In this document: piece after piece, positions 1-64,000 of the stretch
Position numbering within the stretch: the first letter of the stretch is position 1
Layout of the letters: every line of letters starts with the position of its first letter
Assembly (NCBI GenBank): GCA_017427405.1
Contig: JAFRSV010000011.1
Span: forward strand, 8,703-72,702
Direction: 5' to 3'
From: Alphaproteobacteria bacterium
GTDB taxonomy: Bacteria; Pseudomonadota; Alphaproteobacteria; Rs-D84
Length of the DNA stretch: 64,000 nt
Translations under genes and position numbers: made by a program
The notes under the pieces: generated by a model
Database searches by the model: none
What the model was told of the DNA's origin: nothing
Seen by the model: the letters and a program-made list of their open reading frames with translations, nothing else

Positions 1-1280
1 ATTGGCTTGAAAATCGGTTTGATAAAAATCAGATTTTGGATTTGTACATGAATCGCGTATCATTGGTCGGCGGAATGCGGGGAATTGATGCGGCGGCACG
101 CGCAATGTTTGGACGCGCGGCAACGGAACTTTCAATCGCGCAAAGTGCCCAGATTGCCGCAATGTTAAAGGCACCCACGATTTACAGTCCATATCGCAAT
201 CCGGAAAAAAATATGGCGCGGGCGCGAACAATACTCCAAGAAATGGCGAACCAGGGTTATATTGACCTTGCAACCGCGCACGCGGCGGCGGCGGAATTGG
301 CACCGGCGACGGGCACGGTGGACACGAACCTTTATCGATACTGGACGGACTTTGTTGCGGATGAATTAAATTCGCGAATTGGAATAATGGATTCCGATAT
401 GTTTGTTCACACAACGCTTGATTCAAAAATGCAAAATAAAATCACAAATGCGATATCATCAAATGTCGGCGTTCACCAAGGTGCGGCGGTCGCCATGTCG
501 CGTGATGGCGCAATACGTGCGATGGTGGGTGGAACAGATTATAAGGTAAGTCAATTTAATCGCACAATTGCACACCGCCAACCGGGCAGTGCGTTTAAGC
601 CGATTGTGTATTTAGTCGCACTTGAAAATGGAATGACACCGGAATCGACGGTAAATGATTCGCCTTTTGCAATCGGTGATTATAATCCAAAGAACTATAA
701 TGAACATTATTACGGCGACATTACACTTGCAACCGCGTTCGCGAAAAGTGTAAATTCTGTGCCGTTAAAATTGGCATCGCTGTATGGTCTTGATTCTGTG
801 CTGTCCATGGCGGGGCGTTTGGGCGTTGGAAATAAATTGCGGCGCGAATTTTCAACCGTCCTGGGGGCATCGGAAATGACACTGTTGGATTTAACAAATG
901 TCTATGCGGTGATATGGAACGCGGGGGAATCGGTGCGACCATATTCAATAACGCGCGTGACGGATGTGCGTGGAAACACGCTTTACGAACGCAACCCATC
1001 GGACAGTATTCGTATTTTATCGCCCCAAACGGTCGAATATATGACGGAATTATTGGCGGCGGTGACATCACCAAATGGCACGGGACACTATGCAATGGCG
1101 CCGAACGTCATCGGTGGCAAGACGGGAACCAGTAATGATAACCGCGACGCATGGTTTATTGGCGCAACAAAAGATACGGTTTTGGGAATCTGGGTCGGTA
1201 ACGATGATTTTACACCGATGGAATCGAACATAACCGGCGGCACGGTCCCCGCAAAAATCTTTCATGAAATTGCGAAATAA
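1..1280 (+). CDS. mrcA: Penicillin-binding protein 1A family (glycosyltransferase/transpeptidase), 5' end cut by window edge
   Basis: Frame 3 is open from nt 3 (WLENRFDKNQILDLYMNRV, the end of the GT51 region). Transpeptidase motifs follow: SAFK (SxxK), SVN (SxN) and KTGTSND (KTG). Stop at 1278-1280. Confidence 0.85.
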   Translation, partial: WLENRFDKNQILDLYMNRVSLVGGMRGIDAAARAMFGRAATELSIAQSAQIAAMLKAPTIYSPYRNPEKNMARARTILQEMANQGYIDLATAHAAAAELAPATGTVDTNLYRYWTDFVADELNSRIGIMDSDMFVHTTLDSKMQNKITNAISSNVGVHQGAAVAMSRDGAIRAMVGGTDYKVSQFNRTIAHRQPGSAFKPIVYLVALENGMTPESTVNDSPFAIGDYNPKNYNEHYYGDITLATAFAKSVNSVPLKLASLYGLDSVLSMAGRLGVGNKLRREFSTVLGASEMTLLDLTNVYAVIWNAGESVRPYSITRVTDVRGNTLYERNPSDSIRILSPQTVEYMTELLAAVTSPNGTGHYAMAPNVIGGKTGTSNDNRDAWFIGATKDTVLGIWVGNDDFTPMESNITGGTVPAKIFHEIAK

Positions 1281-1366
1281 AAATCCCCGCCGGTTATTAC
1301 CCACAAAAATTTTTAAATTTTGCGGGACCTATTGGGCGGGAATGCGTTCGGTGCAAAAGAAAAGTT

Positions 1367-1570
1367 TTATTTCATTGGTTGGGCCACAAACATCAATATC
1401 AACCAAACCACCGCGGCAACGCCGATGATGGCATAGATAATATTGCTAACCAATGTCGCAGGCCCAAACAACCATGCGACCAGGTCAAAGCCGAATATAC
1501 CGACCAAGCCCCAATTTATCGCACCGATAAAGGTTAGCGGCGCAAGCACGTAATCTGTCAATCCTTTCAT
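1367..1570 (-). CDS. DUF378-family small membrane protein
   Basis: 67-aa two-TM protein with the GAINWGLVG-type motif remembered for DUF378. Confidence 0.55.
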   Translation of the reverse strand: MKGLTDYVLAPLTFIGAINWGLVGIFGFDLVAWLFGPATLVSNIIYAIIGVAAVVWLILMFVAQPMK

Positions 1571-1672
1571 AGTTTTTCTCCCATATCTGTTGTTGATTGA
1601 TGTCTTTTTCCAAGACGGTTTTATTATACCCCATGCGCACCCACCAACACAATACGAACAAAAACCTAATCC

Positions 1673-1755
1673 CCTTCACTGTGTGAAGGGGGGGACCACG
1701 ACACCGCTTTGCGGTGACGTGGTGGGGTAGTTTCCTTCACTGTGTGAAGGGGGGG
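1673..1755. repeat. Triple-hairpin intergenic element: two copies of CCTTCACTGTGTGAAGGGGGGG flanking a third palindrome
   Basis: The 22-nt palindromic unit occurs at 1673-1694 and 1734-1755. Between them lies CCACGACACCGC-TTT-GCGGTGACGTGG, a near-perfect inverted repeat. Confidence 0.75.
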
Positions 1756-1787
1756 CGAAAGCCCATGGAAAAAATTCATAAAATTAC

Positions 1788-1815
1788 TTGACAACCTAAT
1801 TTTGTGTCCTATAAT
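1788..1815 (+). promoter_or_regulatory. Sigma-70-type promoter (TTGACA-16 nt-TATAAT)
   Basis: Perfect consensus hexamers at 1788-1793 and 1810-1815. It sits about 28 nt upstream of the ATG at 1843, with RBS AAAGGGA at 1831-1837. Confidence 0.55.
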
Positions 1816-1842
1816 ACCCCCGAATAACCAAAAGGGACACAA

Positions 1843-2178
1843 ATGAAAAAAACAATTTTGAATGGTTTGTTCGGTGCTTTGTTCGCCACATGTGCGGTTG
1901 CATCCGACGGTGGCGTGTACAGTGAAACCGAAACTTTCACGAACAGTGTTCGTTATAACACAAACACTGTGACCTATGTTGAACCGGCCCAGGAACGCGT
2001 TGCATACACATATGCAAACACTTGCAATACCTGTGCACAACCGGTTCGCGTCAAGGCGTATACCGAAGTCGTGGATCATTATCAGGTTTATCGCCCGGTC
2101 ACGGTTTACGAACCGGCGGGTGTTTATTCCGAACGTCGCGTAATCCGTAATAACACTTGCGGACGTTGCAACGGATAA
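1843..2178 (+). CDS. Small secreted hypothetical protein
   Basis: 111-aa ORF with a signal-peptide-like N-terminus (MKKTILNGLFGALFATCAVA), a consensus promoter and an RBS upstream. No family recognised. Confidence 0.5.
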   Translation: MKKTILNGLFGALFATCAVASDGGVYSETETFTNSVRYNTNTVTYVEPAQERVAYTYANTCNTCAQPVRVKAYTEVVDHYQVYRPVTVYEPAGVYSERRVIRNNTCGRCNG

Positions 2179-2304
2179 TAGAAAATCCTTCCTTGTTTGT
2201 TATGTTGTTGGTGCCCGACCAATTTGGCCGGGCATTTTGTGTATGAAAATAAATTGCAATCTAAGAACATTTTAATATACTGTGTTTGAATTAAGAGGTT
2301 AAAA

Positions 2305-3021
2305 ATGTTGCGTCCGTCACTGCGAAAACCAAATCAAATGCGCCCGGTTTCAATGGAAACCGCGGTCAACAAATGGGCCGAAGGTTCGTGTTTAATTAAA
2401 ATTGGTGGGACACACGTTCTTTGCACCGCATCCGTTGATTTTAATCAACCGACATGGAAACGTATGCAACATAAAACCGGGGGTTGGGTAACGGCGGACT
2501 ATTCAATGTTGCCGCGGGCGACCGATATGCGCAAATCGCGTGAATCACTGTTGAACGATAAACGCAGTATGGAAATTTCACGCATGATTGGGCGCGCGTT
2601 GCGCAGTGTGGTTGATATGGAGGCACTTGGTAAAAATACAATCTATATCGATTGTGATGTGATTCAGGCGGACGGCGGAACGCGATGCGCGGCGATAACG
2701 GGCGGGTTCGTTGCGATGTCTTTGGCGGTGCGTTGGATGATGGAAAACGAACGATTGACGGAAAACCCAATTCGTGAACATATTGCGGCGGTAAGTGCGG
2801 GCATTTGGAACAACGAACTTATTTTGGATTTGGATTACGAAGAAGACCATGATGCCGAAATGGATGCAAACTTTGTCGTTGCCGAAGGTGGTCAGTTTAT
2901 AGAGGTTCAATCCACCGGCGAACAACACCCATTTGATAAATCGCAACTTGGCGAAATCATGGACATGGCGGCGGTGGCGACGGAAAAACTTATCAATTTG
3001 CAAAAAAAAGTTTTAGAATAG
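2305..3021 (+). CDS. rph: Ribonuclease PH
   Basis: 238 aa, collinear with E. coli RNase PH (RPV...AEGS..I..G.T.VLCTAS, DCDVIQADGGTR). Confidence 0.9.
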   Translation: MLRPSLRKPNQMRPVSMETAVNKWAEGSCLIKIGGTHVLCTASVDFNQPTWKRMQHKTGGWVTADYSMLPRATDMRKSRESLLNDKRSMEISRMIGRALRSVVDMEALGKNTIYIDCDVIQADGGTRCAAITGGFVAMSLAVRWMMENERLTENPIREHIAAVSAGIWNNELILDLDYEEDHDAEMDANFVVAEGGQFIEVQSTGEQHPFDKSQLGEIMDMAAVATEKLINLQKKVLE

Positions 3022-3026
3022 TCGCG

Positions 3027-4328
3027 TTATTGGTTTAAAATATCATCGGACTTTATATATTCAGGCGCATCGTGTGGTAACCTTGTTTTTGCACGCCGTG
3101 CATATTCGCGCGCCTTTCGCGGTTGTTTTTGCATTGTATAAAATTCCGCCATTGCCCAATCGGCACGACCATCGTCACCAAATGCACGCGCCAACACCCA
3201 ATATGCCAATGGTTTGGGTTCAACCAAAATCGTATGCCGGCAAAGTTCAATCGCGCGCGCGCGGTCGTCATCCCCCCCACGTTCCGATAGCACAAGTGCA
3301 AGTGCGGTTTCAATTTGTGGCGAATTTTTCCGCAAGGTTATGGCGCGTTCGTATGCATCAATGCTGTCGTCATAGTGGCCAAATTGATATTCGATGTCGC
3401 CAAGCAATTCATAAAAATACGGATTTTTTGGTTGGCGCGAAACAAGTGTCCGCGTTCCCGTCGCCGCGCCCGCCAAATTTCCATCACGCATGTTTGCAAT
3501 CGCGCGCGCATATATCGCCGCATCTGATTTATCGGAATATGGATAAAGTGTTTTTATCCGCACAGAATCATCTAAATATCCGACCAACTTTGCACGCACC
3601 AGGTCATATTTTTTTATCATTTCCGCATCATCGTCTTTGAATTTTTTATCCCTGATTTTTTTATCCGCCAATTTTTCACGAACATTTTTTAACCGTTCCG
3701 CGGTCACGGGGTGATTGATAGAATTTTTATTAACGCGCGATTCAATCGGCGATGTCATTTCATTCATCTGCGTAAATATCTCGATAAATCCGTTTGGGTT
3801 GTATCCCGCATCCACCATAAGATTAAATCCCAAATCATCGGCAATGCGTTCTTCGTCCCGCGAAAATGACAGTAATGATTGCCGTGCAATTCCGGTTGCC
3901 CCCGCCATAACGCCCGCACCCAATGACGGATTTCCACCAAGCACCATAAGTCCGACACCCAATGCCTGAATAATCATTGCGCGCCGCATTTCAGATTCCA
4001 TTTGCGCCGAAAGTTGCGCCATATGCCCGCCAAGTGTATGCCCCAATTCGTGCGCAACAACCGCACGCAACGCATTCGGTGTCGTCACGCGCTTAAGAAG
4101 ACCGGTATAGATATAAATATCTTCGCCACCAATTACGAACGCATTAAAACTATCATCATCAACAAGGTAAATATGCATGCGGTTTGGTGCAATCTTGGCC
4201 GCGGTTGCAATCGGCGCAACCAATTCGGATAAAACAGATTCGACCTCGGTATCATTTATTAGTGATTCCGCACGCGCGTGCGCGGTAAACAAAATCGCAA
4301 AAATGAAAATCAAAATTTTCTTCATCAT
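3027..4328 (-). CDS. M48-family zinc metallopeptidase with TPR-like C-terminal half (BepA/YfgC-like)
   Basis: Signal peptide, an HELGH (HExxH) motif in the N-terminal half, and a TPR-like helical C-terminal half. Confidence 0.8.
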   Translation of the reverse strand: MMKKILIFIFAILFTAHARAESLINDTEVESVLSELVAPIATAAKIAPNRMHIYLVDDDSFNAFVIGGEDIYIYTGLLKRVTTPNALRAVVAHELGHTLGGHMAQLSAQMESEMRRAMIIQALGVGLMVLGGNPSLGAGVMAGATGIARQSLLSFSRDEERIADDLGFNLMVDAGYNPNGFIEIFTQMNEMTSPIESRVNKNSINHPVTAERLKNVREKLADKKIRDKKFKDDDAEMIKKYDLVRAKLVGYLDDSVRIKTLYPYSDKSDAAIYARAIANMRDGNLAGAATGTRTLVSRQPKNPYFYELLGDIEYQFGHYDDSIDAYERAITLRKNSPQIETALALVLSERGGDDDRARAIELCRHTILVEPKPLAYWVLARAFGDDGRADWAMAEFYTMQKQPRKAREYARRAKTRLPHDAPEYIKSDDILNQ

Positions 4329-6376
4329 GCACCCATATTTAATGTGCGGTCAAATATGAACATTAAATCATTCACCCACGGTTCGATTGTTATCATATCA
4401 GATGCCGCGCGTGCCGCCAATTTGAACAAATCCCGATGATCGCGATAATCAACAAAATGATAATTTATCCATCCCGATTGTCGTGTTCCCAACAATTCGC
4501 CAACACCGCGCATCATCAAATCTTGTTCGGCAATCGCAAATCCATCATCCGTTTCAGTCAGTACATCCAAACGTTTAACCCCATCGGGCGATATATTATC
4601 GCCATAAAGTAAAATACAAAACGATTGTGCGTTTCCGCGTCCAACCCGCCCGCGCAATTGGTGCAACGCGGCCAGCCCAAACCTTTCCGCGTTTTCGATT
4701 ACAATTATTGTCGCATCGGGGACATCGATTCCAACCTCTATAACCGTTGTCGCAACAAGAATTTTTATGTCGGAACCGGCGCGCGCAAATTCCGCCATAA
4801 CTTTGTCGCGTTCATCTTTGGACATTTGGCCGTGTACCAACCCCGCGCAGGTAAAAACTTTCTGCAATTCATTATAACGATGCTCTGCGGCGGTCGCATC
4901 TGAATCTTCGGATTCCACAACCAACGGACAAATCCAGAAAACCTTGGCACCACCCGCCACCTGAACCCGCAGGCGGTCGATCAGTGCATTAATGCGCGAA
5001 ATTGGCAACTTGGTCGTCTTTATCGGCATGCGCCCCGCGGGCTTTTCATTTATAATCGAAACATCCATATCGCCATAGATTGTCATTGAAAGTGTTCGCG
5101 GTATCGGCGTCGCGGAAAGTGCCAACACATCCGGATTTTTCCCTTTGGCACGCAGTGCCTCACGTTGCGCCACGCCAAATCGATGTTGTTCGTCAATTAT
5201 AACCAAACCCAAATCTTTATATTCCACATCGTCGGAAAAAAGCGCATGCGTGCCGACAACCAACCGCGTGCGCCCCGACCGCAACGAAGTCAATTTTTCG
5301 CGTCGCGCCACACCTTTGTCACGACCGGTTAAAATATCACACACCAAACCCAATTTATCACACAACGGTTTTAGTTTTGCAAAGTGTTGCGCCGCCAATG
5401 TATCTGTCGGGGCAAGCAACGCCGTTTGTGCACCGAACTCTGCCATCATGACCACCCCCGCCATCGCAACCATTGTTTTACCGCAACCAACATCCCCCTG
5501 GACAAGGCGCATCATCGGAAAATCGCCCGACATATCGTGTGCAATTTCATCAATTGCGCGTTTTTGCGCGCCCGTCAAATCGAACGGCAATGATTCATAA
5601 AACCGTGGCAACAAATCATATTTTTTTGCGCGTGGGGTGCGCCGGTGACGTTCGTCTTTACGTGTGCGACGATTTGCGGCAATTGCAACCTGGTGCGACA
5701 ATAATTCGAAATACGCCAACTTTGCAATTGTATCAGACGTAGATTTTAATTCGTCATTACTTTGTGCATAGTGCGCGGCGCGCAATGCATCAAAAAATTC
5801 CACCAAGTGTTCGTCCGCACCAACAATTTTGTCGGACAATGCGGCAAAAACCTGGTCGCGGATATTTGTAAATGTTTTTTGCGTGATGCCTTCGCCCGCG
5901 CGATAAATTGCCTGAATCTTTGGAATTTTGTCGGCGTTTTGCACTTCTTCGATAAATTCGGGATGATTGATTGTAGGCGTGGTTGATTGTTCCAATTTAC
6001 CACTTATCACGCGCCATTCACCGATGGGTAATTTTTTCAGCCAATAATCCAAAAAGTTCGAATTAAAGAATTGAATAATCACCGTTTGACCAACCTTGTC
6101 CACACAGGTTATGCGTGTCGGGCTGCGCCGCCGACCAAAGGCACGCCCGATTTTATGTGCCTTTACCCGCACCATGGTTGTCACGATTTCGCCGGGCATT
6201 GCGGTTGCAACACTGTCAATCATTGCGCGGTCTTTGACATAAACGGGTATATGCAACAAAAAATCCAAAATCCGCCGATTCCCCAGCAAATCGGCAAACC
6301 GTGCCGCCAACACCGGCCCAACCCCGCGAATAAATTGCAGGTCCGTCGTCAAAAAATCGAACAGTTCTTTCTTCAT
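4325..6376 (-). CDS. recG: ATP-dependent DNA helicase RecG
   Basis: Wedge domain plus helicase motifs GDVGCGKT, DEQHRFG and SATPIPRTL. The start is placed at the internal MKKELFDF (ATG at 6376), because the 55-aa upstream extension in the ORF track is low-complexity and runs into the divergent promoter region. Confidence 0.9.
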   Translation of the reverse strand: MKKELFDFLTTDLQFIRGVGPVLAARFADLLGNRRILDFLLHIPVYVKDRAMIDSVATAMPGEIVTTMVRVKAHKIGRAFGRRRSPTRITCVDKVGQTVIIQFFNSNFLDYWLKKLPIGEWRVISGKLEQSTTPTINHPEFIEEVQNADKIPKIQAIYRAGEGITQKTFTNIRDQVFAALSDKIVGADEHLVEFFDALRAAHYAQSNDELKSTSDTIAKLAYFELLSHQVAIAANRRTRKDERHRRTPRAKKYDLLPRFYESLPFDLTGAQKRAIDEIAHDMSGDFPMMRLVQGDVGCGKTMVAMAGVVMMAEFGAQTALLAPTDTLAAQHFAKLKPLCDKLGLVCDILTGRDKGVARREKLTSLRSGRTRLVVGTHALFSDDVEYKDLGLVIIDEQHRFGVAQREALRAKGKNPDVLALSATPIPRTLSMTIYGDMDVSIINEKPAGRMPIKTTKLPISRINALIDRLRVQVAGGAKVFWICPLVVESEDSDATAAEHRYNELQKVFTCAGLVHGQMSKDERDKVMAEFARAGSDIKILVATTVIEVGIDVPDATIIVIENAERFGLAALHQLRGRVGRGNAQSFCILLYGDNISPDGVKRLDVLTETDDGFAIAEQDLMMRGVGELLGTRQSGWINYHFVDYRDHRDLFKLAARAASDMITIEPWVNDLMFIFDRTLNMGA

Positions 6377-6475
6377 ATATTGCAAAAATACAAAAAACCA
6401 TGCCATTATGGCAAGCAGAAAAAACTTGCAAAAAATTTGCGCAATTTGTATCCTGGGGTGCGAAAGGGGGTAATA

Positions 6476-7429
6476 ATGAAAAAGCAAACCATCGCAACAA
6501 TCGCAACCGCCGGTGTGGTCGCTGGGGCAATTGGAATTCACGCCGTCACCGCATCGAACGATGTGCCGGTTGTATATTTTACGCGTGATATTTCGCCCGC
6601 GGGATTGGTTCGTGCATATGATGCATTGAATTGGAAACCATCTGGCAAGGTTGGAATAAAAATGAGTACCGGCGAATCCGCCAAGACAAATTATCTGCGA
6701 CCGGAATTGATAAAGGAATTGGTTAAAAAGGTTGATGGCACAATCGTTGAATGCAATACTGCATACGCCGGCAATCGTAATGATACGGAATCACATTGGG
6801 CGGCAATACGCGAACGTGGGTTCTTGGACGTCGCGCCGGTTGATATTATGGACGAAGAAGGTTCTATGACTTTGCCGGTCACGGACGGGAACAGATTGAC
6901 CGAAAACTATGTCGGAACGCATTTTGCGAATTATCCATCGTATATCGTTTTGTCGCATTTCAAGGGACATCAAATGGCGGGCTTTGGCGGCGCATTGAAA
7001 AACATTTCTATCGGTTTTGCATCATCCATGGGCAAGGCATGGATTCACAGCGGCGGCACATCCAAAGATAATCCGTGGGGTGGCGAACAAGACGCATTTT
7101 TGGAATCCATGGCGGATGCGGCGCGCGCGGTGACGGACTATGTCGGACGCGACAATATGGTCTATATCAATGTGCTGAACCGCATAAGTATCGATTGTGA
7201 TTGCAACGCGAACCCCGCGGAACCGGATATTCACGATATCGGAATTTTGGTGTCGCGTGACCCGGTCGCCATTGACCAGGCCGGCATTGATATGGTGTCG
7301 GTCGCGGACGGCAATCAAAAACTGATGGAACGTATCGCCGACAGAAACGGATTGCACACATTGGAATCCGCCGAAAAAATCGGTGTTGGTTCCCGCAAAT
7401 ATAAACTGGTCGATTTGGACAACGAATAA
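6476..7429 (+). CDS. DUF362 (COG2006) domain protein with N-terminal signal/anchor
   Basis: Collinear with remembered DUF362 proteins (VYFT..., ECNTAY.G.R, SHFKGHQMAGFGGALKNISIG). The ATG at 6476 is preceded by AGGGGG. The ORF-track start at 6071 is antisense to recG. Confidence 0.7.
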   Translation: MKKQTIATIATAGVVAGAIGIHAVTASNDVPVVYFTRDISPAGLVRAYDALNWKPSGKVGIKMSTGESAKTNYLRPELIKELVKKVDGTIVECNTAYAGNRNDTESHWAAIRERGFLDVAPVDIMDEEGSMTLPVTDGNRLTENYVGTHFANYPSYIVLSHFKGHQMAGFGGALKNISIGFASSMGKAWIHSGGTSKDNPWGGEQDAFLESMADAARAVTDYVGRDNMVYINVLNRISIDCDCNANPAEPDIHDIGILVSRDPVAIDQAGIDMVSVADGNQKLMERIADRNGLHTLESAEKIGVGSRKYKLVDLDNE

Positions 7430-7447
7430 CAAACAAAGGAGAAAAAA

Positions 7448-8023
7448 ATGAAAAAAGTATTATTTATCTTGGCAATAATCATCGTGATTGTTGGAATCTT
7501 TTTGGTCTTGCGCCCGCGCGTTTCCGCATCAAAAGGTGCAACGGACGGTGGCAAAATTTTGGTCGCATATTTTAGTGCAACCGGAAATACCAAGGCGGTG
7601 GCGGAAAAATTGGCCGATGCAACCGGGGCCGATTTATTTGAAATAACCCCCGAACAATTGTATACAGACGAAGATTTGAATTGGCAAAATGACCAAAGCC
7701 GTTCTTCGATTGAAATGGCAAGCAGGTATTCACGCCCGGCAATCGCATCAAAAATTGAAAATATCGCACAGTATAATGTGGTGTTTGTTGGGTTCCCAAT
7801 TTGGTGGGGACGTGAACCATCGATAATTGATACTTTCATGGAAAGTTATGATTTTGCCGGAAAAATAATCGTTCCGTTTGCAACATCCGGCACCAGTGGT
7901 ATCGGCGATTCAGGGGCAAACATGCAATCACTTGTACCGAACGCGCATGTCCGCGGTGGCGAAAGATTCCCTGTCGATGTTTCCGTGTCGGAATTAAAAA
8001 CCTGGGCCAGCGAACAAATGTAA
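7448..8023 (+). CDS. Flavodoxin-like protein with N-terminal TM segment
   Basis: ILVAYFSATGNTK FMN-binding loop, and FPIWWG...FATSG typical of anaerobe flavodoxin_4-type proteins. Confidence 0.7.
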   Translation: MKKVLFILAIIIVIVGIFLVLRPRVSASKGATDGGKILVAYFSATGNTKAVAEKLADATGADLFEITPEQLYTDEDLNWQNDQSRSSIEMASRYSRPAIASKIENIAQYNVVFVGFPIWWGREPSIIDTFMESYDFAGKIIVPFATSGTSGIGDSGANMQSLVPNAHVRGGERFPVDVSVSELKTWASEQM

Positions 8024-8029
8024 AAAACG

Positions 8030-8059
8030 GACCGCCAAATCGGCGGTCTGATTTTTTTT
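8030..8059 (+). terminator. Rho-independent terminator
   Basis: GACCGCC-loop-GGCGGTC stem followed by a T8 run, directly after the flavodoxin stop. Confidence 0.6.
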
Positions 8060-8093
8060 ATGCGTCCGGCACACGAAACTTTGGTGAATTGTG

Positions 8094-8105
8094 ATGACCG
8101 GATTG
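8094..8105. repeat. Copy of tRNA-His 3'-half fragment ATGACCGGATTG (distal)
   Basis: The first 11 nt are identical to 8861-8871 inside tRNA-His, and all 12 nt match 8677-8688. Confidence 0.7.
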
Positions 8106-8125
8106 TTATTTAGTCTAGCCAATTT

Positions 8126-8596
8126 TTATCTCTGACGTATAACAACCGTGCGTGTGGGGTGCCCGAACTTGTTGGTCAGAATGATAGAATCTTGACCACG
8201 CTGTATGCCTTGTCTAAGATATCGTGCGTACCAATCATCTACATGCCCAGTGGTTAAATTTTCATAAACCTTAAATGTGAGATTTGGTTCACCCCAAGGA
8301 TGATTTTCAGGATTCGCATCTATGACAAGCCAATCCCCTCGTTGTGCACCGCCTATCATATGATTATGTCCCCAACCACTTGCTTCATACTTTCTGCCAT
8401 GTTTATTTTGTGTTAGTATATATACATGGTTGTGATCTCTTCCAGAAATTCTAATTTCTTTAACCTGAACAGTATCTATGTCCATGGTAATCGTTTTGGT
8501 TGCATGTCTTTTACATCCGCCAAGCAACAATGCAGATATGCACATAAAAATTAAAAATTGATTTTTTCTTAGGGTAAATACGTTATTATATGCCAT
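8126..8596 (-). CDS. Hypothetical lipoprotein
   Basis: Start moved to MAYNN... (ATG at 8596, RBS AAAGGA). Lipobox LLLGGC. No family recognised. The gene is bracketed by tRNA-His fragment repeats. Confidence 0.5.
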   Translation of the reverse strand: MAYNNVFTLRKNQFLIFMCISALLLGGCKRHATKTITMDIDTVQVKEIRISGRDHNHVYILTQNKHGRKYEASGWGHNHMIGGAQRGDWLVIDANPENHPWGEPNLTFKVYENLTTGHVDDWYARYLRQGIQRGQDSIILTNKFGHPTRTVVIRQR

Positions 8597-8676
8597 ATTA
8601 AATCCTTTGTGTTTTTCTTTATGTCGGGAATATAACACAAAACAACACTATGTCAAATATTTTGTGTAAAATGAGA

Positions 8677-8688
8677 ATGACCGGATTG
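8677..8688. repeat. Copy of tRNA-His 3'-half fragment ATGACCGGATTG (proximal)
   Basis: Same 12-mer as 8094-8105. Further T-arm fragments (TTCGAACCGGC) lie at 8766-8776 (direct) and 8784-8794 (inverted). Confidence 0.7.
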
Positions 8689-8852
8689 CTTTGCCAATGT
8701 TGAAACATCCACCTTTGCAAAACGCTACGGCGGACCGGCATACTCCGTCTGCCTTGTTTCAACATTTCGAACCGGCTAAACTCGCCGGTTCGAATCAAGA
8801 TAACACACGGTGAATTTAAAAAACATCCCAATCGGGATGTTTTTCAAATTCA

Positions 8853-8930
8853 TGGGGCGGATGACCGGATTCGAACCGGCGACATTCGGTACCACAAACC
8901 GACGCTCTAACCAGCTGAGCTACATCCGCC
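8853..8930 (-). tRNA. tRNA-His (anticodon GTG) with encoded G-1 and CCA
   Basis: Hand-folded cloverleaf: G-1 opposite C73, 7-bp acceptor stem, anticodon loop TTGTGGT, T-loop TTCGAAT, 3' CCA. Confidence 0.9.
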
Positions 8931-9037
8931 ATGTGCGAAAGGCAGTTTAACATTAAAAAAAACGCTTTTCAAGATTTTTCTTTACATCCGCCAAAAACGG
9001 TACATAATGCCAATAAATCAAAGAAAAAGGATACATT

Positions 9038-9562
9038 ATGGAACAACTTATTAGCATGTATGCCGCGTTGCAAAAAAATCCCGTTACGGTGTCATATCCA
9101 GATGGGCAAATATCGGTCAATGATTTTAATCATGCGTACGGATACGACCATGATTTTATAACAATTTATACATTTGGCCCGTATAAACTTGAACATAATA
9201 ATTTGGCACGTAGTAAACATTATATCAGTGGTTATAGCCAGGAATTAACATTTACCAAACCAGGAACAACACTTTATATACCGATACTTGTCAAAAAGCG
9301 TTTAGTTGGACTTGATAAAAATTATATTGATCTGTCCAGGGCTATCCAAGCCAAAGCAAATGGAAAAAAATTTGAAAATCCATTTGAAAAAACTATTAAC
9401 GACAGCGTATACAACCTTCAATTTTATTTAACCGAGTTATCACATACGCATGGTGCATTAATGAACGATGATGAAATCCAAGAAACAATTGCCCAATTGG
9501 ATAAAATCAAGAATCGTTTATTACTAACCCAAAATATAAATTATTCGGAAAAATCGAAATAA
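9038..9562 (+). CDS. Hypothetical protein
   Basis: 174-aa ORF in a visibly AT-rich stretch. Terminator downstream. No motif recognised. Confidence 0.45.
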   Translation: MEQLISMYAALQKNPVTVSYPDGQISVNDFNHAYGYDHDFITIYTFGPYKLEHNNLARSKHYISGYSQELTFTKPGTTLYIPILVKKRLVGLDKNYIDLSRAIQAKANGKKFENPFEKTINDSVYNLQFYLTELSHTHGALMNDDEIQETIAQLDKIKNRLLLTQNINYSEKSK

Positions 9563-9565
9563 AAA

Positions 9566-9586
9566 ACGCCCCAAACGGGGCGTTTA
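9566..9586. terminator. Bidirectional terminator hairpin between convergent genes
   Basis: ACGCCCC-AAAC-GGGGCGT flanked by an A-run and a T-run. Confidence 0.6.
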
Positions 9587-9589
9587 TTA

Positions 9590-10201
9590 TCATCTGAAAT
9601 ATTCTTCAGGTTGACGCCAATAAACACGTTTTAATTTATTGGTATCAACTTTTTCTGGGTTTTCTTTATCACTACGCCGCCGTTTTAAAAGTGTCTCAAT
9701 AGTGTCACTTGCGGCATCAAACCTTTGTTTGCTTGCGCGTGCCGTTAAGCGTGCTTTTTGCTTGGCATCCACGGCCACCTTTTCTGTAAATTCTAAAATA
9801 TCATTAATGCTGTCTTGCAATTCGTTTTTTTGTTCTTCTTGGTTCAAAATAAGCCGTTCATGTTGCTTCAAAAGCTTTATAAGTTCGGTCTTATTCATTT
9901 CAGATTGTCTGTTATACAATGCAGCCACTTGATCAAGCAACTTCATCAATTTATCAATTGAAACCGTTGGGGTATAGCCGCGCACGAAACCAATTAGACG
10001 TTCCGTTTCCTGGCAAATACCGCAATGTAACACACTGGACAATTCGTGCGAATCTGGTGCCTCTAATATCCTTGCTAAATCATCCAAAATTTTTATTGTG
10101 GTCAAATTATCCCCAAAACAACCGCGTACAATTGGTAAATAGCCTTGCAATTCTTGAATTGCTTCAAATGCGGGATTGATCATTACATTTTTATCTTGCA
10201 T
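9590..10201 (-). CDS. Hypothetical coiled-coil protein
   Basis: 203-aa ORF, AT-rich. The C-terminal half is rich in K/E/Q heptad-like sequence. No family recognised. Confidence 0.45.
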   Translation of the reverse strand: MQDKNVMINPAFEAIQELQGYLPIVRGCFGDNLTTIKILDDLARILEAPDSHELSSVLHCGICQETERLIGFVRGYTPTVSIDKLMKLLDQVAALYNRQSEMNKTELIKLLKQHERLILNQEEQKNELQDSINDILEFTEKVAVDAKQKARLTARASKQRFDAASDTIETLLKRRRSDKENPEKVDTNKLKRVYWRQPEEYFR

Positions 10202-10290
10202 ATTTTGCTCCTTCCTTTATCACGCCTGGGATTATACCACAAAAAACACTATATTACAAACAAAAACCGTCGCGACTGCGACGGTTTTTC

Positions 10291-10812
10291 TTATTTCTTT
10301 AACCGAACAATTTTCTTTAATTTCTTTAACCCTTTGGCCATGTCGCTTTCTTCGGCGGGTTTGACTTCCCCGGCCTCTAATTCAGAACAACAATGCGGGC
10401 ATTTTGTTGCGGTAATATCAACCGTTTGTTTGCAATATGGACATGCGCGCGTTGTGACGGCCTTTTTAGTTTTCATTTTATTGACGGTTCGCACAATAAG
10501 GAACGCCGCAAACATCGTGATTACGAAACTTACCAAAGTATTTAAAAACAACCCGATGTTCATTGTCTTGGCGCCTGCGGCTTGGGCTTCGGCCAAGGTA
10601 TTAAAGTGCTGGCCCGCGCCACCCGAAAGCACAATAAAGAACTGTGAAAAATCGATACCGCCAATCAAAAGTCCAATCGGTGGCATGATAACATCGGTGA
10701 CAAGAGAGTTAACAACACTGGTCAGTACAGAGCCAACGATGATACCGATGGCCATGTCGATTGCGTTACCGCGTTCCGCAAAATCACGGAATTCTTTCAA
10801 AAATTTACTCAT
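10291..10812 (-). CDS. mscL: Large-conductance mechanosensitive channel MscL with C-terminal CxxC...CxxC extension
   Basis: MSKFLKEFRDFAERGNAIDMAIGIIVG... matches the MscL N-terminus and TM1. The start is at 10812, overlapping the aroK stop by 8 nt. The extra tail is ACPYCKQ...KCPHCCSEL. Confidence 0.85.
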   Translation of the reverse strand: MSKFLKEFRDFAERGNAIDMAIGIIVGSVLTSVVNSLVTDVIMPPIGLLIGGIDFSQFFIVLSGGAGQHFNTLAEAQAAGAKTMNIGLFLNTLVSFVITMFAAFLIVRTVNKMKTKKAVTTRACPYCKQTVDITATKCPHCCSELEAGEVKPAEESDMAKGLKKLKKIVRLKK

Positions 10813-11365
10813 GTTTTTTTCCTTTTTGGTTGATATGTTCATGCAAAGCATCAATTACCGTGCCAAGCGTCTTGTGCAAATTTTCATCAAACGTTTCCAC
10901 AGTTATATCCGCCATTGCATATGTGTTATACCGCTCTGCAATCAATTGAGCAAGGATTTTTTTACTATCAGTATGCAAAAGTTGCGGGCGCGTATTGCGA
11001 AACCGTGTCCGTTTGACCAATAAATCCAGGTCGGCCTTTAACCAAATGCTTATTGCATCGCGTAAAACCTTGTCGCGAATTTCGGGCGTTATAAATGCGC
11101 CTTCGCCGGTGGACAGAACCTTTACCCGTGGTTCGGAATCAAGCAACCGTCGCACCACACGTTCTTCGACACGGCGAAATTCCTGTTCGCCATACATTGC
11201 GAATATATCAACGACACTGCACCCGGCGGCGCGTTCAATTTCTTTGTCCGAATCGACAAATGGCACACCCAAATGATGCGCCAATGCGCGCCCCACACTT
11301 GTTTTGCCAGCCCCCATCAGGCCGACCATTACTATCGGTTTATCAATTTTCAATTCGTTTTTCAT
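10805..11365 (-). CDS. aroK: Shikimate kinase
   Basis: Walker A GLMGAGKTSVGR followed by FVDSD. Size (186 aa) is typical. Confidence 0.85.
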   Translation of the reverse strand: MKNELKIDKPIVMVGLMGAGKTSVGRALAHHLGVPFVDSDKEIERAAGCSVVDIFAMYGEQEFRRVEERVVRRLLDSEPRVKVLSTGEGAFITPEIRDKVLRDAISIWLKADLDLLVKRTRFRNTRPQLLHTDSKKILAQLIAERYNTYAMADITVETFDENLHKTLGTVIDALHEHINQKGKKHE

Positions 11366-11465
11366 AAAACTTATGATAAATAATTTTTTTGCATGTCACA
11401 ATAAAAACTTTTTTATGGCGATTTTTCGTGATATAATATAGGCAAGCAAAAACGGGAGAGAGATT

Positions 11466-12512
11466 ATGAAAGCACAATATGCATTGATTGGAATTTTGAT
11501 AACATCTGTGGCGCAATCGGCGGATTTTGGGTTGTATGCGAATTCTGTGTCGGCGCACAATATCGCCGCGGCCCAGCATGAAATTGCAAACCGCGTCTTT
11601 ACCCCAATGGGTAAAAAATTATTGCGACCGCGGGCGCGGGTCGTGCAAAAACCGATTACGGAAAATCAAGACCCCGATTCATACGGCGAAATGCTTTATT
11701 ATGGTGAATTTGGTGATGATACGGGCGTTTTACCACTTATCAAGGGTCGCAATGGCGGTGAAGGAACGAATGAATATTTTCGCATTGGGTGGCAACATTT
11801 TTCCGACAATGTAAAATTCAAATCGAATCCGCACCTGAAAAGCACATCTGATTTGGCGTTTGTCGCATATGGCAATGAATTTGATGCCACAAGGATAGAA
11901 TTCTTTGGCGGATATTCCGGTGCGCACACGAAAAATGATGTGATGGACATTGATACCGATGGCGCATTTATTGGTGCATCGTTTGGCAAAAAGTTCGGTG
12001 ATTTGGAACTTTCGGCAATGGCGGATTTGGGTTTGGCCGTAAATGATATGAATTTAACGATTTATGGTGACGACTTTAATAATTTCTATGCCGGTATTAT
12101 GGCAAACGTCGCATATACATACGGTTTTGAATATGAAGTATTCATGCGACCCGTATTACGTGCGGGTTATACATGGATAAATTCTGCAAATTATATTTCA
12201 AAAGATGGTAAAAACATAAGCAACAAAGATTTCGGATTCTTTGAATTGACACCAATGCTTGATATTTATCACTATATTGGTGATGGACTTTCAATTGGTG
12301 GCCACGTCGGATATGTTATGAATTTTAGAACTGGCGGTGGCACCCAGGTTAATTATGTCGGTGTTCCGAAATTAGACATAAACAATTACTTTGAATATGG
12401 CATAGTTTTATCGCAAAACTTTGACGGGTTTACTTTGAATATAAACCTTGGTCGTCATGATGGCGCACGAAACGGTTGGAACGGCGGCGCCGAATTCAAG
12501 TATGTGTTTTAG
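11466..12512 (+). CDS. Outer-membrane beta-barrel protein (autotransporter beta-domain-like)
   Basis: Signal peptide, alternating-hydrophobicity strands, and a C-terminal ...GGAEFKYVF ending in Phe, as in OMP sorting signals. Confidence 0.5.
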   Translation: MKAQYALIGILITSVAQSADFGLYANSVSAHNIAAAQHEIANRVFTPMGKKLLRPRARVVQKPITENQDPDSYGEMLYYGEFGDDTGVLPLIKGRNGGEGTNEYFRIGWQHFSDNVKFKSNPHLKSTSDLAFVAYGNEFDATRIEFFGGYSGAHTKNDVMDIDTDGAFIGASFGKKFGDLELSAMADLGLAVNDMNLTIYGDDFNNFYAGIMANVAYTYGFEYEVFMRPVLRAGYTWINSANYISKDGKNISNKDFGFFELTPMLDIYHYIGDGLSIGGHVGYVMNFRTGGGTQVNYVGVPKLDINNYFEYGIVLSQNFDGFTLNINLGRHDGARNGWNGGAEFKYVF

Positions 12513-12515
12513 AGA

Positions 12516-12660
12516 GTGTTAGTGTAAGTGTTAGTGGTTAGTGATACCTGGAACAAACCCTAAATTATGAACAAATTCCAGAGCATAAAGTTCCCCTCTA
12601 GAGAGGGGTGGCCGAAGGCCGGGGTGTGGTTCACTAACCACTATCCACTTACACTAACAC
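12516..12660. repeat. Palindromic mosaic intergenic element, copy A (MITE/REP-like)
   Basis: 29-nt terminal inverted repeats (GTGTTAGTGTAAGTGTTAGTGGTTAGTGA / TCACTAACCACTATCCACTTACACTAACAC). The core TTCCAGAGCATAAAGTTCCCCTCTAGAGAGGGGTGGC is shared with copy B. Confidence 0.85.
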
Positions 12661-13904
12661 TATTTATAAATGCAATTTGCAAATTGTTGCGCGACCATTG
12701 AACGTTCCGCACTGGTTGTGTCGGCAACCGGCACCATAAAGCATCGCGTGCTATCGCGCAGGATAAAAACCTTGGTTCCGTATTTATACGCGTTTTGCAT
12801 ATTATCCATTTGCGCCGATGTTAAAAACGCATTTTGTGTAAGGGGCGAATTTGAAAGCCCCGCCTGAATAACCTGATTTGCGGTCGCGTAATCATAAACT
12901 TCGGTATTAGATTTTACTTCGAAAAAAATTCCGTATTTGCCGGCATTTTTATCTATGGCATTAGTTTTTTTTTGCGCATCGGGAAACGCAACGCCCGCCG
13001 CAACCGCCGCCGCGGTTTGCAGTGCCGCATTTGAATTTCCGGTTTCATGCGCCGTCAAATTCAGTTGCATATTTTCACCGCACGCCAAATTCATACGATT
13101 TGTATAGGACGCCAAAACCGCATCAACCGCGTTTTCCCAATCGGACGCCTTTTTATTCAAATCAAGCGTCACAATTTTTTCCGCCCATCCCCAAATGTTT
13201 GCACCGATATTTCCGGCGTTTGCGAATCGTGACACCATTTCGGCCGATCCCCCCGGCACGCCCGCACCGCAAAAGTCACTAAGTTGCGACATAAGCATAC
13301 TTGATGTTTCGTTTCCATACGCCAATGCGACCGCATGGCAAGACATTGCGGCCTCTAATTCCTGGCGCCGCTCTAAACACTGTGGCGAATGCGCCTTGGT
13401 CAATTCGTTCGCCATGTTTGACATGGACAGCCACGCCATCAATTCTTGTTGCACATATGACGGGCAAAGGTGCGCCGCGGTATTTACACCACCAACACCC
13501 ATTTTCGTATTCGTCGCATAGTTCGGCAATAACACCGACACATCATTACGCAGGCAAAGCAAAACATAGTTATACAATTCGCTTTCCGTTGCGTATGCAC
13601 AGCGGCCCGATACCTGGCCCGGGACAACGGTAATATCGCCACAATAATCGGACAGGCATTTATCAATCTTTACACGACACGCACTGTCCACATCCGGCAC
13701 ATTTACCATATAGTAAGTATTGCGCTGATTGGTTTTATACGCATTTGCCAAACCCTGGTTCCCGCGCAGGTTTGTATTGCCAACCGTGCCCATATTCACG
13801 CCACGCGCCATATTTGTCGCGGTTGTTCCCGCCGACACACCATACGCGCCCGCACCAATCATGCATGCACAGACCAAACTTGTCATACGAAAGAAATGCT
13901 TCAT
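12660..13904 (-). CDS. Secreted hypothetical protein (Cys-containing)
   Basis: 414-aa ORF with a signal peptide (MKHFFRMTSLVCACMIGAGAYG). No family recognised. Confidence 0.5.
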   Translation of the reverse strand: MKHFFRMTSLVCACMIGAGAYGVSAGTTATNMARGVNMGTVGNTNLRGNQGLANAYKTNQRNTYYMVNVPDVDSACRVKIDKCLSDYCGDITVVPGQVSGRCAYATESELYNYVLLCLRNDVSVLLPNYATNTKMGVGGVNTAAHLCPSYVQQELMAWLSMSNMANELTKAHSPQCLERRQELEAAMSCHAVALAYGNETSSMLMSQLSDFCGAGVPGGSAEMVSRFANAGNIGANIWGWAEKIVTLDLNKKASDWENAVDAVLASYTNRMNLACGENMQLNLTAHETGNSNAALQTAAAVAAGVAFPDAQKKTNAIDKNAGKYGIFFEVKSNTEVYDYATANQVIQAGLSNSPLTQNAFLTSAQMDNMQNAYKYGTKVFILRDSTRCFMVPVADTTSAERSMVAQQFANCIYK

Positions 13905-14005
13905 GAAACTCTCTCCTATTTACGAAATATTTTATCATAAAATCGCCCCCCCCGCAAGATTTGTTTTATGGTTGATTTTGGAAATTTTGTTGCTATGATA
14001 AAAGC

Positions 14006-15077
14006 ATGTTTTTGGTAAATGAAACTTTTAGTGAAATTTCCGATAACCTGAATAACATTCGGGGGTTTCTTTGACCCGGATAAACTCAGGACGCAAATCG
14101 CCGATTTAACCAAACAATCACTGTCGCCGGATTTATGGAACGACCCGGATGTGGCGCGCGCGATTATGCAGAAAAAATCCGCGGCCGAACGCGACCTGCG
14201 AATGATTGCGGATATGGAAGCGGAATTTGAAAACCTGCGCGAATTGTACGCGATTGCGCCCGACGATGCGGATGTAATCGCGGCAATTGAAAAATTGGCG
14301 GATGACGCCCGCCGCGCGGCGTATGTGACACTGTTTAACGAACCCGCGGACGGCAACAACGCATTTTTGTTTATTCAGGCCGGCGCCGGCGGGACCGAAG
14401 CCCAAGATTGGGCGCAAATGTTGGCGCGTATGTATTCGCGTTGGGCCGAACGGCATGGATTTGCGGTGGAAATAATCGAAGAACACGAAGGTGACACCGC
14501 CGGAATCAAAAGTATGACCATGCGAATTGTTGGCGAACGTGCGTATGGGTGGCTGCGTAATGAAATCGGCGTGCATCGGTTGGTGCGCATATCGCCGTTT
14601 AACGCAAACGGCAAACGACAAACAAGTTTCGCATCTGTTGACGTATGGCCGGATATCGACGACACAATCAATATCGAAATAAATGAAAAAGACCTGCGCA
14701 TTGACACATATCGTTCGTCGGGGGCGGGCGGGCAACACGTGAATAAAACCGACAGTGCCGTCCGCATTACGCATATTCCAACCGGAATAGTTGTGACGTG
14801 TCAGAACGAACGCAGTCAATTTCAGAATAAAGATATGGCAATGAAAATCTTGCGTTCACGTTTGTATGAATTGGAAATGGAAAAACGCGCCGCCGAAGAA
14901 GACGCCGCCAAGGCCGCACAGAAAAAAATAGAGTGGGGCAGTCAGATTCGAAACTATGTCTTGTATCCGTATCGTTTGGTCAAAGATGTCAGAACCGGTA
15001 CCGAAAACACCGATTCCGATGCGGTGTTGGACGGGAATTTGGACGAATTTATGTTGGCATTATTGCGCCGGGGGTAA
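14006..15077 (+). CDS. prfB: Peptide chain release factor 2, requires programmed +1 frameshift at 14069-14075
   Basis: ORF0 is MFLVNETFSEISDNLNNIRGFL, followed by an in-frame TGA. The site is GGGGG-TTT-CTT-TGA-C (SD-like element plus CUU UGA C). The +1 frame continues DPDKLRTQIADL... into the 14151 ORF, which carries the GGQ motif (SGAGGQHVN). Confidence 0.9.
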
Positions 15078-15130
15078 AATATCAGTATTGATTTTTTTGT
15101 GTTTTTGTGGTATAATTTCGAAAGAAACAG

Positions 15131-15176
15131 GACGGTTTAGCCGTCTTTTTCTTTGCCCGCTACGGCGGGTTTTTTA
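15131..15176 (+). terminator. Tandem rho-independent terminators after prfB
   Basis: GACGG-TTTAG-CCGTC plus T5, then CCCGC-TACG-GCGGG plus T6. Confidence 0.6.
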
Positions 15177-15196
15177 TATGCAAAAGGAGAAATATA

Positions 15197-15456
15197 ATGA
15201 ATACACCAAACTTTTTACGTAATTTGTTACAATCCAATAATTATTTAAACAAGAATAGTAACGAATATAAAAAAGCAAATGAATATCTGCAAAGTTTATT
15301 TCCGGGGCAAATACACTTGGACGTGGTGGTTTTTCTATTCATGGTGGCACAGAACCGGGCTCTGCGGGATGTATCGATTTAACATTCTCAATGGACAATT
15401 TTGCAAAATGGTTTGAAAATAATGGACAAGATCTGCTTATTAATGTAGAATACTAA
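15197..15456 (+). pseudogene. DUF2778/Tlde1-like (L,D-transpeptidase-fold) toxin gene, frame-disrupted or truncated
   Basis: The frame starting at ATG 15197 (MNTPNFLRNLL...) runs out. The -1 frame (15283-15453) reads ...GRGGFSIHGGTEPGSAGCIDL...LLINVEY*, which resembles the His/Cys catalytic motif of YkuD/DUF2778 domains. Its TAA overlaps the next ATG. Confidence 0.4.
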
Positions 15457-15800
15457 TGATGAAAAGAGTGATTCTGCCTCTTATGTATATAGTAGCTGTG
15501 TTTTTATCGGGCACCTTTTTTGTGCTGTTGGATGATCTGGCATATTTTGGTCGAATTGCAAAATACAGTGGTTTTTGGTGGCATATGTGTTCACATTTAC
15601 AAGACAACCAACAATTTGTTTGTATGGCGACCTATAACGTGTTTGGAATACTCATCGTTTTGGGTGCATTAATATGGATTAATTATATTCTTGCCGGGGT
15701 CTATGGAAGGAAAATATTTTTTATCCCCATATTTGGTGGTATCGTATTTTTGTTTTGTAAGTTAATGTTATGTTCCATCTTTAAAATAACATGCTTGTAA
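15456..15800 (+). CDS. Small multi-TM protein, candidate immunity protein 1
   Basis: 114 aa with 3-4 hydrophobic helices. The start overlaps the toxin stop (TAATG). Confidence 0.45.
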   Translation: MMKRVILPLMYIVAVFLSGTFFVLLDDLAYFGRIAKYSGFWWHMCSHLQDNQQFVCMATYNVFGILIVLGALIWINYILAGVYGRKIFFIPIFGGIVFLFCKLMLCSIFKITCL

Positions 15801-15848
15801 CATGATGACAACGTATTGATTTTTATAACTAGGTAGGTTGTTACATCT

Positions 15849-15899
15849 TGGTTGAAAAATACTGGAAAAGATTTGCTAGTGTATGTAGAATACAAATAA
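15849..15899 (+). pseudogene. Orphan 3'-end remnant of the toxin gene
   Basis: Translates to WLKNTGKDLLVYVEYK*; compare WFENNGQDLLINVEY* at 15406-15456. Confidence 0.5.
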
Positions 15900-15916
15900 G
15901 ACAAAAGGAACCAATT

Positions 15917-16267
15917 ATGAAAAAATGGAAACGTATCGCAATAATTTTCATTGGAATCGACATTTTTTTGATATTTATACTAATTAGTGAATATTACGAA
16001 TTTTTTATCAAAGATTGCCAAGATGCGTTTCCTTTTCATTATTGCCCGTGGGGTAGCGAATCTATGGGTATGGCGTGGAGAAGCGCCGATGCGTATTTGA
16101 CAGGCATTGTTTCGTCTTGTTCGATCTTATTGTTTTTTGTTCCGGTATCGTTATATTATTATTTTAAACAAAAAAACTATAAAGTTTCTTTACTTTTAGC
16201 AATAAGCCCAATTTTAATATCATGGTTAAAGGTGGGGCTAGAATATATTTTCTATTATTATGCGTAG
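15917..16267 (+). CDS. Small multi-TM protein, candidate immunity protein 2
   Basis: 116 aa (MKKWKRIAIIFIG...). RBS AAAGGA. Lies directly after toxin remnant 2. Confidence 0.45.
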   Translation: MKKWKRIAIIFIGIDIFLIFILISEYYEFFIKDCQDAFPFHYCPWGSESMGMAWRSADAYLTGIVSSCSILLFFVPVSLYYYFKQKNYKVSLLLAISPILISWLKVGLEYIFYYYA

Positions 16268-16272
16268 TTAAC

Positions 16273-16323
16273 AGGAGAAATATAAATAATGGACAAGATT
16301 TGCTTATTAATGTAGAATACTAA
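16273..16323 (+). pseudogene. Internally deleted toxin gene: RBS/start region fused to the last 12 codons
   Basis: AGGAGAAATATAA (identical to 15185-15197) is joined to AATAATGGACAAGATTTGCTTATTAATGTAGAATACTAA, which differs from 15418-15456 by one nt. Confidence 0.6.
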
Positions 16324-16324
16324 C

Positions 16325-16654
16325 ATGCAAGAAACAAATAAATTTCCTTTATGGCTATGTGGGGCAATATGCCTATCAATTGCTTTCATATTTTGTAATG
16401 ATATGAACCAAATTTTGTGTAATGGGAAATGGGAAGGTCTGTTGTATGGTTTTTTACCATACAACAGACTTGTTAACATAGATATAATCCTGGTAATAGT
16501 ATCGTTATTTGTTTCGGGGGTATGTTTGTATAAAATTCTACATACAAATGCCCGTAAATTACAAACTATATTGATTTACATCATTTTTGGGGGGCTTGGA
16601 TTCGTAATTATCATGGCTCTCTTCATGTTAAGTATATATTTAATGATGCCATAG
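16325..16654 (+). CDS. Small multi-TM protein, candidate immunity protein 3
   Basis: 109 aa with 3 hydrophobic helices. The start is 1 nt after the stop of remnant 3. Confidence 0.45.
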   Translation: MQETNKFPLWLCGAICLSIAFIFCNDMNQILCNGKWEGLLYGFLPYNRLVNIDIILVIVSLFVSGVCLYKILHTNARKLQTILIYIIFGGLGFVIIMALFMLSIYLMMP

Positions 16655-16763
16655 TGAAATCAACATAATGAAATAATGAACCCAAATGATCTTTTTGCAA
16701 ATATCTTTCAATTCATACTTGCTTTTCGGCGTAAAACCAATATAATTGCGCATGATGGTATAA

Positions 16764-16840
16764 GCACCCATAGCACAACTGGATAATGCGTCGGCCTCCG
16801 AAGCCGGAGATTGCGCGTTCGAATCGCGCTGGGTGCGCCA
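16764..16840 (+). tRNA. tRNA-Arg (anticodon CCG)
   Basis: Hand fold collinear with E. coli tRNA-Arg(CCG): acceptor GCACCCA/TGGGTGC, anticodon loop CTCCGAA, T-arm GCGCG-TTCGAAT-CGCGC, G73, CCA. Confidence 0.9.
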
Positions 16841-17072
16841 TAAATACAAAGTGACGCAGAATGCGACATTTTGTATTTATCATGGGCACTCCGCGATTTG
16901 GACGCGCAGCGTTCGACACGATAGTTGGCAAGAACAAGCGTAAAAACGCGCGGTTCGGGCCTTACGAGTGGTGAGCAAAGCGAACTATCCGCTGGGTGCG
17001 CCATAAATACAAAGTGAGGCAGAATGCGACATTTTGTATTTATCATGGGCACTCCGCGATTTGGACGCGCAG
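16828..17072. repeat. 82-nt direct repeat (16828-16909 and 16991-17072) starting inside the tRNA-Arg 3' end
   Basis: The two copies differ at one position. The first copy includes the last 13 nt of tRNA-Arg. Each copy contains the hairpin ATAAATACAAA...TTTGTATTTAT. Confidence 0.85.
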
Positions 17073-17110
17073 GTTTCTGGGGGGAAAAATAACCAATCGG
17101 TCGATATAAA

Positions 17111-17551
17111 ATGTTAAAGTTTTTATCTTTATTTTCCGTTTTGTTTCTTGTCGCCTGTAACAGCGTTTATCTTAAACCGAACACGATGGTGCCGGGGACA
17201 ACGGTTTATGCATCGCGTGGCGGAAACACCATGACCCGCGGGATAAAGGAAAAATTAGAAGAACACGGATTTACCGTAAATGTGGGCAGTTTAAAGGACG
17301 AATCTTCGATTGATGTTGATAAATTTACGGTTCCCAAAAACACACGCTATATCGTCCGCGTTAGCGAGCAGGCGGAAACATTTATGCCGTATTGGTGCAT
17401 ATTTAACGGATTTTGGTGGTGGCGATTTAATGTTTCAATTGCCGACCAGAAAACCGGTGAAGAAATTTTGTCTTGGCGCGGACGCGGTTGCCAAAACAGT
17501 TCTTTGCGCAAACTGGACCGATTCTTGGACGAATTAGAAATCAAAGAATAA
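17111..17551 (+). CDS. Hypothetical lipoprotein
   Basis: Lipobox LFLVAC at residues 12-17. 146 aa. No family recognised. Confidence 0.55.
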   Translation: MLKFLSLFSVLFLVACNSVYLKPNTMVPGTTVYASRGGNTMTRGIKEKLEEHGFTVNVGSLKDESSIDVDKFTVPKNTRYIVRVSEQAETFMPYWCIFNGFWWWRFNVSIADQKTGEEILSWRGRGCQNSSLRKLDRFLDELEIKE

Positions 17552-17606
17552 TTTGACAATAGCATTTTTTTGAATAAAATGTCCCCAGAAACCAAAGGAT
17601 GCTTAT

Positions 17607-18116
17607 ATGGTTAAATCAATGGATAGGCATGCGCGCCAGGATGCGTGCGCCAAAAAGGTTATTGCGCGCGAACGCGCCCGCCAAGAAAAACGTAAAAATG
17701 GTTTGCCGCCATTTTTGGCGGTGTCTGGTTGGTTGCTTAAAATATTATCAAAGTCACAATATAATTATTTTCAAAATGACATTGATACAATTAAGTGCAG
17801 TTTCGCACTATATTGTGGTGAAAACAGCAATGCTATAAATCTGACGGGTATAATACATTCGCATCGCGTTGCCAAAATAATGATAGGGCATATAGTAAAA
17901 TATAACCCCGGTGTATTTGATAAAATGATTGAAAAACCAGACACGGTTACGGATCCGGAAACACAATCAAATATAATTGCGGGGCATTTAAAAGAACACC
18001 CTGGTGATGCCTATAAAGTCATCGAGAAATTTAAACGTGGTGAGATTGATCCGAAGGTTTATAATAAAGCGCTAAGATATACCGCTCGGTTAAATATTGC
18101 GGAAAAACGCAGATAA
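17607..18116 (+). CDS. Hypothetical protein
   Basis: 169-aa ORF followed by a terminator hairpin at 18119-18146. No motif recognised. Confidence 0.4.
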   Translation: MVKSMDRHARQDACAKKVIARERARQEKRKNGLPPFLAVSGWLLKILSKSQYNYFQNDIDTIKCSFALYCGENSNAINLTGIIHSHRVAKIMIGHIVKYNPGVFDKMIEKPDTVTDPETQSNIIAGHLKEHPGDAYKVIEKFKRGEIDPKVYNKALRYTARLNIAEKRR

Positions 18117-18160
18117 AAACGGTGCGAATTTGCACCGTTTTCTTTTATGCGTTTTGATTT

Positions 18161-18787
18161 TTAATCATCAATCTTGGCGTATTCACAGAAACCTTCGTTT
18201 GTATCGCAACGGGAAATTGTACCTTCGCTAATAAAATATCCCTGGGCGTGCAGGCATGCCGGGCAAACATTTGGGGCCTCGGTTCCAATGTGCCACATAC
18301 CGCAATTCGTGCAACGCCACATAACGATTTTATCCTGTTTGAACAACGTCCCATTTTCAATCGCGTCAATCAATGCGCGGAAACGCGATTCATGATAACG
18401 TTCTGCAAGACCGATGTTTTTCAGCACCGATGCGATGGAATCAAAACCTTCTTCGGCGGCGATTTGTGCAAAACGCGGATACATATCGGTGTTTTCTTCG
18501 TGTTCGCCGTATGCCGCCGCCTGCAAGTTTTCAAGTGTTGTTCCGATTTTTCCCGCCGGGAAAGATGCGGTTATTTCAATTGCGCCACCCTCTAAGAATT
18601 TAAACAAACGTGACGCATGTTCGCGTTCTTGTTCTGCGGTCTCAAGAAAGATTTTACCAATCGCCTGAAAACCTTCGTCCTTGGCGCGTGACGCAAAGAA
18701 AGAATAACGGTTGCGCGCCTGGGATTCGCCGGCAAATGCGATAAGTAGATTTTTTTCGGTTTGTGTGCCTTTTAATGATATGGACAT
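18161..18787 (-). CDS. rbr: Rubrerythrin
   Basis: N-terminal ferritin-like diiron domain (TEKNLL.AFAGESQARNRY, EHA, E..H) plus a C-terminal rubredoxin-like CTNCG...CPAC. Confidence 0.85.
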   Translation of the reverse strand: MSISLKGTQTEKNLLIAFAGESQARNRYSFFASRAKDEGFQAIGKIFLETAEQEREHASRLFKFLEGGAIEITASFPAGKIGTTLENLQAAAYGEHEENTDMYPRFAQIAAEEGFDSIASVLKNIGLAERYHESRFRALIDAIENGTLFKQDKIVMWRCTNCGMWHIGTEAPNVCPACLHAQGYFISEGTISRCDTNEGFCEYAKIDD

Positions 18788-18850
18788 ATTTTTCTCCTTG
18801 GGTTAAATTTGCCACTATCATAACAGGCGCCGTAACAAAAAGCAAAGTAA

Positions 18851-20615
<1,765 letters not shown>

Positions 20616-20930
20616 TCACTTATGTGATGATGATTCTGAACCCGATGCGGAATAGTCGTTTTGGACCCGGGGGCGGTACCCGGCACCTCCACCAATAAAA
20701 CATACGGGGGTGTATGAGTTTCGACAGACGCAATAAAGGCATATGGCTGAATCCGACATGGTTGTCGTTAAATACCAAATAAAAACATGAATGGCGATAG
20801 AATCGCTGCGAACGACAATGTTCGCCTTGCAATGGCCGCCTAATAATGGCTTGGACACGGTTGGCGATTGTTAACCTGTCCGTTTTGGCTTTTGCGGGGC
20901 CCGCCGGGTGCCTGGCACCAGAAACCCGGC
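20616..20930 (+). ncRNA. ssrA: Two-piece (circularly permuted) tmRNA; boundaries approximate
   Basis: The acceptor piece ends ...CCCGG-CACCTCC-ACCA at 20694. The coding piece starts GGGGGTG at 20706 and pairs with CACCTCC, giving G3:U70, followed by the TTCGAC motif. The tag ORF GCG AAC GAC AAT GTT CGC CTT GCA ATG GCC GCC TAA TAA (20808-20846) encodes ANDNVRLAMAA. Confidence 0.8.
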
Positions 20931-20962
20931 ATTTAATAAAACAAACAAAAAAAGGGTAAAAA

Positions 20963-21196
20963 ATGTTAGGAAAAATGAAAAAAATATTCTTTGGTGGTAT
21001 ATTCTGCGCATTGTATATTTCATTTATTGCACAGTTTGTTTATGTGCTGGGTTGGATTTCCATGAACGATGGAAAGTTGGCGTTTTTGGCCGCACTGTCA
21101 CTTGAATGGTTGTTCTTGATTGGTGCACGCTATTTATCACGTCGCAGTGGCGTTGCCCAACAAAAACCCGGCTTTAACGGTGGTCGCCGTCACTAG
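20963..21196 (+). CDS. Small hydrophobic hypothetical protein
   Basis: 77-aa ORF with two hydrophobic segments, followed by the terminator at 21223-21246. Weak support. Confidence 0.3.
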   Translation: MLGKMKKIFFGGIFCALYISFIAQFVYVLGWISMNDGKLAFLAALSLEWLFLIGARYLSRRSGVAQQKPGFNGGRRH

Positions 21197-21222
21197 ATAT
21201 TGGCATTGTGTCAAATAAAAAG

Positions 21223-21246
21223 TTCCCGAATTTTCGGGAATTTTTT
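21223..21246 (+). terminator. Rho-independent terminator
   Basis: TTCCCGAA-TT-TTCGGGAA followed by T6. Confidence 0.6.
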
Positions 21247-21287
21247 ATTACGGCGGCCCAGGGGACAAACATGCACAAACGCGTCCG

Positions 21288-21328
21288 CACTAACCACTAA
21301 CACTAACCACTAACACTAACACTGACAC
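21288..21328. repeat. Solo arm of the palindromic mosaic element family (copy E)
   Basis: CACTAACCACTAACACTAACCACTAACACTAACACTGACAC. The adjoining GCGTCCGCACTAACC is the reverse complement of the inner end of the left arm of copy F. Confidence 0.75.
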
Positions 21329-21382
21329 TTTGTATTATTGCCCTTGAAAACCGATAAAAATAATTCTATATTTATAACCGCT

Positions 21383-23140
21383 ATGAAAGAATATATTTTA
21401 CCTTGTCGGGATTTAGTGGTGCATCCGGATATGACGGTGCCACTTTACATTGATAATCCTATTTCGATTTCTTGCATAAAGTCCGCCGTCGGCCTTACCC
21501 AGCGTGTTGTTATTGTTCCGCAACATGGGGGGGCATATCCGACCGCCCCGGGCGACCTGTATGAATATGGTACAATCGGCGACGTGGTTCAATTATTACA
21601 CATGCCCGATGGAACAATTCATTCCATTATTCACACGACAAATGTCGTAAAGTTAAAGGATGTTACGGTTGTTAATGGCGTTTTCTGTGCCAACACCGAA
21701 ATCGTTCCGATGGCGGACGATATTGCGGACGAACGCACGGTCCTTATGCGGGACAAGGTTTTTGAAACAATTCAAAGTATTTCCAGTTTTCGTAAATTAA
21801 AAACCGATAAACTGCGTGGCGTGATTCAAAGTTATCCGATGCCGGCGTTTGTGGATTCGGTCTTGCAAACGATGGAAATTGATACCGACATGTCGGTTCG
21901 CGTTCTAATCACGCCGTCATGGTATGATAAAATGGTAATGCTGTACGAAAAGATTAAGGTTATCCAAGAAACGTCCAAGGTCGAAGATAGCATAAATCGT
22001 CGTATCAGTATGCAAATGGAACAAGGCCGGCGCGAGGCGATTTTGCAAGAAAAAATGCGTGCGATTCAAAAAGAAATGGGCGAAGATGACGATATGGAAG
22101 ATTCCACATCAATGCGTAAAAAAATTGAAAAATCGTCTATGCCGGCGGATGTCAAAGAAAAGGCGATGACCGAATGGAAACGCATGCGCAATATGTCGCC
22201 AATGTCAAACGAAGGCGGCCTTATTAAAACATATTTGGAAGAATTACTTGCCATGCCGTGGGATAAATCCGATAAATCTGAAATTGATTTGAATGCGGCA
22301 CGCAAAACATTGGATGCGGAACATTCCGGCATGCGGCCCGTCAAAGAAAGAATTTTGGAACATATCGCGGTTATGAAGAAAACCGGCTCTAACCGCGGCA
22401 GTATTCTGTGCTTTGTCGGTGCGCCGGGTGTTGGAAAAACATCGCTTTGCAAATCTATTGCGACCGCACTTGGGCGGAAATATGCCCGGATATCACTTGG
22501 TGGCGTTTCGGACGAGGCACATTTTAGGGGCCACCGCAAAACCTATATCGGGGCGCAGACCGGGCGCATTATGGACGCATTGAAACGCGCAAAGTCCAAT
22601 AATCCGGTTATTGTTTTGGACGAAATTGATAAAATGGGGCGCGATTGGCGCGGCGACCCGGAATCCGCACTTTTGGAAGTTTTGGACCCAGAGCAGAATA
22701 GGGCGTTCCGTGACCATTACCTAGAGGTGGATTTTGACCTGTCAAACGTTCTGTTCATCGCAACGGCGAACAGTTTGAATATGTCAAACGCGCTAAAAGA
22801 CCGTATGGAAATCATCGAAATTCCGGGTTATGGCGAAGATGAAAAACTGCAAATCACCCGCGAACATTTAATTGCGCGTGCCGCGGCGGATACCGGTTGG
22901 GATGTGGATAAAATAACAATGACCGATGATGCGATTCGTCATATAATCCGCAAATATACGGCGGAACAGGGGGTGCGTGGGCTGCAACGTGAAATAACCG
23001 CGATTTTGCGTCGGTCGTTACTTGAAAACGATGGCGAAGACGTACCAACGGAATTCACCGTGGAAAAAATTGATGATTTATTGTCACTGCATCAATCCGC
23101 CGGTTTTTCAAAGCGCATCGGTTTTGGGGTTGGTATATAG
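21383..23140 (+). CDS. Lon-like AAA+ ATPase lacking the S16 protease domain
   Basis: Lon N-terminal domain, Walker A GAPGVGKTS, Walker B VIVLDEIDKM, and GVRGLQREI. The protein ends about 50 aa later with no Ser-Lys protease domain, and tsaB starts 13 nt downstream. ATG at 21383. Confidence 0.75.
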   Translation: MKEYILPCRDLVVHPDMTVPLYIDNPISISCIKSAVGLTQRVVIVPQHGGAYPTAPGDLYEYGTIGDVVQLLHMPDGTIHSIIHTTNVVKLKDVTVVNGVFCANTEIVPMADDIADERTVLMRDKVFETIQSISSFRKLKTDKLRGVIQSYPMPAFVDSVLQTMEIDTDMSVRVLITPSWYDKMVMLYEKIKVIQETSKVEDSINRRISMQMEQGRREAILQEKMRAIQKEMGEDDDMEDSTSMRKKIEKSSMPADVKEKAMTEWKRMRNMSPMSNEGGLIKTYLEELLAMPWDKSDKSEIDLNAARKTLDAEHSGMRPVKERILEHIAVMKKTGSNRGSILCFVGAPGVGKTSLCKSIATALGRKYARISLGGVSDEAHFRGHRKTYIGAQTGRIMDALKRAKSNNPVIVLDEIDKMGRDWRGDPESALLEVLDPEQNRAFRDHYLEVDFDLSNVLFIATANSLNMSNALKDRMEIIEIPGYGEDEKLQITREHLIARAAADTGWDVDKITMTDDAIRHIIRKYTAEQGVRGLQREITAILRRSLLENDGEDVPTEFTVEKIDDLLSLHQSAGFSKRIGFGVGI

Positions 23141-23152
23141 GGAAATGTAAAA

Positions 23153-23689
23153 ATGATATTCGTTATAAACACTTCTGGCACCGGTTTGGAATTTGTTTTG
23201 GACGACCATTACAAAGCGGTCGTGGTGGAAAAGCAATCATTGGCGTTGCCGACGGCGGCGGAATCTTTTTTGACCGAATGTGGCGCGAATTGGCGCGACA
23301 TAACCGCAATCGGCGTTGTCACCGGCCCGGGCAGTTTCACCGGAATCCGCATGGGAATTGCCTATGCCAAGGGTATTGCGATGGGTTTGAATATCCCGGT
23401 TGTGGGGCTTAGTGCGTTTGACTTATATCATGCCGCCACGCCCGATGCATTTGTTGCGATTGATTCGGGACGCGGCGATTTCTTTGTGGCATCGCCCCAC
23501 CACGCGCCATGCACCATGACAATTGAACAAGTGGAAACGGAACAAATGAAATGTCCACGCACCGTTGGCCACAAACCATTTGATTTGAAACTTGCGCCGG
23601 CGATTGTCGCGGATAAAATTGCACGCGGTGCGGTTGAACCAGTCGTGCCAATGTATCTGCGCCCAAGTTACGCCGAAGAAAAGAGGTAA
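23153..23689 (+). CDS. tsaB: tRNA t6A biosynthesis protein TsaB (short form)
   Basis: GPGSFTGIRMGIAYAKG motif. The gene precedes rimI, as in many bacteria. Confidence 0.8.
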   Translation: MIFVINTSGTGLEFVLDDHYKAVVVEKQSLALPTAAESFLTECGANWRDITAIGVVTGPGSFTGIRMGIAYAKGIAMGLNIPVVGLSAFDLYHAATPDAFVAIDSGRGDFFVASPHHAPCTMTIEQVETEQMKCPRTVGHKPFDLKLAPAIVADKIARGAVEPVVPMYLRPSYAEEKR

Positions 23690-23882
23690 ATAACATGTTG
23701 AAAAAAGAAGAAATTGTTAAACGGATTAAATTGGACAACTGCAAATCACCGGCAAAAGTCGAAAGGTATTTGCATGATATATATGATCATAAAATTCACA
23801 GTTACGTTGAAAGATGCATATTTGCTGGGTATGTTGCCGGCATATGCGAATCAATACGGCGTAGTCAAAAATCCAGATAAAA

Positions 23883-24269
23883 ATGCTAAATAAACTTGCC
23901 GATTTACATAAACTTTGCTTTCCGCACCGGCCATGGGACGCGAACGATTTTCGTGACCTAAAAAAATCCGGTTGTGAAATTGTGGCGTCTGAAAACGGTT
24001 TTATCGTTTGGCGCACCGTCGCGGATGAATCGGAAATTATCACAATCGGCGTTCACCCCGCCGCGCGTGGCGCGGGAATTGCGACCGCGATGCTTACTCT
24101 AATGGAACACGAAACAAAGAAAGCCGGCGCAAAAACAATCTTTTTAGAAGTATCCGCTGAAAACGCGCCCGCAATCGCGCTTTATAAAAAATGCGGATTT
24201 ATCCAAAACGGCCGCCGCCCGAAATACTATGACGGTGTGGATGCAATTTTGATGAAGAAAGAGATTTAA
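23883..24269 (+). CDS. rimI: GNAT acetyltransferase, RimI-like
   Basis: IGVHPAARGAGIATAML (R/QxxGxG/A acetyl-CoA motif). tsaB neighbourhood. Confidence 0.7.
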   Translation: MLNKLADLHKLCFPHRPWDANDFRDLKKSGCEIVASENGFIVWRTVADESEIITIGVHPAARGAGIATAMLTLMEHETKKAGAKTIFLEVSAENAPAIALYKKCGFIQNGRRPKYYDGVDAILMKKEI

Positions 24270-25537
24270 TTTCCATTCACAAATTCCAACACACGCGGGT
24301 CGAATATAACATCACGGGCCGAAAGTGGCCGCGCAATATGCATGTCACCCGCCGTGCGTGTGCGTGACAACGCAACATAGGTTTGGCCATGTTCAAACGC
24401 CCCGCGCGAAATATCAACAATCACGGTGTCCAATGTTTTGCCTTGGGCCTTGTGAATTGTCATTGCATAGCCAAGCATTAGCGGAAATTGCTTATACGCG
24501 CCGGTTTCGTTTTCTTGCAAACGGTCATTTTCATCGCGCGTGTATTCAATTTTTTGCCACTTTTCGGGTTTTACCAAAACGACATCACGACCCGCGTTCA
24601 AAAGTTCCACCGTAATATCGCGTGCGCCCAGTGCCCGCACCACCCCCATCGACCCATTGTGCCATTTATCACCGTTTTTAACAAAGACCACCAACGCCCC
24701 GACTTTCAGTTCCAGATTCATCGGCGCCGGCACATCGCGTTCGGCAAAGTTCCCGGTAATTTGCCCCGTATATCGCACCAGTGGCGCGCCAATCGCATTC
24801 AGCCGTTCGGCATTTATCCGTTCGGCAACCGCGCGAAATGGCGTAATTATAACGGCATTTTCGCGCCGCGTCGCGTCATCAATTTGGCATGTATTAAAAA
24901 ACGAAAGCGCACCCACATCACCGCTGCGTAACGCGTTCAGGTTCGTCAACAACCCTGTATCATTTTGCCGATACACCAAATCAAAGTTAAACCGTACGAA
25001 ATCCGCCCGCCGGTAAACATTGCTGTCGAAAAAGTACGCGTGTTCGTGCCCGTATGTCTGATGGAAAAATGTGGTCGCATCGCGCGTTATAACCGGCGGC
25101 AATTGAAACAGGTCGCCAATCGCCACAACCTGAATTCCGCCAAAGGGTTCGTTGTTACGCCGCGCAGAACGCGCCAAAATATCCATCGCGTCCATCACAT
25201 CGGGCGAAATCATCGACACTTCGTCCAAGACCAAAATATCGGTCGCGGTCAAAACGTTTCGCACGCGCGCCTTTAGTTTCAAAAATTCCGGGAACACAAA
25301 GTCGCGCGGTTGAATCTGAAACAGCGAATGTATAGTTTGCCCACCGATATTAAGGGCGGCAACGGCGGTCGGGCATGCGCATATGATTCTTTTCTTAGAC
25401 GCTGACTTTAAATAGTTAACAAAAGTGGATTTTCCTGTTCCGGCACTGCCCAAAATCAACACATTTTGATGCGTGTTTTCAATGGTGTCAAATACGATTT
25501 TTTGTTCGTCACTTAAAATTTTAACGATTTCCGACAT
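24266..25537 (-). CDS. PIF1/RecD-like SF1B DNA helicase
   Basis: Walker A GSAGTGKS, Walker B LVLDEVSMI, PIF1-signature-like AIGDLFQLPPV, and the C-terminal KAQGKTLD...YVALSRTR. The start is at MSEIV (25537); the upstream extension lies in repeat copy B. Confidence 0.75.
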   Translation of the reverse strand: MSEIVKILSDEQKIVFDTIENTHQNVLILGSAGTGKSTFVNYLKSASKKRIICACPTAVAALNIGGQTIHSLFQIQPRDFVFPEFLKLKARVRNVLTATDILVLDEVSMISPDVMDAMDILARSARRNNEPFGGIQVVAIGDLFQLPPVITRDATTFFHQTYGHEHAYFFDSNVYRRADFVRFNFDLVYRQNDTGLLTNLNALRSGDVGALSFFNTCQIDDATRRENAVIITPFRAVAERINAERLNAIGAPLVRYTGQITGNFAERDVPAPMNLELKVGALVVFVKNGDKWHNGSMGVVRALGARDITVELLNAGRDVVLVKPEKWQKIEYTRDENDRLQENETGAYKQFPLMLGYAMTIHKAQGKTLDTVIVDISRGAFEHGQTYVALSRTRTAGDMHIARPLSARDVIFDPRVLEFVNGN

Positions 25538-25574
25538 GCGCGCATTCTGGCATATAAAATATAAAAAAGCAAAT

Positions 25575-25727
25575 AGTGTAAGTGGAAAGTGTAAGTGGTT
25601 AGTAGCATCTGGAATCAATCCGTAATTGCGAAATAGTTCCAGAGCATAAAGTTCCCCTCTAGAGAGGGGTGGCGGGTAGCACCCGCCGGGGTGTGGTTCA
25701 CTAACCACTACCCACTTACACTAACGC
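25575..25727. repeat. Palindromic mosaic intergenic element, copy B
   Basis: Same arms and core as copy A (identical 37-nt TTCCAGAGC...GGGGTGGC and CGGGGTGTGGTTCACTAACCACTA). The internal small hairpin has a different sequence but is still a hairpin. Confidence 0.85.
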
Positions 25728-25737
25728 TCATCGCGAT

Positions 25738-26997
25738 ATGACCCAAATTTCATATTGTCTTGCCGGTGTTAATGTGATAGAATTCTCATACATGAGAGGG
25801 AATTTTTGCCACCGATTAACAAAGAAAGAATGGATAATAACCGCTTTTGCGGTATTTCATACTGTTTCTAATCTGTTTCTTGGAACATTTGTTGTGTCTT
25901 TTTTAATGCATAACACAATCAATGAAATTGTGTCTATATCGACATATCGTTTTTTCGAAATCTTGGCGATATGTTTAACATTTGTTATAACGGCAAATTG
26001 GTGCAAAAACGGCAACAGAACGGCACTTTTCGGAATGAACATTGTCACCCGGATTATTTTGATGGGTCTGATTGCTGTCCTTGGGTCGAATGTGGCGGGG
26101 TGGCTTGTTGTGTTGGGGATTCTTTACGGTATTTTCGAAGGTTTTTATAATTTGCCGATGCACGCCATCACAATTGAAAATGTTTGTGCCAAAAGAATGG
26201 TATTCTTTGTCGGCACCAAAGAAGCGATAGTACATACATTCAAAATCTTGGTGCCCGTCACATTGGGAACAATGCTAACAACAACATCACTGCAAAGTGT
26301 CGCGTGGACCATCATGATTATGGCAATTATGGAATTTTTTATGTTGTTTTTATTGCCACCGTGCCGAAATCCAAAACACCAACCAATAGATTTTATCGGT
26401 TTTTATAATCACCTAAGGGAAACACCGGTGTTGCGCAAGATATTTCTTTCGGAATTGTTACGCGGTTTTGCATGGATTTTGGAAACGGTCGTGGTTATGT
26501 ATATTGTCGATGCATTTCATACAGACATGAATCTTGGGATATGGTCAACGATTTTTGCAATCTGTACAATTGTGGCATCATGGGCATTTGGGCGTTTTTG
26601 TTCCAATCGGGATTTCAGGTGGATTGTATTATCTTGCTCTGTATTATTGGCGTTTTCGGCGGTCGCGTTGATAATTGATGTAAACCGTTTTAGCATATTG
26701 CTTTACTCTTTCGCCTATGCGGTTGGCATTGTCACCACAACTAAAATCTGTGGCACCAACATTTTAAATGTCGGGCAATCACGGTTCGTCACAAAAAATA
26801 TCCGCATAGAATACCTGGTTATGCGTGATGTTGTTCTGTTCTTTGGTCGTTGGGCTGGGTGCCTGTGTTTGATGTATATCGGTTCATTTAATTTGCATGG
26901 GGCTTTGCAGTACCTTATTGCGATATTATTTTTGTTGCATATCTTGGCGTGCGCGATATCCGCAAGGCAAACAAGATACCTTAGTGGAAAGTGCTAA
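25738..26997 (+). CDS. Polytopic membrane protein, MFS-like transporter (tentative)
   Basis: 419 aa with roughly 11-12 hydrophobic helices. No diagnostic motif recognised. Confidence 0.45.
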   Translation: MTQISYCLAGVNVIEFSYMRGNFCHRLTKKEWIITAFAVFHTVSNLFLGTFVVSFLMHNTINEIVSISTYRFFEILAICLTFVITANWCKNGNRTALFGMNIVTRIILMGLIAVLGSNVAGWLVVLGILYGIFEGFYNLPMHAITIENVCAKRMVFFVGTKEAIVHTFKILVPVTLGTMLTTTSLQSVAWTIMIMAIMEFFMLFLLPPCRNPKHQPIDFIGFYNHLRETPVLRKIFLSELLRGFAWILETVVVMYIVDAFHTDMNLGIWSTIFAICTIVASWAFGRFCSNRDFRWIVLSCSVLLAFSAVALIIDVNRFSILLYSFAYAVGIVTTTKICGTNILNVGQSRFVTKNIRIEYLVMRDVVLFFGRWAGCLCLMYIGSFNLHGALQYLIAILFLLHILACAISARQTRYLSGKC

Positions 26998-27030
26998 TCT
27001 GTTACGACCGCGGCGCGGCATACCGCAACG

Positions 27031-27110
27031 GGTGGTTAGTAGCATTTGGAATTAGTTTGTAATTGTGCGATTATTCAAGAATTCACTAACCACTAACACT
27101 AACCACTAAC
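27031..27110. repeat. Palindromic mosaic element, short copy C (arms without the CCCCTCTAGAGAGGGG core)
   Basis: GGTGGTTAGTAGCATTTGGAAT... is comparable to the left half of copy B, joined directly to CACTAACCACTAACACTAACCACTAAC. Confidence 0.75.
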
Positions 27111-27158
27111 TAAATTTTTCTTGCATCGGCAAACAAACTGTGTAATAATGCGCGCGTT

Positions 27159-27235
27159 GGGTTATTAGCTCAGTTGGTTAGAGCGGAGCGCTCATAACGC
27201 TTTGGTCGTGGGTTCGAGTCCTACATAACCCACCA
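27159..27235 (+). tRNA. tRNA with CAT anticodon (elongator Met type; lysidine-Ile2 not excluded)
   Basis: Hand fold: acceptor GGGTTAT/ATAACCC, anticodon loop CTCATAA, T-loop TTCGAGT, CCA encoded. Lacks the initiator features (C1:A72, 3 G-C pairs). Confidence 0.85.
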
Positions 27236-27316
27236 TCCGTCTTTGCCTGTGGCAAAGCCGCGATAGAGATTTCTCAATTATAATTGAAAAATCACCCACG
27301 CCGTGCTTGCATGGCG

Positions 27317-27624
27317 TGTTTTTTTAAGTTCCCCTCCTGTGGAGGGGTGGCCGAAGGTCGGGGGGGGCTTTTTTTCTGTCATCCCGCAGTATTGGGCCCC
27401 GCGCAAAACGAAGTTTGGCGTGGGTGATTTCATGCGGGATCTCGCCGAGCAAGTCGCAGTCCCACTCACTGCAACCCCGACGAGACCCCGCGTTTCGCTC
27501 GGCTTACAGCCCTGCGCGCAAATTTGTAGTTGTTCGAACTTCGCTTATGCTCGTTCTCACATACAAATTTTCAGCGGGGTGACGGCAAAAAACACTAACC
27601 ACTAACACTTACGCTACCCACTAA
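27317..27624. repeat. Expanded or partial copy D of the mosaic element
   Basis: Core variant AAGTTCCCCTCCTGTGGAGGGGTGGCCGAAGGTCGGGG at 27317-27365, and right arm CACTAACCACTAACACTTACGCTACCCACTAA at 27593-27624. About 220 nt of extra inverted-repeat-rich sequence lies between them. Confidence 0.65.
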
Positions 27625-27689
27625 AAATCTGCATAACGATTCGCAAAAAAATGTCAAAAAAAAAAATAAAAAAAAGCAACTATTTTTTC

Positions 27690-27718
27690 TTGCCTTAGAT
27701 TTTGTATTTTTCTAAGAT
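27690..27718 (+). promoter_or_regulatory. Candidate sigma-70 promoter of the giant gene (TTGCCT-17 nt-TAAGAT), preceded by an A11-T-A8 tract
   Basis: Hexamers at 27690-27695 and 27713-27718. A-tracts at 27656-27675. RBS AAGGGAG at 27731-27737. Confidence 0.35.
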
Positions 27719-27742
27719 GAAAGTAAATGAAAGGGAGAAAAT

Positions 27743-30700
27743 ATGAAGAAATTCGCTAAAATCCTTGGTTTTCTGGGCTTTTTTGTGACACTTGCGACTG
27801 CCCAAATCGGCACCGCATGGGCGGATGGAGCATACTGTGGCTATGGATATGATGGGTACTATGGTTTGGGGCGTGATGAGGATGATTGTGCCAAATGTAT
27901 GGAAGATTTTCCGAACTATCCCAATAGCACGGGCATGTATAATTTTAGCGGGGATTTATGTTACAGTGCATGTTCTGGAACGTGTACGGACAGAAATGCT
28001 TACTTTCAAAGTGGTGGCACATACGGTGTTCCAGCAGGATCCTTGTTTTTTGTTTATGGGTTTGGTAGCAGAACGCAAAATTCATTGTTAAATATCAGTG
28101 GTCTTACGTGCGGTAACATTGGGGACTATTGTGCTGAAATTTTTGATTGCGGCAAGAGTACGTGTTCGGCAAATTGGAAGACCATCAATTTTGTAGATCA
28201 TAACAATACAACCTTGGGTACGCTTTACATTGTGTACAACAAGATATGGAGTACGCAGCAGACAACAGAATGTGACAATTGCACCGGAGATGGACGAAAT
28301 TATGCGGTATTTTATCCGGTGTTTCAAACACCAACAGCACCAAGCAGGGAAGGGTACACATTTTTGGGATATTCAAATCAACAAACCGGTGATAATATAA
28401 CTATGCCTGCGCAGAGTCATCATGGCGAAACTCTCTATTATGTATCATTAAATTATAATAATGCGACAACTGTTAGTGGAATTAGTGGTAATACGATCAC
28501 TCTTTACGCCCGTTATAGTCATGATGGGTGTGAAGCAAATTATTGGTATAATAGTCAGACAGAAGAATGTGTCCCGTGCGCCGATGGTTTCACAAGTCCA
28601 GGCGGATATCTGGGGCAAGAATCGTGTACCACTGAATGTCATGTAAATTGTACAGAGGCGCATGACCCCTCAAATGACTGTGTTTTGCCAGCGGTTGGTC
28701 ATTACAGCCATATAACTTTTTCCGGAACAGAATACGAGATAGGAATACCATCACAAGGCATTGAAGCAGAAAAATGTTATGATGAAAACAACAACGAGAT
28801 AACCAATCCATCAAATAATTCTGCCTATTGGTGCCCGTGGAGTTGTGACGGGTGTGAACCGGCAGGTTGTTATGACCTTGTAGGTGGAGAATGTGTTGCA
28901 AAGAAATTTATTGCGACCTATAAATGTGACGGTCAAAGCTCTTATACTTTCCAAGATCCAACATCTGGTAAGCCCACATATAACGAGGTTTATGATTTAT
29001 TTGATGTAACCGCGTCGGGTGGACCTGGGGCGTGTAACCCCCAATCAAACTCTGGACAAAGTTTTGCTGGCTGGGTTCTTGATATAGACAGTAACCAAAC
29101 GTTGCGCACGTATCCGGACAGTTTTGAATGGAAATGGTGTAAAGACGGGAACTTTAATGCTGCGTGGACTGACAGTTGCTATGAAGTCAGTTTTGATGAT
29201 GACACGAATGGTGGGCACCCAAGCGGATATCCGAATCTCACGCCTGGTACACATACGTCTTTCTATAAAAAATATAACGACACAGCATGGTATTCAGATA
29301 GTAAGTGTAGCGACAAAATAGAAATAGGAAGTGGAGTGAATCAAGTAAATGTCATAGGACATCTGCCTGGGAAAGAACATGCGACATTTACCGGGTATTA
29401 TGATGAAACCCAAAACCCTGATTTAAAGATTTTTGCCGGTGATAATGATACGCTCCAAGGTGTGTTGACAAACGATGGGGCAAGCTGGACGATAACTGGT
29501 AACACAGTATTGTACGCACAGTATACTTGTGTTGAAGGTTATGCTCCAAATGCCAGTGGCGATTGTGTTGATGACCAAATCGACGTAAAATATACCTGTG
29601 TTTCACCTGTTGATGGTGAACCAGACACCTATACATTCAATGATGACGCAACTTATGGTGCTGCGTACCCTGTTAAACCTGTTGGAACGGGTAATTACAA
29701 TGTGCCATGCGCATTTACTGGGTATGAGTTAGACAATGATTATGTGTGGAAATTACAAGATTATAGTGGCAATCCAAACAATCCGAACGGTGAATATGGC
29801 CCAGGCGCAGACGCAGGCAACACATTGCTTTCCACTGATTGGCAATATATTACGACCACACCATTGACGGAAATAGAATTTATTTTGAACAAGAATTTGT
29901 GGAATTTAAAAACATACACGGTTGAATATCGTTGCGGAAGCATCAAACCGGATGCCGATGTTTATACGGATTCCAGTGCTACATACGGTCAAACCTATAA
30001 CATTGCTGGTCAATTTGATCCAGTTGGTGGTAGCAATGTCACAGTTCAAGATTTCTTGGATAACAATTGTAAACCAGATGGTGGATTTGGTGCGTGGACA
30101 TTCCAAAATTGGACATTCACATGTCATGGTGCCAACACGGGTCCATATGTTACCAATGATCCGAGTTTTGGCACATGGATATATGACCACGACGACTGCT
30201 ATTTTACGGCAAATTGGGCCCAGACAGATTTTGAAATTATATTAGATTCAAATATATCGGATGGTTATATATCCAGTGGCAACAATGGTCCTTCGCTTGA
30301 TAGTGACCCAGACAAGCTTTACACCAGGTGGCGCGAAGGTGTGTATATTCGGTTGCCCCGCAATAATGCCAATATGATGACATCCAATGCGAATAACATA
30401 GAAAATCCTAAAAAGTATTATGCATTGACGATAAACGGTGGAACTGCGGGTGGCACCACAAATGGAACCTTCTCTTGGAATGGGGTGGATAATCTTACAA
30501 GCACAATCGAAACTGTCCAACTTACATTTACCGGCTTTTATGATGCGGATACCACAAACAATCCAAGACCGTACATAGGTACCGATGGACATATTACTAG
30601 CGAAGGTAATGATAAAGGTATTAGTTATGATGGCACGGGTGCAACACCATACACGTGGTATGCGCATTGGACGAATAATAGCGGGTCCATCACGTTACCA

Positions 30701-33700
30701 ACACCGGACGATATAACCGGATATGATTTCGGCGGTTGGATCTGCGTTGACGGTGAAAATAACGAGATTTATAATACCACCGCTAATCCAAACCAAAGCC
30801 TTACAGTGACCATATCAGAAAACATCACTTGTACTGCACAGTGGGTTGTTGCATGCCGGACGGTGACATTTAATGAAAATGGCGGAACGCCAAACGCACA
30901 ATATGGTACATATGACACTCGTTCAAAGGTTGTTGGTAACCCAATTTGGTACACCAATTCGACCTGTGGTGGTGGGATCCTTGTTCCAAATGTATCAAAC
31001 AACATTCCGACCAGGGGTGAACATGAACATTTTGTTGGATACAACACCGCAAGTGACGGCACTGGTGACGAAATCTTCGATGAAGATGGTGTACTGGTTG
31101 ATTCTAATTGGACAATTACACAAAATGCCACGCTTTATGCGCAATACGCTTGCGATGAGCCGTATCATATCAATCCGCAAACTGGTGAATGCGAGGTTTG
31201 TCCATCTGGTACTTTCTATAACCCGACAAACCCGAATCCAAGTTCAAACCTTTGTGATTCGTGTGATACATACATTCACGATCACGCAAGGGAATGGGAC
31301 GAAGCATGGGCGCTTGACTATACGTGGTCAAGTAATCCACCATATACATGGAGTGTAGATCAATGCTATCGTGAGTGCCGTGGTGAAGACAGTAACGAGG
31401 TTGATACATGCGATATATTCCAACTTACATCCACTGACATTAATAATAGAATGGAACAATTTTTGCCGGATGGATTAATAAATACTGGCGGTGATACAGG
31501 TAAACAAATTTCTTTCTTTGGTAATCAAAGAGTAAACATTAATACATGTAATCCCCAGTCTGGAATAAAATATTGTCCAGTTGGTTTGTTGGGTGATGCT
31601 GCGATAGCCACGGTCAAGCCGATTGCGGCCTCGGTGGATTTCCATATAGATCCAGACAATAGCCCGGAAGAGACAAAGTCGGTTTACATCGTTGGTGGTC
31701 GTAATCCGAGTATGGCGAATGGTCTTGTATTACAAACAGGTTATGCATGGAGTCAGGTCCGCGGTCCTGGCCAGAATTCGCCAGAGGTTAATCATGTCGT
31801 TGACGGGCAACCCATAACGTTTAACTATATTCACATCATATACCCCGCAGAGGCGCCACAGGCGGTTTCTCCCGCATGTTCCACATTTACTGGTTACGGA
31901 TTTCCTCAAAATCATCCAGAAGTGTCGACGTTCGGGCGTAATTTGACCACAGCGAATGCATCAGATATAATAAACTATGCCCAGACTGCTAACTCTGCGG
32001 AGATGAGCCCAATCGTAAATGACACCAATTCTCGTAATCTGTATGCACAGTACGATACGGGTGCTCAGTATAACTATTCTTACAATTGTAATTGCAGTGG
32101 CGATGGGTGCGGTGGTTCTGCACCAAGTGGTGGAACAATATGCGCCGGTGCCGACTTTACCCCGGCCACAAACACATGCACCAAAGGTAATTGTACATTC
32201 CTTGGCTGGTCGACCAATCCAGGGGCCACTGTACCGGAAACTCTACCAACAACATGGACGTATACGTCCAATCAGGTATTTTATGCGATATGGGGCAACT
32301 GTTCCGCACCAACGGCGAACATAGAATACTATTCTGGTAACACCCTGTTTGGTCAAGTTCCTTTGACAGTGACACCAACAAACAGTACCATTTATGGCAC
32401 ATTGCAACTTCCGACTGTGCCAGCCATAGATCAAAATATGCCGGCTACATATAATTGTGACGGTGCCACGTTTAATATACCGCAACAGGTTCAATATGTT
32501 ATAAATAACAATACTTATTCTGGTGTTCCAGTGTTTATAGATCCAGAAACATCTCAACCAATAGGTGAGGTGGTAAAATGGTGTACGGACCCAGACCTAG
32601 AAACCGGTTGCTATTTGCCGTATGAACTTAATCCAGCTAACTGTAACGATGTAAAACTTTACGCACAATGGAAGTGTGCCCAGGGCTATATGCTTCAAGA
32701 TAACAGGTGTGTAAGATGCCAAGATGATTATATTTGGAATTCGACAACGCAACAATGTGAACCGGCAACAACGGGTTGTCCTAACGGATTTCCGCACACA
32801 AAGACCGGATATAACTGGGGCACCGACCAATGTTATCGTATCTGTGGTTCACAGTCGGGCGACACTAGAACAGACTGTCGTATGACCACCGATATACCAT
32901 CAGGACACGGATTTGAACAATTCTTGACGGGGACACAGGCGGAAAAACAAATTTCATTCTATGGTAATGAACATGACGGTATTTATACATGCCAAGAAAG
33001 CACTGGGGCTGCCTATTGTCCGCTTGGATTGTTGAACGGCGTTAATATATATTCTGCGCACAAACCAATGTCGGCATCGGTAAAGTTTAACGGGACCGAG
33101 GACCAAAACATCGAACGCTATATCATTGGAAACCGCAATAGTCAGGCCAACAACATATCCCTTGGCGATGGTTTCGCATGGAGCCATGTCGTAGGCCGCG
33201 GCCAGCAAGGTTCGGTAATTGAAGGTGCTAATACATATCGCTATACATTTATTACATATCCGACGGATACGGCGCCAACGGCCGTATCGCGTGAACATTA
33301 TACATTTTTGGGATATGGTTATCCAGAGGACGATCCTGAAATAACGCCGATCCTTGCGAACCTTGCATTAACCACGGGTAGCAGTGGTAATGCGGCTAGT
33401 ATAATCAGTTATGCTAATAGCCATACTGGTGATAGTAATATGAGTCCAGTTATAAATGAACACCGCAACCTGTATGCACAGTATACGGCTGACGATACCT
33501 ATACCCTTACATATTCCTGTGGTGATGGTGGCGGCCAGGCACCAGCGCAACAAAGCGGTATATATGCAGGACAACCGAATATTCCAATAAGTACACCAAC
33601 CGGGTGTAACAGTTACGCAACTAATTTGCTTTCCAAATGGAAAGTCACAGGAACCGATAATTCCACATCTTATGATGATGTGTCGGCAAGTACCCAAAAT

Positions 33701-36700
33701 ATCACGTGGAACTATCCGGAAAGTGTGACCTTTACCGCAATTTGGGGTGGTGCGAATGAAAGGAATATAGATTACCGCAGAATTCCGGAAACCGATGCTA
33801 ACAATATTACAAATGCGGGAAATAAGTTAATTATGCCGGAATCTGGCATGCCGGAAAGTTTCACTTGTGGTGATGGAACAACACAGATCAATATCACCGG
33901 GCATCCACAACTTTACAATATGCATGGCGAGGTTGTTGGGGAATTAGTTGGCGACGTCACAGATTGGTGTGATACTGAAAATTCTGAAACCCATGAGTTA
34001 TCGGGTTGTTCCGAAACTCAAAGTTTTTCCAATAATTCGTGCAGTGATAAAGTTTTCTATGCGAAATGGCAATGCGCGGACGGTTATCATTTGAATGCCA
34101 CGGGTGATGACTGTATTACATGTGGGGCTGGTTATTATTGGAATAATGGTGATTGTGCCCCCTGCGAAAGTGGTTGGACCAGCAGGCCGCCATATAACTG
34201 GACCATAAATCAGTGTTATAAATTATGCGATGGCAGAAACGGAACCGCCGCAAAGACCTGTAGTGATAGTTTGACACCGACTTTATCAACCCTACCATAT
34301 TTTGCAAACAAGTTCTTGGATCAAGGTGACGACCCATACCAAATCACATTCTATGGTAATGATAATGCAGGCATTGATGTTTGCACAATGGACGAGGTTG
34401 CATATTGTCCCGCGGTGTTATCCGCCCTGGTGGCCAATACCCTTCCGGTTAACAAAACCAAGGCATCCACAATAACATTCAAGAAACAAGACCTTGCGGG
34501 TAATGCTGGAACCCGTTATCTTGTCGGATTTTTGGACATAAATGGCGACTATGTCCCCCAGAATGGTAAATTCTGGAGTCACATTGCAGGCCAGGGCCAG
34601 CAGATCACAGAGGGTTTCGATACTTATACAAAGATAATCTATCCGACAAATATAGCACCGGCGCCAAGTGATACCATAAACGATCCGTTGTTCACGGGAT
34701 ATTATGATGCGCAATCCGGTGGCAATCAACGTGTTGACGAAACACTTGGGTTGAGCAGTTCCAACGCGGTCGCATTTGCACAAAGTCCGTTATCCGCAAA
34801 CCAAGTCGGTTCCCGCACATTGTATCCGCAATATTGCGAAAATGGTGAAACATGGAACGGAAGCACCTGCACATCGCAGAGTTGGAATAATGTAAAATAT
34901 GTTTGTGGCAACCATGGAACGGAAGCTTCCGGATATAGCATGGAAAACACAGCAACATATAACGAACAGTATAAAGTTGCATATCAGACGTCTAACTTTA
35001 ATCAAATGATTGCATTTTGCGATGCCGATACAGGTTATGTATTTACTAATTGGAAATTAAACAATACTAATGGTTCGGTTGCACCATATAGTGGTAATAC
35101 CGGCGCTATCATCACATGGGATTTTACAACATTTAATCCGGCAAATACCCCAATCTTTACCGCACAATATGAATGCGATACGGATTATATTGCGAACGGT
35201 GATGTAAACAATGGAGGAACATGCGAACCTGTATCTGATGTTTGCAATGCCCAGTTACCAAATAACGCGAATGCACACATCATAGGTTGGAGTATGCCCG
35301 ACGGTACATGCATTTATACTATTCAATGTAATGCATGCATAAATTCCGATCCGGCAAATTACAGCTGTTATGTCCACGAAAATAGTGCATCTAACAATGG
35401 TCAATTTACGGTCACGGGTAATGGCACAGATGTTTTGGCAAATGCAATTTGTGCTCCGGCCGATTTCTGTGTCACATTAGATGATAATGGTGGCAGTGGT
35501 GGTATCGGCACCTTGTGTGAAACATATAATGTGGGGTGGCATAAATATGGCTCTGATTCGATTATATCAACCCTGAACCAATCAGATTTACCACAATGGG
35601 CTAATAACAGCCAAGTGTTTGCAGGGTACTGGACACTGGCAAGTGGTGGAAGCATGGAGATCGGTTCGGACGGAAACATTATTCCTGACCCTGTTGTGCT
35701 TACCGATAATAACCAAACTTGGCATGCCCATTGGGGCGATGGTACCGGATATACGGTTACGTTTAAATGCAATGGGGATACTGAATGGACCGATACCCAA
35801 ACGGTATACCCGCCACAGAACATAGATGTACCACAAACATCATGTTCGCGCACCGGCTATACGTTCACAAATTGGCAGGATACGACCAATAATGTCGTAA
35901 TTTCTGCAACCAATACAACATTCTTGTGGACTGGCGAATTTAATTCGGTTTTGACCCCAGATTGGACGGCGAATACATACGATGTGAAATATGTATGCAA
36001 CGGTGAGTCACAGACATTCCAGAATGGTGCAACATATGGTGTGAATTATGACGTAAAGAACCGCAGTGATCTTTCTATTGGTTGTACACCGCCGGCGGGT
36101 AAAGTTTTTGACAAGTGGGGATTAAGCAATAATGGGAGCACTGTCATAGAAACATACGCCGAAGGTGCACCGATTCATCCTTGGAATTACACAATTTCGG
36201 CACCAACCTTTACGGCACAATGGACGGATGGATGTTACAAAGTAACTTTCAATAATATCTTGTTTGGTGGACAAGATCCGGCAGGTGCTGCGGTAACGTT
36301 CTATAAAAAGGGCACAAACTGGTACGCATGGAATGATAGTTCATGCAGTTATCCGCAAACCCCAAATATTAGTTCATTACCAACTAAGACAAACGCAGAA
36401 TTTTCTGGGTACGATACCGATAACACAACCCCGGATGAAGTTCAGTTCGTGTTTGTGAGGTCGGGGTCTAATGCGGTGTTAACAACGTATGGTCAACAAT
36501 GGACTATTGATGATGATACAACATTATATGCGAAATACGTGTGTATTGATGGCTATACCCTTAACGGAACAACATGCGTCTTGGATTCTTCGAATTTCCA
36601 CACGATAACCCTTGACGAAAATGCCGGAGAATTTTATGGCGTAGCCAGTAATCCGAATGTTTTGTATACCATAGAGGGTATAACCCAAGCTTACACTGAT

Positions 36701-39700
36701 GAGGACCATAATAATCCATTCGATAGGTTGAACGAGAATGGTTTCCCCCGCAAATATGCCAAAGTGACATTCCATTTCTGCGATGGTGATGACAATTCTT
36801 GCGATCTCCCATCAACCCAAAATGTGATCAAAAACGCATATTTCACATTTGGTGGATTTTATGTGCAACATCCAGATGAATCAGATAGATATATATCTGC
36901 GGATGGATTTATTACCACGTTGGGGGGCAATGTGGCTGCTGGTCTGGCAAGTGATACAACCTGGTATGCGGTATGGAACGATTATGGTACGGTTGCTCAT
37001 TCCGATTGGCAATCCAATCCGACACCACCATCGGGCTACGCTTTTGTTGGTTGGTACACAGCAGCGAATTGTGGCGGTACTCAAGTTACTTCATCTTACC
37101 AATTTACCACCCCTGACACTGACCTTTATGCTTGTTGGTCACAGAATGTATTCACCGTCACATACGATTGCGGCACTGGTAACGGCGGCACTCAATCAGA
37201 TACACAAAGTCATCCGACCACTGGCAGTGCCTATACTGTTTTACCGAACGGAACCACAAATGGTGGTGTTGTGACTTGTAACCTTGACGGCCAGGGTTTC
37301 GCCGGGTGGAAATTTAGTCAAGACACTGGTGTAAACCCGTATAATGCTGGGGATACAATAATATGGCAGGTTGGTTATAGCAATGAAACCTTGACCGCCC
37401 AATACAGACGCTGTGAAACAAACGAAGTCCTTGTGAACGGCGTGTGTTATCCGGAATGCGAAGACAAAACATGTACGATACCGAACTCACAATATGACAA
37501 TGGGTGCCCGGATCATGATCCCCAGTATCCAAATGACGGATCAATGCATTGTACATACAGCGATCCAGCAATAGTGCAAGGTTATTATATTGATAACGAA
37601 CACACAACCTGCCTATATGCAAACGGAGCCAACCAAGGCAGTCCGATAAACGAGGGCTATTGCCCTGAAACACCGGTTTGTAACCCAGGTTATACTTGGA
37701 GTACAAATCCGTGGGGATGTATACCAGATCCAAACGCAACATATACTATACAATTCATCTGTGAACAGAACGGAACACCGATAACTACTCCCCAAACCGT
37801 GCACTATGGTGATTCTATAACCGTTCCGTCAAATTCGGTCTGCACGAATAACCCTGGGTATTCGTATAGTCAGTGGGAAGCCACACAATATAACAATCCA
37901 GCTACACTTCCTGCGCAGGGTACTACATATCAATATACATGGAACCAAACTCATGGTGAGACATTCATAGCAGATTGGAATAACCAAGGGGATATATTCA
38001 AAATGACCCTGAATCCAAGTGGTGGAAACCCGGGTTCGGACTTTATCGGAACGTTATGGGAACGGTACAACGACGGTTTCTATAGAAACAATGATGATGG
38101 AATTCTTTCCGATCTCGTTGAGATGTTTAATGCCAACCAATTACCAACATTTGAGGCAAATAATTTCAATGGATATAAAACGTCGGAAGGATATGATCGT
38201 GTAATATTCAATTCGATAACTGGTAAATGGGAACCAGTAGCTGCAGCTATATCAAGTAATGAAACTTGGTATGCCCAGTGGAACCCATGCGGAGATTATC
38301 AGTATTATGACAATGGTTGTCATGAATGCGAGCAGGAATATCATGAAAACATGCATCCATCTGTGCACACGGATTGCTATAAATCGTGTAACACATGTTC
38401 TGACCCGGTAACGTGTCCAGCAATGGGGCAACCTGGTGTTACTGGGTGCAATTATGACCATAATTCTAACAATTATAATGGGTACATATTCTGGCAGCCA
38501 ACACCGAATAACATTTGTTTAGATGTCAATCGTGATCCTATAATGTGTGACTACGAGGTAAATTGTGCTGATGGTTATTATCAGAGTTCTGACCACAAGA
38601 GTTGTATAGGAAACGATTACCAAATAACGTTGGATAGTCAGCATGGGGATATTTGTGGTGGTTCTTTTGCCGGGAACAATAGTAATCCGACAATCCTTTA
38701 CACACAATATGGGATTAACGGTAACATTTGGTTGAATTCGACGCATTCTGGTACCCCGATGTATCACGATGGAATATATGAACGTTTATATGCCAATCCG
38801 ACAAAGTCAGCCAGTGTGACCTTTAACGGAAATGGTGGCACAGTTATCGGTCAAACGTTCCAAACGGCAACCTTTGAATTTGGTGGTTTTTACCAGGTGC
38901 AAAACGGTGCTGGGGCCCAATACATAAATAATACAACTTCTGGAACATTTGGCGGACAACTTCAAGAGGCCGGATTAAACGCAGCCCGAACAATTATCGG
39001 TGTTCAAACATGGTATGCAAAATGGACTGGTGGTTCTATAACGCTGCCATCGGTGCAACGCGATGGTTATCCGTTCCTTGGGTGGTACAAGGGAACATAT
39101 GTGGGCGCCGAACGGGTGGGCGATGCCGGTGACCAATATACCCCAAGTTGTGCGAACGAAACACTATATGCCCAGTGGTCGTCAACGCCAAATTCGTATA
39201 ACATATCCTATCATGACGACAATGCTCAAACACCGTTGCACTTTAATGTGAACGCTAATAGTCATTGTTCTCCGACTTATTATCAATACGGCACGGGCGC
39301 ACAAATTAGTTGTAGTTTGGCACAGTTCGCGACCAACAACCCCAATTGGCATGTCGTGTTCAAAGGTTGGTGTACCAACGCAAATGGCACAGGGTGCAGC
39401 GTGACCAGTCCATACTTTGTCATAGGCCCAACGGAAATTGGTGATAAGGATTATTATGCTTTGTGGGATTGTGTGGATGGTTATCACGTTGATGATACTA
39501 CCCACACGTGCAAACCAAATACGATAAACTTGAATTATGTAACTCAATATGGTTCCGCACCGACGCAACCGTCAAGTTGCACATATGGCGAATCGTTTAA
39601 TCTGCCTGGGGCACTCACATATTCAGGGCAACAGTTCCAATATTGGCAAACTAACGGGGCGACCGGTTACAACCAGCACAATGGTGGCGCAGAAATCCAG

Positions 39701-42700
39701 TGTACACCACAATATCTTGGTGGAACGGGTGGGCATAATTCAACGGCAACAATTACCGCCGTGTGGCAATCTTGGAATACATTATGCCCAGCACACTTGC
39801 AAACAAGCCCCAATCCGCATGCGACCTTGTTGTCTAATCCTGCGCCGTATGTTAATGGGAATAACAAGTGTGTGTACACAATAAAGTGTAGTTCTTGTGT
39901 TGGGTCCAATTATTATGATTGTTACACCAACGGCGATAGTGCTAATAATAGTGGTATCTTTACATACGAAGGCAATATTAACGACAGTCATGCACTGGAT
40001 GGCGTGGTTTGTGATCCTGCGACATATACCGCTGTTTATAAATGCGGTGATGGAACACCAAATATTGAGTACTTGGATAATGAACATATTATAACATATG
40101 ATGGAACTTATTATGTATTGAATAACGTTATACCATGTCAGTCAACGAATGCACAATTTAATGGTTGGACATTTAATGGTAACCCAAGTTATGGTGTATA
40201 TACGGGGGGCACCCAAATTAGCCCATGGCGGTATCGTGGTATAACCCCGGTCTTTACCGCACACTATGGACAATGCGGTGCTGGTGAAGTACTTGTGGAT
40301 GGTGAATGTGAAACGGAATGTCGTGTAAGCTGCACATATCCAGGGGCACCTAACGCCAGTCCGATGAATCAACCGTGTCCAAGTGGAAATACCTATCCAG
40401 AGGGTACGACTTGCAATTATGATATCAATTCAAATCCGTCACAGGCCGGGTTTGCCCCTGAAACAGATCCAGACGCATGTCTTACGATCTCAAGGCCGCA
40501 TACCCAGATACAGGCGAATCCATGTGAAGTAAGCGTCGTCAACTGCCCGACATATTATACCTGGAATCCAGGCACAGGGCAATGTGAAGGAAAAACATTC
40601 CTTGTGAGGCTAGATCTAAATGATGGTGAACCTGGATCAAGCAATGTGAGCCAGATATTCGAACAATACGGTTATGGGTGGAGTAAAACCGAGAGTGATT
40701 TTGACCCATATTTGTACCTAGATCCGGAAACAGAATTGCCACATTGGCGTGATGAAACAAAGATCTTTAACGGTTTTTGGACTTCTTCAACTGGTGGCGC
40801 ATTAAGAATACAAGGTTCCGGCTTTGTCAGTGAAAATGGCGTTAATCCATTGTCGCCGATCACACTTACCAGCAATGGTCAAACATGGCATGCCCACTGG
40901 CGTGATAATGACGGTCCATTTACGGTTACGTTCAAATGCGATGAAAATAGTGCACCAATCAATGGATATAATCAAACAAATGTGACCTATAATTCATACA
41001 TAAATGTTCCGCCCAAATCAGAATGTGCGACAGATGGTTCCACATTTACCCAGTGGCGGGGGCGCAACCATGGTGTCGTGATTACGGCTGGGAATTATCC
41101 TACACAGTATCGATGGGCATACCACCATGGTGAAGAATTCATACCAGATACAATGGATGTATATCATGTTGAGTTACGTCCCGGAGACAACGCAATGAAT
41201 GGCAGTATTACCGAATTGTGGGAAGTGTACGGTTACAATTGGTACAAGAATTCCGATTTGACCAACGTTGTTACATCACTCAGTGGTTCTGAATTACCAA
41301 CACGTACGGGATACTCGTTTGCTGGATACGAAAATGAAAATGGGGAAGAAAGAGGGCGGTTTAATGGTAGTGCATGGCTGTCGCCATCTGCCACAACCAT
41401 AAATACTAATGAAATTTGGACCGCACAGTGGAGTGTTTGTGCTGCTGGTTACTATTACAACCAAGAAACTGGTGGGTGTAATCTTTGCCCAGATGGATAC
41501 GATCAGAATCCGCATGCGATTGGTCAAAACCAGTGTTATTTCTCTTGTTCGGAAGATTGTAATTGGAATGATCAAATAGCGGCGAGTTGCAGCATTCCGC
41601 ATGCGACTTCTTATGAACCAGATATGATAGCGTACCCAGGTAAACACTATTGGGGCTATAGTTATTGCAGTTTGGAGAGATGGGCACAGCCGCATCCGCA
41701 GGGGTCAATACCAAACTGTGATTGCATACCAACGGCATGTGAACCTGGTTATGTTTTAGTTGGCAGAATTTGTGTGGAAGATTCGCATTGGAAAATCGTA
41801 TTAAACTCGAATTCATTAAATGGCGAAAGCAGTTATCCAAGTGTTCTTTACACATGGCACAATCGTGGCGTGTATTTGACGGATGAATATACGGATCAAT
41901 ATCTTATGGAATATAACCGCCATCCGCTTTATCGCAAACCAACCAATTATGCCACTGTAGAATTTAACTTAAACGGTGCGGGTGCGACACTTGAATGGGG
42001 TGGACGTGTTTATAATTATCCAGCTACAATGAATCAGAGTGTCGATTTTAGATTCCGTGGGTTTTATGATACGGCCACAGGTATGTCACAGTATATAAAC
42101 AACCAAGGCGAGGGTTATATCACACCGGAGGGTAACAGTGAAGGCAAACGTGCCGAATATGATCAAACATGGTACGCCCACTGGCAGGCACAAGCCATGG
42201 CTCAACTTCCGGTACCAAGCCGACCAGGTTACCGTTTTGATGGGTGGTATGATTTACTTGGTAACCAGTTAACTGAAGGTACACTGATAGACGGAAACAA
42301 GATAGTGTATGCACGGTGGATTGATGACATAGTTACTGTTACATTAAATTCGTCGTCTTGTAATCCTTCTAATATACCGCTTGGTCAATTGTATCAGAAA
42401 TACAATGTTGGTTGGTCCAAGTCCCAGAACGGCGAATTTATGCCAAATCTGACCCTTGAACCGGAAGATCTACCAACACCAACCAATCAAGATTATATAT
42501 TCTTGGGGTATTATGATACACAGAATGGCCGTAATCAAGTGGTCACTTCCAACGGTACGGTTATCGCAAGACCCGAATACGAAGAGAACAAGACCTGGTA
42601 TGCGCGGTGCAATATAAATAATGGTCCATTTACGGTCACATTCAGATGTGATGAGAATAGTGTACCGGTTCAACCTTATACTGTAGATTATGGTGATAGA

Positions 42701-45700
42701 ATAGTGGCACCGACCGTGGATGAATCACATTGTCAAAATGAAGGTCAAACCTTTACTAGATGGAAGGCCATCAGACATCCCGCAATTACCATTCAGGCCG
42801 GTAATTCATACTATTGGGAACATCGTTTTGATGAAGATTTTACCCCAGATTGGACGGCTAATAACTATAATGTGAAATATGTATGCAATGGCGTAACCGT
42901 TGCAACAGACAGTGCAACATACGGTGCAACATATACTGTATTTAATCATAATAGTTTAAGTGGATGTACGGTGCCCGCGGGCAAAGAATTCGGCGGGTGG
43001 GGATTCAGCAATGACGGCATAACACCGTATTTGGGTGAATATTCTGACGGCGATCAATTCCCGTGGAACTACACGGTACCCAAACCAACATTTACGGCAA
43101 TATGGAGTAACTGCGGAATAGGCGAATACTGGGATGGGGAAAAATGCTATCCATGTCCAGAAGGTTTCCAAAACAACCCTAATGCAATCGGAATAGAACA
43201 GTGTTATGGTAATTGTTATTGGACCTGCCGGCCAGAGGGATGTCCAAGACCGCCATTGCCAGAAGGAATGTCTTCGTGCACATATGAACACGAAGGTGAA
43301 GAACAGCCTGGTATAATGTTTAATAATGGGTTGAACCAATGTTTACCCCAAGGTGAAACAAGTGTGCCATTGTGTAATAAAAACATAATTTGCGAAGAAG
43401 GTTACGATTTGTTCGGTGACGAATGTGTGGCAAGAAGTACATATACTATCATACTTGATTCTCGTATTATGGTTAATGGCGTGACTCAAGGAAATTCAGC
43501 GCGTCCGGCGATATTGTTCACGCGTTGGCATACTGGGGTATACAAAAATTCCTTGATGAGACCCGAAGACAAAATGACACCAACAAATAATCCGCTGAAT
43601 GATAATACACCAAGTAAATTCGTCAGGGTAACACTTGATGGTAATGGCGCGATATTTGCCTGGAATGGTACCGAAGGTCAACAGATAGTACAAAATATCC
43701 CACTTGATTTTGATGGTTTCTATGATGTTTCTGAAACTGACCCTGTAATAGGTAGAGATCGTTATATTACCACTTATGGTGATGCCGTTGGCCAGGCCGC
43801 TACTGCAGAACAAACATGGCATGCAATATGGGGTGAAGGTAATGTCCGTGTTCCGGTTATAAGTCGTGATGGTTATACTTTTGACGGTTGGTATACCGAA
43901 CGAGATGGAGGAACCCTTGTATCAAGGGGTGGTGATGTAAGTGTTTCACCAGATTATAACGTAACATGGTATGCACATTGGAGCATCGATCAAGATTATG
44001 TGACATATGACTGTGACGATGGTGATGGTGGCACCGGGGGTACTGGACAAGATACAGAACATCCTGTGCATTATAATGGGTCTTATACCGTCTTGCAGAA
44101 CATGATTGTGAACGGCGGGGTTGTTGATTGCCATAAGGATGCCGATGTATCCGCTGGAAGAAGATATCACGTGTTTGAAAATTGGACCCTCAATTTGAAT
44201 AACAGAAACTATCAACCTGGGTATCTATTCAATCCTTGGACTTTCACCGTCGATAACCCAACGTTCAATGCAAATTATAAAGAATGTCCAAATGGGTGGT
44301 ATTTTGACGGTTCGTGCAAACAGTGCCCATATGGCTATCCGTATTCCAACACAGATGCAACATTGCCACAGCATTGTTACAAGAATGATTGTGAACTTCC
44401 TTGTGCTCAGGTTTGCCCGCCGCGCGAAGCGCAAGAACCGGGTGTCCTTGGGTGTACTTACACCACGGTGAATTATACTGGCACGGAGTATTATGAAGGT
44501 TCCTGTAATGCCGCGGTCCAAAATTGTTCTTGGCGGGTTTGGTGCAATGAAGGCGCTGGTTATGTCTCTGATGCTAATGGTGAACATTGTGTAAGACAGG
44601 ATCAATATGAAATCACATTGGATCCAAATGGTGGTACGGTCGGTCAGGAAAAACTCTATACGATTCATAATACCGGGGTGTATTTGGATTCTGACCGGAC
44701 ACGGCAAATGAGTGCTTATAACAATTATTTGACCAATTTGCCACAGAAAAGTGCGGTTGCAACATTTGATTGTAATCCGGAATGCAGTGCTCCTGTGTCG
44801 CCTGTAAGTGTTGAACTGGCATTTAATGGATATTATGAAAGACAATCGGGTGGTGAAAAGTATATAAACAAATTTATGGACAATGGCGTTGCCAAGGGTG
44901 TCATTACCAGTGATGGTAATACAGCGGGCAAGGGCTATACCACTAATGCCACATGGTTTGCACAATGGTCGGAGGCATCAATCGGAAATTCGCGGTGGCC
45001 GGCCAATCCGACGCGTCCCGCCACGTCGTGTGGTGTGACATATGGATTTGTTGATTGGTATACCATGGCAAATGGTGGGACACCGGTTTCGTATAACACA
45101 CCGGTATCCGAAGATGTGACATGGTACGCCCATTGGTGCGAAAGTTGCCCGACCGGTGCAATAGCCAACGGTTCGTGCAGTGCGCCAAGTTGCAAGGCCA
45201 CATTTACGTGTAACGCCGGGTATTATTGGAACGCGGATGATTGCAGTTGCGTTCTGTCGCCAGATACAAGGTTCACATTGACGTATAAGCCAAACGGCGG
45301 AACACCAACACAGCCGAGAACACAAAGTTTGGCATACGGTGAAACGTTCACAACATTGGGTGGCGATACGTTTACCAAGAGTGGCGAAGTACTTTGCCGT
45401 TGGGATGAAGAAAATCACGCGTCATCCAATACATTCCCAGAGGCTGTTGCGGAACTTTCAACAGAATATACCTATCTCAATGAAGAAAATATAACGTTGT
45501 TGGCACGTTGGGCACAGTGTCAGTGCACCCAAGGTGCAGCAGGGGTCCAGGGTTGTTCTTTCTCGGTTGTGAATAATGCCTGTGTTCCGACTGTTACCTG
45601 TATGCCTGGGTACATTCCAAACGGAACACCGACATGTACCGGCGAATGCAATGCAACCTGTGATACATCCAATTCGTGCAGGCAATGCACAGCTGGCACA

Positions 45701-48700
45701 TATCAGGACGGCAATGAGTGTAAACCGTGTCCATCTGGCTTTACATCAAACGCCGGTGCGACATCATGTTATGGAAACACGATAACAATTGATTGGGATG
45801 AAAATGGTGGAAACCCGATTGATAATGGCAGTTGTCAGTATTGCATCAATGACAACAGTCAACCGGCATGGGCACAGTGCAACAGCGCAGATAACAATCT
45901 GACCTTGGCGAATGCACCGTCACATAGCAACTCTGCTATGCAATTCCTTAGGTGGAAATTGGCCAATGGTGACATTGGACTCGCGGGTGCATCCGTAATG
46001 TGTGACTTTACCCATGTTGGGGTGTATAGTGGAACAAGCACCGCAATTCAGGCACAATGGAACGAATGTAAGTGCAATTATCCATTGAATCCGCATGTGG
46101 CGTGGTGTCAGGCATGGTTTGCAGACGGCGAATGTAAGTATATGAATGGATGTGATGCCGGATACGAATCTGATCCGTTAACGGTGTATACCCCGGTTGC
46201 GGTATGTAATCCGAAAAATTATAATATAACATATAATTGCGGCGTTGGCGCAACCGGCACACCGTTAATTTCCGCGGATACGGCCACATATGATGATACA
46301 TATATCGTAAAGAATGCGGGTGGGGTAAATTGTCAAAAGGTCGGTTTTAATTTTGTTGGTTGGTTATTCGATGGTGACAATTACTTGCACCAGGCGGACG
46401 ACCGTATCACATGGACATATACATCTAATAAAACCTTTACCGCACAATACAGTCAATGCGCGGCGGGTGAAGTATGGGTAGATGGCGCGTGCAAACCATG
46501 TACTTGCTCACAGGATAATTGGAGTTCTGGTGTCGCATCATGTACGGCAAGTCCATCGTCGATTAGCACCTGTTCTGCGGTTGTCACTTGTGACACTGGT
46601 TATAATAATCCGCAAGGGAATTGCAATGGTGCGACATGTTCGGCCCAGTGTGACCAGATTCAATCCAATGCCATTTATGAATGCGGAATTGGCGCAACAG
46701 GTCCTGCGCCGGCCACGGAAACGATGAACTATGGTGCGACACACACGGTCAAAGGCCAGGCAAGTTGCGCCAAATCTGGTTACACCTTTAACGGTTGGAA
46801 CTTTACTGGGACAAATGAAAATTATAACCCCGGCGCAACGGTTCAATGGAATTATGAAACGAATCAAACCTTTACAGGTAATTGGTGCGAAAATTGTGTT
46901 CAACCTGATCATGGGGAATGTTCCTTGAATGCGGGTGTTGCCGGAATGTGTTCATACAATTGTAATTGTAATTCTGGTTATACACTTGTTGGGGGTGTAT
47001 GTACCGCGTACCCGGTATGCGAACCTGATGATTCATTAACAATCACATACCGTCCAAATGGTGGTATGAATAATGGCGTCCTTGGGCAACCGGTGATACA
47101 AAATGTCACATACGGTGCCGGGTTTATAACCAAACCGGGAACCATATTTACCAAGAAAAACAGTATTATCACCGCATGGGATCATGTCGAAGGTGGCGAT
47201 TATCCAGAATTGAATCGTTGGTATGTATACAATACCGATATTGACACCATATTGAACGCACATTGGGAACAGTGCACATGCGCCACAGGCAACGGCGTGT
47301 CATCTTGTACAACAAGTTCTACAAGTGAAAATGCTTGCGCCTGCGCGGGTGAATGTGCTGCTCGTTACATAAACGGCGGTTGTAGTTGCAACGGAACAAG
47401 TACCTGCACACAAACTTGTACGGAATGTCCGGCCGGGTACATATCCAACGCAGATCAAACAGAATGTGTTATTTGTCCAGAAAACACGTATCAATCGGGC
47501 AATACTTGCGAACCGTGTCCAACTGGCTACACATCGCCGGCGGGTTCGACATCAATTGACGCATGCTATGATAATCCGATTCCTTATACGGTGCACTATT
47601 CGTCAAACAATGGTTTGGATCAAACGGAAACTCAACCTGTCACATATGGGGCAACATTTACAACCCTTGGCGGAACGACATTCACGTATGATAACCACAT
47701 CATGACCCGTTGGAATAAAATAAGTGGCGGTGACTATACAGAATTGTCGCACCCATACGAATACGGTGTCCAAGAAGATACGTTCCTAAAGGCACAATGG
47801 GCACAATGTACATGTGCCACGGGCAATGGGGTGTCATCTTGTACAACAAATTCTACAAGTGAAAATGCTTGCGCTTGCACGGGCGAATGCGCCGCGGGTT
47901 ATGTAAAGGGTGAGTGTTCTTGCTCTGGAAATACATGCACGCAATCTTGCACAAAGTGCGCGGATAATCAGGTTGAAATAAACGGTGTTTGTGTTGATTG
48001 CTCTTGTTCGGCCGATGGTAATGGGGTTGTTTCGGGATGTGGATTTGTATCAAACGAAAATAACGTTTGCAATTGGGGAACAACAACTTGCGATACCGGA
48101 TACAACAATCCTGGGGATCTTGTCTGCACGGATCTTGTACATAACAATAATTGCACAGCAACATGTACCTTGGGTGGTTCGAACGCAGTTTATAAATGTG
48201 GTACCGGAATTGGTGCGGGGTACAGCACATATGTAAACTATGGCGCAACACACACAATCCTGACGAATGCGTTTGTTGGATGTTACCGTGATAATTCAAC
48301 GTTCGCGGGTTGGGCATTCAATGGCGATAACACCATATACTTTGATAATGTTGGTGCAACGGTCGCATGGAATTATACAACTGACAAGGAATTTGAAGCA
48401 AAATGGTGTTCAAATTGTCCTGTTGTTGAACATGGAACCAACCTGTTGACCATCCCAGAACCGGGTTATTGTCGTTGCGATTTGACATGCGATACGGGGT
48501 ATCATGTGGAAAATGGCGCATGTGAACCGAATGTTTATCCGAATGAAAACGGTATCACATACAAACCAAATGGTGGAACACCAAATCAGAATTATACGCA
48601 ATCCGTGACATATGATGCACCGTTCACAACGCTTGATTGGAGTGTGGAACATTATACCAAGGCGCACCATATCTTAACACGTTGGGCTGTTGAATCCGGT

Positions 48701-49876
48701 GGCGTGGGAACATTCGATGGTGGTTATGCCGCCCGTGGTACGGAATACACATATCATACGGACGGCGCAACGGTACTTGCCGCGGATTGGACCGAATGTG
48801 CGACCGATGAAATATCATTGAACAATACCTGTCGCCAATGCGGTTGTGCAACCGGTACGGGTGCGGCATCATGCGGAACACTGTCAACCGATGATGATAC
48901 ATGCACATGGGGGCCGGTAAGTTGCCAAACCGGTTATGTGACCCCGGTATTGGATTGTTCAAATGATACCACAAATTGCACCGCATCTTGCACCGCATGT
49001 GGTACCACACAGGTCGAAGTTAATGGCACTTGTACAGATTGCGAATGCAGTAAGGGCAATAATGGTGCTGGTGTCATTTCGGGATGTGTATTTGCATCGA
49101 ACAATGGCAATACCTGCAACTGGAATCCGACGACGTGCAAACTTGGGTATGGTAATCCGAATCTGACCTGTGATGATTCTGGGTACAACAATAATTGCAC
49201 CGCATCGTGCACGATATGTGATGCGGGATACTATGGTCCGGATGGTCTTGAATGTATACAATGTCCGGACGGTTATACATCCTTGGCCGGCGCAACATCA
49301 ATAAGGGAATGCTTTATTGATCCGAACAGTTGCGGGCCGGATGAACACATCGAACACGGCGAATGTGTAAACAATACGCGTGCATGTTCCATCCCGAATG
49401 CAACCAGTGCGGCCCGCATTTGGAATCCTGCAATCGGAACATACGGCCCATGCACGGTTGTGGAATGCGATACAGCCAACGGATATCACGAATCCGGCAA
49501 CGCATGTGTCCGGGATACTTGCGTCGTTGCACACGGCAGTGCCGAAAGCGAATATAGCGGTGGCCAATGGGAATGCTTTGTGACAAAGTGTGATCCGGGT
49601 TATGAACCAAGTTCGGATTATAAGTCCTGTGTTGAATGTGCAAATCGTTATGTTGATGGCGATATCGCGGTCAGCAGTTATGTATCTGAATGCGAAATCG
49701 CCGCATGTATGTACCAAGGTCAAAAGTACACATTAGAAGGAAACGAATGTGTTCCGATTTGTACCGCGGATAGGTTTACCCGTGAAGATCCGAGCAATCC
49801 AACTGGTACAATACAATGGGATGAACGTACCAAGAAATGTATCCGAACCTGTAAGCCGGGATATAAAATGTGGTAA
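27743..49876 (+). CDS. Giant (7377-aa) secreted or surface Cys-rich repeat protein: Listeria-Bacteroides (InlB B-repeat/Flg_new)-like units plus ephrin-receptor-like (GCC2/GCC3) Cys motifs
   Basis: Uninterrupted 22,134-nt ORF. Signal peptide MKKFAKILGFLGFFVTLATAQIGTAWA. Recurrent (V/I)TF..NGG ... GY(T/A)F.GW(Y/S) ... LYA(Q/K/H)W units, for example 35750-35960 and 43864-43982. C..CP.G(T/Y)Y......C.PCP.G(F/Y)TS.AGATS..C motifs at 45677, 47465 and 49208. Confidence 0.85.
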   Translation: MKKFAKILGFLGFFVTLATAQIGTAWADGAYCGYGYDGYYGLGRDEDDCAKCMEDFPNYPNSTGMYNFSGDLCYSACSGTCTDRNAYFQSGGTYGVPAGSLFFVYGFGSRTQNSLLNISGLTCGNIGDYCAEIFDCGKSTCSANWKTINFVDHNNTTLGTLYIVYNKIWSTQQTTECDNCTGDGRNYAVFYPVFQTPTAPSREGYTFLGYSNQQTGDNITMPAQSHHGETLYYVSLNYNNATTVSGISGNTITLYARYSHDGCEANYWYNSQTEECVPCADGFTSPGGYLGQESCTTECHVNCTEAHDPSNDCVLPAVGHYSHITFSGTEYEIGIPSQGIEAEKCYDENNNEITNPSNNSAYWCPWSCDGCEPAGCYDLVGGECVAKKFIATYKCDGQSSYTFQDPTSGKPTYNEVYDLFDVTASGGPGACNPQSNSGQSFAGWVLDIDSNQTLRTYPDSFEWKWCKDGNFNAAWTDSCYEVSFDDDTNGGHPSGYPNLTPGTHTSFYKKYNDTAWYSDSKCSDKIEIGSGVNQVNVIGHLPGKEHATFTGYYDETQNPDLKIFAGDNDTLQGVLTNDGASWTITGNTVLYAQYTCVEGYAPNASGDCVDDQIDVKYTCVSPVDGEPDTYTFNDDATYGAAYPVKPVGTGNYNVPCAFTGYELDNDYVWKLQDYSGNPNNPNGEYGPGADAGNTLLSTDWQYITTTPLTEIEFILNKNLWNLKTYTVEYRCGSIKPDADVYTDSSATYGQTYNIAGQFDPVGGSNVTVQDFLDNNCKPDGGFGAWTFQNWTFTCHGANTGPYVTNDPSFGTWIYDHDDCYFTANWAQTDFEIILDSNISDGYISSGNNGPSLDSDPDKLYTRWREGVYIRLPRNNANMMTSNANNIENPKKYYALTINGGTAGGTTNGTFSWNGVDNLTSTIETVQLTFTGFYDADTTNNPRPYIGTDGHITSEGNDKGISYDGTGATPYTWYAHWTNNSGSITLPTPDDITGYDFGGWICVDGENNEIYNTTANPNQSLTVTISENITCTAQWVVACRTVTFNENGGTPNAQYGTYDTRSKVVGNPIWYTNSTCGGGILVPNVSNNIPTRGEHEHFVGYNTASDGTGDEIFDEDGVLVDSNWTITQNATLYAQYACDEPYHINPQTGECEVCPSGTFYNPTNPNPSSNLCDSCDTYIHDHAREWDEAWALDYTWSSNPPYTWSVDQCYRECRGEDSNEVDTCDIFQLTSTDINNRMEQFLPDGLINTGGDTGKQISFFGNQRVNINTCNPQSGIKYCPVGLLGDAAIATVKPIAASVDFHIDPDNSPEETKSVYIVGGRNPSMANGLVLQTGYAWSQVRGPGQNSPEVNHVVDGQPITFNYIHIIYPAEAPQAVSPACSTFTGYGFPQNHPEVSTFGRNLTTANASDIINYAQTANSAEMSPIVNDTNSRNLYAQYDTGAQYNYSYNCNCSGDGCGGSAPSGGTICAGADFTPATNTCTKGNCTFLGWSTNPGATVPETLPTTWTYTSNQVFYAIWGNCSAPTANIEYYSGNTLFGQVPLTVTPTNSTIYGTLQLPTVPAIDQNMPATYNCDGATFNIPQQVQYVINNNTYSGVPVFIDPETSQPIGEVVKWCTDPDLETGCYLPYELNPANCNDVKLYAQWKCAQGYMLQDNRCVRCQDDYIWNSTTQQCEPATTGCPNGFPHTKTGYNWGTDQCYRICGSQSGDTRTDCRMTTDIPSGHGFEQFLTGTQAEKQISFYGNEHDGIYTCQESTGAAYCPLGLLNGVNIYSAHKPMSASVKFNGTEDQNIERYIIGNRNSQANNISLGDGFAWSHVVGRGQQGSVIEGANTYRYTFITYPTDTAPTAVSREHYTFLGYGYPEDDPEITPILANLALTTGSSGNAASIISYANSHTGDSNMSPVINEHRNLYAQYTADDTYTLTYSCGDGGGQAPAQQSGIYAGQPNIPISTPTGCNSYATNLLSKWKVTGTDNSTSYDDVSASTQNITWNYPESVTFTAIWGGANERNIDYRRIPETDANNITNAGNKLIMPESGMPESFTCGDGTTQINITGHPQLYNMHGEVVGELVGDVTDWCDTENSETHELSGCSETQSFSNNSCSDKVFYAKWQCADGYHLNATGDDCITCGAGYYWNNGDCAPCESGWTSRPPYNWTINQCYKLCDGRNGTAAKTCSDSLTPTLSTLPYFANKFLDQGDDPYQITFYGNDNAGIDVCTMDEVAYCPAVLSALVANTLPVNKTKASTITFKKQDLAGNAGTRYLVGFLDINGDYVPQNGKFWSHIAGQGQQITEGFDTYTKIIYPTNIAPAPSDTINDPLFTGYYDAQSGGNQRVDETLGLSSSNAVAFAQSPLSANQVGSRTLYPQYCENGETWNGSTCTSQSWNNVKYVCGNHGTEASGYSMENTATYNEQYKVAYQTSNFNQMIAFCDADTGYVFTNWKLNNTNGSVAPYSGNTGAIITWDFTTFNPANTPIFTAQYECDTDYIANGDVNNGGTCEPVSDVCNAQLPNNANAHIIGWSMPDGTCIYTIQCNACINSDPANYSCYVHENSASNNGQFTVTGNGTDVLANAICAPADFCVTLDDNGGSGGIGTLCETYNVGWHKYGSDSIISTLNQSDLPQWANNSQVFAGYWTLASGGSMEIGSDGNIIPDPVVLTDNNQTWHAHWGDGTGYTVTFKCNGDTEWTDTQTVYPPQNIDVPQTSCSRTGYTFTNWQDTTNNVVISATNTTFLWTGEFNSVLTPDWTANTYDVKYVCNGESQTFQNGATYGVNYDVKNRSDLSIGCTPPAGKVFDKWGLSNNGSTVIETYAEGAPIHPWNYTISAPTFTAQWTDGCYKVTFNNILFGGQDPAGAAVTFYKKGTNWYAWNDSSCSYPQTPNISSLPTKTNAEFSGYDTDNTTPDEVQFVFVRSGSNAVLTTYGQQWTIDDDTTLYAKYVCIDGYTLNGTTCVLDSSNFHTITLDENAGEFYGVASNPNVLYTIEGITQAYTDEDHNNPFDRLNENGFPRKYAKVTFHFCDGDDNSCDLPSTQNVIKNAYFTFGGFYVQHPDESDRYISADGFITTLGGNVAAGLASDTTWYAVWNDYGTVAHSDWQSNPTPPSGYAFVGWYTAANCGGTQVTSSYQFTTPDTDLYACWSQNVFTVTYDCGTGNGGTQSDTQSHPTTGSAYTVLPNGTTNGGVVTCNLDGQGFAGWKFSQDTGVNPYNAGDTIIWQVGYSNETLTAQYRRCETNEVLVNGVCYPECEDKTCTIPNSQYDNGCPDHDPQYPNDGSMHCTYSDPAIVQGYYIDNEHTTCLYANGANQGSPINEGYCPETPVCNPGYTWSTNPWGCIPDPNATYTIQFICEQNGTPITTPQTVHYGDSITVPSNSVCTNNPGYSYSQWEATQYNNPATLPAQGTTYQYTWNQTHGETFIADWNNQGDIFKMTLNPSGGNPGSDFIGTLWERYNDGFYRNNDDGILSDLVEMFNANQLPTFEANNFNGYKTSEGYDRVIFNSITGKWEPVAAAISSNETWYAQWNPCGDYQYYDNGCHECEQEYHENMHPSVHTDCYKSCNTCSDPVTCPAMGQPGVTGCNYDHNSNNYNGYIFWQPTPNNICLDVNRDPIMCDYEVNCADGYYQSSDHKSCIGNDYQITLDSQHGDICGGSFAGNNSNPTILYTQYGINGNIWLNSTHSGTPMYHDGIYERLYANPTKSASVTFNGNGGTVIGQTFQTATFEFGGFYQVQNGAGAQYINNTTSGTFGGQLQEAGLNAARTIIGVQTWYAKWTGGSITLPSVQRDGYPFLGWYKGTYVGAERVGDAGDQYTPSCANETLYAQWSSTPNSYNISYHDDNAQTPLHFNVNANSHCSPTYYQYGTGAQISCSLAQFATNNPNWHVVFKGWCTNANGTGCSVTSPYFVIGPTEIGDKDYYALWDCVDGYHVDDTTHTCKPNTINLNYVTQYGSAPTQPSSCTYGESFNLPGALTYSGQQFQYWQTNGATGYNQHNGGAEIQCTPQYLGGTGGHNSTATITAVWQSWNTLCPAHLQTSPNPHATLLSNPAPYVNGNNKCVYTIKCSSCVGSNYYDCYTNGDSANNSGIFTYEGNINDSHALDGVVCDPATYTAVYKCGDGTPNIEYLDNEHIITYDGTYYVLNNVIPCQSTNAQFNGWTFNGNPSYGVYTGGTQISPWRYRGITPVFTAHYGQCGAGEVLVDGECETECRVSCTYPGAPNASPMNQPCPSGNTYPEGTTCNYDINSNPSQAGFAPETDPDACLTISRPHTQIQANPCEVSVVNCPTYYTWNPGTGQCEGKTFLVRLDLNDGEPGSSNVSQIFEQYGYGWSKTESDFDPYLYLDPETELPHWRDETKIFNGFWTSSTGGALRIQGSGFVSENGVNPLSPITLTSNGQTWHAHWRDNDGPFTVTFKCDENSAPINGYNQTNVTYNSYINVPPKSECATDGSTFTQWRGRNHGVVITAGNYPTQYRWAYHHGEEFIPDTMDVYHVELRPGDNAMNGSITELWEVYGYNWYKNSDLTNVVTSLSGSELPTRTGYSFAGYENENGEERGRFNGSAWLSPSATTINTNEIWTAQWSVCAAGYYYNQETGGCNLCPDGYDQNPHAIGQNQCYFSCSEDCNWNDQIAASCSIPHATSYEPDMIAYPGKHYWGYSYCSLERWAQPHPQGSIPNCDCIPTACEPGYVLVGRICVEDSHWKIVLNSNSLNGESSYPSVLYTWHNRGVYLTDEYTDQYLMEYNRHPLYRKPTNYATVEFNLNGAGATLEWGGRVYNYPATMNQSVDFRFRGFYDTATGMSQYINNQGEGYITPEGNSEGKRAEYDQTWYAHWQAQAMAQLPVPSRPGYRFDGWYDLLGNQLTEGTLIDGNKIVYARWIDDIVTVTLNSSSCNPSNIPLGQLYQKYNVGWSKSQNGEFMPNLTLEPEDLPTPTNQDYIFLGYYDTQNGRNQVVTSNGTVIARPEYEENKTWYARCNINNGPFTVTFRCDENSVPVQPYTVDYGDRIVAPTVDESHCQNEGQTFTRWKAIRHPAITIQAGNSYYWEHRFDEDFTPDWTANNYNVKYVCNGVTVATDSATYGATYTVFNHNSLSGCTVPAGKEFGGWGFSNDGITPYLGEYSDGDQFPWNYTVPKPTFTAIWSNCGIGEYWDGEKCYPCPEGFQNNPNAIGIEQCYGNCYWTCRPEGCPRPPLPEGMSSCTYEHEGEEQPGIMFNNGLNQCLPQGETSVPLCNKNIICEEGYDLFGDECVARSTYTIILDSRIMVNGVTQGNSARPAILFTRWHTGVYKNSLMRPEDKMTPTNNPLNDNTPSKFVRVTLDGNGAIFAWNGTEGQQIVQNIPLDFDGFYDVSETDPVIGRDRYITTYGDAVGQAATAEQTWHAIWGEGNVRVPVISRDGYTFDGWYTERDGGTLVSRGGDVSVSPDYNVTWYAHWSIDQDYVTYDCDDGDGGTGGTGQDTEHPVHYNGSYTVLQNMIVNGGVVDCHKDADVSAGRRYHVFENWTLNLNNRNYQPGYLFNPWTFTVDNPTFNANYKECPNGWYFDGSCKQCPYGYPYSNTDATLPQHCYKNDCELPCAQVCPPREAQEPGVLGCTYTTVNYTGTEYYEGSCNAAVQNCSWRVWCNEGAGYVSDANGEHCVRQDQYEITLDPNGGTVGQEKLYTIHNTGVYLDSDRTRQMSAYNNYLTNLPQKSAVATFDCNPECSAPVSPVSVELAFNGYYERQSGGEKYINKFMDNGVAKGVITSDGNTAGKGYTTNATWFAQWSEASIGNSRWPANPTRPATSCGVTYGFVDWYTMANGGTPVSYNTPVSEDVTWYAHWCESCPTGAIANGSCSAPSCKATFTCNAGYYWNADDCSCVLSPDTRFTLTYKPNGGTPTQPRTQSLAYGETFTTLGGDTFTKSGEVLCRWDEENHASSNTFPEAVAELSTEYTYLNEENITLLARWAQCQCTQGAAGVQGCSFSVVNNACVPTVTCMPGYIPNGTPTCTGECNATCDTSNSCRQCTAGTYQDGNECKPCPSGFTSNAGATSCYGNTITIDWDENGGNPIDNGSCQYCINDNSQPAWAQCNSADNNLTLANAPSHSNSAMQFLRWKLANGDIGLAGASVMCDFTHVGVYSGTSTAIQAQWNECKCNYPLNPHVAWCQAWFADGECKYMNGCDAGYESDPLTVYTPVAVCNPKNYNITYNCGVGATGTPLISADTATYDDTYIVKNAGGVNCQKVGFNFVGWLFDGDNYLHQADDRITWTYTSNKTFTAQYSQCAAGEVWVDGACKPCTCSQDNWSSGVASCTASPSSISTCSAVVTCDTGYNNPQGNCNGATCSAQCDQIQSNAIYECGIGATGPAPATETMNYGATHTVKGQASCAKSGYTFNGWNFTGTNENYNPGATVQWNYETNQTFTGNWCENCVQPDHGECSLNAGVAGMCSYNCNCNSGYTLVGGVCTAYPVCEPDDSLTITYRPNGGMNNGVLGQPVIQNVTYGAGFITKPGTIFTKKNSIITAWDHVEGGDYPELNRWYVYNTDIDTILNAHWEQCTCATGNGVSSCTTSSTSENACACAGECAARYINGGCSCNGTSTCTQTCTECPAGYISNADQTECVICPENTYQSGNTCEPCPTGYTSPAGSTSIDACYDNPIPYTVHYSSNNGLDQTETQPVTYGATFTTLGGTTFTYDNHIMTRWNKISGGDYTELSHPYEYGVQEDTFLKAQWAQCTCATGNGVSSCTTNSTSENACACTGECAAGYVKGECSCSGNTCTQSCTKCADNQVEINGVCVDCSCSADGNGVVSGCGFVSNENNVCNWGTTTCDTGYNNPGDLVCTDLVHNNNCTATCTLGGSNAVYKCGTGIGAGYSTYVNYGATHTILTNAFVGCYRDNSTFAGWAFNGDNTIYFDNVGATVAWNYTTDKEFEAKWCSNCPVVEHGTNLLTIPEPGYCRCDLTCDTGYHVENGACEPNVYPNENGITYKPNGGTPNQNYTQSVTYDAPFTTLDWSVEHYTKAHHILTRWAVESGGVGTFDGGYAARGTEYTYHTDGATVLAADWTECATDEISLNNTCRQCGCATGTGAASCGTLSTDDDTCTWGPVSCQTGYVTPVLDCSNDTTNCTASCTACGTTQVEVNGTCTDCECSKGNNGAGVISGCVFASNNGNTCNWNPTTCKLGYGNPNLTCDDSGYNNNCTASCTICDAGYYGPDGLECIQCPDGYTSLAGATSIRECFIDPNSCGPDEHIEHGECVNNTRACSIPNATSAARIWNPAIGTYGPCTVVECDTANGYHESGNACVRDTCVVAHGSAESEYSGGQWECFVTKCDPGYEPSSDYKSCVECANRYVDGDIAVSSYVSECEIAACMYQGQKYTLEGNECVPICTADRFTREDPSNPTGTIQWDERTKKCIRTCKPGYKMW

Positions 49877-49888
49877 GGATTGTAATGC

Positions 49889-50731
49889 ATGAGTGGGGGG
49901 AGAATTCAGTTAAAAAAATCAAACCAAACGCCCAAGAATGATATTTTTGGGCGTCTTGGTGATTTTTTTGTTCGCATAATTCAATCCATTTATAACAATT
50001 GCAAATTTGTGTGTCGTGTCTTTCGCGCAATGTATTATGTATCGCGTGGGCATGGTGACATGCGGCGCGTTGATTTGTGGGTTGAAATTGATGCCGCGGG
50101 TTTGCGCGCGATTCCGATTGTATGTTTGATAAGTTTTATGATTGGTTTAATCATCGCGTTTGTTGGACATATGCAATTGGAAATGTTCGGTGCAGAAATT
50201 TATGTCGCGGCATTGGTTGCAATTTCCATGGTGCGCATTGTCGGTGCAATTATGACAGGAATAATTATGGCCGGCCGCACGGGTGCATCATATGCCGCGG
50301 AAATTGGTTCAATGCATGCGAACGATGAAATTGATGCACTTAAAACCATGGGAATTTCGCCGATGGAATTTTTGGTTTTGCCACGTGTAATCGCATTAAC
50401 CATAACTATGCCATTACTAACCATAATCGCGGATGCGGTCGCCATATTGGGTGGCATGTGTGTTGCGATATCAATTATGAATGTTTCAATTGCGGAATAT
50501 TGGCAAACGACACTTGATTGGATAAATTTCAAGAATTTTGCGGTCGGCGTATTCCATGGTTGGATTTTTGGTTGGGTGATTGCGATAACAGGTTGCATTT
50601 GCGGTCTGCGTGCCGAAAGGAACGCGGTCGGAATAGGGCGGGCGACAACGCGTGCGGTGGTTATGGCGATTGTTGGGTGCGTTGTTGCAACGGCGATACT
50701 AACACTTGTTTTTAATTGGTTGGGAATATAA
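49889..50731 (+). CDS. mlaE: MlaE-family ABC transporter permease
   Basis: 280 aa collinear with MlaE/Ttg2B permeases (...GARTGASYAAEIGSM..NDEIDAL.TMG...). The start is 12 nt after the giant-gene stop, with AAGGA overlapping that stop. Confidence 0.8.
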   Translation: MSGGRIQLKKSNQTPKNDIFGRLGDFFVRIIQSIYNNCKFVCRVFRAMYYVSRGHGDMRRVDLWVEIDAAGLRAIPIVCLISFMIGLIIAFVGHMQLEMFGAEIYVAALVAISMVRIVGAIMTGIIMAGRTGASYAAEIGSMHANDEIDALKTMGISPMEFLVLPRVIALTITMPLLTIIADAVAILGGMCVAISIMNVSIAEYWQTTLDWINFKNFAVGVFHGWIFGWVIAITGCICGLRAERNAVGIGRATTRAVVMAIVGCVVATAILTLVFNWLGI

Positions 50732-51495
50732 TGCGAAAAAGTGAAAGAAATTTTATTAGTGTCGAAAATCTAACGCTGGGGTACGGCGGAAATGTCGTTG
50801 TAGAAAATTTGAATTTTGATATAAACGCGGGCGACATTTTTGTAATTATGGGATTGTCGGGCTGTGGCAAAAGCACAATTATGCGTTCGATTGTTGGGTT
50901 AAATAAACCAATGTCGGGTCGTGTGATTGTGGGCGACCAAGATTTATGGGCAATGTCGGAACGTGCGCGCGAAAAAATAATTGAAACGTTTGGTGTGTCG
51001 TATCAAAGTGGTGCATTGTTTTCATCGATGACCTTTGGTGAAAATGTTGCATTGCCAATGGAAATGAAAACAAATATGTCGCGTAAAGAGATAAATAAAG
51101 AAGTTCACAAAAAACTTCAACTTGTGGGGCTTGGTGATTACGAAAATGTTTATCCCGCAGACGCAAGTGGCGGCATGATAAAGCGTGCGGCACTTGCACG
51201 TGCACTTGCGCTAAATCCGCGCGCACTCTTTTTCGATGAACCGTCGGCGGGGCTTGATCCGGTGCGTTCGCGGCAATTGGATGATTTAATTTTGCAAATA
51301 AATAAAAAACTTGGCACGACAATTATAATGGTGACGCATGAATTGGCATCGATTATGTCAATTGCGACAAATTCTGTTTATATTGGAAATAAAACCGTGC
51401 TTGCCACCGGGGCACCGAAAAAGATTCTACAAACAACAAAAAATCAAGAAATTATTGAATTTTTAACACGTACATGCAAAGGGGACAAAAAATGA
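50731..51495 (+). CDS. mlaF: MlaF-like ABC transporter ATP-binding protein
   Basis: Walker A GLSGCGKST, signature ASGGMIKR, Walker B LFFDEPSAGLD. The ATG overlaps the mlaE stop (TAATG). Confidence 0.8.
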   Translation: MRKSERNFISVENLTLGYGGNVVVENLNFDINAGDIFVIMGLSGCGKSTIMRSIVGLNKPMSGRVIVGDQDLWAMSERAREKIIETFGVSYQSGALFSSMTFGENVALPMEMKTNMSRKEINKEVHKKLQLVGLGDYENVYPADASGGMIKRAALARALALNPRALFFDEPSAGLDPVRSRQLDDLILQINKKLGTTIIMVTHELASIMSIATNSVYIGNKTVLATGAPKKILQTTKNQEIIEFLTRTCKGDKK

Positions 51496-52268
51496 AACAA
51501 CCATCGCGGCGCGCAATCGGCGGTTTTGTGTTACTGGTTATTTTAATTATTATCGGGACGGTTCTGTTCTTTTTCGGACGACGATTTGACCGTAATTATA
51601 TAACGCCGGTTTTATTCTTTGAAGGTTCGGTCAAGGGACTATCGGTTGGTTCAAATGTTTATTTTCGTGGCGTGCCGGTTGGACGTGTGGAAAAAATACA
51701 ACTTATCCCGAATAACGAAGATAAAATTATTATCCCAGTTTATGTTCGCATTGATCCGCGTATGACGGCGCATGGCGAAATGTCGCGTTCGGAAATGGCG
51801 GGTTGGATAAACGATTTGATACGGCACGGATTAAAGGGCAAATTGCAAACGCAAAATGTTTTAACGGGTCAAATGACAATCGAACTTGATTTTTATCCGA
51901 AATATCCCCCGCGTTTCCAGGCAGAAAAATACGGAATCGATGACATTGAAATTCCAACGATACCGTCAATGTTGGACGAAATTTCACAAAACCTTGAAAA
52001 AATTCCGTTGTCAGATATATCAACAAACGTGAACGGCGTCTTGCAACAGTTGCACGATGATATGCCGGCACTGATGCGCCAATCGACCGAAGCGGTGGTT
52101 AGCATAAATCGCCTTGCGGATTCGATTGCGGGGCCGGGCACGACAACGATGTCGGACTTTAACAAAATGATTCGCGACGTTAGCGAGGCCGCACGTGCGG
52201 TGTCCCGGCTTAGCGATTATTTGGAACGCCACCCAGAGGCATTATTAAAAGGAAAAGGAGGATATTAA
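51492..52268 (+). CDS. MCE-domain protein (MlaD/PqiB-like)
   Basis: N-terminal TM segment, then an MCE fold signature (FEGSVKGLSVGSNVYFRGVPVGRVEKI). The ATG overlaps the mlaF stop (ATGA). Confidence 0.75.
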   Translation: MKQPSRRAIGGFVLLVILIIIGTVLFFFGRRFDRNYITPVLFFEGSVKGLSVGSNVYFRGVPVGRVEKIQLIPNNEDKIIIPVYVRIDPRMTAHGEMSRSEMAGWINDLIRHGLKGKLQTQNVLTGQMTIELDFYPKYPPRFQAEKYGIDDIEIPTIPSMLDEISQNLEKIPLSDISTNVNGVLQQLHDDMPALMRQSTEAVVSINRLADSIAGPGTTTMSDFNKMIRDVSEAARAVSRLSDYLERHPEALLKGKGGY

Positions 52269-52269
52269 A

Positions 52270-52875
52270 ATGAAAAAATATATTTGTTTGATTGTTGCAA
52301 CATTTGCGATTTCTGCCTGCACACTTTGGCGGACCAGTGAACCCGCGCGGTTTTACACATTTACCACGCCCGAAGTATCGCAAATTCGTGGGCCCGCACA
52401 TGTGACAACCGTTGCGATTGAAAATGTCACCGTGCCCCAGGCAATCAACCGTCCGCAAATTGTTATGAAATACAAAAATTCGAACATGATGATGGTGTCT
52501 GAATTTGATCGATGGATTGACGAACCCGCGAATTCGTTGCCGGTCGTGATTTCTGAAAATATGAATATGTATGCGAAAAACATTAGCGCGCGACCAACAA
52601 AAAATTTAGTTGAGGCGCGCAATGCAAAATACATTTTGGCGGTGGACTTTGTCCGGTTTGAAACAGAAATCAATGGCAAAATCACGATATCGGCATGGTG
52701 GACATTAACTAACAATCGTGGTGACATAGTCGCACAAAAGAAAATGACACAAACCGCGGACACGCCGGAATTGGACGCAAGTTATCCGAACTATGACGCA
52801 ATCGTCGCCACGCAGAGTAAATTGCTTGCGCGTCTGTCCTATAAAATCGCCGACGTGATAAGTGAATTGAAGTAA
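52270..52875 (+). CDS. ABC-transport auxiliary lipoprotein (DUF330/PqiC-like)
   Basis: Lipobox FAISAC. ...FDRWIDEP.NSL... is typical of PqiC/YmbA-like lipoproteins. The start is 1 nt after the MCE stop. Confidence 0.65.
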   Translation: MKKYICLIVATFAISACTLWRTSEPARFYTFTTPEVSQIRGPAHVTTVAIENVTVPQAINRPQIVMKYKNSNMMMVSEFDRWIDEPANSLPVVISENMNMYAKNISARPTKNLVEARNAKYILAVDFVRFETEINGKITISAWWTLTNNRGDIVAQKKMTQTADTPELDASYPNYDAIVATQSKLLARLSYKIADVISELK

Positions 52876-52881
52876 AAAAAA

Positions 52882-52904
52882 ATTCCCCAAACGGGGAATC
52901 TTTT
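52882..52904. terminator. Bidirectional terminator between the mla-like operon and rne
   Basis: ATTCCCC-AAAC-GGGGAAT flanked by an A9 run and a T-run. Confidence 0.65.
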
Positions 52905-54708
52905 ATCCAACCAACTTTCGCCATAAACTCGTTTTCTTTTTACCTTTTTGATTTTGGCGTTTGCGTGTGCGATGTGGCGCATTCATGGTTGTGCGTTTCG
53001 CCTCTACATGTTGCGCGTTTTTCTTTTTCGCATCCGTTGACGGTGCGTTCGCCATAAGGATTTCATCGGTTTTTACCTGTTCCGGGGCAACGCGTTGAAT
53101 CGAATATTGGTCAATGTTCATCAAACTGTCATCGCCAACAACCACGATTTCCGTTCCAAATTCATTTTCCATCGCGTTCAATTCCGCGCGTTTGTGATTA
53201 AGGATATAAATCGCGACATCGGTCGGCACGGTCATGATGATTTTCTGCGCCGCCTTGGCCAACAATTTTTCTTGCAAATGGCGGAACAAAATAATCGACG
53301 CGGTTTGAATACTTGGCACAACGCCGGCACCCATACAGTGCGGACACGCAATATACGAAGATTCGATAAAACTGCTGCGCAATCTTTGGCGCGACAACAT
53401 CAAAACCCCAAACGCGTTTATTTTTGCAACCTGGGTCCGGGCGCGGTCATGTTTCATCACTTCGCGCATTTTCATTTCCAATTTGCGATTGTTGCGTTCT
53501 TCTTCCATATCAATAAAGTCAATCGCGACAATCCCCGCCAAATCGCGCAGGCGTAATTGAAGGGCGATTTCCTCTGCCGCTTCTAAATTAGTATTCAGTG
53601 CGGTTTGTTCAATATCTTTTTCCTTTATCGCGCGCGAAGAATTGACGTCAATTGTCACCATCGCTTCGGTTTGATTTATAACAATCGAACCGCCGGACGG
53701 CAATTGCACATACGGGCCATGCAACCCTTCCAATTGTTTTTCAACGCCGGCCTTGACCATGAGTGGCACCGCATCATCCTTGTAAAGGACCAATTGTTTC
53801 CGTGGCGCGTGGCCATACATTTGTTGAAAATAATTTTTCGCGGCTTCGAACGCTTCTTCGCCTTGGATGGTTAAAACATCGTCCTTGTCCGAAAGAAAAT
53901 CGCGAACAACACGGCGCAAAAGTGAATCTTCGGTATGAATTATCACCGGCGCAACAGATTCCAATGTGGTCTTGCGAATTTCGTTCCAAAGGTTCACCAG
54001 GTAATCATAGTCCGCCGAAATTTCCGCCGCCGTTGCACCCATCGCCGCCGTGCGCAAAACAACCGTCATGCCCTTTGGAATTTTAAGTGTGTGCAAAATT
54101 TCACGCAAACGTGCGCGTTCCGGCCGGTCCGAAATCTTTTTTGAAATACCATAACTGTTGCGTTTACGCGAATTCGGCATCAAAACCGCAAAGCGACCCG
54201 CCAATGACAAATATGTTGTCATCGACGCGCCTTTTTGTCCGCGTTCTTCCTTAACACCTTGGACCAGCAGGATTTGTTTCGGTTTAATCACATCTTGGAT
54301 TTTGAATTCGCGTGCGCGTTTTTCAAATTCCTTGTTATCTTCGCCCGCACTGTGGTCGTCATAGTCGGCGACTTCGTCCCCTTCGTCATCGGGGTCTTCG
54401 TCATCGTCAACGATGTTCGCATGCGCAAGTTCGATAAGTTTCTTTTTCTGTTCCGGCGTTATTTGGTAATAGTCCGGATGAATTTCTGAAAACGGCAAAA
54501 AACCATTTTTCCCCGTTCCGTAATCAACAAATGCGGCCTGAAGCGACGGTTCAACCCGAATAACCTTGGCCAGATAAATGTTCCCTTTTATCTGGGGCTT
54601 AGTCGTGGTTTCAACGTCAAAATCAGAAACGCGATTATTGGTGGAATCAACAACGACAACGCGTGTTTCTTCCGGGTGGACCGCGTCCACATATATCCTT
54701 TTTGACAT
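52903..54708 (-). CDS. rne: Ribonuclease E/G family endoribonuclease (short RNase E-like with acidic insertion)
   Basis: S1 domain GNIYLAKVIRVEPSLQAAFVDYG, acidic insert DDDEDPDDEGDEVADYDD, catalytic core ...TIDVNS...IVAIDFIDM, Zn-link CPHCMGAG, and a basic C-terminal tail. Confidence 0.85.
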   Translation of the reverse strand: MSKRIYVDAVHPEETRVVVVDSTNNRVSDFDVETTTKPQIKGNIYLAKVIRVEPSLQAAFVDYGTGKNGFLPFSEIHPDYYQITPEQKKKLIELAHANIVDDDEDPDDEGDEVADYDDHSAGEDNKEFEKRAREFKIQDVIKPKQILLVQGVKEERGQKGASMTTYLSLAGRFAVLMPNSRKRNSYGISKKISDRPERARLREILHTLKIPKGMTVVLRTAAMGATAAEISADYDYLVNLWNEIRKTTLESVAPVIIHTEDSLLRRVVRDFLSDKDDVLTIQGEEAFEAAKNYFQQMYGHAPRKQLVLYKDDAVPLMVKAGVEKQLEGLHGPYVQLPSGGSIVINQTEAMVTIDVNSSRAIKEKDIEQTALNTNLEAAEEIALQLRLRDLAGIVAIDFIDMEEERNNRKLEMKMREVMKHDRARTQVAKINAFGVLMLSRQRLRSSFIESSYIACPHCMGAGVVPSIQTASIILFRHLQEKLLAKAAQKIIMTVPTDVAIYILNHKRAELNAMENEFGTEIVVVGDDSLMNIDQYSIQRVAPEQVKTDEILMANAPSTDAKKKNAQHVEAKRTTMNAPHRTRKRQNQKGKKKTSLWRKLVG

Positions 54709-54909
54709 TCGATAATCCTTTTATGTTTATTGCGTATAAATGGCCATTAATCCGTCCCCGTGGGGCGTCCAAGCCCATGCCAAGGGAATACGCCACGATA
54801 AGACCCAGCGCCAATCGAATCAAAGGAAATAAAAACAACATGTTTTACAACCCCATATTATACGTTGGGTAAGAGTTTACCACGCCCCCAATCATTTGGC
54901 AAGGATATT

Positions 54910-55938
54910 TTATTCGTTTGTGTTTTTATTCTTTGAAAATCCCGGGAAATGGGGAATTCGTTGCTTGGCTTCTTCAATCCAACGCTTCATACGCGCGCGC
55001 AACCAACGTTCGTAAATAAAAAATAAACCACCAACACCGATAAGCGGCAAAACATAATAAATTATACGATAGGCCAGCAACGCGCCAAAGATACTTGCCT
55101 TGTCAATATCGTCGGGCAGGGCGATCAGGAAAACACTTTCAAACACGCCGATTCCGCCGGGAACCTGACTAAAAACACCGGTCGTTTGTGCCACAACAAA
55201 AAGTCCGATAAATGTTCCAAACGGAATTTGCACAAACGGCGTCATACAAAAATAGAGAACCAGCCCCGCCAAAACACTGTCTGTCATACCAAGCAGTGTT
55301 TGCAAAAACGCCATTTTTGTTGACGGCACATCGAATTTAAGTTGCCCGATTTTTACACTTTTGTTGCGGAAAAACACCGTAATCGCGAAATAGGCAAGCA
55401 ATGCCGCCAAGCAGAATATAAATAGTGTATTAAGACCAACCGATGCACCGACCGATTCTGCAAAAACATCACGCGGTATAAGGAAATAACCCACAACCGC
55501 AATCGCCGTTGCACCCAAAAAATATGTGAACCCATTGATTGTTACAATCTTTACAATATCGCCGCCGCGAATACGCCACCGCGTATAAAGCCGATAACGA
55601 ATTGCGCCACCAGACACCACCGCGTGACCGGCATTATTGCTTATTGCGAACCCAAGCATCCCGGCCAACATCCATTTCCACCAAGAAACCTTGCCCCCAG
55701 CGCCAACATAATGCAGTGCCAAATAATCATACAATGCCAACGCGACATACCCTGCAAAGCACGCAACCGACGCTGCAACCAAATTCACGAACGGAATATC
55801 CAGCAGCGCCCGCGCAATATCGCCCAGTGAATAGTTACGCAATTGCCACCAAAGCATCCCGGCCGCAACACAGAAAAACACCAATCCCGAATATCCAATC
55901 AGTTTTTTGAAAAATTTCTTTGTCTTTTGTGACATCAT
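54910..55938 (-). CDS. Lysylphosphatidylglycerol-synthase-TM-region/UPF0104 flippase-like membrane protein
   Basis: 342 aa with about 8 TM helices. The N-terminal pattern (basic start, ...LDIPFVNL...A.Y..L..YD.LAL...) resembles the MprF TM-domain family. Confidence 0.6.
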   Translation of the reverse strand: MMSQKTKKFFKKLIGYSGLVFFCVAAGMLWWQLRNYSLGDIARALLDIPFVNLVAASVACFAGYVALALYDYLALHYVGAGGKVSWWKWMLAGMLGFAISNNAGHAVVSGGAIRYRLYTRWRIRGGDIVKIVTINGFTYFLGATAIAVVGYFLIPRDVFAESVGASVGLNTLFIFCLAALLAYFAITVFFRNKSVKIGQLKFDVPSTKMAFLQTLLGMTDSVLAGLVLYFCMTPFVQIPFGTFIGLFVVAQTTGVFSQVPGGIGVFESVFLIALPDDIDKASIFGALLAYRIIYYVLPLIGVGGLFFIYERWLRARMKRWIEEAKQRIPHFPGFSKNKNTNE

Positions 55939-55993
55939 AAACCTTCCACGAGTTCACAGAATAACACCCAAGGAAACAAAAAGCAAACATTTT

Positions 55994-56179
55994 TAGTGAA
56001 GAGTGTTAGTGATTAGTGGTTAGTGCGGACGCGATGCGCCGATTATACCGCCCAGTACCAGGTTCCGCGACAAAAACGACAAGATACCGCCTTTCGGCGG
56101 TATGACATGATTATTCCAGATACCACTAACACTAACCACTAACACTAACCACTAACACTAACCACTAACACTAACCACT
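55994..56179. repeat. Palindromic mosaic element, copy F, with a 13-nt tandem array in the right arm
   Basis: Left arm TAGTGAAGAGTGTTAGTGATTAGTGGTTAGTG. A different core with the hairpin ATACCGCC-TTTC-GGCGGTAT. The right arm is CCACTAACACTAA repeated about 4.4 times (56123-56179). Confidence 0.8.
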
Positions 56180-56233
56180 TGCACCATCCATCCCTTGCAC
56201 CGCGGAATTTTTTTTGATATAATACCCACCGAA

Positions 56234-57385
56234 ATGAAGGTATCCAGACGTCATATTTTGCAAATTACCGGAATCGGTATAGTCGTCGCGGGCGCGTTTC
56301 CGCGTGTGGCATTTGCGTCGCGTAATTCTATTAAATCTATGCGCACGGGGGCGCAACCGGGAAACAAGACGCGCTTTGTCGTTGAAACGGCAAACCGCCC
56401 ATCATATACATTGGTCTATGGTGAAAATACATTGACGGTGAAACTATCAAACACACCGGCAAATGATTCCATTAGTCCAAAATTGGCATCGGGAACATTG
56501 GTTCGTAACGTGTCCCAGACCCAAATTGGCGATTCTGTAAACATTGTCCTGAATTTGAAAAAGCCAGTTGCCGAAATTCCAAAGAACCAGATTATGGTTT
56601 TGGAACCGAACGGCGACAACGACTATCGACTTGTGCTGGACTTTGTTGCCGGCACGACCAAGGCAAATGTGGCGACGGCGACCACAACAACCACGGCCCC
56701 GACCGAAAAAAAACACATAATCGTCATTGATGCCGGCCACGGTGGCAAAGACCCGGGTTGCATCGGGCGTGGCGGAACCAAGGAAAAAATGGTTGTGTTA
56801 TCGATTGCACAAAAGTTGCGCACCGCACTTAAAAACGCCGGTTTCACGGTATATATGACACGCAGTGATGATAATTATTTGAAATTGAATGAACGTGCGG
56901 AAATTGCGGAAAAACGCCACGCGGACTTGTTCCTTTCGATTCACGCAAATGCGAACCCAAGTCGTTCGGTCAAGGGATTTTCAATTTATACCCTTTCGGA
57001 AAAGGCATCGGACGAAGAAGCACAAAAACTTGCGGATGCCGAAAACGCGGCTGATAAAATTGATGTGACCGGGTTCGAAAGTTTTTCCAAGGATATTCGC
57101 ATCGCGCTTTCATCTTTGCAACAACATGCGGTTGCGGAAATGAGTGAAGAATACGCAAACGGGTGTGCGCGCGCATTTAATCGTGCGGGCATAGAGCAAC
57201 AGGCCGGCCCCGCCGTTCGCCATGCGCCACTTGCGGTGTTGCGTTCAACCGTGCCGGGCGCACTGATTGAATGTGGGCATTTGTCGAACAAGGCCGAAGA
57301 AAAATTGCTAAAAAGTTCCGCACACCAAGATAAACTGGTTGCCGCAATCGTCAAATCCATTAAAAATTACGATTTTGAAGTATAA
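56234..57385 (+). CDS. amiC: N-acetylmuramoyl-L-alanine amidase (AmiC-like, Tat signal, AMIN domain)
   Basis: Twin-arginine signal SRRHILQITGIGIVVAGA. Amidase_3 motifs IVIDAGHGGKDPG and LSIHANA. Confidence 0.8.
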   Translation: MKVSRRHILQITGIGIVVAGAFPRVAFASRNSIKSMRTGAQPGNKTRFVVETANRPSYTLVYGENTLTVKLSNTPANDSISPKLASGTLVRNVSQTQIGDSVNIVLNLKKPVAEIPKNQIMVLEPNGDNDYRLVLDFVAGTTKANVATATTTTTAPTEKKHIIVIDAGHGGKDPGCIGRGGTKEKMVVLSIAQKLRTALKNAGFTVYMTRSDDNYLKLNERAEIAEKRHADLFLSIHANANPSRSVKGFSIYTLSEKASDEEAQKLADAENAADKIDVTGFESFSKDIRIALSSLQQHAVAEMSEEYANGCARAFNRAGIEQQAGPAVRHAPLAVLRSTVPGALIECGHLSNKAEEKLLKSSAHQDKLVAAIVKSIKNYDFEV

Positions 57386-57428
57386 AGCCCTTGCAAAACG
57401 TATAAACCAATGTAATAATACCAGCACC

Positions 57429-57519
57429 GGAGATATGGCAGAGCTGGTTGAATGCGCACGACTCGAAATCGTGTATACAGGAAACTGTATCGAGGGTTCG
57501 AATCCCCCTATCTCCGCCA
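57429..57519 (+). tRNA. tRNA-Ser (anticodon CGA)
   Basis: Hand fold: anticodon arm CACGA-CTCGAAA-TCGTG, long variable arm, T-arm GAGGG-TTCGAAT-CCCCC(T), CCA encoded. Confidence 0.9.
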
Positions 57520-57637
57520 AAATAAAATCTTAACAAATTCGCTTTACGCGAATTTTTTGATTTTAATATAATTTTCCCCATTGAAAAACATGGCGCGTTT
57601 CCTATATAATATAATGTCAGAGCCAAGAGGTGTCACC

Positions 57638-58363
57638 ATGATGAATCAAAATTCTAAACCACAAATCACTGAAATCATAAACGCAATGCAATCGCCCACC
57701 AAATGGAACACATATAAAATGACCCAGGCCCGTAGAATCGCCGGCAAAATAGAAAAAACAAAATCAGAACAATTTGCGGAATACGTTGATGGTGTTTTTA
57801 TGTCGGTTTGCGAAGAATTAAATGTCTTTGATATGGCACGCGATTGGGCGAAAAAATCGGCCCCCGAAAAATTGGCTGTGGCGGGCAACATTATCAAACG
57901 TTTTGTTGAACGCGTACAATCGGACACCCAAACAGGTCGTGCGAAAAAGTATAACGATAAAGTGGTGGAATCCGTTCCAAAAATTTCCGTGTCGCACGTG
58001 ACCGACGGTCAAATGTCGGTATCACAGCGGGGCATGGTCAATGTGAACCCAAATTTTCGGTATTATGATAATTTGATAAATTTTCTTATGGACCTGCGTC
58101 ACGAAAGCACCCATATCGTTGACATGTTTTTCCCGTCAATTAGTCCACTTGATACGAATATTCGTGACCTTTCGATGGCGTTTTATATAAATCCACGCGA
58201 AGATATGAATTTATACAAACAAAATCCATTGGAATTAAACGCGAATATGCGCCGTCGCGAATTTGGTAATAAATTACAGGAAAAAATCACGCTATGCGAA
58301 TATGTGCGGGTGCAAAGGTTGGTTGGCAATGCGGTTGCACGCGGAATTCCACGGGGGCGTTAA
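57638..58363 (+). CDS. Hypothetical protein with HExxH motif (possible zinc metallopeptidase)
   Basis: ATG at 57638 after RBS AAGAGG. LRHESTHIVD contains HESTH. No signal peptide. The stop overlaps the next ATG (TAATG). Confidence 0.4.
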   Translation: MMNQNSKPQITEIINAMQSPTKWNTYKMTQARRIAGKIEKTKSEQFAEYVDGVFMSVCEELNVFDMARDWAKKSAPEKLAVAGNIIKRFVERVQSDTQTGRAKKYNDKVVESVPKISVSHVTDGQMSVSQRGMVNVNPNFRYYDNLINFLMDLRHESTHIVDMFFPSISPLDTNIRDLSMAFYINPREDMNLYKQNPLELNANMRRREFGNKLQEKITLCEYVRVQRLVGNAVARGIPRGR

Positions 58364-58713
58364 TGTCGGAAAAAAGTTTCAATGAAAGTGTTTATGAAAT
58401 TGTGGCGAAAATTCCCGCCGGTCGCGTGGCAACATTTGGTCAAATTGCGCGTATGATTGGCCGACCGAAAATGGCGCGCTTTGTGGGGTATGCATCAAAT
58501 AATAAAAAAAGTTGGAACTTGCCGTGGCATCGCGTTGTGTTCAAAGATGGCAGTATTTGTAGCCAACAATTTTTTGACCAATCATACAAGGCGTTAAAGG
58601 CCGAAGGTGTAAAATTTACCCGTGACAAACGCGTAAAAATGCCGGATTTTCAATGGCAACCGGAATCTGAATCCATGCCCGCCGATATTCGCGATTGGCC
58701 ATTAAAGTTTTAA
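58363..58713 (+). CDS. Alkyltransferase-like protein (MGMT DNA-binding fold, active-site Cys replaced by Trp)
   Basis: VYEIV..IP.GRVATFGQIA and LPWHRVV (PCHR replaced by PWHR), as in the ATL proteins YbaZ/Atl1. Confidence 0.7.
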   Translation: MSEKSFNESVYEIVAKIPAGRVATFGQIARMIGRPKMARFVGYASNNKKSWNLPWHRVVFKDGSICSQQFFDQSYKALKAEGVKFTRDKRVKMPDFQWQPESESMPADIRDWPLKF

Positions 58714-58737
58714 AAATGGGCGCAACCGCGCCCAAAA

Positions 58738-59490
58738 TTATTTCTTTTTATGTTTGTTCGTTTTCTTTTCGGTATTGATAAGTTTCCTGTTTGTGATTTT
58801 ATTTAGAATCATTTCCGGACTTATTGATTTAAATTTCAAAAACCAATCGCGTTCGCCGGCATGCCGAATATCAGAAATTTTGCTCGGGGCGGGCACGATA
58901 ACATCTTCTCCGGGAATCCATTCTGCGGGCGTTGCGACATGAAACGCATCCGATGTTTGCAACGCGATAACAACGCGCTTTATTTCCGTGATATTGCGCC
59001 CGACCGATTTCGGATAATAAAGAATAGTTCTAATAATCCCGCGCGGATCAATTATAAAGACGGCACGCACGGTATCTGTATTACCTACGGCATCATGAAT
59101 CATACCATATTTGCGCGCAACATCGCCGGACGCGTCCGCCACGACCGGAAAGGTTATTTCCATATTTTTCCAACCCTGATAGTTTATATCGTTGCGAATC
59201 GTTTGAATCCACGCCATATGCGACGCATTTGAATCAACCGAAAGTCCAACCAATTCTGTGTTTAATGCGCGAAATTCATCCGCCATCGATTGAAACGTCA
59301 TAAACTCAGTCGTGCAAACCGGCGTAAAATCGCCCGGGTGCGAAAAGAACACAACCCAATGCCCGCGATAATCATGCGGAAAGTGAATATATCCGTTTGT
59401 CGTATTTGCACCAAATTCCGGCGCCGGTTCCCCAATAAGCGGTATATTGCTTTCGTAATCACAGTTAAATTCATTCAAAAAATCTTTCAT
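58738..59490 (-). CDS. Peroxiredoxin (1-Cys/Prx6-like)
   Basis: GEPAPEF...WVVFFSHPGDFTPVCTTE peroxidatic-Cys motif. Confidence 0.85.
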   Translation of the reverse strand: MKDFLNEFNCDYESNIPLIGEPAPEFGANTTNGYIHFPHDYRGHWVVFFSHPGDFTPVCTTEFMTFQSMADEFRALNTELVGLSVDSNASHMAWIQTIRNDINYQGWKNMEITFPVVADASGDVARKYGMIHDAVGNTDTVRAVFIIDPRGIIRTILYYPKSVGRNITEIKRVVIALQTSDAFHVATPAEWIPGEDVIVPAPSKISDIRHAGERDWFLKFKSISPEMILNKITNRKLINTEKKTNKHKKK

Positions 59491-59635
59491 AATTTTCCCC
59501 CTTTGGTTGATTGCATGGTATCAAATATGCGCGTCGTTTTCCCCAAGATAGAATTCTTATACAAAGGACATTACTACTAACACTTGAATTATTTTTTTAT
59601 TGGTGGTATTATCTTGAAACCAAAAGGAAAAAGAA

Positions 59636-59914
59636 ATGAAAAGGTCTGATATTATACGCACTATTCGGGTTCAATTTAGGCGCATGCGCACCGTTGATGC
59701 GGCGGCGGTGTTGGATACGGTGGTGGACGCGATGATTGATGCGGTGGCGCGTGGTGACCGTATTGAAATCCGTGGCTTTGGCACGATTCGTCCGCGCCCG
59801 CGTGCCACAAAAATCGGATATAACCCCGTGACCGGGCAACCGATGCATTTGCCCGCAAACACGACGATTTTGTTTCGCCCAAGTCGCGAACTAACCAAAA
59901 AAATGAATGGATAA
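59636..59914 (+). CDS. ihfB: Integration host factor beta subunit / HU-family DNA-binding protein
   Basis: 92 aa with the pattern RIEIRGFG......R..R.G.NP.TG....L.....F.PS..L. Confidence 0.8.
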   Translation: MKRSDIIRTIRVQFRRMRTVDAAAVLDTVVDAMIDAVARGDRIEIRGFGTIRPRPRATKIGYNPVTGQPMHLPANTTILFRPSRELTKKMNG

Positions 59915-59917
59915 ATT

Positions 59918-61660
59918 ATGCTCTTTGGGAAAAGTTCCGGAATAAAAAATAAAAACCGTGAAAAATATGACCGCGTTCGCAAACTTATGTGGATAAAGTG
60001 CGAATCTTGCGGGAAATTGGTTTATTACAAGGATTATAAAAATAATCATTATATTTGCCCCCGTTGCGGTCGCGCATTTATTATGAACCCGAAACAGCGG
60101 TTTGATTTACTGTTTGATGACCGCACGTGGGAAAAAATCCCATTGCCAACCATGCCGGATGACCCATTGGGCTTTGTGGACCGGATGCCGTATTCCGAAC
60201 GATTGGCCGAGGCACGAAATGACACCGGTTATAACGATGCGGTCACAACAGCGGACGGAAAAATCGGCGGAATTCCAACGACAATTTGTATCCTTAACGG
60301 CGAATTTATGATGGGTTCAATGGGGCGCGTTGCGGGCGAATGCATTGTCGCATCGGCCCAGCATGCAATTGATACACACCAACCTTTTATTATGGTCGCA
60401 TGCAGTGGTGGCGCCCGGATGCAGGAAAACATTTTGTCACTGATGCAAATGGCGCGCACGACCGTTGCGGTGAACAAATTGCACGCCGCGCGGATTCCAT
60501 ACATTGTATTGTTGACCGACCCGACATACGGCGGCGTGACGGCGTCTTTTGCAATGTTGGGCGATATAAATATCGCGGAATCCGGTGCGCGAATCGGCTT
60601 TGCCGGGCGGCGCGTGATTGAACAAAATATCCGTGAAAAATTGCCGGCGAATTTCCAAACGGCGGATTACCTTTATGAACACGGTATGGTTGATATGGTT
60701 GTTCCGCGTGCGGAATTAAAGGCGCGGCTTGAAAAAATCTTGCGTGTGTTGATGAATGTGCCGGGCGTGCCACACGAAATTTCGGTGCAAACCCCGCCCA
60801 CCACAAACGAAACATCTAAAAAGGCACGCGGCATGGGTGAAACACCCGCGTATGACAAGGTTTTACTTGCGCGGAATGAAAATCGCCCGCATTTCTTGGA
60901 CTATATAAACGGAATTGTTGACGATTGGACATACCTTGCGGGTGATAGATTGTTCGGCGAAGATGCGGCAATGTGTGGCGGGATTGGTCTGTGGAATGGC
61001 ACGCCCGCGGTAATTTTAGGTCAGGAAAAAGGTCGCACCATTGAAACGCGTCAGTTGCATCGTTTTGGCATGCCAAATCCAGAAGGTTATCGCAAGGCCC
61101 AGCGTTTAATGCGGCTTGCCGAACGATTTAATTTACCGGTAATATCGCTTTTTGATACGGCGGGTGCTTTTGCGGGATCGGCCGCCGAAGAACGTGGCCA
61201 GTCGGAGGCCGTCGCCACATCAATCCAAACAGGGCTTTCAATAAAGACACCATACATCGCCGTGAACGTGGGCGAAGGCGGTTCCGGTGGCGCAATCGCA
61301 ATTGGCACCGGCGACCGTGTTTTAATGCTTGAAAACGCGATTTATTCGGTGATTGCGCCGGAATCTTGCGCAAGTATTTTGTGGAAGGATAATAAGTTCC
61401 GTGCGACCGCGGCGGCGGCAATGAAACTGACCGCGGCGGACATGATGGAAATGCGCGTGATTGATAAAATTATCCCCGAACCCGCGGGCGGGGCGCATAC
61501 CGATTGGAAGGTGACAATGCAGAATTTGTCAGATATGATTAGCGAGCAAATAAAACTGTTGCAAAAGACCGCACCGGAAAAATTGCCGGAATTGCGTGCG
61601 GAAAAATTCCTTAAAATGACCCGTAAAATCGACGGCGAAAGCGCAAAACGGGGAAAGTAA
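59918..61660 (+). CDS. accD/accA: Fused acetyl-CoA carboxylase carboxyltransferase beta-alpha (AccD-AccA) polypeptide
   Basis: The N-terminal half matches AccD (Zn ribbon CESCG...CPRCG, SGGARMQE, LTDPT.GGV.ASFA). The C-terminal half matches AccA (FGMPNPEGYRKA.RLM..AERF.LP, GEGGSGGA, PEPAGGAH). Confidence 0.85.
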   Translation: MLFGKSSGIKNKNREKYDRVRKLMWIKCESCGKLVYYKDYKNNHYICPRCGRAFIMNPKQRFDLLFDDRTWEKIPLPTMPDDPLGFVDRMPYSERLAEARNDTGYNDAVTTADGKIGGIPTTICILNGEFMMGSMGRVAGECIVASAQHAIDTHQPFIMVACSGGARMQENILSLMQMARTTVAVNKLHAARIPYIVLLTDPTYGGVTASFAMLGDINIAESGARIGFAGRRVIEQNIREKLPANFQTADYLYEHGMVDMVVPRAELKARLEKILRVLMNVPGVPHEISVQTPPTTNETSKKARGMGETPAYDKVLLARNENRPHFLDYINGIVDDWTYLAGDRLFGEDAAMCGGIGLWNGTPAVILGQEKGRTIETRQLHRFGMPNPEGYRKAQRLMRLAERFNLPVISLFDTAGAFAGSAAEERGQSEAVATSIQTGLSIKTPYIAVNVGEGGSGGAIAIGTGDRVLMLENAIYSVIAPESCASILWKDNKFRATAAAAMKLTAADMMEMRVIDKIIPEPAGGAHTDWKVTMQNLSDMISEQIKLLQKTAPEKLPELRAEKFLKMTRKIDGESAKRGK

Positions 61661-61694
61661 TCATTGGCATTTGGTCTGGTACTGAAATTTTTTA

Positions 61695-61717
61695 AGCCCG
61701 CACTTTTTGTGCGGGCT
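61695..61717. terminator. Bidirectional terminator between accDA and tRNA-Ser
   Basis: AGCCCGCAC-TTTTT-GTGCGGGCT. Confidence 0.6.
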
Positions 61718-61729
61718 AACAAAATTTCG

Positions 61730-61820
61730 TGGCGGAGCGTATAGGACTCGAACCTATGGACCGCTATAACACGGTCACGGATTAGCAATCCGCTGCATTA
61801 CCACTCTGCCAACGCTCCGC
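61730..61820 (-). tRNA. tRNA-Ser (anticodon GCT)
   Basis: The reverse complement folds with anticodon loop TTGCTAA, a long variable arm, T-loop TTCGAGT, and CCA encoded. Confidence 0.9.
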
Positions 61821-61877
61821 AGTGTGCGGATGTGATTATATCAGACCAAAAACAAAAAAATCAAGGTAAATTTGCCG

Positions 61878-62114
61878 TCAAAGAAAATATTTTTCCTGTA
61901 CGCTTTCCGGTACGTGCCGCAGGGCGATTTCAACCTTGTGCCGAATATGTTTGATATAATCCAACGCTTCATCCAGGTTCGTGACCGCCAATTCCACATT
62001 GCCTTTTGGTGCCTCTATCTTGGCAATCGTGACAACATCCTCGATTTCTTGCAGTGTTTCAAGTATGCTCATCTGTTCGGCGGTAAAAGTGCCAAATCCT
62101 TTTGTGTATTTCAT
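61878..62114 (-). CDS. Small hypothetical protein downstream of the lysozyme gene
   Basis: MKYTKGFGTF... start at 62114 after RBS AAGGGGG. 78 aa. No family recognised. Confidence 0.4.
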   Translation of the reverse strand: MKYTKGFGTFTAEQMSILETLQEIEDVVTIAKIEAPKGNVELAVTNLDEALDYIKHIRHKVEIALRHVPESVQEKYFL

Positions 62115-62153
62115 CTGTGCCCCCTTTGCTATCAACATTTTATCCGTTCGTGT

Positions 62154-62669
62154 TCATAAATTCAATGCGTAAATTCCGTTTTCATATATTTTTAGTTCAA
62201 TTTCGCGTCGGCGAATAAGGCCAGAACTCACGCGACCGCTGGTTTTGTTCCATGCCCGCCACGCCGCGCCCAGATTAAAGTATCGCGCACTTTTGAAATT
62301 CGGATTGTTTATATATTTTACAACCGTCGAATTTGCAAAATTCCGCGCGCCAATGTTAAAGCACAGCATTACCAAGGCATCAAATTGATTTTGCCGCAGG
62401 TTCACCGTTATCGCGTCGCATACCGCGCGTTCCGCGTATCCTAAATCCGCGCGCAAAAGTTCCGTTGCCGTATCTTCATCAATTCCGTCACGAAAATCTT
62501 CACCCGGTTTAATTAAATGCCCATATCCAATCGTTGCGCCAGCCGGCAGGGGCGCACCAGTCGTGATCGGTTGCCCGTTTTTATCGTCGTATATAACATG
62601 CCGGCCATTACGCATGACGCGGCCTTCGCATTGTTTCAATATGCGAATACCATTATCACTTAGTTTCAT
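62154..62669 (-). CDS. Phage-type lysozyme (glycoside hydrolase family 24)
   Basis: T4-lysozyme-like catalytic pattern: LKQCEG (Glu), VIYDDKNGQP (Asp), TIGYGH (Thr). QFDALVMLCFNIG. Confidence 0.8.
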   Translation of the reverse strand: MKLSDNGIRILKQCEGRVMRNGRHVIYDDKNGQPITTGAPLPAGATIGYGHLIKPGEDFRDGIDEDTATELLRADLGYAERAVCDAITVNLRQNQFDALVMLCFNIGARNFANSTVVKYINNPNFKSARYFNLGAAWRAWNKTSGRVSSGLIRRREIELKIYENGIYALNL

Positions 62670-62904
62670 ATAAAATCCTTTGAATAAAGTTTATTAAAAA
62701 AAAGTTCCGCGCAAAAAACGCGGAACAAAGGAGTCAGTAACAATTACATTATGTATGTATATTATAACACAACATAAAACAAAAATCAAATTATAAACAA
62801 ACAGTGCAAAAATAAAAGTTATGTTTCTATTAAAAATAGAATTGCTTGAATATATTCTTATTTATGACACAATCGATTCGTTACAAAAATAAAAAGGAGA
62901 AAAC

Positions 62905-63144
62905 ATGACTAATGATCAATTATGGGATGCAATCATAAACCTTGCCAAATGGTTAAATTTATCGTGTTCGGGGCTTGCGAAACTTGCGGGATTGGATGCA
63001 ACAACATTTAACAAAAGTAAACGCATCAACCGTTTTGGCGAAAAACGTTGGCCGACAACATGCAGTTTGGCCAAGGTCCTGAACGCCACCGGATTCACCC
63101 TTGCGGAATTTGCCAAAAAATTCATGCCAAAGGATAATCGATAA
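62905..63144 (+). CDS. Small helix-turn-helix (XRE/phage-repressor-like) DNA-binding protein
   Basis: 79 aa. LSCSGLAKLAGLDATTFNKSKR resembles an HTH_3-type motif. Divergent from the lysozyme gene across an AT-rich region. Confidence 0.5.
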   Translation: MTNDQLWDAIINLAKWLNLSCSGLAKLAGLDATTFNKSKRINRFGEKRWPTTCSLAKVLNATGFTLAEFAKKFMPKDNR

Positions 63145-63500
63145 TTTTTTTATTAAACAAAAAGCCCTTGTATTAATTTTTGTTATTTAGTATATTGCCA
63201 TCACAATAGGGGAAAGGGGTTAATTTACTGTATTTGCGGGTATCAGATATGAAAAAATTGTGTGCAACAATTTTTTTTCGCGATTTATGTGTTGGCCGTG
63301 GTATCTGTGCATGTCAAGCAATTCGTAGGCAGAATTGGTAATGTAAAGAATAAAAAATCATGGGGTATACGAACATGTTACAAATAATACGCGTATTACA
63401 CAATAAATATACAAGGATAGTTGATGCTTTACAAGAACGGCTGTTTTTTTGATTGTATAGGTGATATGTATAAATTTTGCATAGGGGTATTTTAAGCGGG

Positions 63501-64000
63501 ATGTTAAACACTAAGAAAAAAATTTTTGATGCACAAAATATTCGCCGGATTGCGTTGCGACTGTGTTGCGCGTTTGCATTTATTTTTATTATGTTTACCG
63601 CCGCAAACGCATGTACCACGAACCAAATAACCCTAAGTGATAATTCCTGTGTTGATGTTAAATTTACAATCACAACAACGGCCATTAAAAATAAATCTAT
63701 CAGCATCAATATCAGTGCCCAAGGTATGTTTTATATAGAGTGGGAACCCGGTAATGTTGAAGTCGTTGATCGTACCAATACAACAACAAATTCAACATAC
63801 AGCAACAGATATGGAAACAAAAACACTGAAAGAACCATTCGCATCGGTGGGCTGGCCACGGCATATTCCACCAGTGACACGACCGCCGCAATTTCATTTA
63901 CATCTTCGGCCAAGTATATTGCAGGAATAAGTGGTTCATTAACAGATTTGTTCCCGGAATATGGAACCGGGGATGGACAATCGCCGATTTTTTATCGAAC
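63501..64000 (+). CDS. Secreted hypothetical protein, 3' end beyond window
   Basis: Open frame from ATG 63501 to the window edge. It is absent from the ORF track because it has no stop. N-terminal signal/anchor IALRLCCAFAFIFIMFTAANA, then Thr/Ser/Asn-rich sequence. Confidence 0.5.
   Translation, partial: MLNTKKKIFDAQNIRRIALRLCCAFAFIFIMFTAANACTTNQITLSDNSCVDVKFTITTTAIKNKSISINISAQGMFYIEWEPGNVEVVDRTNTTTNSTYSNRYGNKNTERTIRIGGLATAYSTSDTTAAISFTSSAKYIAGISGSLTDLFPEYGTGDGQSPIFYR

Follow-up and report, generated by a model that had tools for sequence, protein, structure and literature searches.

Why does a bacterial genome carry three small membrane-protein genes in tandem, each preceded by a fragment of a toxin gene? 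The question is raised by positions 15181-16654 of the 64,000-nucleotide stretch of DNA analysed here (the window), which belongs to an uncultured gut or rumen alphaproteobacterium related to Candidatus Enterousia. The original prediction had described the region as three tandem units of toxin remnant plus transmembrane (TM) protein, AT-richer than its surroundings, abutting a tRNA-Arg gene and unaccompanied by delivery genes. Every feature of this description was found in place: open reading frames and tails lie at the coordinates claimed, the GC fraction is 0.32 in the region against 0.445 in the whole window, tRNA-Arg(ccg) lies next to the array, and a search of the 64-kb window turned up neither secretion-system nor phage structural genes (Table 1). 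The units share a 40-nt repeat (15417-15456, 15857-15896 and 16284-16323, with identities of 100, 80 and 98%, respectively), far above the level expected by chance. The window also encodes a 7377-aa surface-repeat protein.

It is very likely, in our view, that the region is what is left of a polymorphic toxin locus: several immunity genes and no toxin. Toxin deletion with immunity retention, giving an orphan immunity island, had been proposed for it, and units 2 and 3 do consist of toxin tails followed by intact TM protein genes. The enzyme lost here was a Tlde1-type cargo of predicted L,D-carboxypeptidase/transpeptidase activity. An illegitimate deletion of 844 bp has cost the gene codons 39 to about 320 together with its reading frame, and no toxin can be made; two older toxin copies survive only as their last 16 and 12 codons, and the three genes behind the remnants are intact. 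The three downstream products are predicted to be inner-membrane proteins with three TM helices and, by the positive-inside rule, N-in topology; a conserved loop of around 30 residues in each, often with a Cys pair, would then face the periplasm, where each protein would neutralise one toxin subtype. Such a strain would not attack, but would resist at least three toxin types of co-resident strains.

Table 1. Features of the array and its immediate borders; positions are those of the window.
Feature	Position	Strand	Description
Candidate promoter TTGATT-17-TATAAT, extended TG	15088-15116	+	Upstream of the toxin gene; 10/12 matches, the best in the region
Unit 1, toxin start	15185-15312	+	RBS (AGGAG) AGGAGAAATATAA at 15185-15197, ATG at 15197, codons 1-38 (MNTPNFLRNLLQSNNYLNKNSNEYKKANEYLQSLFPGQ); constant N-terminal region
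Unit 1, deletion junction	15308-15312	+	CAAAT microhomology within a 13/16 patch (CAAATRCAMTTGGAYG); 844 bp absent relative to intact allele L033
Unit 1, end of type-A Tlde1 cargo	15313-15456	+	48 codons plus stop, -1 frame relative to start; His...Cys motif IHGG...SAGCI kept
Candidate promoter TGGACA-17-TAGAAT	15423-15451	+	Within the retained toxin 3' end of unit 1
immA, intact	15456-15800	+	114 aa, 3-TM; putative immunity protein for type-A Tlde1
Unit 2, type-B Tlde1 remnant	15849-15899	+	Last 16 codons WLKNTGKDLLVYVEYK plus stop; tail identical in intact P0049/L034 and L002
Candidate promoter TGGAAA-17-TAGAAT	15863-15891	+	Unit 2 tail
immB, intact	15917-16267	+	116 aa, 3-TM; own Shine-Dalgarno AAAGGAA; putative immunity protein for type-B Tlde1
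Unit 3, type-A-like toxin remnant	16273-16323	+	RBS fragment AGGAGAAATATAA at 16273-16285 fused to last 12 codons NNGQDLLINVEY plus stop at 16285-16323
Candidate promoter, equivalent site	16290-16318	+	Unit 3 tail
immC, intact	16325-16654	+	109 aa, 3-TM; putative immunity protein for a further type-A-like toxin
tRNA-Arg(ccg)	16764-16840	+	Right-hand boundary of the array; position identical in L002

The resemblance of the longest remnant, in unit 1, to DUF2778/Tlde1 effectors was borne out, its peptide matching PF10908 (Tlde1_dom; E 0.0017, profile positions 70-109 of 120) and, more weakly, YkuD. The score of 19.2 bits falls below the gathering cut-off of 30.1, since just 48 residues are left; intact alleles exceed the cut-off (L002 30.6, P0152 33.8). 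NCBIfam searches with the fragment gave nothing meaningful. When a model of the full-length relative P0027 (pLDDT 80) was submitted to Foldseek, the top three PDB matches were the Tlde1a structures 7uo8, 7uma and 7uo3 (E 7e-8 to 4e-7, TM 0.59-0.60), followed by YkuD/Ldt enzymes. The Tlde1a-like fold is thus seen in the model of an intact relative; of this domain, the window retains the final third. All Tlde1-type members keep the His and the Cys (IHGG...PGSAGCID), with a His-to-Cys spacing of 10 residues and with Ala for His before Gly-Cys, unlike the published motif HXX14-17(S/T)HGC (PMC9638812).

The repeated segments ending in VEY and a stop codon proved to be 3' ends of toxin genes, and their origin from an unrelated duplicated gene, named in advance as the finding that would count against the original prediction, does not hold. 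Units 1 and 3 on the one hand and unit 2 on the other derive from two different Tlde1 subtypes. Positions 15841-16323 of the window match positions 1324-1806 of L034 at 99.6%. The fusion in unit 3 was joined through 2 nt of microhomology, and the same junction is present in L002 and also in L034, where it stands in front of immA. Strains differ in the order of the modules (A, B, C in the window, but B, A, C in L034), and mosaic junctions fall within the 40-nt tails. Restoration of a toxin from silent cassettes was considered and rejected: the window has only remnants of 12-16 codons.

Intact genes of the family encode products of 365-430 aa, in which a constant N-terminal region of some 200 aa is joined by a Lys/Pro-rich linker to a variable cargo that targets peptidoglycan; of 19 species genomes, 13 contain intact proteins, 364-397 aa in length. 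Signal peptides are absent and the proteins are cytoplasmically made. The family has 465 database relatives, the best 120 of which all match PF04233 and/or PF10908/PF03734, PF00959 or PF05838. One and the same N-terminus is joined to Tlde1 type A, Tlde1 type B, Phage_lysozyme, GH108, M23 or PfkB+NDT. In databases, members are labelled only 'DUF2778 domain-containing' or 'glycoside hydrolase', and a literature search found no paper combining 'MuF' with 'Tlde1' or 'DUF2778'; this family of several hundred proteins is apparently undescribed. The intact A allele is known from one contig that turned up in two samples; for the intact B allele, too, there is one contig. Broken toxin genes are present in many relatives as well, and their wide occurrence might represent general gene loss, not selection for immune non-producers. 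An alternative genetic code (L001 has TGA at a conserved Trp) was rejected as a general explanation because the housekeeping neighbours in L001 are full-length under the standard code.

In the relatives, the variable C-terminal toxin is followed by a small ORF of immunity type. The three small ORFs of the window each contain three hydrophobic segments. A word-indexed homologue search with immA gave its own cluster only, and the immunity families were therefore assembled from the ORFs of the relatives' loci. For the three TM proteins, Pfam produced only noise and NCBIfam nothing meaningful. The immA family follows intact type-A toxins in L033 (99%), L015 (55%), L025 (50%) and L023 (31%), while immB follows all five type-B toxins examined (L002, L034, L021, L024 and L026; 63-100% identity) and no other type. 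A relative of immC, 30% identical, lies directly after a divergent type-A-like toxin in L028. Comparison by hhalign makes immA and immC distant kin (93.8% probability, E 1.7e-7) and immB unrelated, mirroring the remnant types that precede each gene. Identity matrices of toxins and downstream proteins have a block structure, in which B pairs with immB at 5/5 loci and A with immA at 4/5. In L035, a type-A-like toxin is accompanied by an unrelated 117-aa protein. This co-segregation of toxin subtype and downstream family across species supports immunity, and the most likely reading of the sequences is that immA, immB and immC are immunity proteins for three toxin versions. Orphan immunity genes are also found in L019, L022, L024 and L034, while L021, L025, L026 and L035 carry orphan lysozyme tips. 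The general marks of a polymorphic toxin system are therefore present: a constant N-terminus, a co-varying downstream gene and immunity without the full toxin.

The same observations bear on a different view of the family, according to which the carrier-hydrolase proteins are not weapons against competitors but tools of a partner-dependent lifestyle. They would open the wall of a host or prey bacterium, the downstream proteins would protect the producer itself, and the window strain would have lost one such tool. Rs-D84/Enterousia genomes are smaller than 1 Mb and the lineages are predicted to take metabolites from other cells (PMC12306168), the cargo is nearly all wall-directed, and the surface-repeat protein of the window would suit such a lifestyle. 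Nevertheless, subtype diversity within one species, cognate immunity and orphan arrays are the signature of conflict between close relatives, and an attack on an unrelated host needs no immunity to several alleles; we therefore judge this view unlikely.

It is improbable, too, that the TM proteins are holins or export helpers for wall-degrading enzymes and the locus a degenerate lysis cassette. Small size (109-116 aa), three TM segments, a position beside genes for peptidoglycan hydrolases without signal peptides, and the phage-type motif of the carrier region would all fit holins. A holin, however, has no reason to switch family with toxin subtype, as these proteins do; what comes after lysozyme cargo is a lipoprotein instead of a TM protein; and three different TM genes have been retained in the window without any enzyme gene. 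Furthermore, the C-termini are hydrophobic, none carrying the charged tail usual in holins, no phage genes lie nearby, and neither immA nor immB has a PHROG match.

Returning to the toxin-immunity reading, unit 1 records most directly how a toxin was lost. More than 100 full-length proteins have N-termini homologous to its codons 1-38, and the ORF starting at 15197 now ends at 15382 after 61 aa. In alignment with the intact allele L033, positions 14328-15321 match L033 1-996 at 93% and positions 15308-15812 match L033 1827-2331 at 99%. After the deletion, codon 38 runs straight into the 48 codons that end a type-A Tlde1 domain, in the wrong frame; since 844 = 3x281+1, the frame break is explained. 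The catalytic-looking peptide had been placed in the -1 frame with its stop overlapping the next start; we see it there, ending in GANTLGRGGFSIHGGTEPGSAGCIDLTFSMDNFAKWFENNGQDLLINVEY, with TAA at 15454-15456 overlapping the ATG (15456) of the 114-aa ORF, and it is 96% identical to the intact allele P0042/L033. The suspicion that the frame break might be a homopolymer miscall near 15296-15308 was not upheld, the break being the deletion junction itself. Contigs of several metagenome sources, 18 in all, share the truncated 61-aa ORF, and the downstream gene layout is repeated in nine loci examined (L006-L013 and the window), so that no sequencing error is involved. Although GGGG and T runs adjoin the break, the notion of a sequencing or assembly error hiding a short functional toxin has a negligible chance of being right, given the exact coincidence of break and junction, the multiple contigs, and a repaired product that would hold no more than 48 residues of a domain of about 130. 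The junction, searched for as an exact sequence in the GTDB species genomes, gave no match, indicating that the species or haplotype of the window is missing from the representatives.

Why, then, should the toxin tails have been kept? Each contains a sigma-70-like promoter candidate, which may be the reason for their retention. In unit 1, the second ATG of immA (15459) lies 8 nt past the -10 element. The hexamers are preserved in 10 of 11 Tlde1-type genes from other species; they overlap conserved codons, and their conservation may thus be a by-product of conservation of the protein. The candidates are matches to a consensus in AT-rich DNA, 20 being found where shuffles lead to an expectation of 9.4. 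The tails would survive, on our proposal, as carriers of promoter and translation signals for the immunity genes, and would double as short homology for the shuffling of modules. In colicin operons, the immunity gene has its own promoter within the toxin gene.

The constant N-terminal region, of which unit 1 preserves the beginning, was compared with known proteins in several ways. Its profile found no match among PDB sequences, and Foldseek of the N-terminal model, which is folded and helical rather than disordered, gave no PDB match below E 0.4. For residues 1 to about 120, no relative was found in PDB, BFVD, IMG/VR (2.9 million contigs), GenBank phages or PLSDB. The match to MuF (PF04233) is confined to the C-terminal half of that profile, at positions 57-110 of 112, with scores of 37.9 bits for L002 and 30.1 for P0140 against a cut-off of 29.6, other members scanned scoring 18-28. 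PHROG head-morphogenesis families match residues 130-185 only, and BFVD fold matches span 45-75 residues. Sequence and model together therefore suggest a novel fold, apart from a MuF-like Cys/His knuckle of about 50 aa; this MuF-like part is itself deleted from the window gene.

As regards delivery, T6SS families were found neither in the 64-kb window nor in the 5-10 kb around the genes in L001-L005 and L035-L037. In the contexts examined, no portal or terminase genes occur within 5-10 kb, and the toxin genes lie on the chromosome next to housekeeping and tRNA genes; phage, plasmid or T6SS linkage of the family was seen in none of them. Our best guess, itself doubtful, is that the MuF-like knuckle mediates delivery through association with a capsid- or portal-like particle; a route resembling that of released bacteriocins such as colicin M or pesticin is about equally likely. 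We suggest only tentatively that the family constitutes a so far undescribed polymorphic toxin system that extends through a whole lineage of gut Alphaproteobacteria with reduced genomes (Rs-D84/Ca. Enterousia), in which a novel N-terminal domain of about 200 aa, keeping only the 50-residue MuF knuckle, carries almost exclusively wall-directed enzymes, outside prophages and without T6SS, with immunity genes driven by promoters in the last codons of the toxin. The consequence, if true, would be a new route of delivery: a domesticated particle of the capsid/portal type, or else a novel export path.

Comparison with characterised systems brings out what is shared and what is not. With Tlde1/Tldi1 of the Salmonella T6SS (PF10908/DUF2778; PMC9638812) the intact members share the Pfam family, the cargo fold (Foldseek E 7e-8, TM 0.6 to 7uo8/7uma), the conserved His and Cys, an adjacent, here putative, immunity gene and a predicted action on peptidoglycan in the periplasm. 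However, Tlde1 is a stand-alone effector, not the C-terminal cargo of a 200-aa carrier region, and its active-site spacing is longer than the H-x9-C of the present family (SAGC); here, no T6SS genes lie near any locus examined, and the putative immunity proteins, which are membrane proteins with three TM segments, bear no relation to the periplasmic Tldi1. MuF toxins of temperate phages (PMC5576092, PMC3482391, PMC11699363) likewise match PF04233 in their N-terminal constant part and have exchangeable C-terminal toxins with small downstream and additional immunity ORFs, but in the present family just some 50 residues correspond to MuF, the genes are chromosomal with no portal or terminase within 10 kb, and the cargo is wall-directed whereas characterised MuF toxins act in the cytoplasm. 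The orphan toxin-tip/immunity arrays of CDI and Rhs systems also join variable C-terminal tips to a constant N-terminal part, with the cognate immunity gene next in line, and they too include displaced orphan modules and strains that have immunity but no toxin. The proteins here, in contrast, are small (about 375 aa), without repeats or a known secretion domain, and their modules are bounded by the 40-nt conserved toxin 3' end, not by a junction of the VENN/PxxxxDPxGL type. Finally, colicin M and pesticin resemble the family in size (270-400 aa), lack of a signal peptide, a C-terminal domain acting in the periplasm and immunity facing the periplasm from the inner membrane (both predicted here), and one distant family member matches Pesticin PF16754. 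They differ in that no disordered translocation domain is recognised here, the N-terminal model being folded and helical, and in that the present genes are chromosomal with no lysis gene.

Taken alone, the locus is an orphan-immunity array of an ordinary sort, the usual outcome of an arms race in which a non-producer keeps several immunities; what is apparently new is the toxin family behind it. Polymorphic wall-degrading toxins are unexpected in bacteria with genomes of less than 1 Mb, thought to depend on other cells, and are informative on the ecology of these bacteria. The separation of the MuF motif from phages could help to define its role in toxin trafficking, and the natural pairs of Tlde1 subtypes and putative membrane immunity proteins lend themselves to studies of specificity.

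Some minor observations concern the borders of the array. A role for tRNA-Arg as an integration site is unsupported, no integrase having been seen and the toxin loci of relatives lying downstream of other tRNAs; that relatives' toxin loci lie just downstream of tRNA genes is nevertheless an observation in itself, although tRNA-Arg here bears no integration signature. The prfB/tRNA-Arg site is unoccupied in L016. On the left-hand side, downstream of the best promoter-like site of the region, come two terminator-like hairpins (15129-15147 and 15155-15170), which probably terminate prfB transcription.

Reading of the sequence, with translation of all frames, recovered every element of the array listed in the original prediction: three tandem toxin remnants (units 1-3), each preceding a small membrane-protein ORF (immA, immB and immC, respectively). 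The AT-richness and the tRNA-Arg neighbour noted there were also confirmed, the GC content being 0.32 for the array region vs 0.445 for the window, and a repeat finder returned a 40-nt segment in three copies with identities of 100, 80 and 98%. Window positions 15088-15178 hold the region's best promoter-like sequence, TTGATT-17-TATAAT with TG, followed by two terminator-like hairpins and then the toxin RBS; the hairpins could simply be prfB terminators or could be parts of a regulated leader. A 163-nt unit occurs twice at 16827-17077 (97% identity), each copy opening with the final 14 nt of tRNA-Arg. Positions 16841-17115 are missing from the syntenic locus L002; the doubled unit may be a scar of integration/excision or else a small repeat element.

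Features of the toxin-remnant array and its flanks (positions in the window)
Feature	Position	Remark
prfB	14151-15077	Upstream of array
Unit 1 RBS and ATG	15185-15199	Opens an ORF now 61 codons long
Unit 1 -1 frame stretch GANTLGRGGFSIHGGTEPGSAGCIDLTFSMDNFAKWFENNGQDLLINVEY	up to 15454-15456	TAA stop, overlapping ATG of 114-aa immA
Sigma-70-like site in unit 1 tail	15423-15451	TGGACA-17-TAGAAT
Unit 2, last 16 codons of similar gene, WLKNTGKDLLVYVEYK and stop	15849-15899	Upstream of immB
Sigma-70-like site in unit 2 tail	15863-15891	TGGAAA-17-TAGAAT
immB	15917-16267	116 aa
Unit 3 RBS copy	16273-16285	Fused directly to unit 3 tail
Unit 3 tail, last 12 codons	16285-16323	Upstream of immC
Sigma-70-like site in unit 3 tail	16290-16318	TGGACA-17-TAGAAT
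immC	16325-16654	109 aa
tRNA-Arg(ccg)	16764-16840

The proposed resemblance of the unit 1 -1 frame peptide to DUF2778/Tlde1 toxins is supported by Pfam, the peptide alone giving a weak but specific match to Tlde1_dom (E 0.0017, over profile positions 70-109 of 120), with YkuD a weaker second. When the joined peptide was searched against databases, its first 37 residues emerged as a conserved module preceding varied continuations. The window is identical to L006, a 98-kb rumen-type metagenome contig, and close relatives share the syntenic order prfB, toxin gene, small ORFs, tRNA-Arg, lipoprotein, rubrerythrin, obg. Scanning species-representative genomes with an N-terminal alignment yielded 19 loci, all from uncultured gut or rumen Alphaproteobacteria (two named Candidatus Enterousia), and the gene is intact, encoding 364-397 aa, in 13 of them. 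The intact protein comprises a constant region of ~200 residues, a linker (KPISSKVYKGQKPE...) and a variable C-terminal domain. This cargo may be Tlde1 with the tail ...KWFENNGHDLIINVKY (type A) or ...SWLESTGKDLLIYVKYK (type B), Phage_lysozyme, GH108 with PG_binding_3, Peptidase_M23, PG_binding_1 plus Tlde1, a pesticin-like lysozyme or, in one strain, PfkB plus nucleoside deoxyribosyltransferase. With a full-length member as query, 465 relatives were found, named, where at all, 'DUF2778 domain-containing protein' or 'glycoside hydrolase family protein'. When a full-length type-A relative was modelled (pLDDT 80), its three best PDB matches were Salmonella Tlde1a, followed by YkuD and mycobacterial L,D-transpeptidases. 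The family is a polymorphic-toxin variant of which no description was found in the literature searched.

Locus L005 (6001-7228) carries the constant N-terminus as far as residue ~76, joined to PfkB-like and nucleoside 2-deoxyribosyltransferase domains that replace the wall enzyme and the MuF knuckle, a ~50-residue phage MuF-like (PF04233) motif of the constant carrier region. In the window itself, a stand-alone 171-aa Phage_lysozyme gene (62154-62669, minus strand), followed by an 86-aa ORF and tRNA-Ser(gct), is 62% identical to the family's lysozyme cargo and begins MKLSDNG, exactly where the cargo cassette starts in full-length toxins; it could be a cargo gene left orphaned, or the origin of the family's lysozyme cargo.

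The decay of the unit 1 toxin, as originally predicted, was traced by comparison with L033, the contig encoding P0042, a protein 96% identical to the -1 frame peptide. Here the gene is intact and precedes a 114-aa ORF 99% identical to that of the window. Window 14328-15321 aligns with L033 1-996 and window 15308-15812 with L033 1827-2331, the two L033 alignments overlapping at CAAAT within a 13/16 patch, and 844 bp of L033 are missing from the window. Since 844 = 3x281+1, the deletion itself shifts the frame. The break is thus a deletion junction and not the GGGG/T-run artefact that had been considered; sequencing error is excluded by the occurrence of the 61-aa truncated ORF on 18 contigs from several data sources. 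Only 48 of ~130 enzyme-domain residues remain, out of frame, and the unit 1 toxin is dead. The unit 2 remnant comes from the 3' end of a type-B gene, of which an intact allele (P0049) lies on L034, from a strain 98-99.6% identical to the window over shared DNA. Unit 3 arose when the sequence between the start codon and the final 12 codons was lost, with 2-nt microhomology. This loss predates the other events: it recurs in L002, and its junction is also present ahead of immA in L034.

Each of the three small ORFs encodes three hydrophobic segments, with basic residues at the N-terminus and between segments 2 and 3, so that by the positive-inside rule the conserved ~30-residue loop after segment 1 would be periplasmic. 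This loop carries a largely conserved cysteine pair in immA and immB. The idea that these are immunity proteins was examined by comparing, across species, the gene found downstream of each toxin type. Relatives of immB follow all five type-B toxins (63-100% identity) and no other type, relatives of immA follow four of five type-A toxins (31-99% identity), and the lysozyme cargo is followed instead by a 111-114 aa lipoprotein. Neither a holin nor a generic helper would show such co-variation. In profile comparison immA proved related to immC (93.8% probability, E 1.7e-7), with no relation to immB, a kinship matching the tails, which are type-A-like before immA and immC and type-B before immB. 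The co-occurrence is as predicted for cognate immunity and argues for immA, immB and immC as putative immunity proteins of their respective toxins.

A consensus scan placed a sigma-70-like site within each retained tail, the hexamers being formed by a Gly codon GGA and the Val-Lys/Glu-Tyr codons GTA-RAA-TAY. They are kept in 10 of 11 Tlde1-type genes of other species. Pairs of immA or immC type are without Shine-Dalgarno sequence and have their ATG 7-8 nt past the -10 element; as transcription would begin there, the immunity mRNA may be leaderless. Genes of immB type have a 20-nt leader with AAGGA. Because the unit 1 ORF stops at 15382, immA in the window is no longer translationally coupled to the toxin, and a tail promoter would therefore matter. 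The tails may carry promoters for the immunity genes, which could explain their retention, a reading limited by the overlap of the hexamers with conserved codons and by a count of 20 promoter-like sites vs 9.4 expected in this AT-rich region. The tails probably act as recombination substrates too: the modules run A,B,C in the window and B,A,C in L034, where the sequence before immC is a mosaic with the left boundary of window unit 2 and a type-A tail.

Loci from other species (L015, L016, L023, L024, L026, L027, L029, L032, L001, L031 and L020) have a tRNA gene 200-650 nt upstream of the toxin start (~1 kb in L032). The tRNA is Ser at eight loci, Arg at two and Asp/Glu at one, and from these differing neighbours it follows that the toxin locus moves between sites; no integrase was seen at these loci. 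A 260-aa ORF of the window (57581-58363, plus strand) sits directly after tRNA-Ser(cga), where relatives have the toxin locus; it contains an HExxH-like motif, HESTH, and has no Pfam match.

In Pfam scans of family members, residues ~127-176 match the C-terminal half of Phage_Mu_F, with scores of 37.9 bits for L002 and 30.1 for P0140, which just passes the cut-off of 29.6; other members scanned fall below it. PHROG head-morphogenesis and minor-head families also hit this ~50-residue stretch. For the 202-residue carrier, a model (pLDDT 82) gave no PDB match below E 0.4 and, in BFVD, matched only short stretches of phage minor capsid/head-morphogenesis proteins. Among 1.84 billion representatives, ~20 clusters span the whole carrier profile and many phage-type proteins match positions 130-200 only; residues 1-118 had no match in IMG/VR, GenBank phages or PLSDB. 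The family has one motif in common with phage MuF toxins (PMC5576092, PMC3482391, PMC11699363), but their defining context is absent from the loci examined. As originally stated, the window holds no T6SS or other delivery genes: portal, terminase, capsid, T6SS and T4SS genes were found neither there nor within 5-10 kb in the other contexts examined. The proteins are signal-less, with a wall-directed enzyme, and as possible routes to a target periplasm both particle association through the MuF knuckle and pesticin-like release and uptake fit the data. At L036 (12135-13880, minus strand) a second Phage_Mu_F-match gene adjoins a MafB19-like deaminase gene, 2 kb from a GH108-type toxin, which suggests that cytoplasmic toxins occur in this family or a sister family as well.

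Besides the 844-bp deletion of the window, toxin genes are often broken among relatives: by a +1 G insertion (TACGGATATG; L002 ~6155-6165, common to L002-L005 and L014), a TGG-to-TGA change at a conserved Trp codon (L001 6454-6456), an in-frame deletion (P0001) and truncations (L022, L027, L029, L030). Strains with the common insertion differ in cargo, raising the question of whether some breaks are tolerated or bypassed. Immunity genes persist throughout, which fits a population with common immune non-producers. The window locus, with its dead toxin and persisting putative immunity genes, is an ordinary orphan-immunity array, in line with the loss and retention first proposed. Genomes of Enterousia and the order Rs-D84 are mostly <1 Mb, and a life at the expense of other cells is predicted for these bacteria (PMC12306168). 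The window is placed in this group by inference from the names that related MAGs carry. A single ORF of 7377 aa at window 27743-49876 (plus strand), beginning 500 nt after tRNA-Met, encodes Listeria-Bacteroides repeat domains (PF09479). It takes up 22 kb, a very large fraction for a genome presumed to be <1 Mb; its product may be a cell-contact protein.

Follow-up and report, generated by a model that had tools for sequence, protein, structure and literature searches.

A giant cysteine-rich repeat protein of Candidatus Enterousia belongs to a so far undescribed multigene family with a conserved C-terminal domain

The window analysed here, a 64,000-nt stretch of contig JAFRSV010000011.1, carries a giant gene that is the largest member identified here of a Candidatus Enterousia protein family with a conserved C-terminal domain. 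This family is multigene, specific to Candidatus Enterousia and its relatives and so far undescribed; a literature search for it returned no description. What unites the family genes is a promoter-like motif and a ribosome-binding site (RBS) in front of them, signal peptides that are related, and the C-terminal domain; judged from sequence comparison, the stretch between these conserved ends is a recombination mosaic. We infer, with somewhat more confidence than doubt, that the giant protein is a Sec-exported surface adhesin or coat locked by disulfide bonds, with the C-terminal domain anchoring or sorting it. The features discussed below are listed in Table 1.

Table 1. Features of the giant gene and its surroundings, in window positions.
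Feature	Position	Strand	Details
Family-specific promoter-like element	27689..27718	+	-35 TTGCCT 27690-27695, 17-nt T-rich spacer, -10 TAAGAT 27713-27718
Ribosome-binding site AAGGGAG	27731..27737	+	5 nt before ATG; read from sequence
Giant gene	27743..49876	+	7377 codons plus stop, ATG start
Sec-type signal peptide, aa 1-27	27743..27823	+	predicted cleavage between MKKFAKILGFLGFFVTLATAQIGTAWA and D; sole hydrophobic window of the giant protein
F module, copy 1, aa 1191-1442	31313..32068	+	self-profile 378 bits; Cys-rich head and divergent Flg_new-like tail
F module, copy 2, aa 1681-1919	32783..33499	+	self-profile 310 bits
F module, copy 3, aa 2141-2369	34163..34849	+	self-profile 299 bits
Hypervariable repeat body, aa ~1200-5500	31340..44242	+	alternating Flg_new-like units and Cys-rich connectors; strongest Pfam Flg_new matches
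Cys-dense C-terminal third, aa ~5600-7158	44540..49216	+	mosaic of blocks at 80-96% identity to different alleles; per-100-aa best-hit table
Conserved C-terminal domain, aa 7159-7377	49217..49873	+	ends CKPGYKMW-COOH; alignment A1
mlaE-like permease	49889..50731	+	PF02405, 9.2e-68
mlaF-like ABC ATPase	50716..51495	+	PF00005; probable start 50731; gene call in L001
mlaD-like MCE protein	51474..52268	+	PF02470; probable start 51492; gene call in L001
ABC-transport auxiliary lipoprotein	52270..52875	+	PF03886
Terminator-like hairpin, bidirectional	52877..52904	.	first one downstream of the giant gene

A diderm alphaproteobacterial host, as assumed in the first-pass annotation, agrees with the related loci, which are Candidatus Enterousia MAGs (order Rs-D84), and with the Mla and AMIN-amidase genes in the window. 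Candidatus Enterousia is an uncultured gut alphaproteobacterium with a genome of ~0.75-1.0 Mb; Rs-D84 bacteria are widespread in guts, their dependence on partners has been proposed, and the Enterousia genomes lack respiration, complete glycolysis, flagella and most biosynthesis, such that obligate symbionts or parasites have been suggested (PMC12306168). In a genome of ~0.75-1 Mb the giant gene occupies ~2-3% of the sequence, and at this share it must pay for itself.

The list of open reading frames gives the giant gene as a single ATG-initiated frame of 7377 aa, and a product of the same length is called in several independent metagenome assemblies, which confirms the 22.1-kb ORF described before. 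An in-frame stop upstream ends at 27730; therefore, the ATG at 27743 is the earliest possible start. The protein contains 357 cysteines (4.84%) and is rich in T, G and N, and its mature form has 7350 aa, a mass of 802 kDa and a pI of 4.3. The GC content within the gene (0.42-0.47) is similar to that of the flanks, and recent horizontal transfer is thus not indicated.

Upstream of the gene, the RBS claimed earlier is present as a Shine-Dalgarno sequence, and, among the homologues with a start region read, most keep a AAAGGGAGAA motif in front of the gene. The plausible promoter claimed with it was missed by a sigma-70 consensus scan because the promoter-like element matches just 8 of the 12 consensus positions. 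In contrast, the motif CTTGCNTT-N9-13-TTTTTCTA occurs once in the window against 0 occurrences expected by chance, and each of the 18 loci with the start of a family gene, paralogues among them, contains it a single time. It always lies just 5' of a family gene and is absent elsewhere in the window and in 41 loci. Since the motif precedes all family gene starts fetched, the promoter claim holds on comparative grounds. In the giant gene this motif is followed by a GGGAG-type RBS and by a Sec signal peptide, as in its relatives. An Rfam scan of the upstream spacer found nothing besides tRNA-Met. Phase variation through the upstream poly-A tracts was also considered and is unsupported; the tracts do not differ between the two assemblies that were compared.

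The body of the giant protein contains ~42 Flg_new-like units, which our self-built profiles divide into 18 of a two-cysteine variant, 20 of a GYxFxGW...LYAxW class and 4 of a 'TYKPNGG' class. The Pfam model PF09479 (Flg_new) scored 32.5, 88 and 54 bits in three of four segments (best 4.4e-25; curated cut-off 27 bits) and TIGR02543 scored 37.1 bits (cut-off 20.95); the dozens of units of this type seen at first reading are borne out. The Cys-rich connectors between them were likewise recovered, at least 14 in number. PF07699 (Ephrin_rec_like), which had been suggested for the protein, has no match in it, and the sole Cys-module match there is PF23091 (TNFR_ELAPOR1) with 18-20.6 bits against a cut-off of 33.2. 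Some homologues do match, among them P0006; in a scan of 30 family members each of the two models matched 4 (best 1.3e-19 and 1.6e-6, respectively). The short Cys connectors scanned alone gave no Pfam match. Across these 30 members the Pfam scan returned just Flg_new, TNFR-like and Ephrin_rec_like domains and no enzymatic passenger, which fits a structural or binding protein; a ligand-binding domain of a specific kind was not found. A further unit of ~240 aa, which we call the F module, is present in three copies here and in two to three copies in most of the homologues P0001-P0009. It has no Pfam, PDB sequence or fold match, and its low-confidence AF2 model (pLDDT 62), the only model here to include a Flg_new-like tail, gave nothing above noise in Foldseek (no match at E <1e-3). 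A PDB sequence search with a 1400-aa body segment was also empty.

Comparison with homologues reveals how the body varies. In the hypervariable part, the best matches are mostly 30-55% identical with isolated higher blocks, while the C-terminal third (14-29 Cys per 250 aa) is composed of blocks of 80-99% identity, each shared with different alleles. The dS of this third is 0.30-1.17 as compared with 0.09-0.24 in the flanking genes, and such a mosaic with raised dS is typical of exposed, diversifying surface proteins. The length of the family gene at one chromosomal slot ranges from 927 to 7377 aa. Purifying selection acts on the giant gene, with a dN/dS of 0.22-0.28 (vs the allele in L011) and values of 0.02-0.11 in the flanking genes; as the overall dN/dS is below 1, positive selection is not demonstrated.

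That the protein has no recognisable anchor or secretion domain, as first stated, is right for catalogued domains, while the conserved C-terminal domain was overlooked. This domain is Cys-rich, ~160-215 aa long and ends in G[YF]xxW-COOH, with a mean column identity of 70% in alignment A1. It is 51-84% identical among proteins whose bodies are only 30-50% identical, and this identity together with the terminal motif places the giant protein in the family; residues 7159-7377 score 376.6 bits against the A1 profile, which includes the giant protein's own sequence. With E-value limits of 1e-3, 1e-10 and 1e-30, the profile retained 667, 409 and 233 representative clusters, respectively, and in nearly all of the best 150 of the 667 clusters the domain lies at the extreme C-terminus. 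The terminal G[YFW]xxW motif is family-wide, and within the giant protein profile positions ~60-213 (aa ~7220-7377, nt 49400-49873) match significantly nowhere but at this terminus. A search for orthologues in related genomes had been proposed in the first-pass annotation; run here, it uncovered a large family with this domain, comprising hundreds of protein clusters and full-length homologues of 742-6458 aa, and a homologue search with a 278-aa C-terminal query returned 9 fragments only. The N-terminus is not conserved across the family. The AF2 model of the C-terminal domain, likewise of low confidence (pLDDT 67), is a string of beta-hairpins with no Foldseek match at E <1e-3 and weak hints of tandem EGF proteins (Pfs25, Pvs25) and TNFR ectodomains. 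If the protein has a module for anchoring or sorting, this domain is the clear candidate for it.

The Sec signal noted at first reading was found, with K2, K3 and K6 followed by a hydrophobic core and an AWA site before D. It is near-identical in homologues P0001-P0008, and an AxA-type site occurs across the family. Nothing hydrophobic lies outside residues 4-25 in 19-aa windows, and no transmembrane segment is present. The profile and motif scans also bear out the reported absence of a beta-barrel, LPXTG, RTX repeats and a transmembrane anchor. The signal ends in TAWA followed by DGAYC, with no lipobox [LVI][ASTVI][GAS]C and no cysteine at +1, and the C-terminus (...KPGYKMW) has neither LPXTG nor a hydrophobic helix of the PEP-CTERM-like kind. 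Pfam and NCBIfam scans gave no barrel, TPS or T9SS C-terminal-domain family match, and no TpsB-like partner of a type 5 system is encoded nearby. For type 1 secretion, there is one isolated chance GGxGxD match in a protein with a Sec signal, and the adjoining ABC system is MlaEFD. Overall, nothing in the giant protein marks an outer-membrane route, as features of autotransporter barrels, TPS, T1SS, T9SS and lipoboxes are all absent, and neither secretion nor Dsb genes were found within the 64-kb window. No conserved partner gene stands beside the paralogues, whose downstream genes are unrelated housekeeping genes; a conserved secretion partner adjoining them is accordingly unsupported.

Taken as a mechanism, the preferred adhesin or coat reading would run as follows. 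The gene would be transcribed from the family-specific promoter and translated from the strong RBS, and Sec would export the product, with the signal peptide cleaved after AWA. Oxidative folding of the Cys-rich, EGF/TNFR-like connectors and of the ~42 Flg_new-like units may then yield, within the envelope, an extended fibre of ~800 kDa that resists proteases. The cell would either carry this fibre on its surface or release it, and in both cases the fibre would act as an adhesin or coat towards a partner or host of a bacterium that is metabolically dependent. Anchoring or sorting would fall to the invariable C-terminal domain with its G[YF]xxW-COOH end, and unit duplication and recombination between alleles would diversify the body that lies between the conserved termini. 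Against a disulfide-bonded fibre, we note the 357 cysteines in an anaerobe reported to be without respiratory chains (PMC12306168).

Flg_new has been described as a beta-grasp-like domain of adhesin-like proteins, enriched in animal-gut microbes (PMC9723798). The Flg_new adhesin-like proteins (Listeria-Bacteroides repeat, InlB B-repeat; gut Firmicutes, Bacteroidota and methanogens) have the same repeat type as the giant protein, and those of animal-gut microbes are likewise very large and extracellular. They differ in that they come from monoderms or archaea with other anchors and contain neither the Cys-rich connectors nor the conserved C-terminal domain; the Firmicutes matches P0010-P0013 have 0-0.8% Cys as compared with 4.8% in the giant protein, where 18 of the Flg_new-like units carry a conserved cysteine pair. 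The giant fibrillar adhesins of diderms of the LapA, SiiE and MpIBP class are RTX-type proteins with a tandem-domain stalk that leave the cell by type 1 secretion. The giant protein resembles them in size class, in its long tandem-domain stalk and, on the preferred reading, in a role in surface adhesion. However, they have no Sec signal and instead carry C-terminal RTX nonapeptides, a T1SS signal and adjacent ABC/MFP/TolC genes, whereas the giant protein has a Sec signal, the single chance GGxGxD and an Mla/MCE neighbour. Huge repeat proteins also occur in epibiotic or partner-dependent bacteria, a way of life proposed for Enterousia too; examples are the epibiont of Chlorochromatium aggregatum, with a protein of 36,805 aa, and Omnitrophota with their giant genes. 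In domain content these are unrelated to the giant protein. The Omnitrophota genes, moreover, have T2SS/T4P-like secretion loci close by, and no such locus was found beside the giant gene or its paralogues.

A bolder reading, which we hold to be rather unlikely, is that the C-terminal domain is the sorting or anchoring signal of an undescribed route that moves huge disulfide-rich Rs-D84 proteins across or onto the outer membrane, as a functional analogue of the T9SS C-terminal-domain system. T9SS cargo of Bacteroidota is organised along the same lines: a Sec signal precedes a passenger that varies and is often huge, and many proteins of one lineage that otherwise differ have a conserved C-terminal domain in common. 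The T9SS domain, however, is an Ig-like sandwich of ~80 aa, as compared with the longer, Cys-rich domain of predicted beta-hairpin modules here; the giant protein has no match to a T9SS C-terminal-domain model and its host is alphaproteobacterial. T9SS is not known from Alphaproteobacteria. The route would operate in a lineage whose genomes are smaller than 1 Mb and would lack the classical large-adhesin pathways. It might work together with the probably co-transcribed MCE system in the scavenging of lipid from a partner.

It is also possible, though on balance improbable, that the giant protein serves not for adhesion but as a surface coat, protective or variable, that shields the cell from proteases, antibodies, phages or grazers. 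This reading differs from the preferred one solely in the final function. Its model is the variant surface proteins of gut protists, which are Cys-rich as well; in the family described here, variation would stem from allelic recombination and several paralogues. Giardia VSPs and further surface antigens with Ephrin_rec_like, EGF or TNFR modules resemble the giant protein in coming from gut-lumen organisms and in forming a multigene family, in which a modular, Cys-rich ectodomain with a variable body is followed by a C-terminal end that does not vary. Related Pfam families, PF07699 and PF23091, are found in some family members. The common promoter motif, signal peptide and C-terminal domain around the variable body, the recombination mosaic, the high Cys content with acidic pI, the strong RBS, which suggests high expression, and the protist and TNFR proteins as the sole, weak fold matches of the C-terminal domain all point the same way. 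On the other hand, the giant protein is bacterial, lacks a transmembrane tail, interleaves Flg_new units and stays below the Pfam cut-offs for both modules. We found no evidence of mutually exclusive expression as in VSPs and no switching mechanism (the poly-A tracts did not differ between the compared assemblies), and neither silent cassettes nor invertible elements were found nearby. Moreover, one 800-kDa fibre is a costly coat material, and Flg_new is mostly linked with adhesion (PMC9723798).

Directly 3' of the giant gene lies an mlaEFD-lipoprotein operon, which the first-pass annotation left unmentioned. PF02405, PF00005, PF02470 and PF03886 all score above their cut-offs, and these four matches identify it as an Mla/MCE operon. 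The mlaE-like ATG follows the giant gene's stop by 12 nt with an AAGGA that overlaps this stop, and no terminator-like site lies between 49876 and 49889; hence, the giant gene, mlaEFD and the lipoprotein gene probably form one transcription unit closed by the downstream hairpin. In 16 of 25 related loci, mlaE, mlaF, mlaD and the lipoprotein gene follow the family gene, with a gap of ~6-30 nt before mlaE. In mycobacteria and chloroplasts, MCE systems serve to import lipids; a cluster of mlaEFD and an auxiliary lipoprotein is expected housekeeping in diderms. Three orthologous loci and all paralogues are without Mla, which was therefore rejected as a partner common to the whole family.

Could the giant protein and MlaE-MlaF-MlaD-lipoprotein then be one module, in which the fibre contacts a lipid source, either the partner's membrane or the host, and the co-transcribed MCE-type transporter moves the scavenged lipid through the envelope into a bacterium with limited lipid synthesis? 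We regard this as quite unlikely. The adjacency persists down to 66% MlaE identity and even where the upstream flank is rearranged, the intergenic arrangement described above, with the first hairpin after the lipoprotein gene, is favourable, and lipid biosynthesis pathways are reported missing from Rs-D84 genomes (PMC12306168). However, loci L016, L017 and L024 retain the family gene in the same slot with RNase E/G directly after it and without an Mla operon, and 0 paralogues are Mla-linked. All loci belong to a single narrow clade, in which RNase E/G is 93-100% identical, and plain synteny therefore accounts for the linkage. The window also encodes a fused AccD-AccA, which implies that fatty-acid synthesis may be present after all.

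We likewise place little credence in the giant protein staying inside the outer membrane as a periplasmic or envelope scaffold, possibly for envelope maintenance with Mla. A Sec signal with no outer-membrane translocation feature or partner, and a co-oriented, probably co-transcribed envelope lipid-transport system, would suit such a scaffold. Nevertheless, one would not expect an internal scaffold to vary so much in length at one slot or to be a recombination mosaic, the repeats belong to a type associated with adhesins (PMC9723798), and an 800-kDa string of ~100 small modules would far outsize the width of the periplasm.

Finally, as the gene is very long and repetitive and was assembled from short metagenomic reads, one might suspect a chimeric assembly, a repeat that has collapsed, or a pseudogene in decay. 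We practically discount all three: the 7377-aa product is also called in ERZ28018705, ERZ27256819, ERZ28018698, SRR12529383 and ERZ28653997, that is, from at least five assemblies; in base-by-base comparisons of the parts before 36998 and after 39888, the 5' 9.25 kb is identical between two loci, and six loci agree over the 3' 10 kb (over 7.8 kb for L006) either at 100% identity or with <=2 mismatches, and with 0 gaps; no long near-identical DNA repeats were found across the gene, the longest internal repeat being 142 nt at 80% identity, and protein repeats are merely 25-50% identical; the frame is intact under the dN/dS given above; and other species carry intact homologues of 3306-6458 aa.

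Returning to the surface adhesin or coat that we prefer, the C-terminal domain provides a search key for the whole surface repertoire of these bacteria and a bait for their export or anchoring machinery. Cys-rich EGF/TNFR-like modules are unusual in a bacterial exported protein, and more so in an anaerobe without a respiratory chain, and those of the giant protein raise the concrete question of how disulfides are formed. The close link between the giant gene and the MCE transporter gives a testable lipid-scavenging hypothesis. If none of the adhesin, C-terminal-route and lipid readings holds, the protein would be a new form of the familiar theme of giant repeat adhesins. The giant gene, as a member of its family, is the best current handle on how Rs-D84 bacteria interact with their proposed partners.

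The ORF reported by the first-pass annotation runs without interruption in the ORF listing of the window. Its ATG at 27743 is the earliest possible start, the upstream in-frame stop ending at 27730, and a Shine-Dalgarno sequence, AAGGGAG, lies 5 nt 5' of it, in line with the RBS claimed there. The 7377-aa product was called identically in five assemblies (ERZ28018705, ERZ27256819, ERZ28018698, SRR12529383 and ERZ28653997). In a base-by-base comparison between assemblies, which covers the giant gene outside nt 36998-39888, its 5' 9.25 kb together with 510 nt upstream was identical in two loci, and its 3' 10 kb (7.8 kb in locus L006) was identical or had at most two mismatches, with zero gaps, in six loci; the sole cluster of differences (locus L002) lies at the contig end, within the RNase E/G gene. 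Repeat collapse is not expected because the internal repeats are divergent: the protein repeats share a mere 25-50% identity with each other, and among DNA repeats the longest measures 142 nt (80% identity). In a comparison with the L011 allele, from a related species, dN/dS was 0.22-0.28 in three segments of the giant gene; mlaE, the lipoprotein gene and RNase E/G gave 0.02-0.11. These values indicate that the giant gene is coding and constrained, yet faster-evolving than its neighbours. The same product in five assemblies, the identical or near-identical ends, the divergent repeats and the dN/dS values make an assembly artefact very unlikely.

Features of the window, modules of the giant protein and a second large ORF at a related locus
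Feature	Coordinates (strand)	Description
CACTAAC repeat sites	12530-12652, 21288-21314, 25591-25719, 27084-27110, 27593-27606, 56005-56182	
Lon-like gene	21338-23140 (+)	600 aa; substrate-binding, AAA+ and lid domains matched, protease domain unmatched
tRNA-Met terminator	27297-27318	
ORF overlapping the GC-rich stretch	27303-27605	100 aa; no Pfam match
GC-rich stretch	27320-27600	~280 nt; G8 run and hairpins; between tRNA-Met terminator and giant-gene promoter
Poly-A tracts	27645-27675	A7, A11, A8; just 5' of the promoter-like element
Giant gene	27743-49876 (+)	7377 codons, ATG start
mlaE, then mlaF, mlaD, PF03886 auxiliary lipoprotein		mlaE starts 12 nt past the giant gene's stop
First hairpin past the giant gene	52877-52904	
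AccD-AccA fusion	59918-61660 (+)	one 580-aa ORF; AccD-type (zinc ribbon + carboxyltransferase) fused to AccA-type domains; acetyl-CoA carboxylase
Phage_lysozyme ORF	62154-62669 (-)	171 aa; PF00959, 5.7e-28; surroundings housekeeping, lower GC (0.39)
Signal peptide	aa 1-27	MKKFAKILGFLGFFVTLATAQIGTAWA, followed by D
Two-cysteine variant units		n = 18, full, ~70 aa; VxYxC..G...C..GxxFxxW...FTA
Further GYxFxGW(Y)...(L/W)YAxW units		n = 20
TYKPNGG units		n = 4
Cys-rich connectors, CxxCxxGY type		n at least 14
F modules	aa 1191-1442, 1681-1919, 2141-2369	n = 3, ~240 aa; plus one partial copy near the N-terminus
Second large Cys-rich ORF of locus L027	2869-6627 (+) of L027	at least 1252 aa (exits contig); signal peptide

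The mature protein (7350 aa, 802 kDa, pI 4.3) is preceded by the Sec signal proposed earlier, which is the sole hydrophobic 19-residue window of the giant protein. The earlier failure to find LPXTG, RTX or TM anchors was borne out: LPXTG and a second hydrophobic segment are absent, GGxGxD occurs once, isolated, and a lipobox was sought and is absent; features of T1SS, T5SS, T9SS, sortase and lipoprotein pathways are all absent from the protein. It contains 357 Cys (4.84%), with T, G and N abundant, and Cys density climbs to ~8% in the last 1600 residues. As expected from the first reading, Flg_new was the sole family recognised by Pfam (three of four segments above the cut-off, best 88 bits) and TIGR02543 the sole one by NCBIfam; PF07699, also suggested then, gave no match. 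The connectors stay under every Pfam cut-off (TNFR_ELAPOR1, 18-20.6 bits vs 33.2), and PF23091 and PF07699 do recognise the equivalent modules in some homologues. Units were counted with profiles built on the protein's own units; the F modules had no match in Pfam, PDB or by fold. Judged from sequence, the giant protein is exported by Sec and built of adhesin-type and EGF/TNFR-like modules.

The claim that the protein has no anchor or secretion domain stands in that no catalogued one is present, but an unannotated C-terminal domain is conserved at the C-terminus of all nine large homologues (3306-6458 aa, 31-50% identity, none with an informative name). Eight of these nine carry a near-identical signal peptide, and in all nine the strongly conserved Cys-rich C-terminus of ~215 aa ends in ...CMYQGQKY...C(I/V)RTC(N/K)PGYKMW. 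Searched against 1.84 billion representative proteins, the domain profile retrieved 667 clusters at E<=1e-3, 409 at 1e-10 and 233 at 1e-30. The match reaches the last residue in nearly all of the best 150 of the 667, most frequently as [PDE]G[YF]xxW-COOH. Among these best 150, 69 of the 146 newly retrieved representatives combine a Sec-type signal with the terminal motif, these 69 being 253-6213 aa long; the others are apparently fragments. In 30 family members, Pfam recognised Flg_new, TNFR-like and Ephrin_rec_like families only, with no enzymatic passenger. Profile positions ~60-213 are found in the giant protein solely at aa ~7220-7377, and positions 1-60 (TNFR/Ephrin-like) recur within it. 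The AF2 model (pLDDT 67) is a string of short beta-hairpins without a significant Foldseek match, the top hits being tandem EGF antigens and TNFR ectodomains. In P0018, P0027, P0026, P0040 and other family-related proteins, a sub-domain (profile positions ~37-140) is tandemly repeated 7-16 times, which makes this portion of the C-terminal domain a Cys-rich module (~100 aa) that can be reused. The second large ORF of L027 lies directly 3' of a family paralogue and may belong to another surface-protein family. The literature searched describes the family nowhere.

The plausible promoter reported earlier was not recovered by sigma-70 consensus scan, but comparison revealed a conserved promoter-like element. 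By-eye alignment of upstream regions showed TTGCCT, 17 T-rich nt and TAAGAT, followed by AAAGGGAGAA; the pattern derived from it, CTTGCNTT-N9-13-TTTTTCTA, has a single match in the 64-kb window (chance expectation 0). All 18 loci holding a family gene start have one match each, always immediately upstream of that start, paralogues included, and the 41 loci contain no other. The poly-A tracts, a possible UP-like element, do not differ between the two assemblies covering them, which gives no indication of slipped-strand phase variation. The GC-rich stretch matches no Rfam family, and the corresponding spacers of L017 and L025 lack it. In addition, the tandem heptamer CACTAAC (searched as CACTAACCACTAAC) has 17 sites with at most two mismatches in the window, vs 0.15 expected. 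They are intergenic save one (25591-25604, within the 5' end of the PIF1 ORF) and lie just 5' of the starts of the lon-like gene, the PIF1/MFS divergent pair, tRNA-Met, the giant gene and the amidase gene. Exact copy number differs between L001 and L003, and the heptamer is possibly a regulatory or promoter-associated repeat found throughout the genome.

Downstream, AAGGA overlaps the stop codon of the giant gene, and no terminator-like site lies between it and mlaE. The tight arrangement of the family gene and the mla genes recurs at 16 of the 25 GTDB loci, as well as in L007-L010, with MlaE identity down to 66%, even where the upstream flank differs. In L016, L017 and L024 mla is missing and the gene occupies the same slot with RNase E/G directly next; none of the paralogous loci is mla-linked, and their neighbours are unrelated. 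On this evidence, co-transcription of the giant gene and the mla genes is probable, and their functional coupling is a minority hypothesis.

At this site (Lon-like / TsaB-like / GNAT / PIF1 helicase ... gene ... mla or RNase E/G), the family gene encodes 927-7377 aa depending on the species, the window's allele being the longest observed. A per-100-aa comparison with homologues gave 73-89% identity to P0001 and P0002 at aa 500-800, mostly just 30-55% to the best available match at aa 1200-5500, and, in the last 1200 aa, alternating blocks with 80-99% identity to differing alleles (P0001, P0002, P0005, P0006, P0007 and L011). In these C-terminal blocks dS is 0.30-1.17, vs 0.09-0.24 in the flanks, which points to exchange with divergent alleles and not merely quicker amino-acid change. 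Across the sequences compared, the family is lineage-specific, with the promoter motif, signal peptide and C-terminal domain as constant parts and a variable part that recombines.

The C-terminal-domain alignment, scanned against a single genome for each GTDB species, gave 25 loci, all from MAGs labelled Candidatus Enterousia or uncultured (alpha)proteobacteria and, where a source is recorded, from rumen or gut samples of cattle, yak, buffalo, goat, sheep or deer. Enterousia (GTDB order Rs-D84) is an anaerobe with a genome of ~0.75-1.0 Mb in which respiratory chains, the TCA cycle, complete glycolysis, flagella and most biosynthesis are reported to be missing; it is proposed to be an obligate symbiont or parasite whose partner is unknown (PMC12306168). 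The 22.1-kb gene thus takes up ~2.2-3% of such a genome. The remaining window genes are housekeeping, anaerobe-type (rubrerythrin, flavodoxin, peroxiredoxin) and diderm envelope genes; a TolC-type OEP gene is present at the related locus L007. The AccD-AccA fusion bears on whether the organism truly lacks fatty-acid synthesis. The Lon-like protein appears to be a conserved protease-less Lon, as the same short form (585 aa) is also called in L010, L036, L038 and L039.

Containing a known repeat, Flg_new, the giant protein is not categorically new, and it would work like giant fibrillar repeat adhesins. It differs from the catalogued classes compared in its two-cysteine Flg_new variant interleaved with EGF/TNFR-like connectors, its C-terminal domain, which is unannotated and common to hundreds of proteins of one order, its family-specific promoter, and a minimal-genome diderm host in which its export route is not recognisable. 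No candidate outer-membrane export machinery was found in cis. That a new sorting or export route is marked by the C-terminal domain we consider unlikely. The link of Flg_new to gut adhesin-like proteins (PMC9723798), the giant proteins of partner-dependent bacteria (bioRxiv 10.1101/2023.11.21.568195) and the proposed dependent lifestyle of Enterousia (PMC12306168) suggest that the giant protein would form a long fibre, stabilised by disulfides, that lies at the cell surface or outside it and serves for attachment or as a coat, with the C-terminal domain anchoring or sorting it.

Follow-up and report, generated by a model that had tools for sequence, protein, structure and literature searches.

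Cysteine-rich units of the Ephrin_rec_like class in a giant Flg_new repeat protein of a gut alphaproteobacterium probably stem from a bacterial pool

The window, i.e., the whole 64,000-nucleotide stretch of DNA that was analyzed, contains a giant open reading frame on the forward strand (27743..49876) that encodes a protein of 7,377 amino acids with 357 cysteines. Reading of the translation identified an N-terminal Sec-type signal peptide (MKKFAKILGFLGFFVTLATAQIGTAWA). The two halves of the protein matched Flg_new (PF09479) at 54.2 and 121 bits, above the Pfam cut-off of 27 bits, in agreement with the earlier note, which had described InlB-type repeats in this polypeptide. An HMM built from Firmicutes seeds detected just three units in the giant protein, and iteration on the family itself raised this number to approximately 41 Flg_new (InlB B-repeat-like) units. 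Cysteine-rich linkers split these units and contain nearly all of the cysteines. A 142-nt direct repeat links positions 47255..47396 (forward strand) to a second copy at 47789-47930, 534 nt apart and 80% identical, and the paralogy extends to the protein level (aa 6506-6560 versus aa 6684-6754); judged from these alignments, the repeat reflects the duplication, within the gene, of a Flg_new plus cysteine-linker module. GC content along the gene is 0.42-0.47, compared to a window-wide range of 0.38-0.50. A search beside the giant gene for a secretion partner found none; the neighbors are an Mla operon, an MFS transporter, and a PIF1 helicase.

The linkers carry copies of a short double-CxxC unit resembling Ephrin_rec_like (PF07699, formerly GCC2_GCC3), a class within the wider TNFR / furin-like / growth-factor-receptor cysteine-rich group. 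The three segments that the earlier note had quoted were found in frame 0 exactly where it placed them (m1, aa 5979-6010; m2, aa 6575-6609; m3, aa 7156-7191), and each was scanned alone against the PF07699 gathering cut-off of 23.1 bits. The best unit, m2 (47462..47575, forward strand; aa 6574-6611; ECVICPENTYQSGNTCEPCPTGYTSPAGSTSIDACYDN), scored 37.0 bits (E = 2.9e-9) and spans profile positions 1-48 of 48. The score of m3 (49205..49321, forward strand; aa 7155-7193), which adjoins a conserved C-terminal tail, falls precisely on the cut-off at 23.1 bits, whereas m1 (45674..45778, forward strand; aa 5978-6012; SCRQCTAGTYQDGNECKPCPSGFTSNAGATSCYGN), a seed of our family profile that aligns with paralogous linkers, remains below it at 16.7 bits. 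The proposed assignment to PF07699 was therefore recovered for m2 and, at the limit, for m3, but not for m1. Across the whole protein, PF07699 scored 22.1 bits (E = 1.3e-4) over three stretches in the C-terminal half, just under the 23.1-bit cut-off.

The note had located the motifs in the C-terminal ~1450 residues, which is correct for m1-m3 but does not hold as a boundary, since further copies begin at aa 2123, 4562, 5121, and 5513. A fourth full copy (34109..34219, forward strand; aa 2123-2159; DCITCGAGYYWNNGDCAPCESGWTSRPPYNWTINQCY) was recognized by both the motif regex and the family profile, with no Pfam match; it is a divergent 'NPPYNW' variant with its nearest relative in P0036, a family member described below. 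Three other divergent copies, all on the forward strand, were recovered with the family profile: 43103..43213 (aa 5121-5157; 34.1 bits, outside the profile seed; no Pfam match), 41426..41542 (aa 4562-4600; 14.0 bits; PF07699 16.3 bits, below threshold), and 44279..44386 (aa 5513-5548; 10.9 bits; no Pfam match). A half motif reported near the N-terminus is at its position (aa 276-299, frame 0), but its sequence has no Pfam match and represents at best a degenerate full unit (28529..28627, forward strand; aa 263-295) with a family-profile score of 5.7 bits that is not significant alone.

In 500 shuffles of the protein, 0.006 copies of the full double-CxxC regex were expected and four were observed; similarly, the half pattern CxxCxxG[YFW] occurs 11 times against 0.2 expected. 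A chance or low-complexity source of the motif was ruled out by these shuffles together with conservation among relatives and paralogous linkers. Related Pfam families, i.e., ELAPOR1 TNFR-like, NCD3G, VSP, and cEGF, gave overlapping sub-threshold matches. For m2, ELAPOR1 TNFR-like (PF23091) scored 31.0 bits versus a cut-off of 33.2 and NCD3G (PF07562) 26.0 versus 38.9, while Giardia VSP (PF03302) gave 18.6 and 15.7 bits versus 31.4. TNFR_c6 likewise did not reach its cut-off.

The region around m2 forms a linker (47258..47584, forward strand; aa 6506-6614) with 16 cysteines. An unclassified CxC...GxGVxSC module makes up its N-terminal half; then come an extra half unit (aa 6557-6571; CTECPAGYISNAD) and m2 itself. 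The cysteine columns of the linker are invariant over 16 paralogues and orthologues. AlphaFold predicted the linker as all beta-hairpins, with a pLDDT of 86.7 overall and 93-96 over m2; the model of the m3 region reached 86-89. The nearest structures to the linker model in Foldseek were OX40 (a TNFR), Mst1 (probability 0.99-1.0, TMq 0.44), the cysteine-rich domain of EphA2, and ELAPOR1, all of the stacked, disulfide-bonded beta-hairpin type but none of them significant (best E-value 0.05, TMq 0.3-0.47, nothing at E <= 1e-3). A 328-aa C-terminal model likewise gave weak matches, none at E <= 1e-3, because this model is an extended multi-domain rod.

We searched a database of 1.84 billion representatives with a profile of the giant-protein copies. 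The search retrieved 2,679 proteins, including metazoan proteins (with source names SCUBE-like and PCSK5-like) and one Mastigamoeba protein. In thyroglobulin, the profile matches the GCC2/GCC3 region at residues 1456-1495 (E = 1e-7), and in Mst1, a mastigoneme protein of Chlamydomonas, it matches residues 1283-1320 (E = 1.2e-5); all five of its cysteine columns align with cysteines in both proteins, so that the cysteine number and spacing fit solved GCC2/GCC3 members. Positions other than the cysteines are conserved as well (G, Y, P, TS, AG.TS) and favor, on sequence grounds, homology over convergence for the 38-aa module. Ephrin_lbd, fn3, transmembrane, kinase, and SAM domains were absent by Pfam across the whole protein (E <= 1), which rules out homology to Eph receptors as such.

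The same modules occur in other bacteria. The best profile match among the 1.84 billion representatives was P0018; this protein of 3,792 aa starts with a pilin-type N-terminus and contains Flg_new repeats as well as 51 unit stretches. It belongs to a set of proteins from gut metagenomes (P0018, P0032, P0058, P0088, P0101, and P0133) that combine N_methyl (pilin), Flg_new, and Ephrin_rec_like, all at scores reaching the Pfam cut-offs; one of them, P0101, was traced to a 'Clostridium sp.' MAG from the human gut. The PF07699 cut-off is also reached by proteins of Bacilli and Anaerolinea MAGs. Hence, the domain that the note had called characteristic of eukaryotes is indeed annotated mainly there, but it also passes Pfam cut-offs in bacterial proteins. 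The note's further suggestion that its pairing with InlB-type repeats is unusual was not supported, given that gut Firmicutes pilin-type proteins and an Enterousia-type family of giant proteins both have this pairing. Twenty of the 150 top profile matches carry Flg_new and/or the pilin motif. In a nearest-neighbor comparison, the best scores of m1, m2, and m3 were 113, 114, and 109 against bacterial Flg_new/pilin copies versus 90, 102, and 90 against named eukaryotes; the eukaryotic set comprised seven named proteins, and the majority of the remaining 127 top hits have no assignable domain of life. A degenerate DNA pattern for CPxGYTSxAGxTS gave 13 matches, three of which (L086, L088, and L089, from Polyangia/Myxococcales MAGs) encode the peptide with no full Ephrin-like unit. 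A word-indexed homologue search with short motif alignments returned only one match and four matches.

The protein ends in a cysteine-rich tail of ~185 aa (49322..49873, forward strand; terminating in ...KCIRTCKPGYKMW) with ~40 invariant columns and no Pfam family. This tail is lineage-specific, being found at 136 loci, almost all of them in MAGs of gut Alphaproteobacteria, and is a candidate anchor or sorting domain. It helps to delineate the Enterousia-type family of giant Flg_new proteins (P0001-P0014, P0033, P0036, P0044, P0066, and P0137; loci L098-L177). When the last ~1,200 aa were considered, 23 of 81 tail-bearing relatives carried Ephrin-like units, and an m3-type unit followed by the tail was present in 12 of the 81 loci. 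The m2 unit is nearly unchanged in P0001, P0002, and L083, with one substitution in its CVIC…CP core. The locus of P0004 (2,495 aa) is fully syntenic with that of the window and its protein carries motif units; P0012 (2,140 aa) has the same upstream neighbors and no regex copy. Two long relatives, P0066 (5,970 aa) and P0036 (6,302 aa), share both the signal sequence at the N-terminus and motif copies with the window protein, of which they are likely orthologues. Given the shared chromosomal position (two relatives checked) and the unique C-terminal domain, the family is a natural candidate for attachment to hosts or particles.

The reading that we prefer, with a probability of about 0.65 for the whole, is that m1-m3 truly belong to the Ephrin_rec_like (GCC2/GCC3) class or derive closely from it; that they are carried by a surface protein with a signal peptide, made by an uncultured alphaproteobacterium of the gut or rumen that is of the Candidatus Enterousia type; and that the units are structural spacers drawn from a bacterial pool rather than recently acquired from a eukaryotic host. 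Once the protein has been exported by Sec, oxidation in the periplasm would fix every unit as a disulfide ladder. Such ladders would make stiff, protease-resistant rod segments between the Flg_new repeats, and these segments would space and project the repeats of a long secreted adhesin or fibril. The cysteine-rich tandem of Mst1 and the cysteine-rich domain of Eph receptors act in this fashion; the disulfide ladder of Mst1 has a spacing of ~11 Å and lends the filament robustness (PMC10602792). The modules would have come from a pool common to gut Firmicutes proteins of the Flg_new plus Ephrin_rec_like design and would have multiplied within the Enterousia-type lineage by internal module duplication. 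Since other gut bacteria have this combination as well, the module is a genuine and rather commonplace component that bears no mark of a recent capture.

The earlier note had instead entertained capture from a eukaryotic host. Under such a scenario, modules taken recently from a host or co-resident protist would mimic the host and engage surface molecules of either partner. This would accord with the animal-gut habitat of the organism, with the predominance of eukaryotes among annotated carriers, with the metazoan or amoebozoan origin of many of the highest total-score profile matches, and with a survey that reads a bacterial Ephrin_rec_like occurrence as horizontal transfer (PMC6993872). Nevertheless, when single domains are compared outside the family, m1-m3 come nearest to bacterial Flg_new/pilin proteins and not to the named eukaryotes, the same architecture is found in Firmicutes, and the copies have had time to diverge past Pfam recognition. 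They also recur in the syntenic P0004 and in many related species, the GC content of the gene shows no anomaly relative to the window, and the Ephrin_lbd, fn3, and kinase context is absent by Pfam; altogether, we regard recent capture as highly improbable, while an ancient inter-domain transfer of the module may still have occurred. We likewise place little credence in convergence, i.e., an unrelated disulfide-knotted scaffold that merely mimics the CxxCPxG...CxxCPxG pattern. Although Cys, Gly, and Pro predominate in these short modules (~38 aa), the structural matches lack statistical significance, and weak matches extend to ELAPOR1 TNFR-like, NCD3G, VSP, and cEGF, m2 matches all 48 positions of the Pfam model at 37 bits and the conserved non-cysteine positions align with those of thyroglobulin and Mst1. 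Moreover, a profile made from bacterial copies only retrieves many proteins in which an independent scan finds PF07699.

Cysteine-rich domains of the TNFR type bind ligands in eukaryotes, and the modules could accordingly be the tip or the receptor-binding sites of an adhesin instead of passive spacers. The placement of m3 against the conserved tail in a subset of relatives and the variation of copies among orthologues would suit such a role, which we nonetheless consider unlikely: the units occur at repeat boundaries throughout the protein, and close relatives preserve the sequence of the copy that precedes the tail to a high degree, with no hypervariability. A bolder variant of the bacterial-pool reading, to which we would give similarly long odds, holds that GCC2/GCC3 modules are an old, self-sustaining bacterial subfamily that travels with Flg_new between gut Firmicutes and Alphaproteobacteria, that transfer ran from bacteria to eukaryotes or happened repeatedly, and that the Enterousia giant protein is a disulfide-laddered fiber for attachment to host epithelium or gut protists. 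If this were true, the statement that the domain 'emerged in ancient eukaryotes' would be too simple.

These findings present Ephrin_rec_like as a building block that recurs, always beside Listeria-Bacteroides repeats, in very large predicted surface proteins of gut bacteria from at least two phyla. They correct the common assumption in the literature, where the family is said to have 'emerged in ancient eukaryotes' and the rare bacterial case is taken as horizontal transfer (PMC6993872). They also define a large and fast-evolving family of predicted surface proteins for the little-known gut/rumen Alphaproteobacteria, i.e., Candidatus Enterousia and relatives. They bring no new mechanism to light; domain and repeats alike are of kinds already known, and so is the likely spacer role.

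Among the known systems compared, the window protein has in common with the Enterousia-type family the type of signal peptide, the Flg_new repeats, the cysteine linkers, and the C-terminal tail. It is the longest member seen, at 7,377 aa, and differs from most relatives in that just ~1/4 of them have Ephrin-like units in the last ~1,200 aa. The pilin-type gut proteins similarly pair Listeria-Bacteroides repeats with Ephrin_rec_like units and hold the closest non-family relatives of m1-m3; in contrast to the window protein with its Sec signal peptide, they bear a prokaryotic N-terminal methylation motif, measure 700-3,800 aa, lack the PGYKMW tail, and belong to another phylum. Likeness to Eph receptors is confined to the predicted structure, where the EphA2 cysteine-rich domain ranks among the best matches to the linker model (probability 0.89, TMq 0.38). 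With thyroglobulin (~1456-1510) and Mst1, the giant protein shares the five-cysteine CxxCPxGxY...CxxCPxG..S..G..S...C unit in tandem overlapping arrangement and an extracellular context (predicted here); a beta-hairpin ladder fold is predicted as well, with structural matches short of significance. Unlike those proteins, however, the carrier is bacterial, its units stand singly or as 1.5 units within larger unclassified cysteine linkers rather than in long arrays, several copies have diverged past Pfam recognition, and the units bear a distinctive G[YF]TSxAG[AS]TS signature.

The giant protein (7,377 aa) is encoded by a single ORF (27743..49876, + strand), and the reported motif finding sits in its final fifth. 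By reading, its N-terminus is a Sec-type signal sequence (MKKFAKILGFLGFFVTLATAQIGTAWA). The protein contains 357 cysteines (4.8%), with a content of 9-12% over the last 1,500 residues. The four peptides that the earlier note had quoted as Ephrin_rec_like motifs were correctly placed and are all in frame on the + strand: m1 at aa 5979-6010, m2 at aa 6575-6609, m3 at aa 7156-7191, and a half motif at aa 276-299. A double-CxxC regular expression matched the protein four times against 0.006 expected from shuffles, and a half-pattern expression 11 times against 0.2 expected, frequencies far above those given by chance. The reported observation holds, and extra copies extend it.

We compared these segments with PF07699 (Ephrin_rec_like), for which the Pfam cut-off is 23.1 bits. 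The C-terminal half of the protein scored 22.1 bits over three stretches (E 1.3e-4). Scanned alone, m2 scored 37.0 bits and covered the entire model, m3 equaled the cut-off (23.1 bits), m1 fell below it (16.7 bits), and the half motif gave no PF07699 match. Weaker overlapping Pfam matches, to ELAPOR1 TNFR-like, NCD3G, Giardia VSP, and cEGF, were all below their own cut-offs. The family profile A2, built from nine copies present in the window and in two fragments of orthologues, matched among PDB sequences the GCC2/GCC3 region of thyroglobulin (E 1e-7) and the Chlamydomonas mastigoneme protein Mst1 (E 1.2e-5), which is deposited as 'ephrin type A/B receptor-like domain-containing protein'. In the alignment, every A2 cysteine pairs with a cysteine of the thyroglobulin and Mst1 chains.

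A confident AlphaFold2 model of the 109-aa m2 linker, based on 16 aligned paralogues and orthologues, consisted entirely of beta-hairpins (pLDDT 86.7 overall and 93-96 across m2). Foldseek found no PDB match to this model at E <= 1e-3. Its nearest neighbors below that significance make a coherent set: OX40, Mst1 (probability 0.99-1.0, TMq 0.44), the EphA2 cysteine-rich domain (probability 0.89, TMq 0.38), ELAPOR1 (58 columns at 2.9 Å), and the cysteine-rich domains of CaSR and the sweet receptor. In a model of the final 328 aa, m3 had a pLDDT of 86-89 and the weak neighbors were of the same class. The predicted fold of the modules is consistent with the Ephrin_rec_like class. Given the Pfam scores, profile matches, and model evidence taken together, we accept m2 and m3 as Ephrin_rec_like members, whereas m1 is a paralogue below threshold. 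The original domain call was right.

The motif had been assigned to the C-terminal ~1450 aa, and the three quoted copies do lie there, but further copies occur upstream. Profile A2 detected a fourth full copy (aa 2123-2159), divergent copies at aa 5121-5157 (34 bits; outside the profile seed), aa 4562-4600, and aa 5513-5548, and a weak match at aa 263-295. A Pfam scan recognized none of these except aa 4562-4600, which scored 16.3 bits against PF07699 and so was sub-threshold. A family-tuned HMM identified about 41 Flg_new units, and the gaps between them hold nearly all cysteines of the protein. The Ephrin-like units form the C-terminal portions of these Cys-rich linkers, usually adjoining a Flg_new unit before or after. 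The N-terminal part of the linkers follows the pattern CxC..GxGVxSC..NxC..CxxGYxN..C (in fuller form W..C.C..G.GV.SC....N.C....C..GY.N...C) and matches no Pfam family; it is predicted to adopt the same type of hairpin stack as the Ephrin-like units (pLDDT 74-91) and may represent an undescribed type of cysteine-rich module. This N-terminal module recurs many times, for example at window 47258-47410 and at aa 5921-5977, 6684-6754, and 7015-7100. A 142-nt direct repeat (47255-47396 and 47789-47930; 80% identity, 534 nt apart) marks a duplicated module of Flg_new plus Cys-linker (aa 6506-6560 vs 6684-6754).

Around the giant ORF lie housekeeping genes of the usual diderm bacterial kind. Upstream are genes for a PBP, RNase PH, RecG, Obg, Lon, TsaB, a PIF1-type helicase, an MFS transporter, and tRNA-Met; downstream are those for MlaE/F/D with an auxiliary lipoprotein, RNase G, an LPG-synthase-like membrane protein, an amidase, and AccA/D. 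The RNase G is 93-94% identical to that of uncultured ruminant-gut Alphaproteobacteria MAGs and 87-89% identical to that of other MAGs, one a Candidatus Enterousia sp. Window 19539-55938 was compared with the related loci L095 and L097. The related protein P0004 (2,495 aa) occupies the same chromosomal slot as the giant ORF, in the order Obg, Lon, TsaB, (GNAT), PIF1-type helicase, Flg_new giant gene, MlaE/F/D, auxiliary lipoprotein, RNase G, and LPG-synthase-like protein; the MFS gene and tRNA-Met ahead of the giant gene are extra in the window. P0012 (2,140 aa) shares only the upstream neighbors. Gene sizes here range from 2,140 to 7,377 aa. The locus appears to be conserved in the lineage, its gene having grown from roughly 2 k to 7.4 k residues. 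GC content along the giant gene is 0.42-0.47, within a window range of 0.38-0.50. Elsewhere in the window, GC is lower (0.38-0.39 vs about 0.45) at 8001-10000 and 16001-18000, near tRNA-His (8853-8929) and tRNA-Arg (16764-16840); these stretches could be intergenic or mobile DNA. Three sizeable ORFs of 348, 414, and 260 aa (11466-12512, +; 12660-13904, -; 57581-58363, +) had no Pfam match at E <= 1e-5.

A word-indexed search with the final 1,465 aa matched only 16 proteins. Three are C-terminal orthologue fragments that keep the motifs, namely P0001 (60% identical), P0002 (76%), and P0003 (31%), the last already carrying a precomputed PF07699 annotation. The others overlap mainly in the last ~185 aa, a Cys-rich tail (49322-49873, aa 7194-7377) with about 40 invariant columns that ends in ...RTCxPGYKMW / ...KCIRTCKPGYKMW and matches no Pfam family. 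The tail was confirmed at 136 loci in GTDB species representatives, some contigs carrying two, and the hosts (including those of L098-L177) are almost all gut or rumen Alphaproteobacteria or Candidatus Enterousia MAGs. Ephrin-like units lie within the last ~1,200 aa of 23 of 81 tail-bearing ORFs and, as for m3, directly precede the tail in 12. In this lineage-specific family of surface proteins, the tail may be a domain for anchoring or sorting. Three loci with an Enterousia-type tail (L123, L148, L150) are on contigs assigned by binning to Clostridia, Muribaculaceae, and Bacteroides fragilis; mis-binned alphaproteobacterial contigs are more likely here than true occurrence.

In the sole literature source found (PMC6993872), Ephrin_rec_like is treated as eukaryotic and one actinobacterial case is read as horizontal transfer; the literature searched contained no paper linking the domain to Listeria-Bacteroides repeats. 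An exhaustive A2 search of 1.84 billion representatives (E <= 1e-3) returned 2,679 proteins. Eukaryotic proteins that contain dozens of repeats account for several of the top matches by total score; they come from Mya arenaria (source names SCUBE-like or PCSK5-like), Solemya, Intoshia, Sinanodonta, and Mastigamoeba, so the profile does detect the eukaryotic family. The best match overall, ahead of all eukaryotic proteins, is nevertheless bacterial: P0018 (3,792 aa, 51 stretches). Together with P0165 it represents a metagenome protein of 3,792-3,917 aa, on contigs of ~60 kb, in which a pilin-type N-terminus (GFTLIEII) is joined to Flg_new repeats and some 51 stretches of Ephrin_rec_like type. 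Flg_new is present in at least 20 of the best 147 matches. Above Pfam cut-offs, five proteins combine N_methyl, Flg_new, and Ephrin_rec_like (P0058, P0088, P0133, P0101, P0032), P0047 combines Flg_new and Ephrin_rec_like (172.6 bits), and P0146 pairs Big_2 with Ephrin_rec_like; P0101 is 100% identical to a human-gut 'Clostridium sp.' MAG. Because the same pairing occurs in these other bacterial proteins, Flg_new plus Ephrin_rec_like is recurrent in gut bacteria, and the earlier view that a combination with InlB-type repeats is unusual is not supported. A degenerate DNA pattern for CPxGYTSxAGxTS found 13 loci across GTDB genomes. Three of them exceed the score required for PF07699, with 45.6 bits in a Bacilli MAG, 34.6 bits in an Anaerolinea MAG (L087:6536-7999, CAYWXS010000075.1), and 25.5 bits in an unclassified bacterium. 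The L087 ORF joins an ALK/LTK glycine-rich domain (PF12810, 67 bits) to Ephrin_rec_like, a further bacterial pairing of domains usually thought eukaryotic.

Capture from a eukaryotic host had also been proposed, and this reading is likewise not supported. A 38-aa module carries little phylogenetic signal. The best non-family pairwise scores of m1/m2/m3 were 113/114/109 against bacterial pilin/Flg_new proteins vs 90/102/90 against named eukaryotes, in sets of 61 bacterial and 98 eukaryotic units, the latter from the seven proteins with eukaryotic labels, source names being missing for most other A2 matches. These scores, the uniform composition, and the presence of the motif in many related species disfavor a recent capture; an ancient transfer between the domains of life, whether to or from bacteria, may have occurred.

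The giant protein carries a known cysteine-rich module and belongs to a bacterial family of giant surface proteins. This bacterial occurrence corrects the eukaryote-only view of Ephrin_rec_like and draws attention to a large family of lineage-specific surface proteins in gut Alphaproteobacteria. The analysis shows the domain class, its position between repeats, strict cysteine conservation, and a confidently predicted hairpin stack. In the most likely working model, the protein would be exported by Sec and then oxidized in the periplasm. The oxidized linkers would form stiff, protease-resistant rod segments that keep the Flg_new units apart and carry them outward in a very long adhesin or fibril, and anchoring or sorting of the protein may fall to the conserved tail. 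The main functional rival is that the modules bind ligand directly. For the rod model, known systems offer likenesses. The Eph receptor cysteine-rich domain is a rigid connector. The tandem equivalent in Mst1 forms a disulfide ladder with about 11 Å spacing, which gives the filament its robustness (PMC10602792).
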